Positions 1-64,000 of a stretch of DNA of 64,000 nt are shown piece after piece. The notes under the pieces were generated by a model. That model made no database searches. It was not told the origin of the DNA and was given only the letters and a program-made list of their open reading frames with translations. The stretch is taken from positions 224,001 through 288,000 of the IMG/VR virus record IMGVR_UViG_3300021255_002539; one strand, given 5' to 3'. Source of the stretch: a virus. Lineage: Duplodnaviria > Caudoviricetes. Within the stretch, counting starts at the first letter, position 1; every line of letters begins with the position of its first letter. The position numbers and the translations under genes are program-made.

Positions 1-1354
1 CTATGATGGAACTGTTCTGTATGCATATACACCAGCGAAGATTGCCAGCATGGAGTATCTGCCACCACTTCCATCGAGACCTGGCTTGACTTGCCAAGGG
101 TGGAACTGGACATTGCAGCAGCTAAAGACCTATGTTGCTGCATATGGAAGATGTGAAGTTGGCGCGACCTACACAACTGACGACGGCAAGACCAGGATAA
201 AGCTTACGATACAGGATCCGAAGTACACGACCATTCCAATTGTGTTCCAACAAACCGTGGCAAATGGCGTGAAAGTGAATTGGGGCGATGGATCTGCTGA
301 CCAGACATATGGCGGCACTTCGCAACAGACCATAAGCCACACATATGCGCCATCCGCATATCCTGCCACATATACCATAACATTCCAGGTTACAAGCGGC
401 ACGATGTCGTTCCCAACCTACATAATGGGGATTGACTCCAGATCTTTCCCGAACATGATTGACGAAGTGAACATTGGCAATGGTGTGACGAGTATTGGGT
501 ATTATGCATTCTAGTTTTGCCAGTCCCTTATTTCTATAACTATACCTAGTTCAGTGACTAGTATTTTGGGGTATGCGTTCAATAATTGCTATTCCCTTAC
601 TTCTGTTACGATACCTAGTTCAGTTACCAGCATAGGGACTTATGTGTTCACTCTTTGTCGTTCCCTTGCTTCTATAACCATACCAAGTTCAGTTACCACA
701 ATTGGGACTTATGCATTAGCTAATTGCGCTTCCCTTACTTCTGTTACGATACCTAGTTCGGTTACCAGTATTGGAAATAATGCGTTCTATTGCTGCTATT
801 CCCTTGCTTCTGTTACGATACCTAGTTCAGTAACTAGCATTGGTTAGTATGCGTTCAATTATTGTTATGCCCTTGCTTCTATAACCATACCAAGTTCAGT
901 AACTAACATTGGTTAGTCTGCGTTCAATTAGTGCTATTCACTTGCTTCCATAATCATACCTAATTCAGTCACCAGCATTGGTTAGTCTACATTTAATTAG
1001 TGCCATTCCCTTGCTTCTATAACCATACCAAATTCAGTTAGTAGTGTTTAGTCTTATACATTCATTTAGTGCTATTCCCTTGCTTCTATAACTATACCAA
1101 GTTCAATCACTAGTATTGGAACTCAGGCATTTTACTAGTGTGGTGGCCTCAAGACATTTGACTTCAGGAGAAGCACATCCGTACCAACACTTGCCAATGT
1201 AAACGCATTCTAGTACACACCATCAGTGAAGGAAATTGTCGTTCCAGACTCCCTATACGACACCTGGATTACAGCAACCAATTGGAACTCGTCCACGAAC
1301 CAAATCAAGGAAAGCATCGTAAAGGCGTCAGAATCGTCGCTTGGACCACTATAA
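1..1354 (+). CDS. BspA-type leucine-rich-repeat protein with PKD-like domain (5'-truncated; 10 in-frame TAG read as Gln)
   Basis: Frame of ORFs 50-514 and 554-847 stays open from base 2 to TAA 1352-1354 except TAG at 512, 845, 914, 929, 983, 998, 1049, 1067, 1136, 1211. TpLRR units (SLxSITIPSSVTSIGxxAFxxC) keep register across each TAG. VNWGDGS is PKD-like. Confidence 0.85.
530..1120 (+). repeat. 69-bp imperfect tandem coding repeats (23-aa LRR units)
   Basis: Recurrent cccttgcttctataaccataccaagttcagt-like units at 69-bp spacing. Confidence 0.85.
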
Positions 1355-1379
1355 TTAAACAATGGAGGATTTGACACAA

Positions 1380-1814
1380 ATGGCAGTAATATACGAAGAA
1401 CAAGAAGATGGATTGGTCAAGGCCTATTCTGACCAACACAAGAAGATATTCGGTGGATTCCCAGAGGCCGAATACGATGTCGTCTACGACCCAAAGGACG
1501 CACACAGAACCTACGTGGAGACAGACCATTGGATTGACAGCATCCCAAAGCCAACTTGCAGAACATTCTCCAGGTTGTACATAGAGATGGCAGTCGCCAA
1601 ATTGGGGCTGATAGACCAGTTCGACGCCTTGCTCAACAACATCGAGCTGGCGCCAGGATACACAGCGCATAGGGCGTTCGAGAGGGCCAACGACATCAGC
1701 GAGGACTTCCCTGGGTTTTGGGGATATGTGGAGCAACTGAGGCAGGCCCTTGGGTTGACGATGGAGCAAGTAAACGCGATATTGAACGAATCTGAAATGC
1801 AGAACGAGAGGTGA
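1380..1814 (+). CDS. hypothetical protein, possible tail-fibre assembly chaperone
   Basis: GGAGG at 1364-1368 before ATG 1380. RTFSRLYI motif resembles RRFSKLRL in 4478-5041, and both follow fibre/adhesin genes. Confidence 0.5.
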   Translation: MAVIYEEQEDGLVKAYSDQHKKIFGGFPEAEYDVVYDPKDAHRTYVETDHWIDSIPKPTCRTFSRLYIEMAVAKLGLIDQFDALLNNIELAPGYTAHRAFERANDISEDFPGFWGYVEQLRQALGLTMEQVNAILNESEMQNER

Positions 1815-1821
1815 TTTGAAC

Positions 1822-4455
1822 ATGGCGAACACAGAAACAAAGGTTGATTTGGTCATAAACAGGATGTCACAGTCCAAGTACGAGCAGTTGAAGTCTGCCG
1901 GGCAATTGGATCCAAACCAAATCTACATGACCACGGATGGAACTGACCCTGTGCCTGAAACCAGAAAGGTGAATGGCCAGACATTGGAGGCAGATGTGAC
2001 CTTGACTGGTGCTGACATAGCAGTATCGACATCAGATTCAACGAAGATCAACACGGCATTGGCAGGAAAGGCCGCAACCAACCACACGCACTCAAACTAT
2101 GTTCCAACGAGCAGGACGGTGAACAACAAGGCGTTGTCGGGGAATGTGACGCTCACTGGAGCCGACATCGCGGTTTCGACATCTGATTCGACGAAGATAG
2201 ACGCAGCTCTCGCAGGGAAGATGTCAGCGACGGCTACTGGCTCGGCCATCAATATCAACAATGATCCGTTAGCCCCTAGTATAGATACTGCATTCCAGTT
2301 ATTGAACCAGAACAAGCAGGATGCTCTCACCTCGCAACAACTCGCCAACATCGCAGCGGTGCCAAACAAGCTCGACAAGAGTGGTGGTACGATGACTGGG
2401 ACTTTGCAAGTCGGCGACAACGCGGCGGAAAACATCATACTAAACCCTAGCGACGCAACCATTACAACAGAATTCATCAAGAATAATTATAGCAATGATA
2501 GGTGCTTTGTTCCGAACGGTCCCGGCACCCTCGCTCTGGCTGCAGCCACGGGGCACGCGGGTGAAATAGCCACACTGGACGCAAATGGCAATCCTGTTGC
2601 ATCTGGCTATGATACATCTGACTTCCTCACCTCTGTCCCAACTTCCTACAAGACCTATGTTGACACCTTGACGCAACTCGGTACGGATGGCTTCAAGACC
2701 TACTCTGCGACAAAGACCCAATTGGTTACTGATGGATTCAAGACTTATGCCGACACAAAGACAGCTCTGGATTCCATCTACAAGCCACTTCAGACGGCAA
2801 AGACAAGCCCAACTGCTTCTGGCAATACCACATCGTTCATAGACACGATAACCCAAGACGCTAATGGTGTTATAACAGCCACAAAGAAGACAATACCATC
2901 GGCATCGACTTCGGCAGCTGGAATTGTACAGCTCAACAACACCTTGACAAGCACATCCACAACTCAAGCAGCTACAGCCAATGCAGTAAAGACCGCATAT
3001 GATGAGTGCTTGAAGAAGGATGTTAATGGTCAGACCATGAATGGTGTCAAATCATTGAACTTCAAATCCAACTTGGCATTTCCAGATGACAGTTACACGA
3101 CAGACACTTTGATAAATGCCTTGTACTTCTATGATTCGACAGGATACAATTTGGCAAATCTAAACACTAGACAAACAAAAGCTGGCGGCGCAATGCTGTC
3201 GCTCTCAATGGCAGCTCCATTTGGAGACAATGAAGCTAACATTACATCCTATCTGAGACTCTATATCAACAAAGCTGGTAAATATGCCTATGCTACTGTT
3301 CCAACACCTCCAAGCAATTCAAATGCTGATGTTGTTGCCACGACAGAATGGGTGAACGATAAATTGTCGGGATACAAGCCAACTCAAACGGCCAAGTCCA
3401 GTCCAACAGCATCTGGCAGCACGACATCCTTCATAGACACCATAACACAAGACGCAAATGGCGTTATAACGGCCACCAAGAAGAATGTGAGCTTCTCTGG
3501 ATACAAGACCACTCAAACCGCAGTAAGTGATCCTACGGCGTCTGGTACGGCGACATCCTTTATCGACACGATTTCTCAAAACGCAAATGGGGTGATAACA
3601 GCAACAAAGAAAAGCCTCCCGACGGCATCGACATCCACCGCCGGAATTGTTCAGCTCAACAACGGCAGAACCAGCACTTCAACCACAGTCGCCCCAACAG
3701 CAAATGCGTTGAAGTCGGCATATGACAACTGCATACACACATCCGGAACCAACCAAGTCATAAATGACTGCACGACATTCAGATTCGATGGTACAGCAGA
3801 TTGGACGGTTGGGGATAGTGCTGCACATACAATCAACAACATAGAATTGCGCGACGTAAATGACTATCTTGCTGGGTATTTGCAAACCCAAAGGACAGCC
3901 TCCAACAACTATGTGACGAACCTGGTATGCCGTGCTCCAACAGGGACAAGTGGTGCAGCATCTTCAGCAGCAATAACAATATATATTACGACATCCAATG
4001 GGAAATATGTTGGATTCCCGACTCCAGCCGCGACTTCCAATGGTGCAATTGGTGCCACTACTGAATGGGTGAATTCAAGAATAGACGAATCGTGGAAAAG
4101 GGTAACCGTTGGAAGTTCAGGAGTTTTGGAGAACCACGCAATCAATGTGTTGACGCTGACTGGGACCCACAAGTTGTATCCACCAGCCAGCTTGGCTAAC
4201 TCAGGAAACAGACACTTCTATCTACTGGCGATAAACACAAGTAATCAAGCCAGATCGCTCAAGTTCTTCAGATATGCGTCAGGCGGCGCGGCTAACACCA
4301 TAACATACTACATGGATGATGGGTATACGCCAGTAACAAATATACCAAAGACATCATACTTCTTCTATGAGTTCTATGAAACATCCACCAACATGTTCTA
4401 TGTAAAACAAACACAGATAGAAGATCAGTCATCCGTGATTGGTACAAATTCGTGA
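1822..4455 (+). CDS. tail fibre protein
   Basis: Thr/Ala/Ser-rich. Two ASTSxAGIVQLNN fibre repeats, three PTASGxTTSFIDTIxQxANGVITATKK repeats, two VNxxxLxxDVTLTGADIAVS repeats, N-terminal SQSKYEQL...DPNQIY motif. Confidence 0.8.
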   Translation: MANTETKVDLVINRMSQSKYEQLKSAGQLDPNQIYMTTDGTDPVPETRKVNGQTLEADVTLTGADIAVSTSDSTKINTALAGKAATNHTHSNYVPTSRTVNNKALSGNVTLTGADIAVSTSDSTKIDAALAGKMSATATGSAININNDPLAPSIDTAFQLLNQNKQDALTSQQLANIAAVPNKLDKSGGTMTGTLQVGDNAAENIILNPSDATITTEFIKNNYSNDRCFVPNGPGTLALAAATGHAGEIATLDANGNPVASGYDTSDFLTSVPTSYKTYVDTLTQLGTDGFKTYSATKTQLVTDGFKTYADTKTALDSIYKPLQTAKTSPTASGNTTSFIDTITQDANGVITATKKTIPSASTSAAGIVQLNNTLTSTSTTQAATANAVKTAYDECLKKDVNGQTMNGVKSLNFKSNLAFPDDSYTTDTLINALYFYDSTGYNLANLNTRQTKAGGAMLSLSMAAPFGDNEANITSYLRLYINKAGKYAYATVPTPPSNSNADVVATTEWVNDKLSGYKPTQTAKSSPTASGSTTSFIDTITQDANGVITATKKNVSFSGYKTTQTAVSDPTASGTATSFIDTISQNANGVITATKKSLPTASTSTAGIVQLNNGRTSTSTTVAPTANALKSAYDNCIHTSGTNQVINDCTTFRFDGTADWTVGDSAAHTINNIELRDVNDYLAGYLQTQRTASNNYVTNLVCRAPTGTSGAASSAAITIYITTSNGKYVGFPTPAATSNGAIGATTEWVNSRIDESWKRVTVGSSGVLENHAINVLTLTGTHKLYPPASLANSGNRHFYLLAINTSNQARSLKFFRYASGGAANTITYYMDDGYTPVTNIPKTSYFFYEFYETSTNMFYVKQTQIEDQSSVIGTNS

Positions 4456-4477
4456 ATTTGATTGGAGATACAAAACT

Positions 4478-5041
4478 ATGGATATGAACAAAACAACAAG
4501 GGAATTCGGGAAAAGACTTGAAAACGGCGACATCCAGTATGCCCCAACTGAATTTGATGATGGGCATGGTGGCGTTGTGGTTCCTGAGCCAGAGGACGAC
4601 GAAGCCTACTATTCCAGGGGTTGGTTGAAGGTTGTTGACATTCAGCCAAATGTGCCAGGAACACAGATAGCAGTATTGACAGATTGGGTTGAGGATCTGG
4701 AGAAGAAGACAATCACTGCCCAGTACACGATAGAGGACATGCCCCAGCCAAAGGAGCAAATCCAGGTCCGCAGGTTCAGCAAGTTGCGCCTCGTCGAGTT
4801 CTGCATGGAGCGGGGTGTATGGCAGGAGTTGAAGTCCTTCATCGAGCAACTGGGCTACTACGATCTGTTCGTGATGGCGCAAGTGTTCCTGGAGAACGAC
4901 AAGTTCTTCATGGGTGGATTGACCGCCTACAAGCAGATGAAGATTGAGGGTGGGGCCGATCCCGAGCAGATCCAAGCAACCATAGACGCAGGATTGGACT
5001 ACGCATTCGACGCATACGAAACGGTGGATGTTGAGGACTGA
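4478..5041 (+). CDS. hypothetical protein, possible tail-fibre assembly chaperone
   Basis: GGAG SD; directly follows the fibre gene; RRFSKL motif shared with 1380-1814. Confidence 0.5.
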   Translation: MDMNKTTREFGKRLENGDIQYAPTEFDDGHGGVVVPEPEDDEAYYSRGWLKVVDIQPNVPGTQIAVLTDWVEDLEKKTITAQYTIEDMPQPKEQIQVRRFSKLRLVEFCMERGVWQELKSFIEQLGYYDLFVMAQVFLENDKFFMGGLTAYKQMKIEGGADPEQIQATIDAGLDYAFDAYETVDVED

Positions 5042-5046
5042 CCAAG

Positions 5047-5053
5047 GTAAATA
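5047..5053 (+). promoter_or_regulatory. putative late promoter GTAAATA
   Basis: Intergenic, sense-oriented copy of the recurrent motif, 11 nt before ATG 5065. Confidence 0.6.
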
Positions 5054-5064
5054 TACATATATAC

Positions 5065-5349
5065 ATGGCAAGCACTACACCAAAGAACATATCAGGCAAG
5101 TTGAAGAACAGCAGAGTGCAGGTGGACAACTTCATCTACACGCAGTTGCTCTCCAACAGAAGGTCGTTCTATGTCTACTGTGGCAAGTCCAAGAAGCGCA
5201 TATACCAAGGCTCATGCTCCAAGGAGATCAAGAACATCTACTTCGATGGCACTTGCGTGGTGTGCATCTGCGACAACAAGACCTACATATTCGGACCCCA
5301 GGACATGAGGTATCCCCTCAAGAACTGGCGGCAAATCAGGGAGTTCTGA
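5065..5349 (+). CDS. small basic hypothetical protein
   Basis: 94-aa ORF with phage-like codon usage, ends in TGA. Confidence 0.7.
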   Translation: MASTTPKNISGKLKNSRVQVDNFIYTQLLSNRRSFYVYCGKSKKRIYQGSCSKEIKNIYFDGTCVVCICDNKTYIFGPQDMRYPLKNWRQIREF

Positions 5350-5352
5350 AAC

Positions 5353-6234
5353 ATGAAGGCGACGATAACCAAGATTGACAACAATGGCACTGAGGTTGTG
5401 TGGGAGGGCGAAGTCTCATCCCCAGAGGAGGCGTTTGACATCTACACTGACGCCATAATGGACAGGAGGGCAGACGACCACTACCTTTGGGATGACTACA
5501 ACAGAATACTGGAAGGGCACAACAAGTTGTACAGAGACAAGCGCATAGGGTTGTTGAAGAAGAATGGGAAGATATACGAGACCTTCCTCAGAGGCCAGTA
5601 CAGCCTGGAACTTGAGATATTCGACGACGATGATGAGGATGACGAGGAGAATTGGTTTGTCGCCGAGAGTTTGGATCCCAAGTACGACGACCAGCCAGAG
5701 AACCAATATGGCGAGAAGTGGTAGATTCTGAGGGGGACATACCTCAACTCCGTACTTGAGTCCATAATGCAGGACATTCAGATTGACCCAACAGAAGATG
5801 GTCCCAAGATGGAAAGACTCTCCCTTGGGGGACTCCACATTTGCGAGGATGGGCATCTCATAGCCGAGATATATGGTGGGGCGAATGGTGGTGGATTCCG
5901 TGGGGTGGAAAGCAACTGGCCCTACTACCTGTCCCTGGTCCGCAAGTTCTTGGGCAAGCTTCTGAACTACGACAATGGGAATATGTTCAAGGATGTCTGG
6001 CTGGTGGATTGGGACAACGACTGCTGCGACGATGTATGGACATTGACATTGGGAATAGAATTGTCGGACCAGGAAAAGCTGCAACTCGCTGAAGATGGAA
6101 AGATGTTCTCAGTAGTTGATCCCACCAAGTTGGATGTTGGTCTGGATGCGGCCGTGGCCGTTGTGTCAAATGAACCAATTGATGTCGCCAATGCGGCAGC
6201 AGCAGTAGCAGCAGAATCCAGGAAGCGAAAATAA
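5353..6234 (+). CDS. acidic hypothetical protein (TAG 5722 read through)
   Basis: ORFs 5353-5724 and 5767-6234 are the same frame, separated only by TAG plus 14 sense codons. Confidence 0.75.
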
Positions 6235-6297
6235 CCAACTTGTTCAGATTTGCGTAACTCAGATTTGAACAACTTGAAAACTCTGTTCAGCTTTTTT

Positions 6298-6314
6298 TCG
6301 TATAATTGTAAATA
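6298..6314 (+). promoter_or_regulatory. tandem TCGTATAAT and GTAAATA promoter elements upstream of Hsp20
   Basis: Sequence tcgtataattgtaaata. Confidence 0.6.
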
Positions 6315-6410
6315 GACAATGGCAAGGGAAAGTCAGGAAGGTTTCCGGCGACTACCGAGCCAAATGGTTGATTGCGAAAACAACAACCAAAAAACAGGAG
6401 GAACAGAAAT

Positions 6411-6905
6411 ATGTTCGAGATAATGAACCCACTGGCCACATGGGACGATATGTGGCAAAACATGCTTGCCTTGACGGAGTATCCGTTCAACAATGGCAAG
6501 AACCTGATGAACACAGGGCTACGTAAACTGATTGGTCGGCCCCACAATTTGGTGAATGTCACCGACAAGGACGGCAACATCATCGAGCAAAGGCTGGAGG
6601 TTGTCACGACGCCATTCAAGAAGGAGGATGTGGATGTCCAGGTTTCTGGCAACACATTGACCGTAAAGTGTGGCTCCGAACAAGAAGAACTCCAGGAAGC
6701 ACCCGAAGATGGGAAGGATAAGCCTGTTGAGAAGTACCTGTACAAGGGCATTTCCGAGCAGTACTACACCTTCTCCCTCAAGTTGTCGGACAAGATTGAC
6801 AAGACCGCAATCAAGGCAAAGAACCAAGATGGCGTCTTGACAATCACCCTTCCATACAAGAAGGAGACCAAGTCTGGCGACATCGCCAAGATAACTGTGG
6901 AGTAA
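6411..6905 (+). CDS. small heat-shock protein (Hsp20/alpha-crystallin family)
   Basis: PFKKEDVDVQVSGNTLTV, YLYKGIS and IKAKNQDGVLTITLP motifs; AGGAGG SD. Confidence 0.92.
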   Translation: MFEIMNPLATWDDMWQNMLALTEYPFNNGKNLMNTGLRKLIGRPHNLVNVTDKDGNIIEQRLEVVTTPFKKEDVDVQVSGNTLTVKCGSEQEELQEAPEDGKDKPVEKYLYKGISEQYYTFSLKLSDKIDKTAIKAKNQDGVLTITLPYKKETKSGDIAKITVE

Positions 6906-6942
6906 TGGAAGAACCACAGAGACAAGCAGTAATCGGGGTGGG

Positions 6943-6971
6943 TTTACGGACCCACCCCGATGTCGTATAAT
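6943..6971 (+). promoter_or_regulatory. promoter of DNA polymerase (TTTACG-N17-TATAAT) embedded in a 12-bp inverted repeat
   Basis: TTTACG 6943-6948, TATAAT 6966-6971; inverted repeat 6932-6943/6950-6961. Confidence 0.7.
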
Positions 6972-6992
6972 ATAGAAAGGGAAGTTTTAACT

Positions 6993-9863
6993 ATGGTAAA
7001 CATTGACTACACTTTGAGATACGATGTCGAGAAGATTCGCTCTATAATAGAACCAAACGATGGCTACTGCTGGGTATACTACGATCCACTGGGGATGGAC
7101 AGGAAATTGGACGAGAATGGCAGAATCGTATTGAAGTGCTATGAACGCGGTACCCACAAACCCATAGTGGTTGAGGTCAAGGACTTCCCATCAACGCTTT
7201 GGCATCGGACATCCAAGTCAGACGAGATTGCGAAGGCAACAGGCGTAGTGGACGCATATGGGCATCCTGTCGTCCAGGAGACCTTCTTCAACGCAGCAGC
7301 CAGGAAGAAGTGGATTTACGCATGGAAGAAGAGGGAGGACTATTGCGACAACCAAATCGTCGAGTGCTACGAGCCATGCGACGAGTTCATGCAGAGCATA
7401 TTCTGGCACGAGGCGCAGGAGGAGACCTTCAACAAGGGGGTTCAAAGGACATTCTTCCTGGATATCGAGACAGAGGTTTCCGAGACCTCCCTCATGCCAT
7501 GGAAGGCTGTTGACAAGATGCTCATGATAACGGTTCTGGACTCCAAGGACTGGAAGTTCCACACATGGTCTCTGAAGCCCTGTGCAAAGTTGTCTGACAA
7601 CCACGAGGTATACGACTTCAACGACGACGAGGCTGCGATGCTCAAGCACTTCCTCAAGTTCTGGGCAAGCAACTACCCAGATGTCGTGTGTGGATGGAAC
7701 TCGAAGTGGTACGACATGCCCTACATCGTCAGGAGAATCGAGAATGTCCTGGGGAGGAAGTGTGCGCGGTTCCTGTCCCCGATGGAGGACTACAGGATTG
7801 TCCACGAGAAGTCCGATAAGAAGGACGAGAACGGGAAGTGGATTGAGAAGGACGACATCGAGTGGGTGAACATAGCTGGTCTGTTCCAGGCTGACGACCT
7901 CATCCTCTACTCCAAGAAGTTTCAAGTGAAGGCTGCATTGGATGGCGGCTATGGTCTGTCCAATGTAGGTCTTGCAGAGGGATTGGGCGCGAAGGTGGCA
8001 TACGAGACCACGCTCAAGGATCTCTACCTCACTGATTGGCAGAAGTTCTACGAGTACAACGTCCGAGATGTCGACTTGTTGGCTGAGATTGAGAAGAAGT
8101 GCAAGTTGATTCCTCTGGCGAGGACTGTTGCTGGCTTCGGGTTGACGAACTACGACTACATCTACCAATCAGCCCCATACCTGGTGCCAACGATAACGAT
8201 ATTCTGCAGAAAGCATCGAGAGAAGATGGTGTTCAACTCATACGCCAACAACTTCCGCGAGAAGGTGAGGTTCGAGGGCGCATGGGTCGTGCCTCCATCT
8301 GAAGGAAGATATTCATATGGTACTGCGACAATTGACTTCAACTCGCTTTACCCATCGGCAATGCGGATGATGAACCTCTCTGTTGAGACCTATGTTGGGC
8401 GCATAGACGATGGCTACACTGGCGAAGGTGGCTTGGACAACGATTGGATGACCAGGGGTGGCATAGATGGCTACCCAGAGGATTATGTGTTCAAGTTGGT
8501 GATAGACAGGGTTGACATGAAGGATCCAATCTACAAGGAGATTGACGCAAAGACGCTCAAGGTTCTGCTGGGCACGAAGTTGATTATTTGCCCAACGAAC
8601 ATGACACTGTTCTTAAAGCACGAGGTCAAGAGGGGAGTCATCGCAGACTGGGCCGAGGTGTTCTTCAACCGAAGGAAGGCGACAAAGGGCGAGATGTTCA
8701 AGTGCGACCTGGACGCGGACAAGTGCCAGGATCCAGTGGAAAAGGAGAGGCTATTGACCAGAAAGGAAAATCTGCACAATCTCCAATACGCACTCAAGAT
8801 TTGCTTAAATTCGATTTACGGGGCCTTGTCGACGACAGGATGCCCATTTCTACATTCCATTGGACTTGCTCAATCAGTGACAAGGGCAGGGAGATTCTGT
8901 AACTACAATGGAAGATTGTTCTATGGTGAATGGCTTAAGGAGAACTATGGAATAGACGATTCGTATAAAATCACCTGCGGTGGCGACACCGATTCGAATT
9001 TTTTGAACCTTGAAGCAGTAACCAAGGACTTCATCAAGAAGTATGGTTGGGACGAGGACATGAACAACTGGACTGACGAGCAGAAGCTTCAGATGTTCGC
9101 GTATATGCAGAAGTTCACGGACGAATATCTTGTTCCACATGTCCAAGAATTGGTGACAAGGGAATTCCACACATCCAACGCGAAGCCCATGAAGTATGGC
9201 TTGGAATACATGACCAGTGGTGGAATTTTCGAGGGCAAGAAGCACTACATAGTACACAAGATAGTGGACGAGGGGCCAAAGGTCGTGAACAAGTTCAAAT
9301 ATACTGGAATCGAGTTGAAGAAAGCCGTGGTCCCACCTGAAATCAAGAAGTTCATGAAGGACATCTACTTCACCGCAGTACTGGACCCGAAGTTCAATCT
9401 GGAGGCAGCAAGGAAGAAGATGGACGAGGTGTATCAGGAGATCTTGAAGATGAACCCCAACCAACTCGCCAAGTGGCAGGGATATGGAACAGAATCCCAA
9501 ATGGATGGATTCTTGGTGGAGTCAAAGGGTGCCACTGGCATTGGCAAGTGCGCCAACTACTACAACCAGATTGTGAAGAAATTGGGCATGGACAACAAGT
9601 ATGCGTTGATAAATGTCGGGGACAAGGTTCAGACAATCTACATAAAGCCAACGAACAAGTTTGGAATAAACCAAATTGGCTTTCCACCAAAGCAGTGGCC
9701 AGAGGAGTTCAACGACATATTCGAGATTGACTACCCAAAGATGATGGAGAAGGTCGTAATATCCCCATTGAAGGGAATGCTCAAGGCGTTGGGGATGGAC
9801 AGCTTGATGAAGTACGATCCAAGTGTTGTTGCCAATTTGGAATACAGCATCGACGACATTTGA
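6993..9863 (+). CDS. family B DNA polymerase with 3'-5' exonuclease (T4 gp43-like)
   Basis: Exo motifs DIET, GWNSKWYD, YNVRD; polymerase motifs DFNSLYPS, KICLNSIYG, GDTDS, KKHY; no in-frame TAG. Confidence 0.96.
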   Translation: MVNIDYTLRYDVEKIRSIIEPNDGYCWVYYDPLGMDRKLDENGRIVLKCYERGTHKPIVVEVKDFPSTLWHRTSKSDEIAKATGVVDAYGHPVVQETFFNAAARKKWIYAWKKREDYCDNQIVECYEPCDEFMQSIFWHEAQEETFNKGVQRTFFLDIETEVSETSLMPWKAVDKMLMITVLDSKDWKFHTWSLKPCAKLSDNHEVYDFNDDEAAMLKHFLKFWASNYPDVVCGWNSKWYDMPYIVRRIENVLGRKCARFLSPMEDYRIVHEKSDKKDENGKWIEKDDIEWVNIAGLFQADDLILYSKKFQVKAALDGGYGLSNVGLAEGLGAKVAYETTLKDLYLTDWQKFYEYNVRDVDLLAEIEKKCKLIPLARTVAGFGLTNYDYIYQSAPYLVPTITIFCRKHREKMVFNSYANNFREKVRFEGAWVVPPSEGRYSYGTATIDFNSLYPSAMRMMNLSVETYVGRIDDGYTGEGGLDNDWMTRGGIDGYPEDYVFKLVIDRVDMKDPIYKEIDAKTLKVLLGTKLIICPTNMTLFLKHEVKRGVIADWAEVFFNRRKATKGEMFKCDLDADKCQDPVEKERLLTRKENLHNLQYALKICLNSIYGALSTTGCPFLHSIGLAQSVTRAGRFCNYNGRLFYGEWLKENYGIDDSYKITCGGDTDSNFLNLEAVTKDFIKKYGWDEDMNNWTDEQKLQMFAYMQKFTDEYLVPHVQELVTREFHTSNAKPMKYGLEYMTSGGIFEGKKHYIVHKIVDEGPKVVNKFKYTGIELKKAVVPPEIKKFMKDIYFTAVLDPKFNLEAARKKMDEVYQEILKMNPNQLAKWQGYGTESQMDGFLVESKGATGIGKCANYYNQIVKKLGMDNKYALINVGDKVQTIYIKPTNKFGINQIGFPPKQWPEEFNDIFEIDYPKMMEKVVISPLKGMLKALGMDSLMKYDPSVVANLEYSIDDI

Positions 9864-9874
9864 TGCTGTTTCAT

Positions 9875-9881
9875 GTAAATA
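9875..9881 (+). promoter_or_regulatory. putative late promoter GTAAATA
   Basis: Intergenic, upstream of GAGGT SD and ATG 9913. Confidence 0.6.
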
Positions 9882-9912
9882 CTTCTATACAGCCCAAATG
9901 AGGTATAGCAAC

Positions 9913-11229
9913 ATGAAAAGGAATAGACTTTACAAGGAATCTTCAGAAACCCCCGAATTCGTGAATTCGGACAGACTACGCAAGGAAATCAAGGAAGTGC
10001 TGGAGGAGGAGACTTCTGGCTGGGACGGGACGGACGATGATTCCGTGCAGTACATGAAGGATTCTGCGCCAGACTTCATAGACGAGTATGTGGAGGATGT
10101 TGTTGACGATGCTGTGAAGAGCTTCAACGAACTGGTGCATAGGAACGACACCTCTATGTGGGGCAACTTCAAGGACATCAGATACAACTGGGAGGGCTTC
10201 CACAATGAACTTCCACATGGCTGCACTTTGAAGGAAGTTGTTAAGATGATTGATGCTGGCGAGGACAACGAGATTACCAGGGAGTTCAAGAACTGGGCAG
10301 TTGACTGGTATTTCGAGGCATTTGGCACATATAACTTGAAGTACAAGTGGTCGGAATTCATGGGCGAGGTTGCTGCCGACCATGAATACCAGCAGGAAAG
10401 GGATGCTGAGGATGAGGGCGAATACAATGAGTCCTGCAGAAAGATTCATGACAAAAGAAAGGTCGTGAAGGAGAGCTACGAGGTCTCTGATGATCTTGCA
10501 GATAGGTTGAACTCAATTCTGGCAGACGAGTTTCTTGCGGCGGAATTTTACAAGCTTGCTGAGCTTGCGATGAAGGGCAACAAGCAACACAGGCTGTCTG
10601 AGATTGCTGACGAGAATGGCGAGGACGAACTTGAGGATCACTTCAAGAACCTTTCTGAGTGGATGCAGTCCAAGGGAATCAGGGTTGTCACGAACCACGA
10701 CGAGATGCTTGACATCACCAATGGCAGTGTATTTACTGTGGAGGATGGGGATTCCACTTCTGACATCGTTGACAAGTTGATTCAGTCTGAGGAAGAGGCT
10801 ATTGAGGCATACGAAAACCTGATTCCTGACACTGACTTGGATTTGCGCGTCATGCTTTGTGGTTTCTTGAAGGACGAGCGGGAGCATCTAAAGGCATTGA
10901 CTGACGCAAAGGACGAGATGGGTGGTGGCAGCAGGTACGATGGCGAGGACAAGCCAAAGCACACCATATACGAGGGTGGACGAATGTCAAGGCATGAAGT
11001 TGAGCCAAACTACGAGGTATACAAGGCAGTTGACATTCAATGGGATGTTGACGATGAAGAGGATTTGGATGAACTTCCGACAGAAATGGAGGTTGAAGTT
11101 CCAAGGGATGTCATACGCGATGGCGAGGAAGCTGTGGAGGAATATGTTTCAGATGCAATTACTGATGAAACTGGATTCTGCCACAATGGCTTCTACTTGA
11201 GGGAGTTTTCCAAGCCTGTGAGGAGATGA
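9913..11229 (+). CDS. acidic multidomain protein containing a ferritin-like diiron domain
   Basis: LNSILADEFLAAEFY...DELEDH...EEEAIEAYE...LKDEREH four-helix-bundle pattern. Confidence 0.75.
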   Translation: MKRNRLYKESSETPEFVNSDRLRKEIKEVLEEETSGWDGTDDDSVQYMKDSAPDFIDEYVEDVVDDAVKSFNELVHRNDTSMWGNFKDIRYNWEGFHNELPHGCTLKEVVKMIDAGEDNEITREFKNWAVDWYFEAFGTYNLKYKWSEFMGEVAADHEYQQERDAEDEGEYNESCRKIHDKRKVVKESYEVSDDLADRLNSILADEFLAAEFYKLAELAMKGNKQHRLSEIADENGEDELEDHFKNLSEWMQSKGIRVVTNHDEMLDITNGSVFTVEDGDSTSDIVDKLIQSEEEAIEAYENLIPDTDLDLRVMLCGFLKDEREHLKALTDAKDEMGGGSRYDGEDKPKHTIYEGGRMSRHEVEPNYEVYKAVDIQWDVDDEEDLDELPTEMEVEVPRDVIRDGEEAVEEYVSDAITDETGFCHNGFYLREFSKPVRR

Positions 11230-11275
11230 TATGCCAAGATTGGGTGATTCAATGGAGGATTTCTGAAGGTTTTTT

Positions 11276-11282
11276 GTAAATA
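11276..11282 (+). promoter_or_regulatory. putative late promoter GTAAATA
   Basis: Intergenic, upstream of 11359. Confidence 0.6.
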
Positions 11283-11358
11283 ATGATTGAACATTCGATG
11301 TGAGAGGACTAGTCCATAAGATTGTTCAAAAACAAACTACTCTATAGAGGAAACTACA

Positions 11359-12387
11359 ATGAAGAAACTAAACATTACGAAGAAGCAGTACGACGAGAGC
11401 AAGTACTTCACGAAGAAGTATGGTGCCATCAAGTTCGTATCTGAATCTGGCAAGCACTTCAAGACCGACAAGGGTGTTGTCCTGGCTCTGGAGGGCACTG
11501 AGGAACCAATGAAGGAAGATGGCGACAGCATCATGGACCGCCAGCTGGACGACAACCAGGAAGCTGACAAGAAGGAGGGTGGCGACAACGAGGGTGACAT
11601 CACCCGCGGCGAACTCACTGACATGCTCAAGGATGTCGTGAAGGAAGTCGAGAAGGTTTGCGACGAGCAGGACATTTCCTTTGAGGATGTTGCTGGCATC
11701 GAGAAGCCCGAGGGTGAGTCCGACGAGGAAGCCGACAAGGACGAGGTGGTTGCCACCAAGGACGAGGTTGCAGAGGTTCTCGCTGGGGTCATTGACACGG
11801 TCGAGAAGGTTGCTGACCAGAACGACATCGAACTCCCTGAGGAGGACGAGGAAGCCGATGGTGAGGATGGTGATGGTGATGCTGGCGATGAGAAGAAGGA
11901 CGATGGCGAAGATGAAGTCACCGTCGACGAGGGTTGCGACTGTGGCAAGAAGGATTGCCCAGAGTGTAATCCAGACAAGAAGCCAGCCACCGAGGGTTGT
12001 GAGGATGGCAAGTGCTGCCCAACTTGTGGTGCTCCAATGAAGAAGGAGTGTGGTCCCGCATGCGAGTGTGGCGACAACAAGCCTGACAAGTTCATGGAGG
12101 CCCGCAAGTCCCGTAGGGCGAAGCTTGTCCGTGAGGCAATCCGTCGTCGCCGTGCTCAGAAGGTGCGCGAGAGCATCGCCCGTCGGGCCAAGGTCCGCAA
12201 GGTTCTTGAGAGCATCCGCAAGCGTCGGCTCGCCAAGAAGGTGATGGAGAGCATTCGCCGTCGCCGTGCGATGAAGAAGGTGATGGAATCCCGCAAGGCC
12301 CGTGTTCTCGCAGCACGCAAGGACCGCAAGGTGATGGAGTCCGTCCGCGCCCGCCGTGCGGCCCGCATGCGCCGTCTGGCCAAGTAA
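11359..12387 (+). CDS. putative prohead core/internal head protein (acidic middle, Cys cluster, Arg-rich repeated tail)
   Basis: Strong codon bias; seven (V/L/F)xE-(S/A)-basic units at the C-terminus; N-terminal leader shared with 24159. Confidence 0.6.
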   Translation: MKKLNITKKQYDESKYFTKKYGAIKFVSESGKHFKTDKGVVLALEGTEEPMKEDGDSIMDRQLDDNQEADKKEGGDNEGDITRGELTDMLKDVVKEVEKVCDEQDISFEDVAGIEKPEGESDEEADKDEVVATKDEVAEVLAGVIDTVEKVADQNDIELPEEDEEADGEDGDGDAGDEKKDDGEDEVTVDEGCDCGKKDCPECNPDKKPATEGCEDGKCCPTCGAPMKKECGPACECGDNKPDKFMEARKSRRAKLVREAIRRRRAQKVRESIARRAKVRKVLESIRKRRLAKKVMESIRRRRAMKKVMESRKARVLAARKDRKVMESVRARRAARMRRLAK

Positions 12388-12416
12388 TCCGACATATAGT
12401 TTCGGGTAAACATAAC

Positions 12417-12441
12417 GGGGCATCTTTTGATGCCTCGTTTT
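12417..12441 (+). terminator. intrinsic terminator
   Basis: GGGGCATC-TTTT-GATGCCTC followed by GTTTTGCTTTT. Confidence 0.75.
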
Positions 12442-12480
12442 GCTTTTGGTGTGTTGATGTTCTGAAATCCCAAAAGAATG

Positions 12481-12487
12481 GTAAATA
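12481..12487 (+). promoter_or_regulatory. putative late promoter GTAAATA
   Basis: Downstream of the terminator, upstream of the giant recoded gene. Confidence 0.6.
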
Positions 12488-12519
12488 CCACATAGACAAT
12501 TCAGGGAACATAGACACAG

Positions 12520-15500
12520 ATGAACACATCATTGACAAGACCACAGTCCCTTTAGGAACTATACAAGACATACTTCGCCTTTGCGAACAAGTTTCAGTTC
12601 ACTGCCCTTCTGAGGAACTACATTCAGAACGAGGAATGGAAGGACAAGAGCCAGGAGAGGGTATGGTCGTTGATTTCGAGGATATCGGACGATCTTGGGG
12701 CAGTCTTCACGGACGACATCGTGAACTATACGCGCAATGTCGTGGATGTGAACACCTGCAAGGTTCCTCAGTTCCTGGAGCAGTGCAAGATGTTGTCCTA
12801 CAATCTGGAGCACATCAAGAACTCGTATGGGTTCTTCCCCAAGCAGATACAGTGCCTGGTGGACTTGTTCTCTGTGAACCCAGAGTATCTGATTGGCAAC
12901 TCCAGCAACCACATCCTCTCTGACCAGGTAATCAAGGAGATATTGGTGTACATCAAGGATAATGCCACATCTACTGTGACATTCACGAACCAGGATGTTG
13001 TGGACAGGCTGATTGACGATCCGCATGGACTGGTCGATGGCGACAACTACTACAACTTCGTCGTGTCGCTTTTCTACACTACATTGGTGGAGGCGTTGTC
13101 GGCGAAGTACTCAGACGAGGATGGTCAGCCAATCGTGTTCAACTTGTTGTGGTGGGAGATGTAGAACAGGGACATCATACTGGACAACTTGAAGGGCTAC
13201 AAGTCCTGGGTGGACAGGTACATCTCCAACGAGATTGAGCATCCCCTGAACGACCAAGGTCTACAGAACACGATATGGAGCACGGTCCAGGCGGTCAAGA
13301 ATCAGAAGAAGATGTCCCCAAGGTTCAACCCATTCAAGTTGGCAGACGAAATCTACTTCAATGGCTTGAACCCCACCAACAAGCTGACTTAGGACGAATT
13401 GGATCTCATTGGGACTGTGCTTGACTACCACGCGAGGACGAAGTACAACTATCAGGAGTAGTAGTTCTCGGACGACCAAAGCACGCAATTCGCCTACTAC
13501 CGAGAGCTTGAGTTTTGTGGATATGTGAAGATGGTGATGTTCGTCCTGAACAACTTGAACAGCTTTGACTTGTCCAACTTGTCCTACGATGTCCCCACCA
13601 ACAAGTTCATACAATATGGCACGGACGATTGCCTGAAGGTGGCTTAGATATTCAACGATGGTGAGGGGCATTTGGTGCAGATGCCAAATGGGGATGTCGC
13701 CTTGAACCACAAGGATGTCGTGTTGAGGGTGGCGAAGTTCCTGGCAAACTATGTCTTCCACATACAGCATCTGAGGGAGAACGCGAAGACGATTGCCTGC
13801 AAGCATGCGATGAGGGGTACTGCTGGGTTGCTCGCGCATGTTGTGAACGACTATCTGGTGAAGGAATTGCCATCTGTGAGGGACAACTTGCTTCAGGGCT
13901 CTGATGTGGACATTCGGTTCCAATGGGAGATTCAGCCAGACAAGTTCCTCAACTATGGCAATGTGAAGGTATTGGAGTACATGGACGACAACGAGTACTT
14001 CAACATAGACCCAATAGAGGATGTGAGGTTCACCGAGAGGACGAACGCGAGGTATTGGGAGAAGTTGTCGGAGATTGGCTATGACGAGTCTCTTGGCGCA
14101 TTGACGAAGCGCGAGATACACGACCTATACGCCAATGTACTTGGAATTGGGAAGCTTCAGCCAGACAGGGAGAGTTCGTTTGACGATGTTCAGGACTTCC
14201 TGGTGGACTTGTTCAAGATTGGCGCGAACCCAGTGAAGTGGGACTTCGGTGATGGGGACTTCATGAATCCAATAGACTACGATCCATTGAGGGATGCGGT
14301 CTACGATGTCGAGGGCAAGTATGGCTACACAAAGGCCGAGAGGATGAAGGTTCAGACCAACACGGGGCTGAGGAAGAACCAGGAGGCGCAGTTCCTGGAG
14401 TATAGTGGTCAGAATCTGGAGGACGATGCCATACAGGGCATATACGACTACATGAACAACCAGTTGTTCTATTGGAAGAACACCGACTACTCGTCCCATG
14501 TCCTGCACCCGTTCATGTACAACCTCAAGTTGTGGAACCGCCTGGACAACATCATAGTCAACGGCTATAGGGACTACATCAACAACGACCTGGTGAAGCA
14601 CATGTCCTCCAAGGTGAAGTTCGACGAGTTGGTTGGGGAGTTTGGCGAGTGCAGAAGGTTCTGGAAGTACAATGTGGTGGACATGACAGGCTACACCACC
14701 AGATACGAGGCTGCCGTGAAGGACGAACACAAGGACGACGCCAACAAGACGACGAGCCAATTGACTGGGTACGATGGGTTGTTCTACCCAGACGCAGCAT
14801 TGGAGTTCCTTCGGATATACGCAGACGAGAGGTCAACATCGACAGGAGAGAGGTTCCAGATTCCAACTTGGTTCTTCGTCAACCCACAGGATCTTCTGGA
14901 TTCGCAGAAGACCGAATTGTTGGAATACTTCAAGTCCCACGCATTCATCAGAGCGATACACTCAATCTACTGGCAATTGTCTGGTGGGGTGCCCAATTTC
15001 GCGGAGTATGCGGTGAGCCGATTCTACCTTGATTGGTACTCGCACCTCAACTACACGAGGGCTGAGTATCAGAAGATTGCTATGCAGTTGTGGTATTGGC
15101 GGGACAGGGTCAAGGAGCTGATTCAGACCGAGTACCCAATCAAGAAGTACTGTCTGGACATCCAAGGCAACTCCCTGTTGTTGGTATCCACATTCGGTCC
15201 GGACGAGGTGGATTCGAACAGATTTCTGATAGACCTGCAAATCGAGCAGAACAGGGTGCAGACAGAGGCGAATGGCAACTTGAACATCCATGTGCCATTC
15301 TGCGAGGACAAGCTCGTGCAGCCCAGTGAGATGTGGGTGAGGTGGAAGTCAAACCCAATCGCTTTCCCAGCATTCGACATAGAGTGGAACCAGAAGACTG
15401 GCGACCAGCAATTCGACTTGAACTTCAGAAAGGACGACGACAACACCGAGATGGGGCAGTTGACCCACGCCAACAACGACTGCAACGACGACTTCCATGT

Positions 15501-18500
15501 GGTGATTGAGGACTGGCTGGCGAAGTATGGGGACAAGATCAATTGGGAGAGGGGTGGCTCAAACAGGCTGCCGGTGTTCTTCGACATGGAGCAATCTGCG
15601 AATGTGTTGGCGTTGGCGTCCTGGCACACATTCCAGAGGAAGGTGGATGGGGTGGCCGAACTGGACGAACTCGGAAACCCAATGTACGAGACCCTTTGTG
15701 GAAAGAACCCGCTTCACATATTCTCGGTGGAGAGGACAAGCACATCCACATTGGAGTACAATTGGACGAAGTACATCCAGTCAAACGACAAGATCTTCGC
15801 AGAGGATTACCTCAAGGGAATGCTTTTCGACGCATACCACTATTGCCCCGCGAATGGAACGCTTATGGTGCCACTCTACAGATTCACCTGTTCAGATTCA
15901 GATGACTAGGGGGACATCCACGGGCAGAAGGTGGATATCAACATGTGGTTCATTCCTGCGCAAATACTCAAAGACGACAGGTTCGTGGCGCAAAGGCGGA
16001 TATTCATGGATCGACCATCCAACTCTCCCTTGGACTTGAACCAGCTTCTGGATGCTGGGTAGAACGCAAGCAGGTTCCTGTTCGATCACCCAGTGAAGGT
16101 GTGCAGGAACACCAACCTCGTTTTCTCGCCATATGAGGACCAGAATGGGATGAACAAGGTGAAGTGCGCGTTCCTGGGCGTGTATATGGACAAGACGCCA
16201 GATCTGAAGAAGGACAACCACAACATCAAGTCGATATCCTTCAATACTGGCAATGGAGCCACCAGATACGAATACGACTCGCAATCTCCACTTGACCTTG
16301 GGTTGGTGAAGAACGGGTACTACATGCAGAACGACATCGCTGACATATACGAAGGTACTGATCCAGACTGCTGGCCAGATGGCGATTTCAGAAAGCGCAG
16401 GTACATCGACCAGGGGATATCGAGGGAATGCTTCAACTCATACGACTCCAACGACAAGTATGTGTTCGTCTTGGAATTTCAGCAATCTGTGGACAACGCC
16501 ATTCTGTTCAACAACTCCAGTGACCTCCCGATGGCATATGCCTACAACATACTGTCGGATGCTGGCTACATCCCCCACTTCGCGTACCAATCCCTCGTGA
16601 AGTACAAGGGCGATGTCGATGGAACAGCATATACATGGGAGAGCAAGTACTTGTCTGGCAAGGATCACCTTCAGTTCGAGTTGCTGGGTCTGGACGACAA
16701 GCAGATTCCATTGGCCTACGAGAACATGGAGAGGATGATCGTTGAGGACACCACAGACGATTGCCGCACCATAGTGAACCCAGCCAAGTTGATGGAGGAC
16801 ATCTACCGAGTGTGGTGCGAGACCAAGGGAGTGAAGTAGAACCCAGAGGACCAGTACGAGTCCTACTTCGAGAACGAGTACAAGGGATACGACAACCCAG
16901 AACTGGAGTTTGACGACGACAACGAGGCTGTTTGGGACGACACCGAGGACTTTGAGCTGACATTGCCATAGTTGAACGACCCATACGCATACGACAATCC
17001 AGATGTGTTCAGAAGGTTGCTTGACGAGTACTACATCACAGTGGTCCGGACAGACAATGGGGAGTTGGCGAACGAGAGGAAGTACATTCTGCCCCCAACC
17101 AGCATATCCGAACTTCTGTTCAACAACGACGCCTCCACCAACGATGGCTATGTGAGGTGTTCTGGGTTGGTGGAATACGCAGATCCAACGGTTCAGGACA
17201 ACCACTATGTCCCAGAGCAAGTCGTGTTCACGGGCACCCAAAACCCCTTCGCCTACGACCAGGAGGGCAATCGGGTGTACTCCAAGTCAGAACTGCTCCA
17301 ATATGGCAATGGCATTAGGGGCGTGGACGACATCTATGTTGGATTCGACATCAGAACTGAGGATGGCGAGGAACCAATTCGGGACAAGCAAGGCAACATA
17401 GTGTCCGAAGAAGAGGTAGTGGCGGGGCGGATAGTGGTGAATGTGCATACCAGACCGGTTCAACACAAGTTCATCAGACCAATCGTCAAGTTCAAGAAGT
17501 CCCTTAGACCATTGGATGCCAAGAACCCAAGCTTGGTTGACAGGTTGCACAACGAGCAGAACATTATACCTGCTGGCTCAATTAGGGTGATACTCTCGCA
17601 CAGAAACATGGACAACCTGGCGAAGTACCACATCCTCAACACATCGTCCAACCTCTACTTCAATGGCTCCTTGCCAAAGAATGGATTGAACCAGTTCAAG
17701 TACTCAGACTTCAAGTTCTCCAAGACCGTGCATCTTGAGCAAACCGATGATGGGTGGAAGTCCACGGAGAATGACGCCAAGGGCAATCCAGTACTGGAAT
17801 TCACCAACGAACAGATTTCTGGCCAGATTCCACCATATTCGGTTTCCATCAACAAGGGCAAGGTTGCTGAATTGTGGTATCTTGAACAAGATGGCATTCA
17901 AGGCGATGGCGAACATCAAATAGAACCAGGAAGAAGGGGATTTGACCACTTCCAGGAGAATGGACCAACCTATCCAATCCCAGATGTTGGTGGATTCAAG
18001 TGGGCGCATCTGGCGAAGGAAGTGCCACTCAGATACCTCGACTACCTCTATATCAAGCGCGGAAGGCTGTCCTTCAAGATAAGCGAGGAATCCGAGTCCT
18101 TCACAGACTTGATGTCCAGGCTGCCATCCTTCCACATAGACGATGAATTGAGGAACAAGATGGCGGATTTGAACGATGTGCAGATCCTCAAGGACTACTC
18201 CACATTCGTCCACCAAAGCGAGAACCCAGAGGTTGTCCGAGCATGCGGCAGCTTCAATCCACTGTTGGTGAACTCGATTGTGCGTCCTGGCGTGAAGTAG
18301 ATGGAGACCCATAGGTATCTGCTCAAGGAGAATCAGAGTTCAGATGGCATCTTCCAATTGGACGAGAATGGACACCCAATCGAGATAGGCGACGATGGCA
18401 AACCACTTAGGTACGACGAAGATGGCAATGTACTCAATCCACTGCCAATCGAGGTGATTTGCGCCAACGAAGGAGGTGAGCCGAACACCATGATTGAACT

Positions 18501-19728
18501 CAGCACAGGGAATACAGCAATCCCCCTCATGCTCCAGTTCGAGGATGGAGAGCTTGACGACTACCTCAAGATATACGCCAACTATGTCAGGGTTCAGGAC
18601 AAGCACGGGGACTTCCACTACGATCTCTACTTCAACATCCAGAACCTGTTCAACTCCCCATTCGAGTACATATCCACCGTGACGAAGCAACCCAATGTGC
18701 TGGTCATCCCAGACTCCTACCTCTACTTGACTGGCGACAAGTACACCGACCAAGGAGACCACAACGAGGTTGACGCCGACAAGATGAAGGTCATCAAGGA
18801 TGGTGGGGAGCTGTCCATATATGGGCAGGTCAAGACATATTCTGATTGCTTGCTCTCTGACGCCAAGACAATCAAGATGTTCACATACAGGATATACAAC
18901 ATCTCTGACGACAAGCCCAAGTTCCTCATCCAGAAGACCTTTGACATCACCAAGTCCTCCCTCAGGAACAATATTGAGAGGAAGGTGGAGGTGAAGTTCT
19001 CGGATGTGCTGTGGACGATTGACGAGAACCAGTTTGAGTTTGCAGATGCCAACCTCAAGGACGATTTCAGAATACTGAACCAGGATGTTGTCGTTGTCCA
19101 ACCAATCCACATCAACTGCCATTGGGACAAGGACGACGACTCCAGGGTACGGACGCTATCCTTCGACATCATGCACGACACCATAGACTTCGCCAATGTC
19201 CCTGCGCTGGGTCCATATTGGATGCAGGCCAGGACATTGAACTGCGAGGTGATGTAGACAGAGGATGTTGGCGACAAGGTGTTCAAGAAGCCCTACTACG
19301 ACCATTGGTCTGACTCGAACATGAGGTTGGTTGTTGACGAGAACACTGGAATCCCCAGGCTCACATTGACCTTCAACGACGATGCTGACTTCAACTTCGA
19401 GACCATATACCTGAAGTGGGTTCTGCCAAAGGGCTGCAGGATAATGGACAGCATCGACAGAATGGGTGGGTATGTGTTCAGTTCCACGCCTATGAACATA
19501 GTCGCCGACTGTGGAAATGCTGCCGTCGTTCCCCAGATTGAGACTTCCACTGGACACATAGTGGCTCGGGTCAAGAGACCAGACAGAATGTACCTCGGGC
19601 TGGAACATTCCTCCACCCAGAGGATGAATGGGTATGTCATATCGAACTTGGCAGAGGAAATTCACAAGGCATTGGTGAGGGGCGAGAGGAACCCAACACT
19701 TGAAGGAACAGACAGAAATGGAGGTTGA
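12520..19728 (+). CDS. giant (~2,400 aa) putative virion structural protein, possibly baseplate (12 in-frame TAG)
   Basis: Seven track ORFs (12670, 13189, 13672, 16093, 16972, 18301, 19279) share one frame. Gaps contain only TAG (12553, 13162, 13390, 13459, 13462, 13645, 15907, 16060, 16837, 16969, 18298, 19255); ends at TGA. Start could also be ATG 12478. Function is inferred. Confidence 0.8.
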
Positions 19729-20420
19729 TGCAAATGGCTGACATGGAACTATTGAACAAGTCGATGATCAAGAAGTACAAGCTCGACGACACCATACTTG
19801 AGTCGTACTTCAAGGACGAGAAGAACCACAATGTCTCTGGCATGACATTCCCATTGAGGATTGACAACAGACAATATTGCTCCCCAACTGACTATCAGGG
19901 GTCGAAGCCATCGTGTTGTGGGTACTCCACCGCACAGATACTCGAATCCCTCAATTGGATACGGACTGGGAAGATTGTGCAGATGGATGCCGACCAAATC
20001 TACGCAAAGTGCAAGGAAGTGGACAAGCAGATGGGTCAAGGCGGCACATACCCCGACCTGGCGATGGCAAAGGGACTTGAATTGGCGAAGGGGATGAAGA
20101 GCAAGTACGAGGTGAAGACATCCACAAAACGGGAGATTGACATCCTGAAGAGGGCAATCCACCAGAACATGTTCGTCTCTGTGAACATGATCGTGACAAA
20201 GGACATATACGACCTGGATGGGAACAACTTCGTCTACCAGGGCAATGGGGCGAAGGCTGGTGGACATTCCCTCGTCTGCTGTGGATACGACGACCCCTCC
20301 CAAATGGTGATTCTGCAGAACCATTGGGGCGTGGATTGGGGGTTGAAGGGCTTTTTCCTCTGCCCATATGACGTTTGGAAAAAGCAGTGCAACATCTTTT
20401 GTTGGTACGAGAGAATTTGA
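19728..20420 (+). CDS. papain-like cysteine protease (peptidase C1 family)
   Basis: QGSKPSCCGYS (Gln/Cys), GGHSL (His), QNHWGVDWGLKG (Asn); TGATG overlap with the upstream gene. Confidence 0.9.
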   Translation: MQMADMELLNKSMIKKYKLDDTILESYFKDEKNHNVSGMTFPLRIDNRQYCSPTDYQGSKPSCCGYSTAQILESLNWIRTGKIVQMDADQIYAKCKEVDKQMGQGGTYPDLAMAKGLELAKGMKSKYEVKTSTKREIDILKRAIHQNMFVSVNMIVTKDIYDLDGNNFVYQGNGAKAGGHSLVCCGYDDPSQMVILQNHWGVDWGLKGFFLCPYDVWKKQCNIFCWYERI

Positions 20421-20430
20421 TGTTATAATT

Positions 20431-20437
20431 GTAAATA
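20431..20437 (+). promoter_or_regulatory. putative late promoter GTAAATA (preceded by TATAAT)
   Basis: gttataattgtaaatag, same arrangement as at 6301-6314. Confidence 0.6.
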
Positions 20438-20477
20438 GATGCGAACATAACCAATTTCAACAAAAAGGTAAACAGAA

Positions 20478-23400
20478 ATGAGAATCGTAATTGACAAGGA
20501 CATACCTGAAATCCAACTCCTGCAGGAATCCTGGGAGAAAAGCAAGCCAACCTACAAGGTAGTTGCTGTAAACGAATGCGACAGGTTCGTATATGCCAAG
20601 GACTTGAAGAAGATTGACGAAGCCACTGATTCTGCGTTGGACATGGCGTGGGACAAGACATTCGATGATTGTTCGGCGCAAATTGTTGAGACAAAGAATG
20701 GGAAGGATGCCACAATATGGTCTTCTGATGGGAAGCTTGTTGTTTCCGAGGGGGTCTTTGGGGACCTGGTCAGGGGGCTGTCTTCTGGAATGCAAAAGGC
20801 GTTGAATGGATTGAGCAAGGCGTTCAAGAAGGTCAAGGATGGAATAGCCAAATTGGGCAATGAGGTTCTGAATGGTCTTCGTGGGGCAGACTACATCAAC
20901 AAGAACAACGACATGACTGGTGTTGGCTACAAGGCGATGACCAAGCAGATGACAGTTGACGAGAACGAAGTCAAGAACTTGAAGGAGTATTGGAAGGTTT
21001 TGTGTACTGGGGTGAAGCAAGTAGTTGACCAGACGAAGCAATACCAACCAGTGGATGTCAAGAACATAAGTGGCGTGATAATGAACAGCGACAAGGATCC
21101 AATCCAACTCAAGGTCGATGTTGTCACTGCCGAGGGAGGGGAATCCCAATCCCTTTTGTTGACGCAGAATGGAGATGCGAAGCCCGAGGCTGGAGAAGGC
21201 AAAGATGATGGAGACGACGCTGCAGGAAATGGCGATGGTGCTGGAAATCCTGGTGGAGCGAAGCCCCTTGCTGGTGTGACACCTGAGCAAGCCAGGAAAG
21301 CCGCGACGGACAACCCCGAGCAGGTTGTGCCAACCCTCGCCCAACAAGTCACCCAGAACACCCAGGACATAGCTGGATTGAAGGAGAAGATGGCAAAGGT
21401 CGCAGAATCCACTCAGAGCTGGAACTTCAACAACGAGGTTCAGACCAACAAGGCTGGTCTTGAGCGTCTGGCAATCAAGCGGTTCTTCAACGAGATGAAC
21501 GACCCAGCAGTGAAGGAAATCAAGTTCGTTTCTGAATCTGGTCAGGTGAGGACATACTACACCAATTCTGGATCCTCGGCATATGCTGCGTTCAAGAAGG
21601 ACTTCAGGGAATCCACGGCGAAGTGCGAGAAGGCCGCCAACTTGGTTGGCTACAAGGTGACATTTGAGTCCGCAAACTCCAGAAGCCACTTGAATGGCTA
21701 CAAGTTCTCGGACTTCGGAATGGACGACGACTTCGATTCCACTTCCAAGACAATCGTCATCAAGGAGAGCGTCACTAGGGTATCTCCTAACGGAGATAAT
21801 AGCAAGGAGACATCTACTACCAAGAAGGAAGAGGTGGTGAAGGAATCGACAGACGATGTTGATGCCAGATTCTCGACAACCACGGTTGACGCGAAGACAC
21901 CATCTGCGAACCCAGAACCAAGTGGTTTCACGCTTGAAGTTGGGGAGTTGAACCCCGAGGACGAAGTGAAGTCCCTGTTGGCTTCCATGAACAAGTACGA
22001 TGTTGTCAAGCCAACCGACATCCAGGATGGTTCAATCTCAGATGGGGTGACGACATATCCAGATGCTGAGGTTGTTCAGGAGGCAGAAGGAGACGAGGAA
22101 GGTGGTGGTGACGACGCAGGAGGAGATGATGCTGGAGGAGAGGACGCCGATCCATTTGCTGATGGTGGAGGAGGAGACGACGCGGGTGGGGACGCAGACC
22201 CATTCGCAGGCGATGCGGGTGGCGATGACGCTGGTGGAGATGCTGGTGGAGGAGAAGATGCCGACCCATTCGCTGATGGAACAGGAGATGACGCTGGCGG
22301 CGATGCTGGTGGAGCCACAGGTGGGGATGCAGGTGGTGGAGACGCCCCTGCCGATGCTGGTGAAGGCGATGTAGCATCAGACCCCAATTCCCCAGAGGGA
22401 GAACCTGCCCCAGAATCCCCTGTGAACACAGACGCCCAGGGTGAGCCAAAGTCTCAGTACAACATCAATGTCACTGAGCCATTCAACGTCAACGACGACT
22501 TCTCCCTGAACGAGGAAGAGCAGAAGGAGTTCTTCGGCAAGATTGACCAGTTGGTGAAGATTCCCGACATGGACAACTACTCCCTTTACCTCTATCAGAT
22601 TACTCCAGAGAACATGAACCTCGATGATGTCCACTACATCCAGGCACTCTACGAGCTGTCTGTGAAGTTGGGCTTGCTTGAGGATGTCTATGCCGATTCC
22701 AACTTGCTTGAGAAGTACAACTCCTACAAGTACTCCGTTGTGAAGGATGGTGAGAACAAGGATGGCGAGGACTTCAAGGTTCAGGAGCAGAAGAACCCAA
22801 TTTGGGGCAACAAGGTGATGCTTGAAGAAGCCAAGGATAACAACAAGAAGCCCCGTGGCATCTCAAAGGTCCAGGACGACAATGAGGACAAGAACAAGTG
22901 GGTGAAGGACAACTCGAAGGAGGATCTTGAGAACAAGAAGCAGGACGACAGAAGGGGTCCGAAGTGGACGAAGCTCGACAAGGACCAGAACGGCGCCGAC
23001 AAGCCCATCGTCATAGACGCAGCAAAGGAGGCATGGGATTCTGTCAATGGAAAGAAGGATGGCAAGGATGACAAGGAAGACGCCGACAAGAAGCTCCTGG
23101 ATGGAACTTCCGAGGGTCAGTTCCACGGACTTGGTTGGTTGGTGACATTCAAGGCAATGCAGTTCGGCTCCCCCAGATACCTCACCCTCTACATCAAGAG
23201 GAATGGTAACGACAAGGCCGAGAAGCAATGCGAGGACTACCTCAAGAGACTGTCGTACACCGAGATTGAGTTCGTGAACATAGACGAGGTTGACCCCTAC
23301 GAGTATGTATACAGGTCTTGCTCTGGAATGAAGACCCCCGAGCAGGTTAGGACAGAGAAGTACGCGAACGAGGCAGTCCCAGTGACATACCTCGAAAGCA

Positions 23401-24140
23401 CCGACAAGAAGGTGACTGTTGGGGACTTCATCTACACCCCAGCCGACACTTTTGGTGGAAATGGATGGAACACAGTGCTTGCGCAGGTAGTGGAGGTCGA
23501 TGGGGACAAGTTCACAGCCAAGGCCGTAGATTCCACTGGAAATAAGTCATGGCAACTTGAGGTTGTTGGAAAGATGAAGGAGATGCGCGGCAATTCCACA
23601 TATGGCAAGACAACTGAAGCAGAGTTCAGGGAACTGAAGAACAGCGAGTTGGCAAGGGAAAGCGCCGAGACGAAGGTTCCTGAGTCAATCCCAGGGGACA
23701 TCAAGCGCGACATCAAGCGCGTCATCACAAAGCTGAATGCTGAAATCAGGGGAACCAAGCAGTTCAACTTCCTCAAGGAGTGTGGGGTGGAGAAGCCACA
23801 GATCGACCACCTTCAGTTCCTCGCAGGATACAAGACTGCGCAGGTGAACGAGACATTGAGCGAGACGACCTACAAGTTCATCTTCAAGAAGGACGATTCG
23901 ACCTTCTCGCGGATGTTCTACTCCAACCTCAAGGAGAAGTTGTTCAAGTACCTGGGGAGCTTCGCCCAAAAGTTCAACCTGGAATGTGGCTGCGAAGTGA
24001 AGCCAACCATGATTTGCATCGACTTCATGAGGAGCGATCTTGGCAACCCAACCTACGACCTGGACACGATGATTGTCGAACCAGATAAGCCAGAAGTCCC
24101 AACATTGGATCAGGCGATGGAGATTGCGAAAGACATGTAA
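20478..24140 (+). CDS. large acidic protein, putative head-internal protein
   Basis: 1220 aa; many hydrophobic-x-E-S/A motifs (LQES, VAES, IKES, VKES, YLES); internal KEIKFVSESG motif; Gly/Asp-rich linker. Confidence 0.6.
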   Translation: MRIVIDKDIPEIQLLQESWEKSKPTYKVVAVNECDRFVYAKDLKKIDEATDSALDMAWDKTFDDCSAQIVETKNGKDATIWSSDGKLVVSEGVFGDLVRGLSSGMQKALNGLSKAFKKVKDGIAKLGNEVLNGLRGADYINKNNDMTGVGYKAMTKQMTVDENEVKNLKEYWKVLCTGVKQVVDQTKQYQPVDVKNISGVIMNSDKDPIQLKVDVVTAEGGESQSLLLTQNGDAKPEAGEGKDDGDDAAGNGDGAGNPGGAKPLAGVTPEQARKAATDNPEQVVPTLAQQVTQNTQDIAGLKEKMAKVAESTQSWNFNNEVQTNKAGLERLAIKRFFNEMNDPAVKEIKFVSESGQVRTYYTNSGSSAYAAFKKDFRESTAKCEKAANLVGYKVTFESANSRSHLNGYKFSDFGMDDDFDSTSKTIVIKESVTRVSPNGDNSKETSTTKKEEVVKESTDDVDARFSTTTVDAKTPSANPEPSGFTLEVGELNPEDEVKSLLASMNKYDVVKPTDIQDGSISDGVTTYPDAEVVQEAEGDEEGGGDDAGGDDAGGEDADPFADGGGGDDAGGDADPFAGDAGGDDAGGDAGGGEDADPFADGTGDDAGGDAGGATGGDAGGGDAPADAGEGDVASDPNSPEGEPAPESPVNTDAQGEPKSQYNINVTEPFNVNDDFSLNEEEQKEFFGKIDQLVKIPDMDNYSLYLYQITPENMNLDDVHYIQALYELSVKLGLLEDVYADSNLLEKYNSYKYSVVKDGENKDGEDFKVQEQKNPIWGNKVMLEEAKDNNKKPRGISKVQDDNEDKNKWVKDNSKEDLENKKQDDRRGPKWTKLDKDQNGADKPIVIDAAKEAWDSVNGKKDGKDDKEDADKKLLDGTSEGQFHGLGWLVTFKAMQFGSPRYLTLYIKRNGNDKAEKQCEDYLKRLSYTEIEFVNIDEVDPYEYVYRSCSGMKTPEQVRTEKYANEAVPVTYLESTDKKVTVGDFIYTPADTFGGNGWNTVLAQVVEVDGDKFTAKAVDSTGNKSWQLEVVGKMKEMRGNSTYGKTTEAEFRELKNSELARESAETKVPESIPGDIKRDIKRVITKLNAEIRGTKQFNFLKECGVEKPQIDHLQFLAGYKTAQVNETLSETTYKFIFKKDDSTFSRMFYSNLKEKLFKYLGSFAQKFNLECGCEVKPTMICIDFMRSDLGNPTYDLDTMIVEPDKPEVPTLDQAMEIAKDM
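22095..22370 (+). repeat. low-complexity GGDDAGG / DADPFA coding repeats
   Basis: GGDDAGG repeated with three DADPFA motifs. Confidence 0.8.
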
Positions 24141-24158
24141 TCAACGAGGAAACAAAAC

Positions 24159-24644
24159 ATGAAGAAACTAAACATAACGAAGGAACAGTTCGAAAAGTCC
24201 AATTACTTCAAGAACAAGTATGGCAATCTTGAATATGTGTCGGAGAGCGGCAAAGTATTCAAGACGAACAAAGGCAAAATGCTGATGTTCAAGGAAGATT
24301 CATAGGGATTGCGTAGCGATGAAAAGAAGAAATGGACATGGTGGGGAAGTTCCGACGATGCCACTTATAATGATGCCCCCAGTTCTGATTATGAACAAGG
24401 CGATATAGATTGGTGTCCTGAAGGAGGATGGGAAGATAGAGAGGATGCGTGGTATTCAATGTTGGCAGTAGTTACAGATATAATTAGCCAAGAGACTACT
24501 GGTGTTGATTTACGGAACGATGTCTATGATGATGTCAAATAGGGTCATAGGTCAGCGGAGCTCGACATAGATCATGATGCTGGAACAGTTGAAGCCAATA
24601 TAAATGGCGACCACTATGAATGGTGGCTTGCGGAAGAACGATGA
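24159..24644 (+). CDS. hypothetical protein with MKKLNITK leader (2 in-frame TAG)
   Basis: GAGGA SD, ATG 24159, TAG at 24303 and 24540, TGA 24642; first ~42 aa homologous to 11359. Confidence 0.8.
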
Positions 24645-24695
24645 AGATTGACTCAATTGCAAGCAAAACCTTGTAAGCGATAGACTAAAAGAAAG

Positions 24696-24723
24696 AGACC
24701 GAGGTAAAAACCTCGGTCTTTTT
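24696..24723. terminator. bidirectional intrinsic terminator at a convergence point
   Basis: AGACCGAGG-TAAAAA-CCTCGGTCT with A-run before and T-run after. Confidence 0.85.
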
Positions 24724-24745
24724 GCATTGGTGGACAGAATTACAC

Positions 24746-25102
24746 TCACTTGGACTTTCTTGGTTTTCGGTCAGTATAGTACTTTTTTGTTTTTGGCGAT
24801 CTTGTGGAGACATATTTTGGGCCATGTTCCTTGTTGAATTTATCGCGCTTCTCCGCTCTGTCGAATTTTGAAAACACCCTATTTACAATAGCCTGTGCAT
24901 CTTTGTCTCTTTCCATCTGTAGCTTGATTGCTCTCTGAGCTTTAAGTCTTTCTTCCTTTTGCGCACTTGTCTCCCACCTCTCTCCTCCATTTCCATAACT
25001 GGCATATCCTGTTAGATCGTCTCTCCTAGGATAAAATTGTCCAAATACAAATCCAGGTAACAGGAACGAAAAAATCAACAGCATTATGTTTCTTTTTATC
25101 AT
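24746..25102 (-). CDS. hypothetical protein with N-terminal signal/TM segment
   Basis: MIKRNIMLLIFSFLLPGFVFG start; AT-richer than neighbours. Confidence 0.65.
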   Translation of the reverse strand: MIKRNIMLLIFSFLLPGFVFGQFYPRRDDLTGYASYGNGGERWETSAQKEERLKAQRAIKLQMERDKDAQAIVNRVFSKFDRAEKRDKFNKEHGPKYVSTRSPKTKKYYTDRKPRKSK

Positions 25103-25146
25103 ATTACAACCCCCTAGTTTTGATTAGATATGGATGTCAGTTTAGG

Positions 25147-25605
25147 TTACTGCACCACAATTTGCCTCTGCTCATAGTGCCCCGGCTGCCAGACTCGAAT
25201 GATCGTTCCATTGGCCTGAACCTGGTCGACATAGCGACCCTCAACCCAAACACTCTGCGTCGTGTAGACGGGAGTAGTCACTACTGGCGTAGTCACTACT
25301 GGCGTAGTTACCACTGGGGTTGTCACAACGGGGGTCGAGACTACTGTAGTGGTGGGATAGACGACTGTGGAAGGATACCTATATCCACTATAGAGTGCGC
25401 TTCCAACGACGCCACCAACGAATCCCGGCCAGAAGTTCCGACCTCCATGTCCCCAGAAGCTGTGGCTATGATGGTGATGTACTGGCATCGGTCGATATCC
25501 AAATCCACCGTGGAATCCACCCCTAGGTCCACCATGGGGTCTCGCAAACGCACTCACACATGCGCACATTGCCACAATAACTGCAATTACTAGTTTCTTG
25601 TTCAT
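25147..25605 (-). CDS. secreted Gly/His/Pro-rich protein of bacterial type
   Basis: Signal peptide ending VSAFA; VVTTP repeats; VWVEGRY...VWQPGHY beta motif. Confidence 0.75.
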   Translation of the reverse strand: MNKKLVIAVIVAMCACVSAFARPHGGPRGGFHGGFGYRPMPVHHHHSHSFWGHGGRNFWPGFVGGVVGSALYSGYRYPSTVVYPTTTVVSTPVVTTPVVTTPVVTTPVVTTPVYTTQSVWVEGRYVDQVQANGTIIRVWQPGHYEQRQIVVQ

Positions 25606-25672
25606 ATTAGTATCTCCATTTACTTTGTTGTTCATAGGGTATTTACTATTCCTAGTTCCCTACTTCGCCTAT

Positions 25673-25701
25673 ATTATAGCAAATCTGGTTCTGAATGTCA
25701 A
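25673..25701 (-). promoter_or_regulatory. sigma70-type promoter TTGACA-N17-TATAAT
   Basis: Reverse complement reads ttgacattcagaaccagatttgctataat; a GTAAATA also lies at 25640-25646. Confidence 0.85.
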
Positions 25702-25713
25702 TACCCCTTGTTT

Positions 25714-26070
25714 TTACTTGTTGGATGAGCTTCTGGGCTTGAACCCCGACTTGATGTATGGGGTGAACCTGTTGTAGGTCTTTGGAACTATCTTCAGGAG
25801 CAACTTGTACATCAACTCAGGCTTGTCTGCCAACCCCTCCAATGTAGTTAGGTGATTGAGAACGACATTTCTTACAGAGATATTTGAGTTCAACGACAAG
25901 TACCTCAGAACCATATATGGAGAGAACGCCGATTGGAACAACTCGTTCTTGATGTGGCTCTCGTACAGAGCCTTGTCCTTGTCCACCAGGATGTTGCCCA
26001 GTATCATGAACAGGTCCAGACTGGGCTTTGGTTCGTCCGTTGATTTACGCTTCTTATTATATGCCGCCAT
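25714..26070 (-). CDS. putative sliding-clamp loader small subunit (T4 gp62-like)
   Basis: FSPYMVLRYLS...YKLLLKIVPK...FTPYIK pattern and size typical of gp62-like proteins. Confidence 0.6.
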   Translation of the reverse strand: MAAYNKKRKSTDEPKPSLDLFMILGNILVDKDKALYESHIKNELFQSAFSPYMVLRYLSLNSNISVRNVVLNHLTTLEGLADKPELMYKLLLKIVPKTYNRFTPYIKSGFKPRSSSNK

Positions 26071-27169
26071 AGTCGAAACCACCACTTCTAGTCAGGTTCT
26101 TGCATGCCACCTCATATTGCTTTTCGCTCATGTTCAGCCTCTTGAGCAGTTCTGACTTGGATTTCGCCGCCTCAGATGCGTATTCCACCAGCTTTTTGTT
26201 GTCAGAGAACATCCCTTGGCAATGGTTGAACACCTTCTTGAACAGATACAGGTAGATTTGCTTGTTGTTATAGGAGTTTTCGTTGCGCTCCACTATGGAT
26301 AGGAGATATCCCACCATTTGCTTGACCTTGTTTTCGTCTATGTTATTATAGGAGTTTTCGCGCATCTCCTTGATTGTGGCATAGAGGTTCATGTTGTTTT
26401 CGATTGATGTCAAGTCAATCATCTCGAATGGGTGGTGATCTGAGGGGGATTGCCAATCTGGGGACAGACTTTCGGGCGTAAGAACCTCCTCCAATGTGGT
26501 GGTGTTCGTTGGATCTTGGGGGTTTAGGGTGGATGACAGGGACTTGTGGTTCACCATCGCCCCCTTCTCCTGGTTTGGCTTCCTGACCTTGTTCAAAACC
26601 CACCAAGTGGCGTATGTCAGAAATCTGTTCGAGTAGTCCAAGTCGAACCTCTCGGCCGCTATTGCCAGACCCTCGTTCGCCATCTGCTTGAAGTCGTCCA
26701 GGTCATACCATTGGGTTGGGGAGTTCTTCAGATACCGCTTGAAGTATACCTCTGCCAGGTTCTCGCTTGCCTTTGTGTTGTGCAGAACCAGGAGCTTGTT
26801 GAGTTCTGGCCTGTCGTTCCTGAACAACCCAATCATGCGCTTCTCTGACAACTTGTCCAATGGGAGTAGGTTTGTCTTGAAGAAGTCCATCCATTCCTTG
26901 GTTGTGAATACTGTCTCCCATTCCTCGTCTGTCAAGTCGGGCTTCGCCAGTGTCTTGTGCAGCTGCTTGGCATATGCCTTCATCGCCTTTTCGACTTCCT
27001 TGCGGTACTTGTCCCGATAGCCCTTTTCTGTGCGTTTTACATTGACATATGAAACCTTTGCGGGGGTCGCCTTGTGATGCCTAGTCAGTTTCCTTGGTTT
27101 TGCGATATTACTGTTCTCGTCCATGATGAATGTTGTCCTTTGCTCAAGCTTGTCAATATATTGTACCAT
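26057..27169 (-). CDS. phage-encoded sigma70-family RNA polymerase sigma factor
   Basis: Region 2 motif DDFKQMANEGLAIAAERFDLDYSNRFLTYATWWV. Confidence 0.85.
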   Translation of the reverse strand: MVQYIDKLEQRTTFIMDENSNIAKPRKLTRHHKATPAKVSYVNVKRTEKGYRDKYRKEVEKAMKAYAKQLHKTLAKPDLTDEEWETVFTTKEWMDFFKTNLLPLDKLSEKRMIGLFRNDRPELNKLLVLHNTKASENLAEVYFKRYLKNSPTQWYDLDDFKQMANEGLAIAAERFDLDYSNRFLTYATWWVLNKVRKPNQEKGAMVNHKSLSSTLNPQDPTNTTTLEEVLTPESLSPDWQSPSDHHPFEMIDLTSIENNMNLYATIKEMRENSYNNIDENKVKQMVGYLLSIVERNENSYNNKQIYLYLFKKVFNHCQGMFSDNKKLVEYASEAAKSKSELLKRLNMSEKQYEVACKNLTRSGGFDYGGI

Positions 27170-27170
27170 A

Positions 27171-28001
27171 TTAGGGGTTGTCTGGTAAACTGTAGTTCCT
27201 CCAAAGGGTCTCGGTCTTCGTCCTTGGTCTTCTATTCCCGTCTATGGTGTTCACATTGAATTCAACCTTTGTGAAGCCATTGTCCTCGAGTTTCTGGTAG
27301 ATGGGGTTGTCGTAGCCAGATATCAGAATCTTCGCCTTTGAGGAAATGCACTTGTCCACGAACTTCCTGTGGAAATCGTCGTCCTGGTCTATGTCGTATC
27401 TTGTTGCGCCACGTGTCGACCAGACATATGGTGGGTCGCAATAGAGGAAGCAATTTGGTTGGTTGTACTTGTCCATCAACTCCAATGCGTCTCTGTTGTA
27501 CACTATGAGGTGCTTGAGGCGTTCGTGAAGTTCTGGCATTCTGTCTATTGACGACAAGAAATCAGAAACAGATTTAGCCATTCCCCTTCTCACGAGCATG
27601 TTGGTGGCGAATCCTCCGATACCATTTATGGACAATCTGTTGGCTATGTAGAACCAATATGCCCTTTCGAGTTCTGATAGATTTGCATCCTTCAACTTCT
27701 CCCTTGCGTCATATCGCATGTCCTCGGCATATGGGGTAAGCTCCACCATCTTGATGAACTTGGGGAAAAGCTCCTCGTCCCGAAGCACCTTGTAGAGGCA
27801 ATAGACATTCTTGTTGAGGTCGTTGAATATCTCTATCGGGGGAATGTAGGGCATGTGCAGACCAATGGTGTATGAGCCCGAGAATGGCTCCATGTAGATG
27901 TTGTAGTCCGGACTTGGGAACTGCGATATGATGTTCTTCCACATCAATGCTTTTCCCCCAAAGTACTTGATTGGCGCATGCAGGTTTTTGATATGGTTCA
28001 T
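27171..28001 (-). CDS. DNA adenine methyltransferase (Dam/D12 class)
   Basis: YFGGK, YMEPFSGS, FNDLN and YCDPPY motifs. Confidence 0.92.
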   Translation of the reverse strand: MNHIKNLHAPIKYFGGKALMWKNIISQFPSPDYNIYMEPFSGSYTIGLHMPYIPPIEIFNDLNKNVYCLYKVLRDEELFPKFIKMVELTPYAEDMRYDAREKLKDANLSELERAYWFYIANRLSINGIGGFATNMLVRRGMAKSVSDFLSSIDRMPELHERLKHLIVYNRDALELMDKYNQPNCFLYCDPPYVWSTRGATRYDIDQDDDFHRKFVDKCISSKAKILISGYDNPIYQKLEDNGFTKVEFNVNTIDGNRRPRTKTETLWRNYSLPDNP

Positions 28002-28007
28002 ATGAAC

Positions 28008-28036
28008 ATTATACGACAAAATTGGGGTTGTGTAAA
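28008..28036 (-). promoter_or_regulatory. promoter TTTACA-N17-TATAAT (TCGTATAAT class), apparently leaderless
   Basis: TATAAT ends 6 nt before ATG 28001; no SD. Confidence 0.7.
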
Positions 28037-28041
28037 ACGAA

Positions 28042-28065
28042 AGGTGACTCCTTTCGGAGCCACCT
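28042..28065 (-). terminator. intrinsic terminator with GAAA tetraloop
   Basis: Minus strand AGGTGGCTCC-GAAA-GGAGTCACCT-TTCGTTTT. Confidence 0.8.
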
Positions 28066-28124
28066 CGTTCCCTTCTATGGAACTAATTATATGGAAAATT
28101 AGGAGGGGAACTTGACTATCGTTG

Positions 28125-28373
28125 TTAGCGGGCGACGACCGTAACCGTGCCAGAGGCGTAGCGGCGACCAACCTTGACGCGCTTGGCGGTCTCCAGGTAC
28201 GAAATGACCGCGGAGCCGGAGATCTTGCCACGACCACTCATGCCAGGACGACGGGTGAGAGCGGTGCCCTTCGAGAGCTTGAGGATGTCGCGAACCTGAT
28301 CCTTCGTGTACTGCATCGTCGGCTTGACGAGCGTAGCCTTGGCAACCATGGTCTTCTTCGTGTTCTTCTTCAT
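28125..28373 (-). CDS. small highly basic protein, possibly nucleic-acid binding
   Basis: 82 aa, K/R-rich, biased codon usage; own promoter (28448-28476) and terminator. Confidence 0.7.
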   Translation of the reverse strand: MKKNTKKTMVAKATLVKPTMQYTKDQVRDILKLSKGTALTRRPGMSGRGKISGSAVISYLETAKRVKVGRRYASGTVTVVAR

Positions 28374-28494
28374 TTGTTTTCTTCTTTCCTTTTTTGGTTT
28401 GTTTACCCGGACTCCCCAACCATTGGGTCATCCAAATCTTATGATATATTATACGAGTTGTTTGCTGTGTTGTAAAGTGGTTTTTTGTGGTTTT

Positions 28495-28635
28495 TTAGTT
28501 CAGTTCATACAACCTGGCAGACGAAATCGCCCACCATTCCTCCAGATATGGCCCAGACACGATTGTGAACTTGTCATGGGAATCGTCCTCCCAACGAACC
28601 ACATACCACAGACTTGAAATCTGAATCGTTCCCAT
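28495..28635 (-). CDS. small hypothetical protein
   Basis: AGGAGG SD then MGTIQISSLW; 46 aa. Confidence 0.55.
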   Translation of the reverse strand: MGTIQISSLWYVVRWEDDSHDKFTIVSGPYLEEWWAISSARLYELN

Positions 28636-28648
28636 ATTTCCCTCCTTA

Positions 28649-28810
28649 TTATTCCCAATGGTAGCCTGAGCAAATTGTGCATAAGGCGCATATTCCAAAC
28701 AGCATGGCGAAGAAGATGATTGCCCCAACAAATTCCTTGATGGTGTTCACAATCTCCTTGCGCTTTGCCCGACGCTCCTGGCGTCTCATCATCGCCGACC
28801 AGCTTTCCAT
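28649..28810 (-). CDS. small membrane protein (53 aa, not in ORF track)
   Basis: AGGAG SD; MESWSAMMRRQERRAKRKEIVNTIKEFVGAIIFFAMLFGICALCTICSGYHWE. Confidence 0.65.
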   Translation of the reverse strand: MESWSAMMRRQERRAKRKEIVNTIKEFVGAIIFFAMLFGICALCTICSGYHWE

Positions 28811-28825
28811 AGTTAATCTCCTTTT

Positions 28826-29218
28826 TTAGTCGTTTCCGTCATAACCAGGCTTGCGCCACTTGATTGGCTTGCGCGGAGGCTTGATTGCCTTGATTGGCAT
28901 GCCGTCATGCTCCTTGTCGTAGTCCTCAAGCAGTTCGTCCCTGGAATCCTTGTCAATGTAGAGGGACTTCAACTCGTCTTTGAGGTGGTAGAGGTCGGAG
29001 TGCGCGTACCTCGACTCGTCGGAGGGACCGCCAGCCACGGGGTACTTGAAGTACAGGATGATGTCGGTGTTCCACTCTGTCCAAGGCTCGGCGGGGGTCT
29101 GGCGCATTGCGTCAATCCCAACATAGTAGGGCCGCAGCTTCGCGGGAACCATGTTCTCGGCGATTGCCACTACTTGCTTCTCGGTCAGAGCTGGATGCCC
29201 CCACGCACAGGTCTTCAT
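28826..29218 (-). CDS. hypothetical protein
   Basis: 130-aa ORF with SD and phage-like codon usage. Confidence 0.7.
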   Translation of the reverse strand: MKTCAWGHPALTEKQVVAIAENMVPAKLRPYYVGIDAMRQTPAEPWTEWNTDIILYFKYPVAGGPSDESRYAHSDLYHLKDELKSLYIDKDSRDELLEDYDKEHDGMPIKAIKPPRKPIKWRKPGYDGND

Positions 29219-29239
29219 TTACTGATGTTCCTTTCTCAA

Positions 29240-29491
29240 TCAAAGTGGATGAATTTCCTGAAGAACACGAAGCTCAGTGAATTTCTCGTTCTTCCCCATC
29301 TTGAAGAACTTCCTCAGAATGTCAGGAATGTCCTCTTCACAAGCCGCCCATACACGGGTATCGTTTGCATACCAGCCAGTATTCTTCGTCCGCCATAGGA
29401 CACGGAACAACCTTTCCTTGCGGCTGTCGTCGTTCTTGACTTCGTTTCTTTTGGCAAACAGATTTCTGAGCCAATGTATGAAATCTTTCAT
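29240..29491 (-). CDS. hypothetical protein
   Basis: GGAGG SD; first gene after a TTGACA promoter. Confidence 0.7.
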   Translation of the reverse strand: MKDFIHWLRNLFAKRNEVKNDDSRKERLFRVLWRTKNTGWYANDTRVWAACEEDIPDILRKFFKMGKNEKFTELRVLQEIHPL

Positions 29492-29522
29492 CTTGTCCTC
29501 CTTGTTTCCTTCGAACACCTAT

Positions 29523-29552
29523 ATTATAGCATATTCGGTGATTGTCTGTCAA
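29523..29552 (-). promoter_or_regulatory. sigma70-type promoter TTGACA-N18-TATAAT with extended -10
   Basis: Reverse complement ttgacagacaatcaccgaatatgctataat. Confidence 0.8.
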
Positions 29553-29580
29553 GGGGGTCTATGAACAAATTGGATGGGAA

Positions 29581-30411
29581 TCAATGTGTCCCAGACGATC
29601 CAAACCCACCACCCCTGTCTGTGGACTTGCCCATGTCGTCGTAGACGCAGTTCAAGATTTCGTTCAACTCCAAGTTGATGACAGGCACAATCAACCCTTG
29701 GGTTATCTTCATGCCAGGCTCAATGCACACAGGTGTCGTTCCATGGTTGAAGAAGCAGAATATGAGTTCGTCCCTATATTCAGAATCAATCAGGCATGCA
29801 GAGTGGTCAAGTTTCAGTTTCGTGGCAACCCCAGACTTGTTTACCATCATCATAGCCAGACCAGGAGGTATGATGGTCTTGATTCCAGATGGGATTGCGA
29901 CATGGGCGTTTGGTTGCACGATTATGGTATTGTCCACCACCACGGCACTGGGGGTCTGGTCAGGGTTGTGGGAGAAGTTCTCCACCTTCGCCTTGAAGTC
30001 CTCGTCCCATGCTTTTCTTTCAGGAACAAAGAAGTCGATGCCAGCGTCCGTTGGATGTGCCTTGGTTGGGGTCTTGACTTCCCGTATTCTGGTGAACAGG
30101 AGTTTTCCATCGAACTGCCTGTTGTGGTCGTGTTCAAGTTCCTCGGCTAGTTCATGCGACACCTGGTGGCTGTTTTGCTCGACCAATTTCCTCAGACCAT
30201 CCACAACATCAGAATCTGGGAACTCGACCTTTGGTCTTGGGGGTGGGTTTGCGGCCCTCTCCATCTCTGCCTTGATGTTCTCCTGCGTCTTCTGGCGGAT
30301 TCCAGCCATTATCCTGTCTATGGCATCCTTTGTGGTGGACTCATCCTCTGCAACTACTGACAGGTTGTTGATGAGGTCGACTATTGTCTTCTCGCGTTCG
30401 TTCAGTTCCAT
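29581..30411 (-). CDS. dut: trimeric dUTPase with N-terminal extension
   Basis: DAGIDF, NKSGVA, LIDSEYRDE, ITQG, RGGGFGSSG motifs. Confidence 0.93.
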   Translation of the reverse strand: MELNEREKTIVDLINNLSVVAEDESTTKDAIDRIMAGIRQKTQENIKAEMERAANPPPRPKVEFPDSDVVDGLRKLVEQNSHQVSHELAEELEHDHNRQFDGKLLFTRIREVKTPTKAHPTDAGIDFFVPERKAWDEDFKAKVENFSHNPDQTPSAVVVDNTIIVQPNAHVAIPSGIKTIIPPGLAMMMVNKSGVATKLKLDHSACLIDSEYRDELIFCFFNHGTTPVCIEPGMKITQGLIVPVINLELNEILNCVYDDMGKSTDRGGGFGSSGTH

Positions 30412-30773
30412 GAATTTACATCTCTCTTTCTTTGGTTGAATGGATTGTATGGATTGGCTGTGTCGGGTTTCTTTGGTTGGTTTGTTTCCGTCAGGGAGTT
30501 CTTGAACAACTGCTTCTTGAGCTCATCTGTGAACAATGTGGTTATGTTGACCCCACTTTGGTAGAACACCTCTATGAACTTGCATGATTGTCCATCTGTT
30601 TGGTTGTCTTCGTCGTCTATTGGCCCCTTCAACAGAATCCCAGTGAATGTCCTTGCTGCCATTGCCTTGTCTGGGTCGATTCCCATTGTCTCGGTTTCCT
30701 CAATCCAAAACTGCCTTGGGTTTCCTGGAACCACCGAGACAATTTCGTTGAGGCATGTTATTGGCGTGAGCAT
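30402..30773 (-). CDS. hypothetical protein
   Basis: 123-aa ORF after TCGTATAAT at 30801-30809. Confidence 0.7.
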   Translation of the reverse strand: MLTPITCLNEIVSVVPGNPRQFWIEETETMGIDPDKAMAARTFTGILLKGPIDDEDNQTDGQSCKFIEVFYQSGVNITTLFTDELKKQLFKNSLTETNQPKKPDTANPYNPFNQRKRDVNSWN

Positions 30774-30811
30774 GTGTGTATATCCTTTCCCCTTTGTTCA
30801 ATTATACGAAC

Positions 30812-30850
30812 AAAAGAAGACCACCAAGTTGAATTGGTGGTTCTTTTCTT
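30812..30850. terminator. intrinsic terminator
   Basis: ACCACCAA-loop-TTGGTGGT flanked by A- and T-runs. Confidence 0.7.
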
Positions 30851-30869
30851 TGTTGCTTGTATTATATTG

Positions 30870-31862
30870 TTATTGCTTATTCACTATTGTCCAGCCAGAT
30901 GGAATGTTGCTAGTGCCAGTAGTCTTTGGCAATGCGCTTGGGCAAGTGAATGTCTTTGTTCCCGTTGCTTGAGTTCCTGCGCCATAGACCCAGTTCGTTG
31001 TCGCCTCAGATGGGTTCCAAGCTGTGAAGTTGACATCTATAGCCGAGAGCTTGCTACAGTTGTAGAACATGTTCTGGTAGCAGTAGTAGACAAGTGTCGT
31101 TGCTGGCAAAGTAGGAGCGGTCGTCAAGGAAGAGCAACCGTAGAACATGTAGTAGTAGCAACCGGCAGCGAGAGTCGTCGCTGGCAATGTCTCTGGAGCT
31201 GTAGTCAAGGACGAGCACTCGTAGAACATGCTGTAGTAGCAACCTTCGGCAAGTGTTGTTGCGGGTAGTTCGGGGGCAGTAGTCAAGGATGAGCAACCGT
31301 AGAACATGTTGGAGTAGCAGTCGTTGGCAAGTGTCATCGCAGGAAGTGCAGGGGCAGATGTCAAGGATGAACACCCCAAGAACATGTAGCCGTAGCAACC
31401 ACCTTCGAGTGTAGTAGCTGGCAATGTCGGAGCAGTCGTCAAGGATGCGCATTCCTAGAACATGCTGTAGTAGCAATAGGTCTTTCCAGATATGTCCAAT
31501 CTCGATCCATCTGCCTTCATCAAGGTCTGGATGTTTCCACTTGCGGCTATCCTCTTTCCTGTAGTAGTTGCAAACTAGTAGTAATTACTGCTGTTTGTGT
31601 AGAACGAAATGTCGTTCTCTTCAGCAGCTCTGAAATACACCTTGTCACCAACATTGGCAAGCGTTATTGTTGTATTGAATTCATATGGTGTCCAATTCTG
31701 TCCATCAGTAGAAGTCACAATATTTGCCGCAGCTGGACTGCCGACTTTGTTGAATGCTATAGTAGCACCGGCATCTTCTGCAGTGAAGCAAAGTGGTTCG
31801 TCCAGTTTTGGTCCGGTTGTTATTACAATGCTGTTAGCAGTTATCTTGCTTACATGAATCAT
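30870..31862 (-). CDS. LRR-type repeat protein (TAPELPATTL repeats; 2 in-frame TAG)
   Basis: YY*FATTTGKRIAASGNI and SMF*ECASL join ORFs 31575-31862 and 30870-31442; about six CYxxMFxGCSSLTTAPxLPATTL units. Confidence 0.85.
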
Positions 31863-31876
31863 GTCGGTTTACCTCG

Positions 31877-32509
31877 TTATTTGCACTTTCTAGTCTGCTC
31901 CATCTACTGCTTGTGCATTTCGTTCATGCAGAACTGGAAGCTCCTGGGCGTCATGTCCATCCACGGCATCATGCTCCCTACATTCAGCGAGTTCAATGGG
32001 TAGTTCTCGTTCTATGACTTGTACAATGCCTCCTGACACAACTTGAAGGAATCGTACTCCCACGAATTGTGGACATGCCCATAGAACATCGGGTTGCCCT
32101 TGTACCGTCCATTCCAAGTATAGAAGGGATAATGGGTCAAAACCAACCGAACTCCATCACCAATGTTCTGTTCCTTGTAGTTCTTGATCTCCACGAACTG
32201 GTCCCGAAATGCGTTGTCGTGCAGGAACTGGTAGTCGTGGTTGCCCAATATTAAGTGCTTCTGACCCTTCAAGTTCTTCAACAACCCAATAGTCGTCTTT
32301 GTGTCGTAGCAGGAGATGTCGCCCAGGATGAACACATGGTCGTCGTCCTTCACCACGGCATTCCAATTCTTGCTCAATCTGTTGTCGTAGTCCCTGGGAC
32401 CATTCAGCTTGTAGTGGGAGAAGGTCATCTGGTACTGTGTCCGACGAATTGGGTTGGTGTCAGTCTAGTAGCCAAAGTGGATGTCCGATATGTAGAAGCA
32501 GTTTGTCAC
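31877..32509 (-). CDS. calcineurin-like metallophosphoesterase (3 in-frame TAG)
   Basis: SDIHFG lies before TAG 32465, GD/GNHD/GHVH between TAGs, and NVGSMMPWMDMTP after TAG 32012; GTGA overlap with the upstream gene. Confidence 0.9.
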
Positions 32510-33141
32510 AGTTGCGTTTCCTTTCTTCCTTGTATTGTATTTACATTCTTGGCGTTTTTCTCGAACACAACCTCGAACCATGGGTTTTCGTACAGGGACT
32601 TCGCCAGATAGCACTTCCGCTTCACCAACCCCAGGAACTTCTTCACCTCAAATGTCTGTATGTCCGCAATTGGGTAGCAATTCGCCACCAACTCGAAGCA
32701 ATAGAGCTTGCCCTGGTCGGACTTGTAGTCGAAGTCATAGGGTACGCCAATCTACTCCATCACGTGCGACAATGCGGTGGTCTGACCTCCATTTGGGTGC
32801 AGAACCATTATGCGGTCCGCCTGGCAAAAGTCCAATATGTGGGTTTCCTGAACATATGGTGCGACGGCATGGACAACCAGGTTGTTTCCAATGTAGAGCC
32901 CAGCATGGGAATACCCCCTGTTGTCTGGGATGAACTTGCCATCCAGGTACTTGTCGTAGCCCCGCAGGAGAATGTCCCCAGGTCTGACGAGGTTCATTAT
33001 CCTCTCCAAGTCGTATCCAGTCACATAGTAGGGTTCAGGATCATATGCCAATATGGGGAAGAAGCTGAAGGACAGAACCTTGATCTTCCCAAACTATGTC
33101 AGGAACTATGACCAAATCTTGTATAGAAACTGCTTTACCAT
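32506..33141 (-). CDS. permuted papain-like NlpC/P60 (YiiX/YebB-like) enzyme (3 in-frame TAG)
   Basis: PGDILL and YSHAGLY (His) precede TAG 32752; GVPYDF...LYCFELV (Cys) follows it. Confidence 0.88.
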
Positions 33142-33149
33142 GATGATAC

Positions 33150-33156
33150 TATTTAC
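33150..33156 (-). promoter_or_regulatory. putative late promoter GTAAATA
   Basis: 8 nt upstream of ATG 33141, no SD. Confidence 0.65.
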
Positions 33157-33180
33157 CATTTCTGTGGCAAATAGGCATCA

Positions 33181-33396
33181 TCAGTTGCTGCCCTTGTCTA
33201 CGATGTAGTAGCAAATGTAGATCAACCCCAGAAGGAAAAGAACCACGACAACAGGAATCCAGAGAGGCGCTGTCACCCACCACCAGGACCAGTCAATTAC
33301 ATGCGCGAGCTTCAATCCCAGGAACAGAAGGAACAGCGCCTGCATGAAGCCAATTCCAATTCCCCCAACCTTGTTTCCATTGTCGTCGTTTTTCAT
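33181..33396 (-). CDS. small membrane protein (LKLxxxIDWSWWWVxAPLWIP family)
   Basis: Two hydrophobic segments with a characteristic Trp-rich motif common in phages. Confidence 0.75.
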   Translation of the reverse strand: MKNDDNGNKVGGIGIGFMQALFLLFLGLKLAHVIDWSWWWVTAPLWIPVVVVLFLLGLIYICYYIVDKGSN

Positions 33397-33420
33397 GGTT
33401 TTACATATCTCCTTGTTTTT

Positions 33421-33810
33421 TCAATACACCAGCATAGGCAAAACTTCTTCGGTTGAGATTGTCCCATCCCAATATGCCTTTAGCGCATCCTTGTTGCGAA
33501 TGACGAAATTGACGAAGTACTCAATTTCCCTCGGAGTGAGTACATCACCAGTGTCGCCAACGATCTGTGGGGTATCGGAAATCGTCATGCTGAATGTTTC
33601 CCCACTTTGGAACGAATCTCCCTTGTTTTTCTGTATCTTGATCCTTGGACCGTGTTTTGCGTTCTTTGCAGAAATCCAAATGTTGGCTGGAAGCTCCTTG
33701 TGCAGACGCTTGGCGATGTTTGCCATTTCCCAAAAAAGCTCCTTGTCGGTATCGTTGTCGATATCAACATCCAATGGAATCCATTTCCCCTTGTTGCCAT
33801 CAATCGTCAT
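33421..33810 (-). CDS. hypothetical protein, paralogue of 53202-53648
   Basis: EMAN...LPxNIWI...H...KxQ...NFVxxNKxAL shared motif. Confidence 0.75.
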   Translation of the reverse strand: MTIDGNKGKWIPLDVDIDNDTDKELFWEMANIAKRLHKELPANIWISAKNAKHGPRIKIQKNKGDSFQSGETFSMTISDTPQIVGDTGDVLTPREIEYFVNFVIRNKDALKAYWDGTISTEEVLPMLVY

Positions 33811-33986
33811 GGTGATGTGCCCTTTTTCAACTTCAACTATATTATACCATATTTGGGGGTTACTGTAAAGGGGGTTGGTGTATATTGAAAAGGTTGGGAC
33901 TGTAAAGCCCCAACCGGAGGTAAAACAACTATGGAATTACACGTCGTTGTTTTGGAAATCGTATATATCAAAGTCCCTTGATGTTA

Positions 33987-34964
33987 TCAAAGACCCTTGA
34001 TATACTCAATCCACTGCTCGAATGTCTGCTTCTCCATCTCCATGCCAGCACCAATCTTGCCAGCACGGACCTGGTTCGAGACCACCAACTTCATGGCGTT
34101 GTCGAGCTTGTCGAACCTTTCGTGGAAGGTGTTGTAGAACTCGCGGAACCGCTTCTCGGTGTTGATTCGATACTCCTGGTTGTCCTGCTTGAGCCAGGCT
34201 TCCGTGTTCATGAGGTAGTAGGTGTCGAACATCTGGGTGCAAATGAGCATGTTGGCGTTCTGCTCCCTGCCCCGTTCAAGCAACTGCCCCACCAACGCCG
34301 TCACCGAGTCGATGTAGTTGTTGTAGGTCTTCTGCATGTAGAGGGGGTCGTGACGGCAAACAGATTCGTCGCGCCACTTCCAGAGGTAGATTGGAACATC
34401 ACTGTACTTGATGGTGTTTGGATCGTCGGCCAATGTAGTCGCCATGAAGTTGAAGTAGGAATCCTCGTGGACAGTGAGCTTGTCGTTGAACCTGATGTTC
34501 TTGTCAATCAAGTACTGGCGTTTGTGGAACTTGCCATGAACAAATGTCCTGTCTTGCTTGTGCTCTGTGAACCAGACCTTGCCATCCCTGTGAACTTCCT
34601 CGTAGAACTTCGTGGTGAGGGAGTTGAAGCCCTTGTCCATCTCGGCGAAGATGATGTTCAACCCCACCATGGAGAAGAACATGTCGTCGGCGTCGCAGAA
34701 CATCACATAGTCTGCTGTGGCGTGGTCAAGACAAGCATTCCGAGTGGCGGAGACACCCCGATGCTCCTCCATGTAGTAGTCGATCTTGAAGGGGTACGCC
34801 TTGAAGAACTTCTCGGGTATCTTGGTCTTTGGGTAGCCGTCGTTCACGATGACCACGCCAACTTCCTTGAAGTTAATTCCCTGCTGAAGCGCGATTGAAT
34901 CGAGAAGGGGCTTCAGCACCTCCTTCTTCTCCTTGTATTGTGGAACCAGAATCTGCAGTTTCAT
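33987..34964 (-). CDS. glycosyltransferase family 2 (GT-A)
   Basis: ILVPQY, IVNDG, GVSATRN, YVMFCDADD, HEDSYF motifs. Confidence 0.9.
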   Translation of the reverse strand: MKLQILVPQYKEKKEVLKPLLDSIALQQGINFKEVGVVIVNDGYPKTKIPEKFFKAYPFKIDYYMEEHRGVSATRNACLDHATADYVMFCDADDMFFSMVGLNIIFAEMDKGFNSLTTKFYEEVHRDGKVWFTEHKQDRTFVHGKFHKRQYLIDKNIRFNDKLTVHEDSYFNFMATTLADDPNTIKYSDVPIYLWKWRDESVCRHDPLYMQKTYNNYIDSVTALVGQLLERGREQNANMLICTQMFDTYYLMNTEAWLKQDNQEYRINTEKRFREFYNTFHERFDKLDNAMKLVVSNQVRAGKIGAGMEMEKQTFEQWIEYIKGL

Positions 34965-35071
34965 GTTGTTTGTCCGTCCTGTTTTGATATTTGATGTATA
35001 TCCTTCTTCAATTATACGAAACCGCCCCACCCAAATTCAGGATGAGGCGATTCTCGCTTGTTGTGCATCAA

Positions 35072-36616
35072 TCAACTGATTGCTGAGCCATTTGCATCCA
35101 ACCAAACCAAGGCTGCGTCAATTGCATTTCTGACAGCCTTTTCTGTTGGAAGTGCCGTGTCTGCACCAGTAGCACCAATTGCCGTCACAACTGTCTTGTC
35201 GGCCACGGATGTTGTTCCCAGTGTCGCGTTGAGACTTGCCTTTGTTATTGTGGTCGTGAGAGAGGTCAGCTTTCCATCAGATTGGACAACCTTTACATTT
35301 ACGCCAGAAGATCCATTGCTCACTGTGGAATCAAGTGCACCAATCTTGCCAGTAACATAGTCTGCCACGGCATTTGCAGTCACAACTTTCACTGCTGTGG
35401 TGGTAATGTCAGCAGATGTTGAAACAGGATTGACATATATGTCCATAATTGGACTAGAATTGGAGTAGAGTTCCACTATACCACTGATGCCATATGCACC
35501 AGAAGCATATCCAGTTCCTGTTTTCGCCTTGCTGCTATCCAACTCGCTGACGCTCGCATCCACATATGCCTTTGTCGCATATGTGTTTTGGTCGCCAATG
35601 AGTTCCCAGTCATAAGCTTTATCGTCAAATATCCACTCCTGTCCATTGACATATGAAGAACCCGAAGAAGCACTACCAATTATGATGATGTCACCACTTT
35701 GGGGATTTTCCAAATCATATGGAGATGAGTACACGCCCTGGAAGTGCATCACATTGCCGAACGCAGTTGCGTCTACGCTTACCACCTTGACAGAACCAGA
35801 CTGGGTCGTCACGCTCACTTTGATGCCATTGCTCGTACTTGTATGCGTTTCTGATGCAATTGCGGCAATTTGTTTGTCAGCCAATTGCTCCACCGTGCTT
35901 CCACCAACAGTGAGGTTCGTGGCTGACACATTCGTGACGCTGAAGTCTGCGGTGCTCGTGACTGTGAGGTTGGTGAATGTACCAGTCTGGGCACTCACAG
36001 TGGTTGGCGTGAGGTTCGCCGCAGTAAGGGACACCGCCGTGACCTGACCATTCTTGGTCGTTACGGATGCTGTTATGCCATTCGCGGTGCTTGACTTTGT
36101 TGATTCAGCTGCCGTATATGCTGGCGCAGTGACATCAACATTCGTAACAACACCACTGGTCGTTGTAACATCAACAGTGACTCCATTGCTCGTGCCATGC
36201 TCTGTGGACGAGTCAATGGATGGAATGGATGGGAATGCCTGGGCATATGCTTTGACATTGCCATTTGCGTCCTGCTCGATATGCGTGATGTAGGAACTTC
36301 CGTAGCCAGAAGCAAGGCCGCTAGTCATCAACGAAATCATCGCCTTTACCTGGACATCGTTCTCAATCTGCACCCACGCGCTGCCATTCCAGGCCTTTGT
36401 CCATCCAAATCCAACAGCAAGATCTCCAGAGATTTGCCCAGATATACTGGCTAGATCAGTGGAGGTAGATACTTGAAATACCTTGTTCGCACCAAACCTG
36501 GATGCTCCCTTGTAGAGTTCGCCACCATCGACGAAGTACACGCCACCAGCATCCTTGGTTCCTATCGCAGAATAGGAAGCGGCGGTAGTAGAATAAAACT
36601 TAACTTGTGTTGCCAT
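35072..36616 (-). CDS. fibre/tail-associated structural protein
   Basis: Ser/Thr/Val-rich beta repeats; paralogous to 36758-38470 (QVKFYS, GGELYKG, MHFxGV, GQEWI..W..IGDQ); GTAAATA at 36666-36672. Confidence 0.7.
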   Translation of the reverse strand: MATQVKFYSTTAASYSAIGTKDAGGVYFVDGGELYKGASRFGANKVFQVSTSTDLASISGQISGDLAVGFGWTKAWNGSAWVQIENDVQVKAMISLMTSGLASGYGSSYITHIEQDANGNVKAYAQAFPSIPSIDSSTEHGTSNGVTVDVTTTSGVVTNVDVTAPAYTAAESTKSSTANGITASVTTKNGQVTAVSLTAANLTPTTVSAQTGTFTNLTVTSTADFSVTNVSATNLTVGGSTVEQLADKQIAAIASETHTSTSNGIKVSVTTQSGSVKVVSVDATAFGNVMHFQGVYSSPYDLENPQSGDIIIIGSASSGSSYVNGQEWIFDDKAYDWELIGDQNTYATKAYVDASVSELDSSKAKTGTGYASGAYGISGIVELYSNSSPIMDIYVNPVSTSADITTTAVKVVTANAVADYVTGKIGALDSTVSNGSSGVNVKVVQSDGKLTSLTTTITKASLNATLGTTSVADKTVVTAIGATGADTALPTEKAVRNAIDAALVWLDANGSAIS

Positions 36617-36695
36617 GTCGTTCTTTACCTCATATTTGCGTGATTTGCTTCAATATCACTGTGTCTATTTACAATTCTGAGGGCAAAAAGAACTA

Positions 36696-36724
36696 AACCT
36701 CCCCTTTGGGTAAAAGGGGAGGTT
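36696..36724 (-). terminator. intrinsic terminator
   Basis: AACCTCCCCTTT/AAAGGGGAGGTT 12-bp stem, T-rich tail on the minus strand. Confidence 0.8.
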
Positions 36725-36757
36725 CGAGTTGTGTGTCTAATCATCAATCAAGATAGA

Positions 36758-38470
36758 TTAGGGTTGTTGTTCTGGTTCTGGGTCGGTAATCCACTCGAAT
36801 GTCACTGCACATGAAGTGAGTACGCCATTGGTTTGAGTGACCGTGACACCCACATTGCCCGCTGTGCTCGACACTGTTGCGCTAAGACCACTAATCAAGT
36901 CAGTCACGAAGGTGTGGACTGCGGATTCCGTAGGAAGATCCGTGCCAGTAGACGACAACTAATCAACATAGCCCTTGGATGCAGCAGCTCCAAGGTTGAG
37001 GGCCGTGCCGAGTTCAGTTGGATTAACCGTGAGTTCCACAGACGGAACCATTGTGGTAGAGTTAATAGTAACTTCCACACTAACGCCATTGTCTTCAGAA
37101 GTTCCAGTTCCACCCTCATAGGCGTCAATCGCGCCAGCAACAGCATGCATTGCAGCATCAAGAGTCGTGGCCGCGGAGGTGACGGTCTCTTCACCATGTG
37201 AATAGGACAACTGGGTTGAGACATAGGAAGCAACAGCACTGCAAGTTGGGAGTGTTGCTGCATTCGCAGTCACAGCATCAGCAGCGTCCTTTGCCGCAGC
37301 CGTGCCAACGCCCGTGAGCGTCACTGAAGGAGCGGCTGTCGCTGCAGCAGTCACAACTTGAACCGTGACACCACTGAGAGTGCTTGTGCTTGTTCCACCA
37401 GTTACTGCGGACTGATCGCCAATCTTCTCCCACTTGAAGTCTCCAGATGCCTTATCGTTGTATATCCATTCCTGTCCATCGACATATTCAGAACCCTGAG
37501 CAGCACCACCAATTATGATGATGTCGCCGCCTTGGGGAGTTGGGCAATCAGCTGGAGACGCGAATACACCCCTGAAGTGCATTGCGTTGTCGAATGCATT
37601 CAAGGCATCACGGACAGCCTTTTCAGTTGCGATCTTGCCATGGGATGCGGTGTCTTTGTCTCCAAGAACTTCTGTAACAGTCTTGCCAGCGAAGGTTGCG
37701 AGGTTGCCAGTTACAGCAACGCCAACTTCGCTCACGCCACCACCAAGGGTGCTTACCGTGACCGCAACACCAGAGTTGCTTCCGGTTGCGCTTGAAGCAG
37801 CAACATTGTTCACAGAAACATTGTTAATCTTTAGGGATCCAGCATCAACCTCAGTTGCTGTGAATGTGGCCGTGCTAGTGACATTCAAGTCCGTGAAGTT
37901 ACCGGTTGTTGCCGTTACCGTGCTGTTGGAGACATCAACGATGCCCTCGATTCCCGTGACGCGATCCGAGACACCTGTGATTTTCGCGGTGTTAAAAACA
38001 ACGCTTGCAACCAAAGCATCCCAGCCATTGACCTTTGCCGCATCGTCACCCAACTTCACCTCACCAGCATTGTCGCCAGATTCAAGTGCTGGGAATGCAA
38101 CAGCGTTTGCCGTCACATTGCCATTCGAGTCCTGCGAAATGCCAGTGATGTAGCTGCCATTGCCACCAGCAACAAGACCACTGGTCATGCTGCTTACGAT
38201 AGCGCGAATGTCAGCAACATCGCCACCCAGCTTTTGCCATGCGGATCCATCGAAGACCTTTGCGCCCTCGAATCCGACATTGATGTCACCACGGGCGGCG
38301 CTTGTAAGTGCGGATAGCTCAGCTGCTGTGGACGCCTTAGTGACGCGACCCAATCCAAAGCGCTGTGAACCCTTGTAGAGTTCGCCACCCTGAATGAAAT
38401 AGACGCCATTCTCGTCCAGCTTATCACCTGTTGGTAGGCTTGCCTTGGAGTAGAATTTAACTTGTGCCAT
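36758..38470 (-). CDS. fibre/tail-associated structural protein (TAG 36959 read through)
   Basis: ORFs 36959-38470 and 36758-36958 abut in frame. The post-TAG part (LPTESAV...GVTVTQTNG) matches the paralogue's repeats. Confidence 0.75.
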
Positions 38471-38579
38471 ATTGTTTTTACCTCTTTGTTTTTGTTTTTA
38501 AGTTTTTGATCACTTCACCCGAAGCAATCCAATTTCAACTTAAATCGTCCTTTGATCTGCTTATGTATACCTCCTTTCC

Positions 38580-39032
38580 TTAGTCAGCGTCCCATTCTGG
38601 GGAGTCCTCGTCTCCAATCTCGAACCACTTCGCCAAGCCATTTGGCACTGGTTGCCCATTCTCGTCCACATCCACTCGGTACAGGAACTCCTTCTTCGTG
38701 TGAGCCAACGCCACGATGTCGTTCAGCTTTGGCGTGACCTCACCACCCCCTATTATGAGGACAGTGCCCTTTTGCGACATTTGCTCGTTCGGGTCAGTCT
38801 CTGTCTGGCCTATGTACCTCACAATCGAAGGATCAGACCAACCTTTCGTATAACATGTGCGCCGCCAATGGAAATCCACATAGATGTTCTACTCGTCCTC
38901 CACGAACATTATCTGTCCAGTGGAATATGGAGGAACGAAATCGTGCTCTGATTCCTTTGTCAGTGGAACGCCAGGATCGTTGAAACTGCCATCGTCCTTC
39001 CTCACTATCTTGAATGTGACTTTCGCACCCAT
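38580..39032 (-). CDS. short member of the same fibre-associated family (TAG 38889)
   Basis: GQIMFVEDE*NIY and KEFLY...WFEIGDE resemble motifs of the two downstream genes. Confidence 0.7.
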
Positions 39033-39035
39033 TCG

Positions 39036-39455
39036 TCAACCCTCCTCCATCACTATGTCGTCGTTGTCGTTATTTCCTCTGGTTTCGTCTTCCCATTCCA
39101 TGCCTCCGCTTCCGCCACCACCTTCCTTGACGGCGTTGCGAATCTCGTATATCCACGGAATCGCCATGTTGATGTTGGGTTGGTTGAAGAAGCACTCCAA
39201 GTCCTTGAGGACTGGGTCTTCCTCACCCCTTTTCTTTTTCTTCTGTTGCTTTGACGAATCTGGTTTCACGACGTTTTTGTAGATTTCATAGAGCCACGGA
39301 AGCACCATGTTGATGTTTGGTTGGTTCAAGAAGCATTGGAGATCCTTGATCTTTGGATCGAATCCACCGGAACCCCTGTTCTGAACCTTCTTTCCCTTCT
39401 TGCTTGATGTTGTTCCCATGACACGCACACACATGTGGTTTGTTGTTCTTCTCAA
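39036..39455 (-). CDS. hypothetical protein with an internal duplication (start uncertain: 39455/39434/39419)
   Basis: DPKIKDLQCFLNQPNINMVLPWLYEI and DPVLKDLECFFNQPNINMAIPWIYEI. Confidence 0.7.
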   Translation of the reverse strand: MRRTTNHMCVRVMGTTSSKKGKKVQNRGSGGFDPKIKDLQCFLNQPNINMVLPWLYEIYKNVVKPDSSKQQKKKKRGEEDPVLKDLECFFNQPNINMAIPWIYEIRNAVKEGGGGSGGMEWEDETRGNNDNDDIVMEEG

Positions 39456-39459
39456 GATA

Positions 39460-39491
39460 TATTTACATTTTTTATGTTGAAAAGGTAAATA
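39460..39491. promoter_or_regulatory. divergent pair of GTAAATA late promoters
   Basis: TATTTAC 39460-39466 and GTAAATA 39485-39491 between divergent genes. Confidence 0.7.
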
Positions 39492-39499
39492 CTTCTGTC

Positions 39500-39760
39500 A
39501 TGAGAAGAAGAAGGGAAACAATACAGAACATATCTTGCTTTGTAGCCGGGATGTCGGTTGCGATTATCCTGTAGTTCGCCATTCCACAGTTGTTTGCGCC
39601 ATCCAAACACAACAATCCACCAGAACCAGATGCTTTGAGCACAACCACCAATGTAGTGGATATCGTAGATATCGCATACACCAATAGACCAGCAAAACCA
39701 AATGCCGATTGGTTCAAGGACAATTCGACCTATATTTGGGAGAATTGGAAGTTGAGGTGA
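39500..39760 (+). CDS. small bitopic membrane protein (86 aa; TAG 39572; not in ORF track)
   Basis: MRRRRETIQNISCFVAGMSVAIIL*FAIPQLFAP...WKLR-TGA; its stop abuts the stop of the convergent gene. Confidence 0.65.
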
Positions 39761-42139
39761 TTAGTTTGATGAGATTACACCATCCTTTAGGTGTAGTCTA
39801 TAGCCAGATTCGATTCCCCATTTGGTGTCCATTGGAACCTGGGACATGTAGATGTTTGGCAGATACCAGTCGTGGTATACCCCAGCAAATGTGTTGTCGT
39901 TGAAGGCATTTGGATTGGATGTGGTTATTCTGTTTTCCTGCACATTCGTGTTGTAGAGCATATAGTCGCCAAAACTCCCATCTACGACTGTATCCAGGTT
40001 GTAGAGGTGTTCCAAACCAGTGCCCTAGAAGCAACCATTCTCAAACGAAACCGTCTATGGGGTGTTCGTCAAGCACACATTCGTCAAATTGCCACAATCG
40101 GCAAATGCATTTGTCTCCATCGTGATATTTGGCACTGACGACTTGTCGTTGTTGAAATACACCGCATATAGGTTGGAGCATGAAACAAATGCCATTTCCC
40201 CAATGTATTCCATGCTTGGACCAAATATGAGTTCTGGAATATTGGGGTTGTTTTCGAAAGCATATGATCCTATATGCTGACAATTACCCAGATAGTTCAC
40301 ATCAACATGTTGGCAACCATTGAACGCATAGTCTCCAATGTTCTGCGCACACATCAACTGGTCAGGCTTGTTGAATTCGATGTTTGTTCCAGCAAAGGCA
40401 TATGCACCAATTCCCGAACATGAATATAGCCCATCTACACTTGTCAAGGTTGATATGCCAGAGAAGCAATTGTCTGGAATCGAGAATTGGTATCCATCAG
40501 GCCCAGTTGAAGTCGCTATCGTGACATGTTCTAACATACTGCATCCCTGGAACATCGAAACCATAATGGACAGCCGGCTGGCCAATGTTGGTCCGACGTG
40601 AATGTAGGACACCGGGACATTATACATGTCCATTTGGTAGTCCACACCCACATTATCGACATAGAATAAGTTCAAGAATGGCAAGCTGTTGCATCCAACT
40701 ATGGTGTTCGTGGAAAACGACCTCTGAAACTCCAGGTTTACGATGTTGCTCAATCCACTGCAATCAGAGAATTGACCACTCTCCAGATACAACCTTCTGC
40801 TTCCAACCAGTGCCTCGACATCAGATACAGTGTAGACGGAACTATACGATGAAGGGCCAGGAAGTCCAATCCACCTTAGATTGGGATTGTCTGCAAATGC
40901 GTATGCCCCCATGTAGACGCAATTTCTGTCAACCCACAGACCCCTATCCGAATCTGGTCCCCCTTGTTCAGAGAAATTCCCACTCTCACCGAGGTGAGCA
41001 TACCGAAACGCCTCAGTGCCTATCTATGCAATGTTGGCCAGTTCCCCAGACTTTCCATACAAACCCCATCCAATCTTGGTCTCTCTGAATGCTGCACTTC
41101 CTATGATAGAGCAATCACGCAAACCAGTTGCCGACAGAGACACCTTTGGATCTGTCCCACCTGGGGAATAGTCGCCAGAAGTGTAGGAATACCCATCTAC
41201 ACTCGTCAAATTGTAACATCCATCGAACAACCCAGCGCAAATGCTGAAAGTCGTCGAGAAACTGTACATTATGTCAACCTGGTTGATGGTGGATTGCAGT
41301 CCATACAGAAAAAGGCATGTCTATGTTCCACTTTCATCGTATCCAGGTCCCCACAACTCCTCGTTCAATGTGACTTTGCTCAAACAACTTGATGGACCCA
41401 AGTCCCAGACTGTCGATCTAAAGTCGGCATACAGAAGTGTAGTGCAATTGTCCAACCTCAACTCCTGAATGGAACTGCAATAATCAACAGCATCTGGAGG
41501 AAACTGGGTCTGATACTCCAAGTTGAATATCCTCTACAAACTTTCACAATTTGTGAATTGTGAATGGTAATTGCCATATAATAATTGGTCAAATGTAACA
41601 CCATTTGGGCAAAGTGTTACCTCACTTATTCCTTGGCAATTATCGAACGCACTGATGCCCAGGAATCTGCAATCCCCCAAATCAACACTGGTCAAATTCC
41701 TGCAACTATGAAATGCTGCTGCCCCTATGGAAACCACATGGTTCAAGTTCACGACATTTGCCAGACTGGAGCAATTTCCGAAACATTCATCTGGTATGGT
41801 TATTCCACTGGCCAAGGAAATGTGTTGCAATGCTCCGCAAGAGTAAAAGGCCCGCTCGCCAATCATTGAGCAATTCCCAATGTCAACCGTTACATTATAA
41901 TCCCCCATTCCAATGTGTGTATAGGCAAATGCAGATGATCCAATTGCCACACAAGTGTCCAAGTTATCCACACTACTTAAATATGTCCACCCTGTGAATG
42001 CATAGTCGGGCAGGGTCACGCTTTGGGCGACAACAACCCTGTTTACATCCATGCAACTTACACTGGCATCAGACAATGCTTGGGAGATGTCGCCAAGTGA
42101 AGGCGTTGTTCCAAAACTAGTCAGGTTAAGTGTTACCAT
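39761..42139 (-). CDS. large BspA-type LRR protein (~790 aa; 5 in-frame TAG)
   Basis: Five track ORFs in one frame joined at TAG 41534, 41321, 41024, 40055, 40025; IGxxAFxxC units; GTAAATA at 42173-42179. Confidence 0.85.
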
Positions 42140-42206
42140 TCTACTGTACCTCTTGTTTTCAATTTCTAGAAGTATTTACAATTATTGGTTGAAGTGGCTT
42201 GAATGT

Positions 42207-42506
42207 TCATTCATCTTCTTGCAGGAGGTATAGTAGAAGTGTAATCAGATCGGAGTCAAGGATGTCATCCTCGTAGTCAGACGGTTCTCCAAGTTCTTGC
42301 ATCACCCTGGATTGTTCGTCAAGCTGGTCCAGGTCAACATCCGAGTCGTCTACCTATATGACCTCGTCGGGTGTGTACATCTGCGCCTCCAGTTGTTCGA
42401 TGCTGGGTTCGTAGATGGGGTAGATTTGACGATCTCCGAGGTAGACCGTCACTATGCGTCTTTCCCTAGCATATACTTGCGTGGTTTGTTCGTTCTCTTC
42501 AGCCAT
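42207..42506 (-). CDS. acidic hypothetical protein (99 aa; 1 in-frame TAG; not in ORF track)
   Basis: MAEENEQTTQVYARERRIVTVYLGDRQIYP...; start overlaps the upstream stop. Confidence 0.7.
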
Positions 42507-45345
42507 TGTCGTTACCCCCTTCTTGTGGTTCGGATTCGCTTGACTCAGATTCGTCTGCCTTGTATATCAAGTGCTCTATTGCATCGTCGGATATTGTGGT
42601 GTCGGATTCGTATCCAGGGAATTCGAATATCTCGCTGTTCAGGAATTCTGACGTACCATTTGCCTTAACCCCAGGCGTGTCTTCAAGCAGGAACGACCAT
42701 GGGTGGTATACTCCATTGACCTACATCAGTGAATGCGAGTTTTCGTACATCTAGGCGCGACATTTGTGGAAGTCCAAGAAGAAGTCTATGATGGCGTTGA
42801 AGGTGGATTTCAAATCATTTGGTACATATATATCATGTAAATTGTAATCATTAAGTATTGATCTACTATTTCTTGGTTCAATAAACGCCACGAAGTACCT
42901 GTCTATCTCTGGATTTAGCTTTATGAATCCCAATTTATTCTTCTTGATGAATCGTTGAATAGCAATAAAGCTCTTTATGTATTCTATCAGCAAGGACCTT
43001 TCATTGTTCGTCCTATCTATTATGAATTTATTGCGGGTAATGTTCTTCTGCCAGCTTCTAATATCCTTGAACCACGGATTCACCATGTAGTGGAAGAGGA
43101 CATAGCAGTACACAAATGGGTTTTTTTTGACAGCTTCGTTTCTATCGGAACCCGCTGCAATTATCTAGTTGAATTCATTTGCGTCGCTTGTGTATTCATA
43201 TGCATTCCAATTGACAAAATCATTAACACCAAATGATAACAACGAAGTTCCAATGAAATAGATGTGTTTATTGTAGAACTCCTTCAATACCTACAGGTTT
43301 GCATTTCGTATATTTTCGATGTCGGCGTTTATATTGTTGTTCCCATAGGTGTAATCGGTGTCAACTATACCAAAATCTCCATACTAAACAACATCTCCGA
43401 CGCAGTTCCCGTTCTTGTTCCTGTATGTTTGACTATTGGCGTTGTCTGCCCATTGCAACATGTAGTTGGCGTTGAAGTCTTCAGATACAGTGACCAGGGA
43501 GTAGTCATTGTTGTGTACTTCTTTCTCGAACAACCCACCCGCGTAGTTCGAGTTGCATATTATGATGTAGTATTCGTTGTCTCGTTTTATCCCAAGCAGT
43601 TGCTATATATGGTCGTATGTCAGGTAATTGTTTTTATTGATGCTATAATTAACTCCCATGTATATTAGGTTAGATGATGATAAAACGACTTTTGTTTTAC
43701 CTTCTTGATCTTTCAATGATGGAGCATTTATGAACACGACCTTGAGGGGGCATTTGCACTCCTTTATCTGCTGTATCTTCTAGTCTATCGTCCATTCGGT
43801 CCATTCACTTTCGTTTTTGTACAAATACCCTTGTTCGCCGTATTTGGCGTCCAAAGCCGCCTTTATCTTCTTGTGCCAGGGGTTGTCCTCGTTCTTGTAT
43901 ATGTTTGAGGTGTCCAAGTCTGTTGTGCAGTTCAGCTTGAAGTACGCGCACTTTAGGGTGTCTTCAACATTGACAAATATTGGGAACAAGTTGAGACCAT
44001 CATCAGTAATGGGAACATCTCCTTGACCATTCTTTGTCGACACTATTATGCGCTTGTATTCTTCCTCGCCTTGTTCTGTGTCTTTGACGAATGCGAACAT
44101 GTTTGTGAAAACCAAGTCGGGTCTTCCTGGTATTACATATTTGATTTTATTCCTGAGCTTCTTTACATTATTTCGTGTCGTGATGTAGTATTGTGGATAT
44201 TGTGGGAAAGTATTTTTGCGCCAGTTGTTGTAGGATGGAAAGTTGAAGAACAACTGCCTTGGATATTCAATTGTTGGATTTGGTACATTGGCGATGCTGT
44301 CACAAAATGGCTTTTGCGATACTTTCATTTCCAAATTTCCTTGTGAATTTGGTTCATATTCCAACCTGAATGTGCAATATGGAATTGAGCATCTGCCATC
44401 TGATATTGCAACCAGTTCATCATATATGATGTCTATGGTTTTGCCTTTTATAGAATAAGGAGTTGGTGGAGAGAAATTATCGTTTTTTGGGTCCCATGAT
44501 ATTTGACAGCAATCGCAAAGGCAGTCATTTTCTCTATATAGGTTTTCTTGACGATGGAAGGAATAAGCAAATGGAGCATCATCGTACTACCATGCGTTAT
44601 TCCCAAATGGTATTTTCATGGGTTCTAGTATTCTTCGATTCGCAATAGTAGTATTATTGAAGTTGGCCATTTCAATTGGACCATTCAAGTCAACACTTCC
44701 CATGTCAATCACGGTATTGGTTACATCTTTTACTACAAGACCACCTACGATGGATTTTCCCGTAAACACGGAAGCAAGATAAAGGCTCATCTCGCTTTCT
44801 GGGGTGGTTTCATCATTATTAGAGCAATAGTAGAAGTTTGCGTTTGAATTAAAGTAATTTGGTTCGCCTCTTATTGTAATTGTAACATTATATTTAGTGA
44901 AACTTCTTGATATCTTTTCTTGTTCTTCCCATCGCTTTTTTGTAGTTGCCATCGTGGAGCCACACTCGATTACATAAGGTGATATTATCTTGCAATAGTT
45001 CTTTTTATATGTTCTTTTTATGTTTTGGTAATTGTTTGGAAATAATAGGTGATTAAATAAACCAAGGTTAATAGTGCTGTTGTCGGTATATGCGGTGGTA
45101 GTAGCTACACCATGTCTATCGTACTTAGTGTAAATTGTTGTTGTCTCCACATTTGCTTTGTCTTCATATATCATGCTTCCATTGTTTGGAATCAACAATA
45201 TATTGTCACCTGAGTAGTTAGGTGTGTCGTCTGTGTAGGTTTCTGTATAATAGTCACTTGCCCTGCATACATTTGCAAACAATCCATCAGGATAGATTAT
45301 CGTATAAGTTCCAGCCTGCCCATAAGATATAGTTTCACTTCCCAT
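42499..45345 (-). CDS. AT-rich hypothetical protein (~950 aa; 8 in-frame TAG)
   Basis: Translated by hand across the gaps between track ORFs: only TAG at 44587, 43780, 43603, 43384, 43291, 43165, 42751, 42721 until TGA 42499. Confidence 0.8.
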
Positions 45346-45359
45346 CTTTCAATCACCTC

Positions 45360-46475
45360 TCATTGGTTTTCCTGGATTATGAAGTAGAATGTGTGTTCGT
45401 CCTTGTTCTCCAGTTCGTTGTATTGCGCCTATGTCAGGAACTGCATGTTGTAGCTGGCCAGATTGCCGAGGTTCTGCACCTTGCGCTCCACCGCCCTCAC
45501 CCGGCTGTCGAGAGCCGAGTCTGCGTCCTCCCTTTGTTCCTGCTCATCCTCAATCATCTCCATCAGTTCAGAGTTTGCCTACGACGAGTGGCCACTTTCT
45601 CCACCACCTCCACCACTTGATGTCGAACCACCCGAACTCTCCAATGTGGAGACTCGGTTCTTCAAGCTGGACACATCCGTCTCAAGTGTCGACACCCTGG
45701 CTCCAATGGAGTTGACTTGACCTTGGATGTCGGTTTGGTTGCTTTGGAGGGTTTCGCAACTGGCGTACAGTGTGTTGAGTCCATCTACCTGGTTGTTCAG
45801 ACCAGCTATGCTTCCCCTGATGGCGTTCAAGTTGCTGTTGAATGTAGATGTCGTGACATATACGCCAGGATCCAGTTCTGTTCCTCCACCTTCTGTTCCA
45901 TTGCGTTCCAGTTCTGCCACTCTGCTTTCGAGGGATGTGACTGACCTGTTCATCGTTCTGACATCCACGCCAATGTTGTTAACGGTCCTTTGGATGGAGT
46001 TTACGCTGGAGGTCAAGGTGGATATGCGCCCATTCAATGTGGATACATCAGACTCCAATGTGGTTATCTATGCGTCAATTTCTGTGACATCCCCCTCCAT
46101 CAGCCCTGTAATGTCCTTCATGTCGGTGACATTGGCAGTGACCTTCTATAGCCTCTCGTACAAGGCGTCTGTCTCGTGGTTGTCCTCGTATTCCTGCATC
46201 TCCCTGGTTCTCAATGATCCATCCTTCACGAACACTCTGTACTTCGTGTCTGGGGAGTTCTCGTCGGTTAGGACGATGTGGTCCCAAGGCCCGTTGTACT
46301 TGCCCGCTACCTTCAGAACATATTCCTTGATCTTGGCGTATAGTTGCTTTGCCCTGATGTCGATGTAGGAATTGATGTAGGCTATGCAGCCCTGAAAGAT
46401 GTGTCCATGTCCGTGTGGGCATGCGCCTGGGTCGGTCTGCCCCGTAGTCAATGTGTTTTCGTCTGATTGCGCCAT
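45360..46475 (-). CDS. coiled-coil fibre/whisker-like structural protein (4 in-frame TAG)
   Basis: Heptad repeats (VSTLETDVSSLKNRVSTLES); C-terminal LT*AQYNELENKDEHTFYFI matches the TQAQYxxL..KD.NT.Y motif; GTAAATA at 46511-46517. Confidence 0.75.
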
Positions 46476-46530
46476 TTCGATTTCACCTCGTCAATTGGGT
46501 ATGTCTATGCTATTTACCAATATAGAGGCG

Positions 46531-46560
46531 AAAAAGAAGCCATCCCAGGGCAGGATGGCA
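46531..46560 (-). terminator. intrinsic terminator
   Basis: GCCATCC/GGATGGC stem with a T-rich tail on the minus strand. Confidence 0.7.
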
Positions 46561-46591
46561 TCTATTGAGGTGGAAGAGAATTATTGTGGTA

Positions 46592-47248
46592 TTATGTCAG
46601 GTCTCCAACAAATGTGACATTTACTGTGCTTCCGAACTTCGTTTGATATGCTGTCAAGTATTCAGATTTGACATGGCAACGAGTAGGGTCATTTTCATTG
46701 AAGTCGTCCTTGCCACTATCATCCCAGGTCAAGTTAGTGGGATTTGGATAGCAATAGACATCATTGACATCTGTGCACCCGTAGAACGCATCATACCCGA
46801 TGCTCGTCACGCCATCACCTATGGTGATGCTCGTAAGTCCGCTGCAACCCGAGAACGCAGAATCCCCGATGCTCGTCACGCTGTCCGGTATCGTGATGTT
46901 CGTAATACCATAGCAGGCGTTGAACGCAGCCTACCCAATGTTCGTCACGTTGTTACCAATCGTCACGCTCATAAGATCCCTACATAAGTGGAACGCATAC
47001 TGCCCGATACTCGTTACTGCGCTTCCAATTTCGACTTCTGCTGGATATTTTATCCACGATGGTTCTTGTTCTGTCCCACTTCCTTCTGGCATCAACCCAG
47101 CTGCTATTAATGCTGGGCAATCCATAGAATCTTCTATCAAGTAATCTCCTTCTGTTCCATCGACAAACTTGATGTGCGTCTCAGCCTTTACAATTGGTCC
47201 AGTAGTTATCGTTATGCTGTTCGCTACCAATTTGCTTATCGTAATCAT
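46592..47248 (-). CDS. BspA-type LRR protein (TAG 46931)
   Basis: VTNIG*AAF aligns with neighbouring VTSIGQYAF / VTSIGDSAF repeats. Confidence 0.85.
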
Positions 47249-47255
47249 GTTGTTT

Positions 47256-47528
47256 TCACCTCGTTTGTTTTGTTGTATTATAGTTTTCCAATGCCCGGGC
47301 AATTTGGTCTGGGCAAGAAGTATCCCGATTTCCGCATTTGATTCCCTTCAGTACCTCAATTGCCTCGACCACCCGCATTCCCCGCATCAGACGAATCAAT
47401 ACCGTCAAGTAGCCATGACATCCACCCAATATGGCGATATTGACCAGAGTGTCGTCGCTCTCGTCAACATATACCTTCATCATGGATGGACATATGCCAC
47501 CCTACGGGATGTACTCAAATGCTGTCAC
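47256..47528 (-). CDS. TSCPD-domain protein (TIGR03905-like; TAG 47502)
   Basis: YIP*GGIC...GGCHG...GIKCGNRDTSCPDQIA; the first Cys motif is reached only through the TAG. Confidence 0.85.
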
Positions 47529-47724
47529 ATATCTATTTACAAAAAACTTGCGACAACATCACCGAGGTGGCTGCCAAGCAGCAGGTGAAGTTCAAGGCCG
47601 ACAAAGCCAACATCGCCCAATCGATGGCATCTCTTGCAGCATCCATCAAGTACAACTTCAATATCTTCCAGGCCCACAAGTTGACGAGAACCATCAGGAA
47701 CAGTGTAATGGCAGTAGACATCAC
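47515..47724 (-). CDS. small two-TM membrane protein
   Basis: GAGGGAGG SD, two hydrophobic segments; TAG 47533 then TGA 47515. Confidence 0.5.
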
Positions 47725-47745
47725 AATCCTCCCTCTTCCTACTGG

Positions 47746-48759
47746 TCAATCACCCATTTGCTGACCGTACTTCTTGACGAGATCCCAAATCTCGTTCCAG
47801 ACCTTCTGACCCTCGTCATACATCTTCTTGTAGTCCAGCATGTTGTATGTGCCCTCGATGAGATAGAAGTGCATGTCGTCGGTCATGGTTTTCTTGGTTG
47901 GTTCCTGGTCGTCAATCTCCTGGTTGAGGTAGAATGTATAGAGGTCAACCAAATGCGCAATGTGATCGTAGGTTTGCTTCTGGTGTTCAACTGCAAGTTT
48001 CTCGATTTCCTCAGCTTCGCTCCTGTCAGCATTCATCATAATCTGGTTCATGCGCTTTTCTATTTCCTCGTCAGAATCCATGGGGTACTTGTCGTGCAAG
48101 ACATCGTACATGAACACAGTGTTGATGCCACAACCCTCTTCGTTGAGCTTCTTGAGGTTGTACTTCAAGTCCCGAAGCATGTGCAGCTCCAAGGACCAGT
48201 ATTCATCCAAGGAATGACCGGTCTTTTTCCAATTCTTGCAGTTCCTTCTGTTCCACCGCCAATCCTTAAACTTGTTCTTTGGCTTCTCCCAGCAATACCA
48301 AGTCAGGCCATCCCAGAACTTGAGCCAAGTCCAAAGCAACCCCCGAATGACCTTGCAGGACGACAACCTCCTGATCCTGGCAATCTTCTTGACATATTTC
48401 TCTCGGTTGGTCAAGTCCTGGTCCTTGCGCATCTTCACCCGAACCTTCGCAATCCAGTCGATGAACACGTTGTCGACATCAGACGCCCCCCATGAGCATA
48501 TCCCATCGCAATGCCAAAGCCCAAAGTCAGAAAAGTCCCTCGACCGCCTTGGACGCCAATAGTATGTCCAACCATCGGACTGATGTTCTTCCCTATACCG
48601 CTTCGTGTATTCAATTGCCTCTGCGTAGGAATGGACCTTGAATGTGTCCACTACCTTGGCGTTTGGTTCGCCAAAGAAGTTGTATTCCCTTGTATCGGCA
48701 TCCAATATGCAGAACAACTCGCAAGTGGTTCTCGTGTCTCTCCAATTGCTTCCCTTCAT
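47746..48759 (-). CDS. hypothetical protein
   Basis: 337-aa ORF; promoter TTTACG-N17-TATAAT at 48783-48811. Confidence 0.75.
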   Translation of the reverse strand: MKGSNWRDTRTTCELFCILDADTREYNFFGEPNAKVVDTFKVHSYAEAIEYTKRYREEHQSDGWTYYWRPRRSRDFSDFGLWHCDGICSWGASDVDNVFIDWIAKVRVKMRKDQDLTNREKYVKKIARIRRLSSCKVIRGLLWTWLKFWDGLTWYCWEKPKNKFKDWRWNRRNCKNWKKTGHSLDEYWSLELHMLRDLKYNLKKLNEEGCGINTVFMYDVLHDKYPMDSDEEIEKRMNQIMMNADRSEAEEIEKLAVEHQKQTYDHIAHLVDLYTFYLNQEIDDQEPTKKTMTDDMHFYLIEGTYNMLDYKKMYDEGQKVWNEIWDLVKKYGQQMGD

Positions 48760-48853
48760 GATTCGTATTTCTCCCTTGAGGAATTATACATCAGACCAGA
48801 GGAACCGTAAAGCCTCTACATCAAGTTGACCATGCCATTGGGGAGAAGAACCT

Positions 48854-49375
48854 TCACGACAACTTCAATCTGTACTTTCCATTGCCAAGTTTTTTCACTG
48901 ACAGTCCCTTGATTTGCTTCAAAACCTCAAGTGTCTCGTCGTGTTCGTCAGTCGCCTCAGAGACAAAGCCCTTCAAGTCAATTGTCTCGACTTCCTCGAA
49001 TGGTCCGTATTTCCTGTCGAAGTCGTCGTCAAGTTCATAATTTCTCTTGCCAATGCTTGACTTGGATATGTTCCGAAGTCTGGTTGAGTTGAGGTTGTCA
49101 GTTTTCAATACCTTAACTGACTTGCACCCGCGCTTCTTCAACTGAGATAGCACGGCATCCTTGTCCCGTTTGGAAATCTTCAATATGGATGTTTTGCACA
49201 GAACTGGATTATACCCCAATTCCAGAAACATCGCGTTGTCGAACTTGCTCTTGATGTTGTCGTCGTCTTCAGATGTTTTCATGTCAGATTCGTCCTTTAC
49301 AGTTACATTGAACCCATATTTCTTGAATTTCCTTGCTTGCTCCTCAAACCACCCCTTGGATTTCTTTTCAGTCAT
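48854..49375 (-). CDS. hypothetical protein
   Basis: 173-aa ORF in operon. Confidence 0.7.
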   Translation of the reverse strand: MTEKKSKGWFEEQARKFKKYGFNVTVKDESDMKTSEDDDNIKSKFDNAMFLELGYNPVLCKTSILKISKRDKDAVLSQLKKRGCKSVKVLKTDNLNSTRLRNISKSSIGKRNYELDDDFDRKYGPFEEVETIDLKGFVSEATDEHDETLEVLKQIKGLSVKKLGNGKYRLKLS

Positions 49376-49790
49376 TGGCTATGCTCTACACATCAAAGTC
49401 TCCCATGTCCCAGAGGTATTCCTTGTCGTCGTCGTTTCTTCGGTACAGGGTTATCTTCCCCAGGCGAAGGAATGGAAACGCCTTTGCTGGATATCGCTTC
49501 CCAATTTCCTTGGAGAGGGCATCCTTGATTTCCTCAAAGGATTTCCAATTGCCAAATTCTGGGTATTCAGTGCACCATTCGAGTTGGTCGTCGATGTCAG
49601 GGATGTTGCGAACCCACACGGATTCGGTGACGTCAGAATATCCACTGGCAAGGTAGACGATTTGCTTTGCCTCAAGTGTCCTGTGGATTTGCTCTTCTGT
49701 TGGCTGGTTTGGTTTTGACATGGCAATTTCCTTGTCCCCCTTGAAGTTGGGGATTGCCAATAGCGAATCAACGAATTTCCTGTTTGTCAT
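49368..49790 (-). CDS. hypothetical protein
   Basis: Reading TAG 49386 through gives TGA 49368, overlapping the next start. Confidence 0.65.
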
Positions 49791-49809
49791 GTCGGTTTCC
49801 TTTTGGTTG

Positions 49810-50325
49810 TCAATCTTCCAAGGCAAATGTGGTTTTGATGTACTCCAATGTGGTCATGCCAGAATCCAATGGTTGGCAGATGATGTCGATTAGGGAGTCG
49901 ATGGAGGAAGCGAACGATTCAGCCACAGCCATCCTCCTGTCCCTGTCCATCAAACCCTCAACATCGAACTTGCTTCTGATTACGCCCATTATCTCCTTTG
50001 GGTCGTCGTATTCGTAGTATTCGACCAGCCACTTCTGAAGGGTTTTCTTCTTGTTGACCTTGCCCTTGATGGTCATTCGCCGCAGGGCATCGACATAGTT
50101 CACCACCTCTGCAGACCAATGCTTGAATGTTGGATTTCCCTTGTCGAACAAGTGGCAGTACTCGCACAAGCACCAATGGGAAGCCAAGGTCATGCTCAGA
50201 CCATCCATTCTGTCGATGAACACCTTCAGGGGAGTGGACATCTCAAGCAGAAATTCTGGATGTCGTCCAAGAACCCGCTTGATGGTGGATTCTGAAGATT
50301 CGTTTGCTATGTCAATCCACTTCAT
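49810..50325 (-). CDS. hypothetical protein (weak DUF29-like appearance)
   Basis: LASHWCL...KHWSAEV pattern; LLEMS motif; TTGACA-N18-TATAAT at 50361-50390. Confidence 0.6.
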   Translation of the reverse strand: MKWIDIANESSESTIKRVLGRHPEFLLEMSTPLKVFIDRMDGLSMTLASHWCLCEYCHLFDKGNPTFKHWSAEVVNYVDALRRMTIKGKVNKKKTLQKWLVEYYEYDDPKEIMGVIRSKFDVEGLMDRDRRMAVAESFASSIDSLIDIICQPLDSGMTTLEYIKTTFALED

Positions 50326-50398
50326 GATCTCTTTTTCTTGATATATCCCATATCGCCTATATTATAGCACATTCAGAGGGTTTCTGTCAAGGGGGTTA

Positions 50399-51277
50399 TC
50401 AAATGATTCCAGTCTTGAACACCCCTATTGCAGAAGGTGGGGTGTTGTCTGATGTGAACAATCCATCTGGGTAGTTTGGATCTACCTTGAACCTGTTCTT
50501 GGATGGAATCTTGGATATGTCCACCTTGAGAATTGAATATGTTGCATCGGAATTGGCTTTGCCCTTTGTCTTCCTCAAGTTCGGCAACAATTGATGTTCA
50601 AGCATTTTGGGGTCAAGCCCAAGGTAGATTCTGTCAGGATATCTGAACATGACATTGGATGATTTTGGATTCAGCCCATTCTTCAGTATTTTATCCACCT
50701 TGGCATCAGTTGTGACATGGTAGAGGAACTTGATGCCCGAGAATCTATTCAACTCGAAGTCCTTGTCGCTGAACTTCGGCTCCAAAATGAACTTGAATAT
50801 ATGTCCACTGTTTGCCGTGGCGAGTATGTCTTTTTTGGAAATGAACAGTCCACAGAATTTACACACCAAGTCTATGGAATCTATAAACTCCTCTTGCCTT
50901 GTTTTTGCATCGTCGCACACATCATATATGAACATTCCTATCCTATACACACCAAGTTCGATTTTCGAGTAGATTCCACCGCAGTATTTATCAGAGAGAT
51001 CGTTGTCGGGGTAGTTTATGAAAATATACGATTTGTTGCTTGCTACCACATTTGAACTTCTCGATCCGGGTCTTGTCAAATTTATGATGTCTATTCCAAA
51101 CGCAGACTTGAATGTGCTTTGCAGACGCGCTATGCAAAACTCTGGGTTGTGGGTTTTTATCAAGCCCTCGTTGAAATACACCTTGTCGGTCCACGAAAAC
51201 GAGTCCAACCAGAAAGATGGGTGGAATCTCGCCTCCATGAAGGTCTTCCTTCTTGTCGTATAATTCTCATTAGTCAT
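50399..51277 (-). CDS. protein with C-terminal Tpt1/KptA-like ADP-ribosyltransferase domain
   Basis: LYHVT...ILKNGLNPK...RIYL...ILKVD...DPN...FTSDNTPP. Confidence 0.7.
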   Translation of the reverse strand: MTNENYTTRRKTFMEARFHPSFWLDSFSWTDKVYFNEGLIKTHNPEFCIARLQSTFKSAFGIDIINLTRPGSRSSNVVASNKSYIFINYPDNDLSDKYCGGIYSKIELGVYRIGMFIYDVCDDAKTRQEEFIDSIDLVCKFCGLFISKKDILATANSGHIFKFILEPKFSDKDFELNRFSGIKFLYHVTTDAKVDKILKNGLNPKSSNVMFRYPDRIYLGLDPKMLEHQLLPNLRKTKGKANSDATYSILKVDISKIPSKNRFKVDPNYPDGLFTSDNTPPSAIGVFKTGII

Positions 51278-51365
51278 AATCAATAGTCCTCATATTGGTT
51301 TTGATCAGATGCTCCATGAAACTCCTATTTCGTGGAGCATTGTTCTCACTATTCACCAATTATAC

Positions 51366-51398
51366 AAAAAGAGGTGGGTTGTTCCACCTCTTTTCTTC
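51366..51398. terminator. bidirectional intrinsic terminator
   Basis: AAAAAGAGGTGG-GTTGTT-CCACCTCTTTT. Confidence 0.85.
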
Positions 51399-51420
51399 CT
51401 CTCGCAATTGAAGCAAACCG

Positions 51421-52524
51421 TCAATCCAGTACTTCAATCAGTTTTGGTATAATCTCTCCTGACTTCAGGATCTTCACCTTCTTGCCAATCTCCACTCCAA
51501 GGGACTCCATCCAGGTGATGTTGTTTAGGGTGACGCGCTTGACAGTGGTGCCACAAAGCTGAATGGGTTCGAGCAGACCAACAGGCGTGAACTTGCCATT
51601 CGCAGAGGGAGTGCCCCAGTCGATGCCAATGAGGGTGGTTACGCCGACGCCCTGGTTGATTTTGAACGCCTTGCAGCCATCCGGGCGGTACTGGTCCTCG
51701 TTCCTCCATTCGGAATCGCAAATCACAAGTCCATCAGTCTCGTAGGGAAGCTCGTCCTGAGCGGTCTTGAAGAGCCAATCAACGATGTCATCCCCGCGCC
51801 AATCCTGTCCCTTGGGATTGACCAGAACATTGCTGGCAACATTGAATCCCATATCCCCAAGAATTTCAAACTGCTCTTCCTTGGCGTACTGGTTGCCAAG
51901 AATGGTGTAGGGGACGAAAGACACAAGCCTTGCCTCAGTCTCGTTGAACTTCTTGTCTCCATCCTTTCTATTGCAGATTCCTGCACATGCATTCCTCGGA
52001 TTGGCGTACTTGTCCTTGATGGTCTCGAAATCCTCGCGCATAATCACCAACTCGCCACGAATGGAGCCGGTGAAGTTGTCCCAAGCGCCGTGGGGGAGAA
52101 CTGAGGGAAGCCCCTTGACATACTTCGCCTTGGAAGTGATGTCCTGACCAAAGTAGCCATCTCCACGGGTCGTGAGGGAGACGAGTTTGCCATTGCGATA
52201 CTCGGCTCGGGAGGAAATGCCATCAACCTTCGCGGACACGGAGAGCATGTTCTTGACATTCTCCTTGATCCACTTCTTGACAACTTCCGGCTCCTCGGCC
52301 TTCACCTTCTCAAGGCTGCCCATTGTAAACGGATGCTTGACCTTGCCATCCATGTTCTTCTCGATGCTGCCCTCGTTCAGGGTTGAGACGAATGCCTCGT
52401 ACTCGTCCTCTGGCATGGATGCCTTGAGGGATTCGAGCAGGTCGTCGTATTCCTGATCCGTCATGGTGGGTGTTCCGCTGCGGTACGCCTTGTTCGCTTC
52501 AATTATCTGCTCTTTGATGCTCAT
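51421..52524 (-). CDS. ligA: NAD+-dependent DNA ligase, N-terminal part (Ia, adenylation and OB domains)
   Basis: YxxGxPxMTDxEYD, KVDG, TRGDG, RGE, NPRN, DGLV, TPV, SGEIIP; stops before the Zn finger. Confidence 0.92.
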   Translation of the reverse strand: MSIKEQIIEANKAYRSGTPTMTDQEYDDLLESLKASMPEDEYEAFVSTLNEGSIEKNMDGKVKHPFTMGSLEKVKAEEPEVVKKWIKENVKNMLSVSAKVDGISSRAEYRNGKLVSLTTRGDGYFGQDITSKAKYVKGLPSVLPHGAWDNFTGSIRGELVIMREDFETIKDKYANPRNACAGICNRKDGDKKFNETEARLVSFVPYTILGNQYAKEEQFEILGDMGFNVASNVLVNPKGQDWRGDDIVDWLFKTAQDELPYETDGLVICDSEWRNEDQYRPDGCKAFKINQGVGVTTLIGIDWGTPSANGKFTPVGLLEPIQLCGTTVKRVTLNNITWMESLGVEIGKKVKILKSGEIIPKLIEVLD

Positions 52525-52551
52525 AATGTCTCCTATTTCAAGTTCACCAAT

Positions 52552-52581
52552 ATTATATCATATTCTTGTTGGCTTTGTCAA
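52552..52581 (-). promoter_or_regulatory. sigma70-type promoter TTGACA-N18-TATAAT
   Basis: Reverse complement ttgacaaagccaacaagaatatgatataat. Confidence 0.8.
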
Positions 52582-52615
52582 CCCACCTTTGGGGGTTCCG
52601 CAAACTTCGTTTACT

Positions 52616-52834
52616 TCAACCTACCTTGTAGATGCTCTTCGATGTGAGTTGCATGATTCTAACAATATCTTTAATTACAACGCAACCCTTTGACAGACCT
52701 TCAACAACACCAAATGCCAATTCTGCGCTTCTTCCGAGCACGCCTCTTTTAATGTACACAACTGTGTCTCCAACATGAACAGGAGTTCCATTGAAGTCCT
52801 TGACCTCAGTAATCGGGGATTTCTTGCTTGCCAT
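52616..52834 (-). CDS. small hypothetical protein (SH3/KOW-like)
   Basis: KDFNGTPVHVGDTVVY motif common in small phage beta proteins. Confidence 0.65.
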   Translation of the reverse strand: MASKKSPITEVKDFNGTPVHVGDTVVYIKRGVLGRSAELAFGVVEGLSKGCVVIKDIVRIMQLTSKSIYKVG

Positions 52835-52851
52835 TGTCAATTCCCTTTCTG

Positions 52852-53181
52852 TTAGTTGAACTTGATGAACTTCTTCTTAAAGTCCTCGGAAGTCCAGATA
52901 TCAACGCGCCATTTCTCCCAATCGTTATACGCCACGACAACATCCCCAATCTTGACATGTTCAGGTCTGTTGAGCTTGACACCCTCTGACTTGTCCTTGA
53001 ATGAAAGAAACGCTGTTCTCATATTCCAAGACCAGGTCATGTTGAACTTCTTGGCGAACTCGTCAATCTCACCCGCGTTTTTAAGAACGTAGTAGGATTC
53101 TTTTCCATTCTGCCAAAACACCTGCTCTCCCTTGACCTTTACGGCGTAGTAGGTTGGGCTTTTCATCCTGTAGGTGTTCAT
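52852..53181 (-). CDS. hypothetical protein
   Basis: AGGAG SD; 109 aa. Confidence 0.7.
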   Translation of the reverse strand: MNTYRMKSPTYYAVKVKGEQVFWQNGKESYYVLKNAGEIDEFAKKFNMTWSWNMRTAFLSFKDKSEGVKLNRPEHVKIGDVVVAYNDWEKWRVDIWTSEDFKKKFIKFN

Positions 53182-53201
53182 TTAGTTTGCTCCTTCTTGC
53201 A

Positions 53202-53648
53202 TCAATCCAACGAGTTGTTGTATTCAATCAGTTCATCCACCTTGAGGTTCAGCTTCTGGATTTCCTCAAAGGAGGCCGGTTCTCCACCCTTGATGATGCT
53301 CGGCCAAATGTCGTCTAGCCAAATGTCGTTGTCAGCAACATGTTCAAGTGCCACCTTGTTGTTCAGAACGAAGTTGCGAAGCGCATTGGTGTCATCTTGG
53401 CTCAACTCACCAATGTCCTGGCAGTGGAGGTTTCCATCCAAGTCCATAGTCCCGAATCGCGACAGGTTCATTCGATTCCCATGGTCAAGCTGAAACTTCA
53501 CCATCTTGGAATGGCGACCCCTGATGTAGGTCTGGTTTTCGTCAATCCAGATGTTCATCGGCAGCTGGGTCTGAGCCTTGTTCTTGTTCGCCATTTCGCA
53601 AACAAGCGTAGCCTCGTCAATTGGAATCCAATCCGACATTTCAATCAT
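53202..53648 (-). CDS. hypothetical protein, paralogue of 33421-33810
   Basis: WIPID...CEMAN...LPMNIWI shared motif. Confidence 0.75.
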   Translation of the reverse strand: MIEMSDWIPIDEATLVCEMANKNKAQTQLPMNIWIDENQTYIRGRHSKMVKFQLDHGNRMNLSRFGTMDLDGNLHCQDIGELSQDDTNALRNFVLNNKVALEHVADNDIWLDDIWPSIIKGGEPASFEEIQKLNLKVDELIEYNNSLD

Positions 53649-54000
53649 GCTTCATGTATCTGTCCTTCACGAACTTGACTTTGCCGTTGTCGTCGATGTC
53701 AACGCGCACCTTGCTCAGGAAAGACAAGAACATCAACTTATCCTCGGGTGTACCGTGGTTGTCCTCGAACCAAGTGATCTTCTTGATTGGAGGTGAATTC
53801 CTCCTGTATTCCCTCACATGGGCAAGGTCATCGAAGTCAGGCCACAACATGCATCCAGTCTGACTTTCTACGATTGCGTTGTCTATGATTCGCAGACAAT
53901 TCTCGTCATGCTCCACATCTGGCGTGAACTTCTTCGTGTCGTGGTCATATACCACTGTAAGCAACTTGTCAGACGACTTGATTGTGAGTAGTGATTTCAT
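53641..54000 (-). CDS. hypothetical protein
   Basis: 119 aa, overlaps the next gene by 8 nt. Confidence 0.7.
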   Translation of the reverse strand: MKSLLTIKSSDKLLTVVYDHDTKKFTPDVEHDENCLRIIDNAIVESQTGCMLWPDFDDLAHVREYRRNSPPIKKITWFEDNHGTPEDKLMFLSFLSKVRVDIDDNGKVKFVKDRYMKHD

Positions 54001-54026
54001 TGTCTCTTGTTCTCCTTTCTTGCTTT

Positions 54027-54809
54027 TTACAGGGCGTTGAACTCCGATTCTGACATGATGTGGATGCCCAACTTCATCGCCTTCTTGAGCTTTGACGAAG
54101 GTTCTCCCTTCAAGCCCGCGTCAGCAACCACGAGGGTTCCGAGACCCTTTGCCACGGACTCTGCGATTCCATATCCAAGTTCACGAGCCTTTGTCTGCGC
54201 CTGGGTTCTTGTCATCGTCTCCAATTTCCCAGTGAAGCATATTGTCCCCTTCTCCGGCACAATATCCGGAACCTGATAAACCTCCTTTGGTTCATGGTAC
54301 TTCTTGTTGAGGACAATGGATTCGTAGGCTTCCTTCACCACCGGGATGGCATTGATGATTGTAGTCTCCTTGACGGTTGGGCAATCTACATGTATGCCAC
54401 CGCCAAAATACAGTTCCCCACAATGGGAGTCCCAGAACTTCTTCATTTCCCTGCGTCCAACGCCATATACAAGCGCAGACAACGCAACGAAGATGTCCAC
54501 CTTCTGGGCGTTCCACATCTTCTTGTCAAGTTCCTCGGCAAACTTCACCTCGTTCTTGTACGCGGGATTCGGCTTGAACTCCACGATGTCCTTGATGGTC
54601 TTGATGCCCCAATTCTCAAGGGTCGTGTTGGAAACGCCCATGATGCCAAGTCTCTCGCAGAACGCCGATACCTGCTCGTTGAACCGGGAGGGACATTCCT
54701 CATTCACGCAAAATAGGTTCTTGACCCCATCTTTTGAGGTTTGGACTTCAAGTTTGCCACCACATACGGGGCAAGTTTCTGGGATACCAATCTTTGTAAG
54801 GTCTATCAT
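54027..54809 (-). CDS. NAD+-dependent DNA ligase, C-terminal part (Zn finger, HhH, BRCT)
   Basis: PETCPVCG...FCVNEECP, LGIMGVS, YGVG, CFTGKL...SSKLKKAMKLGIHIMSESEF. Confidence 0.9.
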   Translation of the reverse strand: MIDLTKIGIPETCPVCGGKLEVQTSKDGVKNLFCVNEECPSRFNEQVSAFCERLGIMGVSNTTLENWGIKTIKDIVEFKPNPAYKNEVKFAEELDKKMWNAQKVDIFVALSALVYGVGRREMKKFWDSHCGELYFGGGIHVDCPTVKETTIINAIPVVKEAYESIVLNKKYHEPKEVYQVPDIVPEKGTICFTGKLETMTRTQAQTKARELGYGIAESVAKGLGTLVVADAGLKGEPSSKLKKAMKLGIHIMSESEFNAL

Positions 54810-54837
54810 AGTCTTTGCCTTTCTCAAGTTCACCTAT

Positions 54838-54867
54838 ATTATACCATAATCGGGGATTACTTGTCAA
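54838..54867 (-). promoter_or_regulatory. sigma70-type promoter TTGACA-N18-TATAAT
   Basis: Reverse complement ttgacaagtaatccccgattatggtataat. Confidence 0.8.
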
Positions 54868-55081
54868 TAACCCTTGGACAATTGTATTGCCTATGGAACT
54901 CGTCATATCCCATCAAGAGATAGTACAAGCCCTCAAACAAGCTGATGAATGCTGGCACCCCGGTTTCCGAGAACAAGAGGTATGCCAATCCCCACCACGG
55001 CTGTCCCAAGTAGAACTTGTGCGCTCCAAACCAGCCAAAGAAGAACGCCAGAAGGACGGCTATCCAACGTTCGCGTATCAT
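54857..55081 (-). CDS. TM2-domain membrane protein
   Basis: AVLLAFFFGWFGAHKFYLG motif. Confidence 0.85.
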   Translation of the reverse strand: MIRERWIAVLLAFFFGWFGAHKFYLGQPWWGLAYLLFSETGVPAFISLFEGLYYLLMGYDEFHRQYNCPRVIDK

Positions 55082-55368
55082 GAGATTGGTCTTATCTGAT
55101 GGACAGGGATTTCCCTATTCTCCCACTTTCTATAAGCATCCAAGTAGTAGAAGCCCTTGTGGTAGTCGTATGTGACCTCGTAGTACATTCCATCGGGAAG
55201 GGTGGTGGACATGAGCCACTTTCTGTTCCCAAGTATGCAACATTGCCAAACGACATACACCTGATATTCGATGTTTGGGTCTGACTTGTCAAGGTGTTCC
55301 TTAACATAGTCGTTTACGATGTTCAATGCCTCTGCATTGTAGTCTGGAAGGTTGTATGGTGTTGCCAT
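55078..55368 (-). CDS. conserved phage protein (DUF6275-like)
   Basis: VYVVW...STTLPDGMYYEVTY...YLDAYRKWEN. Confidence 0.75.
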   Translation of the reverse strand: MATPYNLPDYNAEALNIVNDYVKEHLDKSDPNIEYQVYVVWQCCILGNRKWLMSTTLPDGMYYEVTYDYHKGFYYLDAYRKWENREIPVHQIRPIS

Positions 55369-55379
55369 GTTTCTGTCCT

Positions 55380-55757
55380 TTACTGTGCGATTAGTATTCC
55401 GAATGTGACCATTATCTGAACAAGGTGGAGCAACTGGTCTTGTATCAGGTTAATCTTCATCCTGTTCGCCTTGAGGTCGTCCACCACTGCATGTATGGTG
55501 GTGTTGACCAGGATGGCGTAGAAGAACCACGGCGAGGCGTAGAACGGTGCGCAAATGAAGATGCTCCAATAGAGGGCATGGCAGACCAGTGCAGCAACAT
55601 AGTCGTATTTGTACTTGTCAGGAACAGAATCTTCATATCCGCCGAATATCTTTCGCCACCACAACTTCTGCTTCCCATCTGCCAACCACCCCCGAAGGGT
55701 ATAGTCGGCCACGAGATGTCCAAGCAACATTAAAACCAATATCACTTGCCACGTCAT
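55380..55757 (-). CDS. DUF3307-like membrane protein
   Basis: GHLVADY, HALYW, HAVVDDLK, DQLLH. Confidence 0.75.
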   Translation of the reverse strand: MTWQVILVLMLLGHLVADYTLRGWLADGKQKLWWRKIFGGYEDSVPDKYKYDYVAALVCHALYWSIFICAPFYASPWFFYAILVNTTIHAVVDDLKANRMKINLIQDQLLHLVQIMVTFGILIAQ

Positions 55758-55771
55758 TTGTGTCGTTTCCT

Positions 55772-56038
55772 TCAGTTGAACATGTCCGACAACACGCCAC
55801 CAATGCTGCAAGTCACGATTGGTGAGCCGTCCCAATTGCGTCTTCCCCAAGGCCAGTCGGTGTTGGTTGGATAGCATGGATTGGTTGGCGGCCAAGATGG
55901 ATATGTTGGCATCTCATCTGGCCAGTATGGATATGGTCTGTTGATTTGTGGGTATCCATTGTTCGGTGGATTCTCGACTATTCGCCGAATCTCCTCTTCG
56001 GTTCCCTCATATGTTATGCCGTTGATTGTCGCTTTCAT
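55772..56038 (-). CDS. Pro-rich hypothetical protein
   Basis: MKATINGITYEGTEEEI...; ATGA overlap with thyX. Confidence 0.65.
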   Translation of the reverse strand: MKATINGITYEGTEEEIRRIVENPPNNGYPQINRPYPYWPDEMPTYPSWPPTNPCYPTNTDWPWGRRNWDGSPIVTCSIGGVLSDMFN

Positions 56039-56724
56039 TTCGTTTCTCCTTGTTTCTTGACTTTCCCACATCCCCTCTTCTCAGGGCAATATCCCAGTTC
56101 CTCGCACTTTGGCTTGAATACCTTGAGGTCGTACACTAGTTCCTCCCATTCGTCAGAGTAGTTCTCCAACTGCCAGAGGATTTCCTTCATCAACTCTCGG
56201 TATTCCCAATATGCCCTGTTGCAGAGCCTTTGCCTGGACATGTCAATCAGGTTTCTAAGGTTCGTGCGCACAACCACCTTTGTGGAATATGCGAGTGGCA
56301 GGACATTGGTTGCGTCTTCGTTGGGTACGCCACAGAGCTTCAGCTTCTCAATCGTGGGGGCGACATTGGACATGAAGTCGTTCCAAAGCTCCTTCGCCTT
56401 TGGGTTGTTCTCAACAGAGTTTGGAACTACCTGCTTGAACCCATTGGAGTAGTCGATGTATCTCGTTGAAGCCTGAAGTCTGGTGGGTGCTCCGCCGATG
56501 TGCGTATAGAATTCGCGTATGACCTTGGCAGACCAGCCATCAAGCACCATGTAGATTTGGGGAAACTCCATCGCACGTCCGTGGTTGGACTTTATGCAAT
56601 CAATTCCACGCTTGTGGTTCTCCTCTGGGTCTTCTATGTTTGCGCCATAGCAGATTCCGGCTTCTTCTCCAACCAATGTGATTGGGTCTATTGTCGTTCG
56701 TTTTTGAATGGTTACTGTTCCCAT
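56035..56724 (-). CDS. thyX: flavin-dependent thymidylate synthase
   Basis: HGRAMEF, QASTRY, EDATNVLP, NLRNL, RLCNRAYWE; C-terminal CxxLGYCPE. Confidence 0.88.
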   Translation of the reverse strand: MGTVTIQKRTTIDPITLVGEEAGICYGANIEDPEENHKRGIDCIKSNHGRAMEFPQIYMVLDGWSAKVIREFYTHIGGAPTRLQASTRYIDYSNGFKQVVPNSVENNPKAKELWNDFMSNVAPTIEKLKLCGVPNEDATNVLPLAYSTKVVVRTNLRNLIDMSRQRLCNRAYWEYRELMKEILWQLENYSDEWEELVYDLKVFKPKCEELGYCPEKRGCGKVKKQGETK

Positions 56725-56749
56725 ATGTCATGTGTCCTATTTGGTTCAA

Positions 56750-56965
56750 TTATACGAAATGTTTGATTACCATGAACGACGACTCCACAACCATAATTGG
56801 TCTGCTGCATGATCCATTGTGCCGCCAGAACTGTAGATCATTCGTCTGCCCCATTATATTGGTCAATGCCATTTGGGTTCTCCACAGATGTTCGTTCAGT
56901 TCCCCGAATGGCGTCCTTGTCAGAACTACATCGACAATTGGCTCAACCATGAATTGCCTTATCAT
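56750..56965 (-). CDS. small hypothetical protein
   Basis: AGGAG SD; fills the operon gap. Confidence 0.55.
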   Translation of the reverse strand: MIRQFMVEPIVDVVLTRTPFGELNEHLWRTQMALTNIMGQTNDLQFWRHNGSCSRPIMVVESSFMVIKHFV

Positions 56966-56982
56966 GTTTTGCTTCTCCTTTC

Positions 56983-57414
56983 TCAGTCAAGCATTTCCAT
57001 TGCGGTGTACAGTCCATCCTGCGATTCTTCGTAGTTGTCCCTGTCCCCGTCTTCTGAATCCAGTTCGTCCTCGTCGAAGTCGCAATCCCCACCACTCGCC
57101 ACCTCGCGCGTCAGTTTTTGCTTGCACAAGTCCCCATATATTGGATGCAGTTCCCCACCTTCCACTTCAAGCGTTGTTGGGTTGATCTTCAATCCAACCT
57201 TCTCGAGCAAGTCCATCGCTTCCGCGCCCTTTTCCAGAATCTGGGTTCGCAGCTCCTCGTACCTGACTATCTCCTCTTGCATTTGGGATATGCGCTGTCG
57301 GTGGTTGTTGATCCTCTCCACCAACCATTCATGCGCCAGTTCGTCCCTGGCGTTGAACAAATCCTTCAATGCTTGTCCAACTTCAAGTCTGTCGTGCCAG
57401 TCCTCTTTTCGCAT
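56983..57414 (-). CDS. coiled-coil hypothetical protein
   Basis: C-terminal part similar to 57417-58424 (AMDLLEKVGLKI vs AMNLLEENGVKV). Confidence 0.7.
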   Translation of the reverse strand: MRKEDWHDRLEVGQALKDLFNARDELAHEWLVERINNHRQRISQMQEEIVRYEELRTQILEKGAEAMDLLEKVGLKINPTTLEVEGGELHPIYGDLCKQKLTREVASGGDCDFDEDELDSEDGDRDNYEESQDGLYTAMEMLD

Positions 57415-57416
57415 CT

Positions 57417-58424
57417 TTACTTTCCTGATATGTCGCAACTGTACTCGTCAGCAGTCCAATCCTTGTCGTAATCTGGCTTGCATGTTGCACATGTAGAATA
57501 TCCCCTGCCTATGGATATACATGGAGTCAGACTGTTCTCTATGCGAAATGTCCCTGACATCCCCAATGTGGAGATGTATTCCGAGCCATCGTCCTCAACG
57601 CCCTCAACCTTGCCCTTGGCATCCACCTTCACGCCATTCTCCTCAAGCAAGTTCATGGCGTCTGCCGCAGTCTCGTACAGGTCGTTCAACTGCTTCTCCC
57701 TCTCCGCAATTTCATCTTGTCTGGACTTGATTTGCTCCCGAAGGTCCTTGATGTCGTTTTCGATGTAGCTTGCGCTTCCATCCATTGCCCGAACAGACTC
57801 CAATGCTTGTTTCAGTTCCTCCACCTTCTTGTACGACTTTGCGTTGGGGAAGTACTTCCAATTGGAGTACAGAATGTTCATGTTCAGGAGGAATCCATGC
57901 AAGATGGTGAATGATGGTGCGTTCGACCCATATTGATCGCGTATTTCGCCAGTTGGGGCGATGGTTCCCCCAACCAGGGCATCTGGGTTGTTCTGGCTCC
58001 AAATCCTGTGGGTCTCCTCCCAAATCTCCTTCATCCTGGGAAATGGCTGGTCGTTGTCTTTCCCCACTATGTATATCTTGGCATATCCTGACCCCATCGT
58101 CCTGATTGGCTTGTACTCAACAACTATTCCATTGCCAACCTGGATTGCCTTGTGCGGAACGCACCCATTCTCCTCAGAAGCCCAACTTGGCATAGGGATG
58201 TCTTTGCCTGGATGTGGGGATGTGTACATCTCATCATTTAATATGTACGTGCCATCATCGTCATTTAATCTGTACATTGGTTGGCCGCCACAATATATCT
58301 GGCCGTCCCTTAATTCCAATTGGGGCATTATCTTGGAGAGATCCAATTCCGCGAGTGTGTCCATGGCTTGCTTTTCAAGTTCTGGGTCAAATGTGGTGTC
58401 GTATAATGGTTCGTGTATTGCCAT
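57417..58424 (-). CDS. hypothetical protein with coiled coil
   Basis: 335-aa ORF. Confidence 0.75.
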   Translation of the reverse strand: MAIHEPLYDTTFDPELEKQAMDTLAELDLSKIMPQLELRDGQIYCGGQPMYRLNDDDGTYILNDEMYTSPHPGKDIPMPSWASEENGCVPHKAIQVGNGIVVEYKPIRTMGSGYAKIYIVGKDNDQPFPRMKEIWEETHRIWSQNNPDALVGGTIAPTGEIRDQYGSNAPSFTILHGFLLNMNILYSNWKYFPNAKSYKKVEELKQALESVRAMDGSASYIENDIKDLREQIKSRQDEIAEREKQLNDLYETAADAMNLLEENGVKVDAKGKVEGVEDDGSEYISTLGMSGTFRIENSLTPCISIGRGYSTCATCKPDYDKDWTADEYSCDISGK

Positions 58425-58429
58425 TGTGC

Positions 58430-58801
58430 TTACATCCCCTCACTCTTGTTCAATGCGTCCATATAGGCGATTGCGTTGGCTTCCCTGTTCTTGAGGTCGT
58501 ATACGAACCAGTCCATGCCATTTCCACAGACGAACCCATGTTTTGGGATGTCCTTGTCGAACACAACCACCATTCCCCCAACTGGGACATCCCCACCCAT
58601 AATCATGTCATCCACATGATCAAGTTCGTTTCGCCCAATTGCGTCGAGAATCTCCTGCTCGCTTTCGCATCTGGCATCTTCGTCAGAACGGGATATGTTC
58701 GCCCAATTCCACTTTACCTTCGTCAGGTCAACAGAACAGGTGTTGCGCGAGAGGTTGAGTATGTCGGTTTCGTTCTTCGCAGTTATGATGTACTTCTTCA
58801 T
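58430..58801 (-). CDS. hypothetical protein
   Basis: 123-aa ORF in operon. Confidence 0.7.
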   Translation of the reverse strand: MKKYIITAKNETDILNLSRNTCSVDLTKVKWNWANISRSDEDARCESEQEILDAIGRNELDHVDDMIMGGDVPVGGMVVVFDKDIPKHGFVCGNGMDWFVYDLKNREANAIAYMDALNKSEGM

Positions 58802-58808
58802 AGTTCAA

Positions 58809-58994
58809 TCATGTCCGCCTGGCAACCACAGAATACCAGCCATCCTCTATGTCCATTCGGGCGTCCTTCATGTGGTCTTTGACGATATAGGAATTGCCCT
58901 TGTATAGCATTGTCTTCTTGCCCAGGACATGCGCCTGAAGCAGAGCTGTAATGAAGCCCTTGTTGTATCTCGGTCCGCGTGGCACAGTTGGCAT
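58809..58994 (-). CDS. small hypothetical protein
   Basis: AGGGAG SD; first gene after TTGACA-N18-TATAAT at 59032-59061. Confidence 0.6.
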   Translation of the reverse strand: MPTVPRGPRYNKGFITALLQAHVLGKKTMLYKGNSYIVKDHMKDARMDIEDGWYSVVARRT

Positions 58995-59080
58995 AATCTT
59001 CTCCCTTGTGTGGTTTTCTAACTATGCCTATATTATACCATATTCTGACCCTCGATGTCAATGCCCCTTGGCATTCGTCG

Positions 59081-59611
59081 TCAAGTCATCACGAACACGA
59101 CCCGGTATTCCTCGCCATATTCTGTGTATTCGCTAATGGCGAGATCCATGGCCTCCACCTGGCCGATTTTCCTCATCGTGTTGTAGCCATACTGGATGTC
59201 CTCCACCAACGACTTGTTGACTGGGAATGTGAGCTTATCGCCAGACTCGTCACCCCAAGGCTCCAGTTCGTCACCATCGTCAGAGTACATCCTGACGCAC
59301 CCCAGCGCCCTCACGACGACATTGAGCTTCGTATATGCGTCGTGGATCTTCTTCGACACCTCTTCCTCCAACTCCTGAACGGTCTTGGTGTAGAAGCTGG
59401 CGTAGCAGACCTCCTTGCCCTCAGAGTCCTTTTCCCTCTTGTACTTCTCCTGAAGCCCCGTGGACAATTCCTCCCAATTGAGCTTTGGGTAGTCCTGATA
59501 GTCCTCGAAGATGTACTTCAGGTAGCTGGACACTGGTTTCTCACTGGCCAGTTCCCACTTCCCTGTGTCCTTGTTCTTGTGCTCTACATATGCTCCAATG
59601 TTGTATCCCAT
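59081..59611 (-). CDS. hypothetical protein
   Basis: 176-aa ORF with phage-like codon usage. Confidence 0.75.
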   Translation of the reverse strand: MGYNIGAYVEHKNKDTGKWELASEKPVSSYLKYIFEDYQDYPKLNWEELSTGLQEKYKREKDSEGKEVCYASFYTKTVQELEEEVSKKIHDAYTKLNVVVRALGCVRMYSDDGDELEPWGDESGDKLTFPVNKSLVEDIQYGYNTMRKIGQVEAMDLAISEYTEYGEEYRVVFVMT

Positions 59612-59612
59612 G

Positions 59613-60059
59613 TCAATTCACCCTTTCCTTTTCTGTTGAGTTTGCTTTTGTCTGGTCTCCCTCAGCTGACCAATTTGGCGAGAGGCAATCTCCTGCATAA
59701 CAATACTTCTCTGTCCACCATGGTTGTTCGCCACCGTATGTGAACTCCACAGTGGTGGTTCCATCGCCATTCTCGACTTCCTCTGCACCATCTGGGATTT
59801 CCGCCGCCCCCTTGAGGGTGTCGTTTGGTGGGGTTGGTGGCTTTGGGACATTTGTTGGCTCTGGTGGTTCCTCTGTATCCTCAGAACCCGAATCCTCCAC
59901 GAATCTCCCATTTGCGTGGTCTTTCTGCCCATCCATTCCAAACAGCTTCAGAATGAAGTCATATGTCATCCCAATGAACACCAGTATTGCCACAATCGCA
60001 ATTATGAACAAGAATGGTTGTTTCAGAAGTTCAAGCCAGAATGTCGTGTTTTCTTCCAT
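59613..60059 (-). CDS. membrane-anchored hypothetical protein
   Basis: N-terminal TM, Pro/Glu linker; promoter TTTACT-N17-TATAAT at 60095-60123. Confidence 0.7.
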   Translation of the reverse strand: MEENTTFWLELLKQPFLFIIAIVAILVFIGMTYDFILKLFGMDGQKDHANGRFVEDSGSEDTEEPPEPTNVPKPPTPPNDTLKGAAEIPDGAEEVENGDGTTTVEFTYGGEQPWWTEKYCYAGDCLSPNWSAEGDQTKANSTEKERVN

Positions 60060-60180
60060 GTTCAATGTGTCTCCTTGTTTTGGTTTTCCAATATATTATA
60101 CGACCTTTGTGGGAAAAAGTAAAGATGGATTGGCGAACAGCCAACCCATCTTCCGTACTGTGGATTTGGAGTTTACTCTA

Positions 60181-60783
60181 TTACCACTTCTTGCCATCGA
60201 CACTCTTGAGCTTGAAGCTTGCGGACTTGCCATAGATTGGCATAATCTCGGTCTCCTCCTCGAAGTCGATCTCGCAAGAGCCATCCCAAGCGGTGAACGT
60301 GCCGCCACATGGACAAATGTAGTTGCCAATCACAACACCGTCCAGCTTCTTGACGCGAGAGCAGGTCTCCGTCGTGTCGCCACATGGTGTGCATCCACCA
60401 GTCGTCTTGGTCTTCAACGTGCCCATTCCACAGAATGTGAGGTTGATAAGACCCTCGTCGGCCAGATCATCGTTGACAAATGTCAGCACAGTGGAGACAT
60501 CTGCGTTCTTCTTGCCAAAAACCGCATATGCCATATCGCCATCAAGACTGAGGGTATATGTAGTGTTGGTCTTCTTGAACTTGACAACCAATGTTGCTGT
60601 GGTGTTGGTCGAATCTTCATCCGTAACAACGGTAAGCGTACCATCAACCCTGGTGGATGCTGGAACAAATGCATCCTTGCCAATAGCTGGATACTTCATC
60701 GTTGTCTTGAATGTATAGACATCCGTAGACGCCATTGCGAACATGCTTGCAACAAGGGCAAGCCCCATGATCAGTTTCTTCAT
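60181..60783 (-). CDS. secreted Cys-containing beta-rich protein of bacterial type
   Basis: Signal peptide MKKLIMGLALVASMFAMA; GCTPCG/CPCG motifs; hairpin at 60122-60152 downstream. Confidence 0.75.
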   Translation of the reverse strand: MKKLIMGLALVASMFAMASTDVYTFKTTMKYPAIGKDAFVPASTRVDGTLTVVTDEDSTNTTATLVVKFKKTNTTYTLSLDGDMAYAVFGKKNADVSTVLTFVNDDLADEGLINLTFCGMGTLKTKTTGGCTPCGDTTETCSRVKKLDGVVIGNYICPCGGTFTAWDGSCEIDFEEETEIMPIYGKSASFKLKSVDGKKW

Positions 60784-60965
60784 TGTTTTTCCTCTTTCGT
60801 TTTGTTTTTCTTTGTTTGTTTGTCTTGGATTGGATTCAGGATAACCTCTATCTATCATCCAACTCTGAACATTGAATATTAATTATACGAAATTCCACCA
60901 CCCAAAAGTGGTAAATCGCATGTTGTTGAGATGTATTTACGCAAAACTTGACAAAAACCAATCGT

Positions 60966-61367
60966 TCAGTTGAACATTGGCAATCCATCTGCGCTGCCGT
61001 GCTCCTTTTTCCATTGTTTCTTGAATGCCTTTGCCAGTTCCCTCATGGTGTCCTTGTTTCCTGTCGTCTCCTCGTATACTGGTATCACATACATGCACAT
61101 GAAGGGGAACATCTGCACGTTGTTTGGTCTGCCAAGGTATTCCTTTGCTGCCTCCAGTGGATTGTCGTTGAAGGAGTACATTGGGCACCTTGGACCACAT
61201 TTGTCGTGTTCCCTCAACCAGCAGTTTTGGCAGCGTTCCTTCTTCCCAGCCAAGATGTCGGTTCCATATCTGACGAGAATCAGGTTTCTGGCGTCCATGT
61301 CAACTGGGTTGCCCTGGATGTCCAGTCCCAGTTTAGTCAACGCCTCGTCTAGTTCCTATAGTGTCAT
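60966..61367 (-). CDS. Cys-rich hypothetical protein (TAG at codon 4)
   Basis: ATG ACA CTA TAG GAA CTA GAC in frame with ORF 60966-61340; TATAAT 7 nt upstream. Confidence 0.65.
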
Positions 61368-61375
61368 GTACTCAA

Positions 61376-62014
61376 TTATACCTTGAACAAGCCCTTGATG
61401 TAGTCGTATTCGATTGGGGCGCAATTCCAACGCTCCACGCAAGCACAAAGCCTGTTTGGGTCGATGGTGTTGAAGTATTTGCTGCCATGCACATGCCCAT
61501 AGATGTTCACCTTGCCATCTGGTATGGTCTCAAGTGGCTCGTGCGAGAATATGAACTTGCCGTCCAGGAGGAATGGATGCTTGATTGCCTTGTCGAATCC
61601 AAGGTCTATCCAGTTGTAGTGTTGTTCCCTGTCGTGGTTTCCCAGCAGAAGCCAGATTCTCCCATTGAGCCTGGACACGATTTCCTTGATTCTGTTCTTG
61701 TTCCCAAAGGAGAAGTCCCCGAGATGGAGAACCAAGTCGGCATCACTGACCCTCTCGTTCCACCTCTGAATCAGGGCTTCGTTCATCTCGTCCCTGTCCT
61801 TGAAGGGTCTGTTGGCTGCTTCGTAGATAAGGATGTTGCGGTGACAAAAGTGGCTGTCCGAAGTCACCCATATCTTGTTCTTGACCACGTTGGTTGGGTT
61901 TTCAGCATCGTCCAGGAAGTTGCCGATGAACTGCTCTGAACTCCCCAGATCGTTTTCTGGGGAATCCACGAACACTGACTTTGCTCCGAAGTTGCTGCCC
62001 TCTACGTCTGACAT
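61376..62014 (-). CDS. calcineurin-like metallophosphoesterase
   Basis: SDSHF, LGDF, GNHD, SHEP, GHVH. Confidence 0.9.
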   Translation of the reverse strand: MSDVEGSNFGAKSVFVDSPENDLGSSEQFIGNFLDDAENPTNVVKNKIWVTSDSHFCHRNILIYEAANRPFKDRDEMNEALIQRWNERVSDADLVLHLGDFSFGNKNRIKEIVSRLNGRIWLLLGNHDREQHYNWIDLGFDKAIKHPFLLDGKFIFSHEPLETIPDGKVNIYGHVHGSKYFNTIDPNRLCACVERWNCAPIEYDYIKGLFKV

Positions 62015-62018
62015 GTTA

Positions 62019-63758
62019 TCATCTCTCCAATATCGAGAACACTGGCTTTTCGTTTGGCTGGCATCTCTTGAGAACCTTCTTCCCAAAGTGCTTGTCGTAT
62101 ATTGGCGCATTGTTTGGTCCGCATAGATCAACCCTGGTAACTCCCAGTCCTGCGCAAAGCTTCGCCACGATGTCCTGCGTGTCCTTGTCTCCGTGGACGA
62201 TGGTCAGGTCAACCTTGTTCATCAATGCGATCATCAACTTGCCCAATGCCCGTGGATCTATGTTGTCCATATTGTCGACGACCAACTCGAATGGTGGCTT
62301 GCTTGGCTTTACGACTTCCTCTACTGGCTTCTCTGTCGCATCTGCCACATTTGGCTTTGGTGCTTCGACCACCTTCTTCTCTGGCTCGACCTTGGTTGTC
62401 TCTGCCGTGTTCGGGCAATCCACGCCATAGATGTAGTCAGGGGCGTCCGCGTACTTCTCCGCTAACATGGACTTGGTGTCGTAGGTGTCTTCCTCCTGCG
62501 TGTTGATGACCCTCATGCCATAGTTGTTCTCGCCAGGGATTGGGACAACGCCATCTCTCAGGTGAAGTGTCTGCTTGAATCCACTGTAGTCAACATAGTG
62601 GTGCCACCTGTGGAACTTCCACACGACCTTCGCAATGTCCGGGTAGACTTTCGCCAGCATCTCGCTCTTTGGCTTGGTTCCCTCCTTGGAATAGAACACC
62701 TCTGTGTTGCCACCCTTGACCTTCTGTGTAGTGCATTTGCCAAACAGCGCCCAATTTGCCTGAACAGTACACCATCCGGCCGTGAGCATGTCCAGCGACA
62801 GAATGGTGTCTTCGTTGTACCTGCCCCTCCACCTGAATGGAACATCGTTGCGAATCATGTTGCACGAGTATATTCTGGTGTTCATTGTATATGGCGGGTG
62901 GTACGCATCCATCGTCACGAACATCTTGTAGTTGGGACCGAACATGGCTATGTTGTCGTATCTGTCCACCCAATCCTCGCAAGCAGCAAGCAATGCGCCA
63001 GTCCTGCACTTCACCTTCACATTGTGCCAGAACCAATGGAATCCCTCTGTGGCGTTGTCGTCCATGACCCAATGCCATTTGTAGCCCCGCTTGATGGAGT
63101 CGTCCCACGCGAAGTTTCTGGCTGGACCGGGCCCAGTGGAGTGGGTGGCGTTGTCCCAGTCGTCCAATGTATCGTATTTGTCCTTGTACGACATGTCCAA
63201 CTCCAATATAGTGGCGTACTTGTTGGCGACCTTTTCCTGGTAGGCAGCCACATCTTGTGGTTCGACCACCACGAAATGCGGAACTTCCATTTGGCTCAGA
63301 AACCTGGAGGTATAGCATCGTTCGCTTCTGCTTCTGGACACGATGTATATTGGATATCTGGGGTTCTTGTCCCCACCAACGACCCTCAACTTGGAATACC
63401 ATCCTGGAACAAGCTTTGGATACCAAACAGAAATGGTCTTGGCAGATACGTTTTGGTCGAAGATCTTCTTGGCTAGATCCAAGTCCCCCTCGTTGAACTT
63501 GAAGTCAACTTGAGCATACGGCTTCGCTGCGTCATGGGACTCGTATACTGGCATCTGCCACCACTGGTCCTTCCACTTCGCGTCCCTCGCAGAATCGTCC
63601 TTCTTCGCCTTTTTCTTGGTGGGTTTCTTCTTTTCCACCTTTGTCTTGGCATTGACATCGTATTCCTTCGTCAGGCAAGTGATGTCAGTGCCATTGCGCT
63701 TGTTGAAGTCGTCCAATGCGGCTTGGTCAGCGAATCTGCAAATAATCCTCGTGTTCAT
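62019..63758 (-). CDS. GREB1/TET-associated-type GT-A glycosyltransferase fusion, putative DNA base modification
   Basis: YPIYIVSRSR, VVVEPQD, GPGPARNFAWD, HWVMDDN, WRGRYNEDT, GGNT, RWHHYVDY; N-terminal WxxMP...SVWYP module. Confidence 0.75.
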   Translation of the reverse strand: MNTRIICRFADQAALDDFNKRNGTDITCLTKEYDVNAKTKVEKKKPTKKKAKKDDSARDAKWKDQWWQMPVYESHDAAKPYAQVDFKFNEGDLDLAKKIFDQNVSAKTISVWYPKLVPGWYSKLRVVGGDKNPRYPIYIVSRSRSERCYTSRFLSQMEVPHFVVVEPQDVAAYQEKVANKYATILELDMSYKDKYDTLDDWDNATHSTGPGPARNFAWDDSIKRGYKWHWVMDDNATEGFHWFWHNVKVKCRTGALLAACEDWVDRYDNIAMFGPNYKMFVTMDAYHPPYTMNTRIYSCNMIRNDVPFRWRGRYNEDTILSLDMLTAGWCTVQANWALFGKCTTQKVKGGNTEVFYSKEGTKPKSEMLAKVYPDIAKVVWKFHRWHHYVDYSGFKQTLHLRDGVVPIPGENNYGMRVINTQEEDTYDTKSMLAEKYADAPDYIYGVDCPNTAETTKVEPEKKVVEAPKPNVADATEKPVEEVVKPSKPPFELVVDNMDNIDPRALGKLMIALMNKVDLTIVHGDKDTQDIVAKLCAGLGVTRVDLCGPNNAPIYDKHFGKKVLKRCQPNEKPVFSILER

Positions 63759-63779
63759 ATCCGAAATCTCCTTGTCATA

Positions 63780-64000
63780 TTATACATCGGTTGGGCTGTT
63801 CTGTAAAGACGAGAAGTTGAACTTGCTCAAGTCATATGTTGGGTAGCAATGTTCCAAGGTGTCCTCGTATGTGTTGCCATTCAGCTTGTTGGCATATGCG
63901 TTCTTGTCTTGCATGGCCACAGCATTGTCTCCTGTCGTACAATACAGGTTCAAGCCCTTCATCTCCCCGTTCTTGCCATATGTATATTGGTCAATCGCCC
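63780..64000 (-). CDS. hypothetical protein (5'-truncated by the window edge)
   Basis: Frame stays open to the window end. Confidence 0.6.
   Translation of the reverse strand, partial: AIDQYTYGKNGEMKGLNLYCTTGDNAVAMQDKNAYANKLNGNTYEDTLEHCYPTYDLSKFNFSSLQNSPTDV

Follow-up and report, generated by a model that had tools for sequence, protein, structure and literature searches.

A 414-kb gut or rumen phage in which TAG most probably encodes glutamine

Does TAG end proteins in this DNA, or does it encode an amino acid? The window analysed here, a stretch of 64,000 nucleotides, comprises bases 224,001-288,000 of a complete 414,060-bp phage genome, whose record carries direct terminal repeats. Under the standard code (table 11), about a hundred genes of this genome are annotated in pieces, including those for its largest proteins and for probable host-binding LRR and fibre proteins. 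As table 11 breaks these genes, all downstream reading rests on the assignment made in the original prediction, in which TAG is a sense codon and most likely means glutamine (table 15). We put the probability of this reading at roughly 0.9.

Genes were called with a crude home-made codon-score caller rather than Prodigal. A 418-kb relative (G001) was used for a genome-pair alignment of TAG columns, and an 11-member family of one 2416-aa gene was assembled from this phage and ten relative loci found in a metagenome scan. Viral-contig searches yielded one full relative only (single proteins, two-sequence alignment).

In 17 ORFs of the window, the frame stays open only under a sense reading of TAG. 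This number of genes had been given correctly, but the 57 TAGs reported for them become 59 in our count; the mismatch arises because, in 48854-49396 (codon 6) and 12478-19728 (codons 6 and 12), TAGs lie near starts that are uncertain. No in-frame TAA or TGA occurs in any of the 17 frames, in agreement with the prediction, and TAA or TGA terminates every one of them. Genome-wide, 317 in-frame TAGs were counted in 108 genes (about 300 in roughly 100).

As the loss of any stop codon lengthens ORFs, a greedy longest-ORF comparison of coding density was uninformative and was dropped; the codon-score caller and a flank-based test were used instead. In the flank test, TAG had same-frame coding signal in the 50 codons on each side 88-156 times genome-wide, depending on the threshold, compared with 22-38 times for TAA and 14-37 times for TGA. 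TAG was thus found in coding context at 4-6 times the frequency of TAA or TGA. Reading TAG as sense raised coding density from 0.856 to 0.894 in the window and from 0.847 to 0.872 in the genome (score-based caller), and density fell when either TGA or TAA was read as sense. The re-calling of genes suggested with the original prediction therefore gave a gain for TAG alone, and a modest one (about 3-4 points) as TAG is confined to a quarter of the genes. Genes of at least 1000 aa increased from 3 to 11 (home-made caller). Pfam domains (LRR_5, Peptidase_C92, Metallophos and TSCPD) and PHROG domains likewise run across TAGs. Stop specificity, density and domain continuity together bear out the recoding of TAG to sense.

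Damage to the genes, in the form of pseudogenes, sequencing or assembly errors, or a decaying or chimeric contig, would also place stops in frame, and nothing beyond the in-frame stops under table 11 speaks for it. Only TAG is affected, coding signal and domains are intact in the interrupted frames, and the same pattern recurs in independent assemblies of ten relatives, partly at identical columns. The record is, moreover, complete, with its direct terminal repeats. This explanation, which we give practically no chance, is already refuted by the specificity for TAG together with the conservation across assemblies.

The TAG-bearing genes of the window include several LRR proteins. At its edge lies an open frame for a BspA-type LRR protein (2-1354, plus strand; LRR_5, E 6e-92; phrog_35892) with 10 in-frame TAGs, most of them at two recurrent repeat positions, IG*xAF and AFx*C (asterisk, TAG); its best LRR_5 stretch, residues 188-314, crosses three TAGs. 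A 792-aa protein of the same type (39761-42139, minus strand; LRR_5, E 2e-46, five stretches) has five, and a 236-aa one (46592-47302, minus strand; LRR_5, E 5.5e-27) has one, at codon 124 within the LRR_5 match (residues 89-185). The match is weak (LRR_5, E 6.5e-6) in an LRR-like 330-aa protein with two TAGs (30870-31862, minus strand). The contexts from which glutamine had been predicted were all located: IG*AAF at the TAG of the 236-aa protein and IGQYAF in a paralogous repeat of the same protein, CF*GTG in the 792-aa protein, MF*EC in the 330-aa protein, and LT*AQY in a coiled-coil protein with a phage tail-tip C-terminal domain (45360-46475, minus strand; four TAGs). The last of these matches Pfam Phage_tail_C and coiled-coil families, and tail, needle and fibritin-like PHROGs.

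The motifs described as split by TAG were found as well. In a calcineurin-like phosphoesterase (31877-32614, minus strand; three TAGs; phrog_547, E 6e-33, residues 30-243; Metallophos and Metallophos_2), the first TAG immediately follows the metal-binding motif SDIHFGY. A permuted papain-like amidase (32506-33159, minus strand; three TAGs; Peptidase_C92, NlpC/P60-like) has a TAG between its His and Cys regions, and its PF05708 match (E 8e-16, residues 58-175) crosses the TAG at codon 136. In a 90-aa TSCPD-domain protein (47256-47528, minus strand; PF12637, E 1e-19, residues 11-83), the single TAG, at codon 9, precedes the first Cys motif.

The longest of these genes (12478-19728, plus strand) encodes the clade-conserved 2416-aa protein, which has 14 in-frame TAGs, or 12 if Met15 is the start, and matched no Pfam or PHROG family. 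Also on the plus strand are a 293-aa protein with no assigned function (5353-6234; one TAG, codon 124) and a 161-aa protein with two TAGs (24159-24644; coding score 23), which is open only with TAG as sense and had no family match in Pfam or PHROG. The minus strand carries an Ala/Thr/Val-rich, fibre-like 570-aa protein, likewise open only with TAG as sense (36758-38470; one TAG, codon 504), a 150-aa protein (38580-39032; one TAG, codon 48), an acidic 99-aa protein (42207-42506; one TAG) and an AT-rich 948-aa protein (42499-45345). This last protein, for which no homologue was found in G001, has eight TAGs and, past codon 30, only four CAG codons.

We then asked which amino acid TAG encodes. 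Alignment with G001 gave 191 TAG columns, in which 172 residues included Q 60, K 19, E 17 and D 14. The likelihood was best for Q, by 148 natural-log units over Glu and by about 150 nats against E and K (172 columns). The residue profile of the TAG columns mirrors that of ordinary Q columns of the same genome pair, with Q kept at 35% of TAG columns versus 54% of ordinary Q columns. At the TAG of the 293-aa protein, the G001 orthologue has Q in a conserved context, GEKW[TAG/Q]I.

The 2416-aa family provided a further 70 TAG columns. Q is dominant in the other rows (108 of 375 cells; CAG 86, CAA 22), and TAG swaps with CAG or CAA at several otherwise invariant Q columns. None of the 11 members has an open frame unless TAG is sense. 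The ten orthologous ORFs are open end to end, five of them complete (2343-2775 aa), and each contains 1-22 TAGs of its own and no TAA or TGA. Phosphoesterase homologues also pass the three TAG columns of that protein; at the first of these, 31 homologues have K 18, Q 4 and E 3, and the residue is Q in a 79%-identical homologue. Homologues thus do not end at these TAGs, and both alignments show a clear Q profile. The close phosphoesterase homologue, the G001 columns and the 11-member family all favour glutamine, as predicted.

TAG could instead stand for another residue (pyrrolysine, for example, or Lys, Glu or the Leu of code 16) or for an ambiguous mixture. At some single columns of the window, G001 has R, W, E, D, K or S (R, W and K at the three amidase columns), K prevails in distant homologues at the first phosphoesterase column, and the ARAGORN label for any CUA tRNA is 'Pyl'. 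One published huge-phage analysis, too, left the residue unresolved, as 'TAG to X' (PMC7162821). Yet K, E and D are the usual replacements of Q in this genome pair, and neither the likelihood margin over E and K nor the exchange of TAG for CAG and CAA at otherwise invariant columns fits such a reading. The Gln-type acceptor end of the candidate tRNA described below also argues against it, and we regard another residue as very improbable.

Decoding of TAG as glutamine calls attention to the genes that might perform it. A CUA-anticodon tRNA, a GlnRS and a release factor had been named as genes to look for elsewhere in the genome; a tRNA was found, but the other two were not. PF00472 (release factor) and PF00749 (GlnRS) had no match in the complete genome, and the controls matched. 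The candidate tRNA(CUA) is 79 nt long and lies on the minus strand at genome positions 297,902-297,980, 9.9 kb beyond the window. It contains the only perfect CUA anticodon arm in the genome, sited in an intergenic gap, and at minimum free energy it folds into a cloverleaf with four regular stems. It has U1:A72, G73, G10 and an encoded CCA; the first three are acceptor and D-stem elements on which E. coli GlnRS relies. It is atypical in having a D loop without GG and an 8-nt T loop, the latter containing a 4-nt segment complementary to its own D loop. ARAGORN and the Rfam tRNA model both miss it. As it is atypical and escapes both, its function is one that we infer; judged by these features, the phage-encoded 79-nt tRNA(CUA) is quite probably the decoder of TAG. 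A recoded phage that seems to lack a suppressor tRNA can thus have one that is invisible to standard finders, as the candidate here suggests.

Other candidates were rejected. ARAGORN with introns or lowered thresholds returned only noise. The low-scoring 'tRNA-Pyl' that ARAGORN placed at 344,895-344,991 lies inside a well-scoring gene, as does a CUA arm at 346,713; a tRNA-array member (367,853-367,926) whose anticodon loop is 6 nt long and of the CAT type is no TAG reader. An 86-nt form of the candidate with the acceptor stem TAGTGTA/TACACTA was set aside for the 79-nt register, which gives a regular cloverleaf with CCA. The exact CUA anticodon arm also occurs in five unrelated viral contigs, two of which have it in canonical tRNA-CUA genes; none of the five is a relative.

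A suppressor might also be supplied by the host or a co-infecting phage, or the host itself might read TAG as sense, so that the 79-nt RNA would not be the decoder. Such a view gains from the failure of standard tRNA finders to see the candidate and from the proportion of recoded phages with detected suppressor tRNAs, about 40% of TAG-recoded phages (10.1101/2021.08.26.457843) and about 61% of alternative-code jumbo phages; the published jumbo-phage survey that gives the latter figure raises the same option. Against it stand the four stems, the unique perfect CUA arm, the Gln-type acceptor with CCA and the intergenic site of the candidate, as well as a canonical, ARAGORN-detected tRNA-CUA at the syntenic position in G001. 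Furthermore, we know of no bacterium that reads TAG as Gln. An outside suppressor is accordingly improbable in our view.

The candidate resembles E. coli supE (glnV) tRNA-Gln(CUA) in its CUA anticodon, U1:A72, G73 and G10, and differs from it in lacking G18G19 and the T-loop consensus. Unlike supE, it would serve whole-genome recoding rather than the rescue of a mutation, with charging by the host predicted. TAG suppressors are glutaminylated in E. coli, as cited in 10.1101/2021.08.26.457843.

The recoding had been called genome-wide. TAG locations do span the genome, but about three quarters of the genes have none: 257 of 344 are TAG-free, versus 190 +/- 6 expected. In the window, ten genes for replication or nucleotide metabolism, with about 4150 codons in total, contain no TAG where about 10.6 would be expected at the genome-wide rate, and every gene of these classes identified in the window is TAG-free. 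They include a family B DNA polymerase (6960-9863, plus strand; Pfam DNA_pol_B and exonuclease domain; 0 TAG in 967 codons) and an NAD-dependent DNA ligase (51421-52524, minus strand; Pfam match, adenylation and OB domains). TAG is also absent from a tail-fibre-like gene of 879 aa and from one of 1220 aa, so the split is not simply one of structural versus replication genes. Within aligned regions TAG was not enriched in the first 30 codons; over the first fifth of gene length there was a roughly two-fold excess. In the 2416-aa gene, two adjacent N-terminal Q columns keep at least one TAG in 11 of 11 relatives while its position toggles, a pattern that looks like selection to keep a TAG there.

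These gene classes are the basis for a timing model, which is the code-switch model proposed earlier for recoded phages (10.1101/2021.08.26.457843) applied to a new lineage. The host would use the standard code. The phage's own tRNA(CUA), charged by the glutamine-charging enzyme of the host, would have to win over host release factor 1, and full-length TAG-bearing proteins would therefore appear only after this tRNA had built up. The polymerase, ligase, sigma factor, and nucleotide and DNA-modification enzymes, being TAG-free, would be readable in both codes and expressible from the start; the LRR adhesin-like and fibre-like proteins, the large clade-specific protein and the amidase would form a later class. 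We give a code switch during infection about even odds.

TAG might instead be read as Gln fully and constitutively with no regulatory role, its uneven use reflecting nothing more than purifying selection where genes are conserved and, where they are AT-rich and evolve fast, mutation pressure that turns CAG into TAG. The lower the GC content of a gene, the larger the fraction of its Gln codons that are TAG (rho -0.34, p 4e-7), and mutation pressure may thus explain part of the uneven distribution. The balance of TAG and CAG in the AT-rich 948-aa gene, the lower conservation at TAG than at CAA/CAG columns and the lack of TAG in some probable structural genes point the same way. The strong over-dispersion of TAG-free genes, the absence of TAG from every window gene recognised as serving replication or nucleotide metabolism and the N-terminal TAG kept across the 2416-aa family are harder to reconcile with it, and a newly infected host presumably still stops translation at TAG. 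We consider a purely constitutive code rather unlikely.

TAG-to-Gln recoding (code 15) is documented in gut phages of the Lak, crAss-like, Garnet, Amethyst and some Agate clades (10.1101/2021.08.26.457843; PMC9523058), with peptide-level proof in crAss-like phages (PMC9523058). The original prediction was right to cite Lak and crAss-like phages as precedents; what they share with this phage is the type of recoding rather than kinship. Such a code change is therefore already documented, and the 414-kb phage is a clear new example. Like the code-15 gut phages, it has in-frame TAG for Gln, a phage-encoded CUA suppressor tRNA (a candidate here) and an animal-gut setting; its TAG genes are mostly structural or late-type and spread over several modules, and many early and replication genes are compatible with either code. 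It differs in its non-canonical suppressor tRNA and in its size, 414 kb (relatives, 418-434 kb), which lies outside the published ranges of the code-15 clades and sets it apart from Lak phages (562 +/- 44 kb) (10.1101/2021.08.26.457843). RF2 is encoded by six Lak and two Agate phages, but by no gene here; in code-15 phages, RF2 and GlnRS genes are accessory rather than defining traits and occur in a minority.

The source setting of the phage is gut or rumen, and together with its relatives (about 415-435 kb) it appears to form a lineage separate from Lak and crAss-like phages. Its PolB is only 26-28% identical to those of T4-like phages, its 1220-aa protein had no match in GenBank phage records, and a profile search for Terminase_6C gave no match. 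Code-15 recoding is extended to a lineage outside the named clades, with the residue taken from several hundred aligned columns. The phage shares its size class (>200 kb), origin in human or animal samples, repurposed TAG and many tRNAs with the huge phages of PMC7162821 and the jumbo phages of PMC13037316, among which rumen or gut jumbo phages were flagged as code 15. In contrast to the 'TAG to X' of the former study, Gln is assigned here from 191 plus 70 aligned columns. The density gain of about 3-4 points, obtained with our own caller, would fall below the 10% cut-off of PMC13037316 if it were kept with Prodigal. With so small a gain, such genomes may escape density-threshold code screens, and recoding may be commoner among huge phages than counted. 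A bolder reading joins these points: a distinct gut or rumen clade of roughly 415-435 kb would run a one-component switch (a single structurally rebuilt tRNA(CUA), the phage supplying neither a release factor nor a synthetase) with 'amber gates' selected in chosen genes, and recoding might be more widespread than counted. We offer it tentatively and think it somewhat more likely to be wrong than right.

A few TAGs lie close to the starts or ends of genes. The only TAG of a 180-aa ORF (48854-49396, minus strand), at codon 6, is probably upstream of the true start, Met8, and is doubtful as a sense TAG. In a small protein (60966-61448, minus strand), TAG stands four codons past the likely start (MTL*ELDEAL); the alignment with the G001 orthologue begins at this Met as well and places D opposite the TAG. 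Two gene ends with short read-through had been remarked on, and one such gene was found, at 49368-49826 (minus strand; standard-code ORF 49386-49826), for which no orthologue was found in G001. It ends at TAG under the standard code, with five more codons to TAA/TGA, and this TAG could either terminate the protein or be read through into a short tail. Across the genome, 14 TAGs fall within 15 codons of a gene end against 12.2 expected, which is no general enrichment, and in five genes TAG is placed 0-1 codon ahead of the TAA/TGA stop.

The parent record (414,060 bp; direct terminal repeats; rated complete), of which the window is bases 224,001-288,000, has a GC content of 48%, and the 64-kb window holds no tRNA genes. 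Read with table 11, the window is fragmented into many short ORFs. When TAG is taken as sense, long frames appear of 2416 aa (12478-19728(+), 14 TAGs), 948 aa (8 TAGs) and 792 aa (5 TAGs), together with a 450-aa frame with 10 TAGs at the window edge. A simple codon log-odds gene caller, trained on long standard-code ORFs, gave 57 in-frame TAGs in the window but overlooked the phosphoesterase (31877-32614(-)) and TSCPD (47256-47528(-)) genes, both seen in the original prediction. Our curated list contains 59 in-frame TAGs in 17 genes, each terminating at TAA or TGA; the predicted number of genes and type of gene end therefore stand, the predicted 57 TAGs become 59, and every sequence context quoted in the prediction was located where it had been placed. 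TAGs were not enriched within 15 codons of gene ends (14, versus 12.2 expected under a uniform spread). In five genes a TAG lies 0-1 codon ahead of the TAA or TGA stop, and the gene at 49386-49826(-) ends at TAG with the next stop 5 codons further. Orthologue comparison of the end-proximal TAGs identified one conserved internal TAG with conserved sequence after it.

Stop codons embedded in same-frame coding signal, extending for 50 codons to either side, were counted over the whole genome at several thresholds. Depending on threshold, 88-156 TAGs were flanked in this way, compared to 22-38 TAA and 14-37 TGA codons, the latter two being background from neighboring same-frame genes. With a score-based caller, treating TAG as sense raised coding density from 0.856 (85 genes) to 0.894 (64 genes) in the window and from 0.847 to 0.872 in the genome, whereas density fell when TGA or TAA was read as sense. 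With TAG as sense, genes of at least 1000 aa increased from 3 to 11 genome-wide. The gain in density is modest, and if a standard caller agrees it would lie below the 10% threshold applied in a survey of jumbo phages (PMC13037316).

Domain matches continued across TAGs, and the original observation is confirmed. LRR_5 (Pfam) spans TAGs in four proteins (best E 6e-92), as do Peptidase_C92, TSCPD (Pfam) and, in the phosphoesterase, Metallophos and phrog_547 (Pfam, PHROG) in their respective genes. The four most TAG-dense genes encode BspA-type LRR_5 proteins (2-1354, 39761-42139, 46592-47302 and 30870-31862), one of which has 10 TAGs within its last 280 codons. Within the LRR_5 proteins, TAGs fall repeatedly on two fixed positions of the repeat, IG*xAF and AFx*C (asterisk, in-frame TAG), as if spread via repeat duplication.

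The identity of the inserted amino acid was assessed against a relative, G001 (IMG/VR UViG 3300021400_000025; 418,068 bp), retrieved by search with the 2416-aa protein and analyzed as 21 regions. This phage is likewise recoded, with 289 in-frame TAGs in 123 genes, and reciprocal best hits between the two genomes number 229, with a median identity of 61%. At 191 TAG columns in well-aligned context, counted in both directions, the partner residue was Q in 60, K in 19, E in 17, D in 14, TAG in 14, T in 10, R in 9 and S in 9. Scored by substitution frequencies drawn from the same alignments, Q was the best-fitting amino acid, 148 natural-log units above E. The profile of TAG columns resembles that of ordinary Q columns with lower conservation (Q kept in 35% versus 54%). 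Exceptions to the Gln pattern occur in the C92 amidase (32506-33159(-)), where two N-terminal TAGs, at codons 18 and 22, stand opposite R and W (TGG) of G001 and the rest of the motif is conserved (IWS*FLT*FG versus IWSRFLTWFG).

A metagenome scan using a two-sequence alignment of the 2416-aa protein recovered ten further loci. Their orthologous frames, with 1-22 TAGs each, are all open end to end, with no in-frame TAA or TGA; five are complete (2343-2775 aa). In the 11-row family alignment, 70 columns contain at least one TAG, several of them otherwise invariant Q columns, and Q occupies 108 of 375 cells of the other rows at these columns (CAG 86, CAA 22). For the phosphoesterase, 48 database homologues were found, and the 31 that were aligned continue across the positions of the TAGs. 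Directly after SDIHFGY, the residue is K in 18, Q in 4 and E in 3 of these; a 79%-identical homologue has Q there in an otherwise identical context. Homologue extension, the rise in density and the Q columns thus all favor TAG as Gln on the three points named in the original prediction as able to overturn it. Near the N-terminus of the 2416-aa gene (12478-12560), adjacent Gln columns, RP[Q/TAG]SL[Q/TAG]ELY, switch between CAG/CAA and TAG, and all 11 relatives, including L034-L043 from the metagenome scan, keep at least one TAG in the pair. The raw chance of no loss among them is ~0.04, with no phylogenetic correction; the pair looks like a retained "amber gate".

Across the whole genome, ARAGORN reported 28 tRNAs plus one tmRNA, and 21 matches came from the Rfam tRNA model; none has a CUA anticodon. 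Neither an RF-1/RF-2 domain nor a class-Ic synthetase (release factor or GlnRS) was matched in the genome, while controls were. An anticodon-arm scan of the genome returned a single perfect CUA arm, in a 182-bp gap following a 1550-aa gene. The surrounding 79 nt (genome 297,902-297,980(-)) form a candidate tRNA(CUA) that ARAGORN and the Rfam model miss. Folded at minimum free energy, it gives a cloverleaf (-26.5 kcal/mol; stems of 7, 4, 5 and 5 bp). It carries U1:A72, G2:C71 and G10, has G73 as discriminator and encodes its CCA. Judged by the identity elements of E. coli tRNA-Gln, its acceptor and D stem are Gln-type. The D loop lacks GG and the T loop has 8 nt, with T-loop GGCA complementary to D-loop TGCC. 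In G001, ARAGORN detected a tRNA-CUA immediately after the orthologue of the 1550-aa gene. Outside the window, genome 361,964-370,952(-) holds an array of 27 tRNA genes, the tmRNA (tag GNDYRMAA) and one further tRNA-like gene, whose anticodon loop has 6 nt (genome 367,853-367,926); the G001 array is similar (tag GNDYSMAA).

TAG-to-Gln recoding is established in gut phages: it has been surveyed, with a code-switch model, by Borges et al. (10.1101/2021.08.26.457843), validated at peptide level in crAss-like phages (PMC9523058), described as UAG reassignment in animal-associated huge phages (PMC7162821) and reported as code 15 in rumen and gut jumbo phages (PMC13037316). The present genome, a new member of this known kind, differs in lineage and size. 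This phage (414 kb) and its relatives (418-434 kb) are smaller than Lak phages (562 +/- 44 kb; 10.1101/2021.08.26.457843), its PolB is just 26-28% identical to those of T4-like phages, and a 1220-aa protein had no match in GenBank phage records. It lacks RF2, which six Lak and two Agate phages encode, and its putative suppressor tRNA is of non-canonical form. Rather than the recoding itself, it is the small gain in density, the TAGs retained near the N-terminus and the hidden candidate tRNA that merit following up.

Genome-wide assignment of TAG to Gln, as predicted, is supported, but its use is uneven. TAG makes up ~7% of Gln codons (TAG 270, CAA 1313, CAG 2250), and 257 of 344 genes are TAG-free, compared to 190 +/- 6 expected (simulation maximum 211, n=2000). 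All recognizable replication, transcription and nucleotide/DNA-modification genes of the window are TAG-free. This set comprises PolB, an NAD-ligase in two pieces, a sigma-70 region-2 protein (26057-27169(-); phrog_351, RNA polymerase sigma factor), DNA methyltransferase, dUTPase/dCTP-deaminase-like and thymidylate-synthase-like proteins, GT2 and TET-associated glycosyltransferases and a ferritin-like protein; its ~4150 codons include 0 TAG versus ~10.6 expected at the genome-wide rate. TAG-bearing classes are LRR adhesin-like, fiber/tail-tip-like, the large clade-specific protein, amidase, phosphoesterase and small proteins. This division is imperfect, as an 879-aa tail-fiber-repeat protein and the 1220-aa protein are without TAG. 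TAG share is inversely related to gene GC (rho -0.34). The genes of highest TAG share lie in window 40001-48000, where GC is 43-45% versus 48% overall; the gene at 42499-45345 (8 TAG, 17 CAA, 4 CAG) has no homologue in G001. In regions aligned with G001 across the whole genome, the first fifth of gene length has 2.8-3.1 TAGs per 1000 codons and the remaining length about half that (1.2-2.0); the opening 30 codons on their own show no excess.

The NAD-dependent DNA ligase is apparently encoded by two genes, 51421-52524(-) with the adenylation and OB parts and 54027-54833(-) with the C-terminal part (ligase profile positions 384-650), ~1.5 kb apart with four small ORFs between. The DNA-modification-type genes, listed as the TET-associated glycosyltransferase (PF20691), the thymidylate-synthase-like gene, the dUTPase/dCTP-deaminase-like gene, the GT2 glycosyltransferase and the methyltransferase, are located at 62019-63758(-), 56035-56724(-), 29581-30411(-), 33987-35030(-) and 27171-28019(-), and as a set suggest hypermodified DNA.

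Follow-up and report, generated by a model that had tools for sequence, protein, structure and literature searches.

An amber codon in a gp55-like late sigma gene as a candidate lock on late transcription in a TAG-recoded T4-like jumbo phage

TAG is read as glutamine in the complete 414-kb genome of a T4-like code 15 jumbo phage and is concentrated in genes behind the late promoter. We consider it fairly probable that this reflects two layers, an amber lock on a gp55-like late sigma factor that gates the late genes, and TAGs in the late cargo that for the most part are tolerated. That the code switch has been wired into the transcription cascade by such a late sigma lock, evolved independently here and in the Lak phages, appears to us slightly better than an even bet. 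Enrichment of TAG in late genes has been published before, for Lak, crAss-like and Borges phages.

The stretch of DNA analysed, hereafter the window (64,000 nucleotides), corresponds to genome positions 224001-288000. Genes were called with our own gene caller and promoter classes were assigned by motif. Coding density was 0.889 with TAG read through and 0.831 without, and in the relatives 0.89 versus 0.82-0.85. In conserved contexts TAG is faced by Q (43.7%), TAG (14.2%), and then K and E (9% each), and the alignment profile at TAG matches that at CAA/CAG. The recoded codons are biased to late genes, as is typical of code 15 phages. The GC content of the clade is 45-48%.

The window contains 19 copies of the motif GTAAATA, versus 3.1 expected, and the genome 118, nearly always directly upstream of genes and with AAT(G/T)GTAAATA as consensus. 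The units it heads include capsid, sheath, tube, wedge, terminase and portal, which places a -10-only box of the TAAATA type before virion genes, as in T4-like gp55 late transcription. T4 gp55 is a truncated sigma that recognises the -10-only late box TATAAATA; the present phage likewise combines gp55 with a -10-only box, GTAAATA instead of TATAAATA.

The initial annotation of the window had observed that TAG tracks this box. Our own gene calls, with 16 confident TAG-containing genes, bear this out, since TAG is present in 13 of the 22 genes with a late box in their nearest promoter region and in 3 of the remaining 40 (Fisher p=1.9e-5; Table 1). One of these three had already been singled out as an exception and remains so, and in another the TAG is probably a stop under either code. 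The promoter surmised outside the window for one TAG unit exists, at genome position 222547. As had been claimed, polB, the ligase N-half, the sigma70-like gene, the methylase, the dUTPase and two GTs are TAG-free; their promoters are TATAAT-type. The large late genes listed as TAG-free fared less uniformly: 11359-12387 and 35072-36616 indeed lack TAG, at a rate that chance permits; 20478-24140 lacks it under a dual promoter; and the promoter nearest to 1822-4455 is TATAAT-type.

Table 1. Promoters and genes of the window that bear on TAG usage (window coordinates).
Feature	Position	Strand	Remarks
Late box GTAAATA	5047..5053	+	heads 5065-5349 and 5353-6234 (1 TAG)
Dual promoter, TATAATT overlapping late box	6308..6314	+	before Hsp20 6411-6905
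polB	6993-9863	+	own sigma70-type promoter; no TAG
Late box	9875..9881	+	heads 9913-11229 (0 TAG / 7 Gln)
Late box	11276..11282	+	heads 11359-12387 (0 TAG / 6 Gln)
Late box	12481..12487	+	heads 2402-codon gene 12520-19728
Late gene, 12 in-frame TAG	12520..19728	+	N-terminal codon 9, codon 12 or both are TAG in each of the four related genomes
Dual promoter	20431..20437	+	heads 20478-24140 (0 TAG / 46 Gln; orthologs 1-2) and 24159-24644 (2 TAG)
Late units	30870..33156	-	boxes at 33156, 32544
C92 peptidase	32506-33141	-	3 TAG
Metallophosphoesterase	31877-32509	-	3 TAG; codon 166/167 TAG common to all four genomes
LRR gene	30870-31862	-	2 TAG
Late box 36672; late gene 35072-36616 without TAG	35072..36672	-	17 Gln
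Late unit, box 39466	36758..39466	-	39036-39419; 38580-39032 (1 TAG); 36758-38470 (1 TAG)
Late units, boxes 46517, 42179	39761..46517	-	includes 45360-46475 (4 TAG), 42207-42506 (1 TAG)
Late gene	42499-45345	-	8 TAG; 39% GC
BspA-LRR gene	ends at 39761	-	4-5 TAG
Late box 47540 upstream of LRR gene 46592-47248	46592..47540	-	1 TAG; weak own TATAAT nearer; gene counted as non-late
Early-class gene	49368..49790	-	sole TAG 6 codons before TGA; non-late
Exception gene	60966..61367	-	apparently leaderless; -10-only TATAATTG promoter; TAG at codon 4; non-late

Across the genome, 9.5% of the Gln codons in late-box units are TAG, versus 1.1% in sigma70-type units (OR 9.2, p=2e-31), so that the count by promoter class proposed as a check on the initial annotation came out in its favour. 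By class the share is 0.4% for E1, 0.9% for E2, 2.1% for -10-only, 5.3% for dual and again 9.5% for late-only promoters, and the observed difference was reached in 0 of 20000 unit-level permutations. The excess in late units remains when GC is corrected for and in the part of the genome beyond the window, and it recurs in three relatives (OR 3.3, 3.6 and 82). Early genes are TAG-poor and some even end at TAG, for instance the gp46-like gene in three genomes, in line with the idea that they stay readable under the standard code; these TAG stops lend indirect support to a standard-code host.

The gp55-like gene lies outside the window (genome 79305-79961, + strand), has a TATAAT promoter and was identified by phrog_234 (E 3e-17) and by gp55 in PDB 7d7c (E 7e-10). 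In 15 of 15 orthologs, which differ at ~25-65% of their four-fold sites, one or more of codons 24-26 is TAG; six patterns occur, and wherever codons 24 and 26 have both lost TAG it is found at codon 25 (3/3). TAG accounts for 21 of the 30 Gln codons at these positions versus 16 of 123 elsewhere in the gene (p=1.7e-9); the orthologs are not independent and their tree is poorly resolved, and a conservative estimate based on the six patterns gives P ~0.005. Beyond the TAG the protein sequence is kept while its codons change synonymously, and an internal restart past it was ruled out because the orthologs have no conserved internal start. Residues 1-24 are almost invariant and not present in T4 gp55, from which the present clade differs by an N-terminal extension of ~30 residues that contains the putative amber lock. 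Database gene calls truncate this sigma across the clade: 33 of 33 shorter close homologs start after residue 26, and the full-length close homologs for which DNA was obtained require TAG=Q (5/5). An outgroup gp55 at 49% identity is without TAG, and one gene on its contig ends with TAG. In 14 of the 15 orthologs a late box opposes the gp55 promoter, on the opposite strand and 28-35 nt downstream. Pfam gave no match for the gp33 co-activator or the gp45 clamp, which divergence could mask.

A non-canonical CUA suppressor tRNA is located at genome 297902-297980 (- strand), outside the window, and occupies the same locus in four of four genomes. Its cloverleaf equals the MFE fold and is supported by four compensatory pairs with respect to a related genome (G003). 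Neither ARAGORN nor Rfam RF00005 detected a CUA tRNA, and relaxed ARAGORN settings yielded noise. The tRNA has its own TATAAT promoter, hence the question which promoter class drives the suppressor is answered as non-late. Pth2, YqeY and DUF488 are encoded downstream. Another hairpin with CTCTAGA, at genome position 367488, could not be folded into a tRNA. Searches for a Gln/Glu synthetase (GlnRS/GluRS, PF00749) found none, and release factors were not detected either (PF00472 in this genome, PF03462 in four genomes; positive controls were recovered).

The evidence itself consists of codon patterns, motifs, tRNA structure and conservation; the timing, the charging of the tRNA by host enzymes, the read-through and its purpose are inferred from it as follows. 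The phage would enter a host in which UAG is a stop codon and whose sigma70 RNA polymerase would transcribe the early and middle genes, including those of the suppressor tRNA and gp55, both from -10-only TATAATTG promoters. Termination at codons 24-26, ahead of the conserved domain, would release a fragment of 23-25 residues, and full gp55 would appear only once the charged suppressor is abundant enough to compete with host RF1. GTAAATA promoters would then fire, the predicted order being suppressor tRNA, gp55 and late transcription. Because gp55 carries TAG, late genes are expected to remain silent as long as the stop-reading tRNA has not been made, and because both are in one promoter class the gate could amount to no more than a delay or a threshold. 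With late mRNA confined to a suppressing cell, TAG would build up in late genes as a weak Gln codon, the genes of abundant proteins being least affected, whereas genes transcribed before the switch would either eliminate it or terminate on it. The conserved gate likely lies upstream of the late promoter, in gp55, with a few further conserved N-terminal TAGs; those of portal, of window gene 12520-19728 and of a terminase part may be secondary locks. Such a lock would account for the link between TAG and the late promoter with no need for selection on each gene. What speaks against it is that no phage RF2 was found, though genes with 12-20 TAGs face RF1. If the lock is real, the whole late programme depends on the phage first changing the code of its host, and up to 20 TAGs per gene without phage RF2 would also imply an unknown route to silencing host RF1.

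Several other readings were weighed. It seems rather unlikely that no TAG is adaptive, with gp55 made late enough in any case and the N-terminal TAGs due to inheritance and a preceding A. Genes with -10-only promoters do hold some TAG (2-4% of Gln codons, 11-15% after an A), codon 24 of gp55 is preceded by an A, a context that lifts TAG use to 11-26%, and the poorly resolved ortholog tree suits inheritance. However, TAG reaches 70% at gp55 codons 24-26 versus 13% elsewhere in that gene, its positions turn over and yet are never all lost, and the same feature recurs among TAG-free neighbours in the unrelated Lak lineage.

Selection of individual late or lysis TAGs to block premature translation, as in the model of Borges et al., we regard as unlikely. 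N-terminal TAGs recur in three or more genomes in six late families, versus 1.7 expected (P=0.004), codon 26 of portal, which has a dual promoter, is TAG in 3/3 genomes, TAG-TAG matches are ~3x expectation and the first 40 codons are enriched in 3/4 genomes. Against this, 61 late genes with at least one TAG were observed versus 73 expected from random placement (the cargo TAGs are overdispersed), a deficit present in all four genomes. TAG use climbs with weaker codon bias (rho -0.35 to -0.54) and anticorrelates with GC3; the major capsid gene is without TAG in every genome, and wedge and many other late genes have none either; and ~89% of TAGs at aligned Gln sites stand opposite CAA/CAG in an ortholog. 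A holin gate was not supported, since the candidate holin has no family match and its TAG positions, like those of a lipoprotein, are not conserved and missing from some orthologs. Gating of late cargo gene by gene is therefore mostly unsupported, and the interpretation in the initial annotation, a translational gate on selected late products, is supported in part: late products would need a phage suppressor, but selection on each gene is not borne out.

Less probable still is that the gp55 TAGs serve dose control by leaky read-through, or the release of a 23-25-residue peptide as a second product. The near invariance of residues 1-24, foreign to T4 gp55, would fit the latter and the opposing late box hints at tight dose control, but Lak gp55 has its TAGs within the conserved domain and no N-terminal extension, and dose control leaves the TAG tolerance specific to gp55-dependent units unexplained. 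A compositional artefact, or a host itself reading TAG as Gln, is largely refuted and very improbable, since, although AT-rich late genes have the most TAG, the two promoter classes have a GC of 0.489 versus 0.494, the late term holds up when GC, GC3 and length are included (likelihood ratio 80.6), which rules out AT content as the only cause, as the initial annotation had required, off-frame TAG is similar in both classes, TAG shifts by 2.94 log2 and every other codon by at most 0.83, and early genes end at TAG.

The candidate amber lock on gp55 has a parallel in the Lak megaphages. The gp55-like gene of Lak-A1 carries TAG in 3/5 Gln codons versus 0/63 in four neighbours (p=2e-4), and Lak-B1 gp55 has the identical three TAGs; as the Lak homologs are 96-98% identical they represent one lineage. 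According to the accessible text of Devoto et al. 2019 (PMC6784885), these gut jumbo phages use code 15, with TAG mostly in structural regions and a CUA suppressor tRNA, and that text does not link TAG to promoter class or late sigma. Common to both groups are gp55, TAG=Gln and a CUA suppressor tRNA; Lak has a GC of 26%, far from that of the present clade, which also differs from Lak by the lack of a detectable RF2, canonical sigma70 promoters and the non-canonical suppressor.

Borges et al. (bioRxiv 10.1101/2021.08.26.457843) reported that recoded stops cluster in structural and late genes and proposed a timer of late expression and lysis; their model starts from low GC and assumes a host synthetase, and promoters are unmentioned. 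Control there rests on lysis and structural genes, whereas in the present phage the conserved lock is on a transcription factor, which narrows the question of regulation versus drift to one to three codons of one regulator. In crAss-like phages (Yutin et al. 2021, PMC7886860) TAG or TGA is reassigned mainly in late genome parts, and divergent, undetected suppressors were predicted; that recoding is regional, whereas here TAG follows dispersed single promoters and the missed suppressor was identified. A suppressor overlooked by standard tools bears on the ~60% of recoded genomes reported without a suppressor tRNA (Borges et al., 10.1101/2021.08.26.457843). The theta-ribozyme tRNA(Sup) model (PMC10879173) proposes a threshold of suppressor concentration that flips code 11 to 15, calls the trigger poorly understood and leaves sigma factors unmentioned. 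The Jade-type module of suppressor tRNA, synthetase and release factor beside a lysis cassette is absent here (no PF00749, no RF). The literature searched, subscription papers excluded, held nothing relevant to an amber gate on a late sigma or late promoter.

Clues to the host were sought as well. Searches with Hsp20, LpxR and GMP-reductase gave no close bacterial match. A tmRNA-tag pattern matched Bacteriovoracaceae, a match that is not counted as host evidence. Atlas matches of YqeY were mixed, and the one LpxR homolog examined lies on a phage-like contig.

The phage record is a complete genome of 414,060 bp with direct terminal repeats and 48% GC; it includes the window (224001-288000) and carries T4-type capsid, portal, sheath, tube, wedge and terminase genes. 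It was compared with three related IMG/VR jumbo phages, used whole (434 kb, 418 kb and a 202-kb fragment), at a mean ortholog identity of 59-65%. Reading through TAG raises coding density from 0.83 to 0.89, and in ortholog alignments TAG falls at Gln positions, showing the substitution profile of CAA/CAG. A Gram-negative host is hinted at by a gene of the LpxR lipid A deacylase family that is common across related assemblies.

The late box GTAAATA is six-fold enriched in the window and has about 100 intergenic sites across the genome. A second promoter family is sigma70-like, TATAAT preceded by TTGACA (E1), TTTACA (E2) or no -35 (M). With genes classed by the closest promoter upstream of them, the rate of internal TAG per Gln codon is 0.4% in E1, 0.9% in E2, 2.1% in M, 5.3% in dual (late box plus TATAAT) and 9.5% in late-only genes. 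The claim of the initial annotation that TAG use tracks the late promoter thus extends to the whole genome (late vs sigma70, OR 9.2, p=1.6e-31; outside the window p=6.7e-22) and to the three relatives (OR 3.3, 3.6 and 82), and early and late frequencies are clearly unequal. Within the window TAG occurs in 13 of 22 late-box genes versus 3 of 40 others. Local AT content does not explain the bias: when GC, GC3 and length are included in a Poisson model, the late term is still needed (likelihood ratio 80.6). The late and sigma70 classes resemble each other in off-frame TAG, no other codon shifts comparably, and none of 20000 label shufflings across 194 transcription units reached the observed difference. 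Several early genes, among them the gp46-like gene in three genomes, have TAG as their terminator and a backup stop shortly after it, indirect evidence that the host reads UAG as stop. TAG is strongly preferred after A (22-26% of late-gene Gln codons vs 6-9% otherwise, four genomes).

A gate on individual late products, as initially proposed, predicts that late genes retain at least one TAG; this is mostly unsupported. TAG is present in 61 of 106 late genes versus 73 expected by random placement, with the same direction in all four genomes. Counts per gene are overdispersed, TAG share drops with rising GC3 (rho -0.35 to -0.54), about 89% of TAGs at aligned Gln sites stand opposite CAA/CAG in the ortholog, and the major capsid gene lacks TAG in every genome examined. 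In most cargo positions, therefore, TAG acts as a weak but tolerated codon. A minority of TAGs seem to be retained: in six late families an N-terminal TAG occurs in at least three genomes versus 1.7 expected (P=0.004), among them the families of the portal gene, a candidate second lock, and of window gene 12520-19728.

The gene for the gp55-like late sigma factor has an M-class promoter, a class in which TAG is rare, yet carries TAG at codons 24 and 26. Among 15 distinct orthologs collected from IMG/VR, JGI, ENA and Logan (37-50% GC), all 15 have TAG within codons 24-26, in six patterns, and codon 25 is TAG whenever 24 and 26 both lack it. TAG accounts for 21 of 30 Gln codons there versus 16 of 123 in the rest of the gene (p=1.7e-9); given the preceding-A context (11-26%) and counting only the six patterns as independent, P is about 0.005. 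The frame appears to be read through, as orthologs share no internal start codon and, directly after the TAG, vary synonymously while keeping the residues. All 33 shorter close homologs in databases begin beyond residue 26; of six full-length ones, the five with DNA available all require TAG=Q. An outgroup gp55, 49% identical, has neither Gln nor TAG at the site; its contig ends a gene with TAG. Lak megaphages likewise carry TAGs in their gp55-like gene, at codons 20, 33 and 46 (3 of 5 Gln; Lak-A1 and Lak-B1), versus 0 of 63 Gln codons in the Lak-A1 neighbours dnaK, dnaJ and two downstream genes (p=2e-4). The Lak homologs are near-identical and so count as one further lineage. In 14 of the 15 orthologs the opposite strand carries a late box, 28-35 nt downstream of the TATAAT that precedes gp55; gp55 may thereby feed back negatively on its promoter.

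Neither ARAGORN nor Rfam reported a CUA tRNA in the phage genome. The suppressor listed in the table adopts a cloverleaf fold with a U1-A72 pair, G73, an encoded CCA end and an unusual T loop, and lies between an upstream TATAATTG promoter and a downstream terminator. Which promoter class drives it had been asked at the outset, and at motif level it is a non-late one; the tRNA may additionally be read through from an upstream late unit. Compared with its counterpart in the 202-kb relative it shows four compensatory pairs, one in the D-loop/T-loop pairing, which are only suggestive with two sequences. At this locus the remaining two relatives carry canonical, different CUA tRNAs with the same promoter type; three distinct bodies among four relatives imply that the body was replaced while the position was kept. 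Pth2, YqeY and DUF488 genes lie downstream; searches for a release factor and a Gln/Glu synthetase found neither. A separate array holds 27 tRNA genes and a tmRNA, with several more tRNA-like units below threshold, some with atypical T loops.

From these observed codon and motif patterns we infer tRNA timing, charging, RF1 competition and late firing as follows. The suppressor would build up from its middle-type promoter, be charged with Gln by host enzymes, possibly helped by YqeY, and outcompete RF1 at gp55 codons 24-26; full-length gp55 would then activate GTAAATA promoters. Late mRNA would never be present in a non-suppressing cell, which would account for the link between TAG and the late promoter. 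As the tRNA and gp55 have promoters of one class, a threshold or delay is expected rather than a separate temporal class. Genes with 12-20 TAGs require very efficient read-through without a phage RF2, which this mechanism leaves unaccounted for.

Earlier publications already report that recoded stops favour late genes and already propose the timing hypothesis (PMC6784885; PMC7886860; bioRxiv 10.1101/2021.08.26.457843), with the trigger described as poorly understood (PMC10879173). The association of TAG with late promoters is real, and the phenomenon is known in kind; we found no open-access paper tying TAG to promoter class or a late sigma factor, and what is new is the conserved, apparently convergent, proposed amber lock on the latter.

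Features with their positions in the window or whole record (genome); L, sequence stretches; G001 and G002, related jumbo phages
Feature	Position	Strand	Remarks
gp55-like late sigma gene	genome 79305-79961	+	late-sigma family E 3e-17; T4 gp55 in PDB E 7e-10
Opposing late box, gp55 leader	genome 79237-79243	-	no sense gene near in this genome; also L091-L107, L155, L159, L164, L165
CUA suppressor tRNA	genome 297902-297980 (L013:9902-9980)	-	manual scan; 9.9 kb past window end
CUA tRNAs of relatives	L085:14644-14724; G001 410487-410576; G002 268611-268687		
tRNA array	genome 361964-370952 (L017)		
LpxR family gene	genome 136696-137532 (L007)		1 TAG
Portal gene	genome 407865-409808 (L019:7865-9808)		dual: late box + TATAATTG; TAG at codon 26 in 3/3 complete genomes
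Late gene	window 12520-19728		TAG at codon 9 and/or 12 in 4/4 genomes
Tail/head-fibre-like gene	window 1822-4455		0 TAG over 31 Gln codons
Small gene missed by gene caller	window ~25147-25630	-	no TAG; downstream of full sigma70 promoter and 25646 late box
N-terminal cassette genes	window 11359-12387, 24159-24644; genome 518, 96800, 100326, 176046, 177539, 197429, 219985		

The fibre-like gene is missing from the syntenic spot in relatives; it may have been acquired recently from a phage using the standard code. The small gene encodes a hydrophobic N-terminus, a Gly/His-rich part and VVTTP repeats. A conserved N-terminal cassette of ~45 residues recurs in about nine proteins, mostly late, whose cargo is unrelated; it is possibly a head-targeting signal. 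Many genes, at window 61367 and 5065 and many genome sites, begin 10-18 nt after TATAAT or a late box, a spacing that suggests leaderless or near-leaderless mRNAs. Divergent gene pairs with back-to-back late boxes 19 nt apart (for example at window 39460-39491) recur genome-wide, as do, at divergent pairs, late boxes overlapping the -35 zone of the opposite TATAAT promoter.
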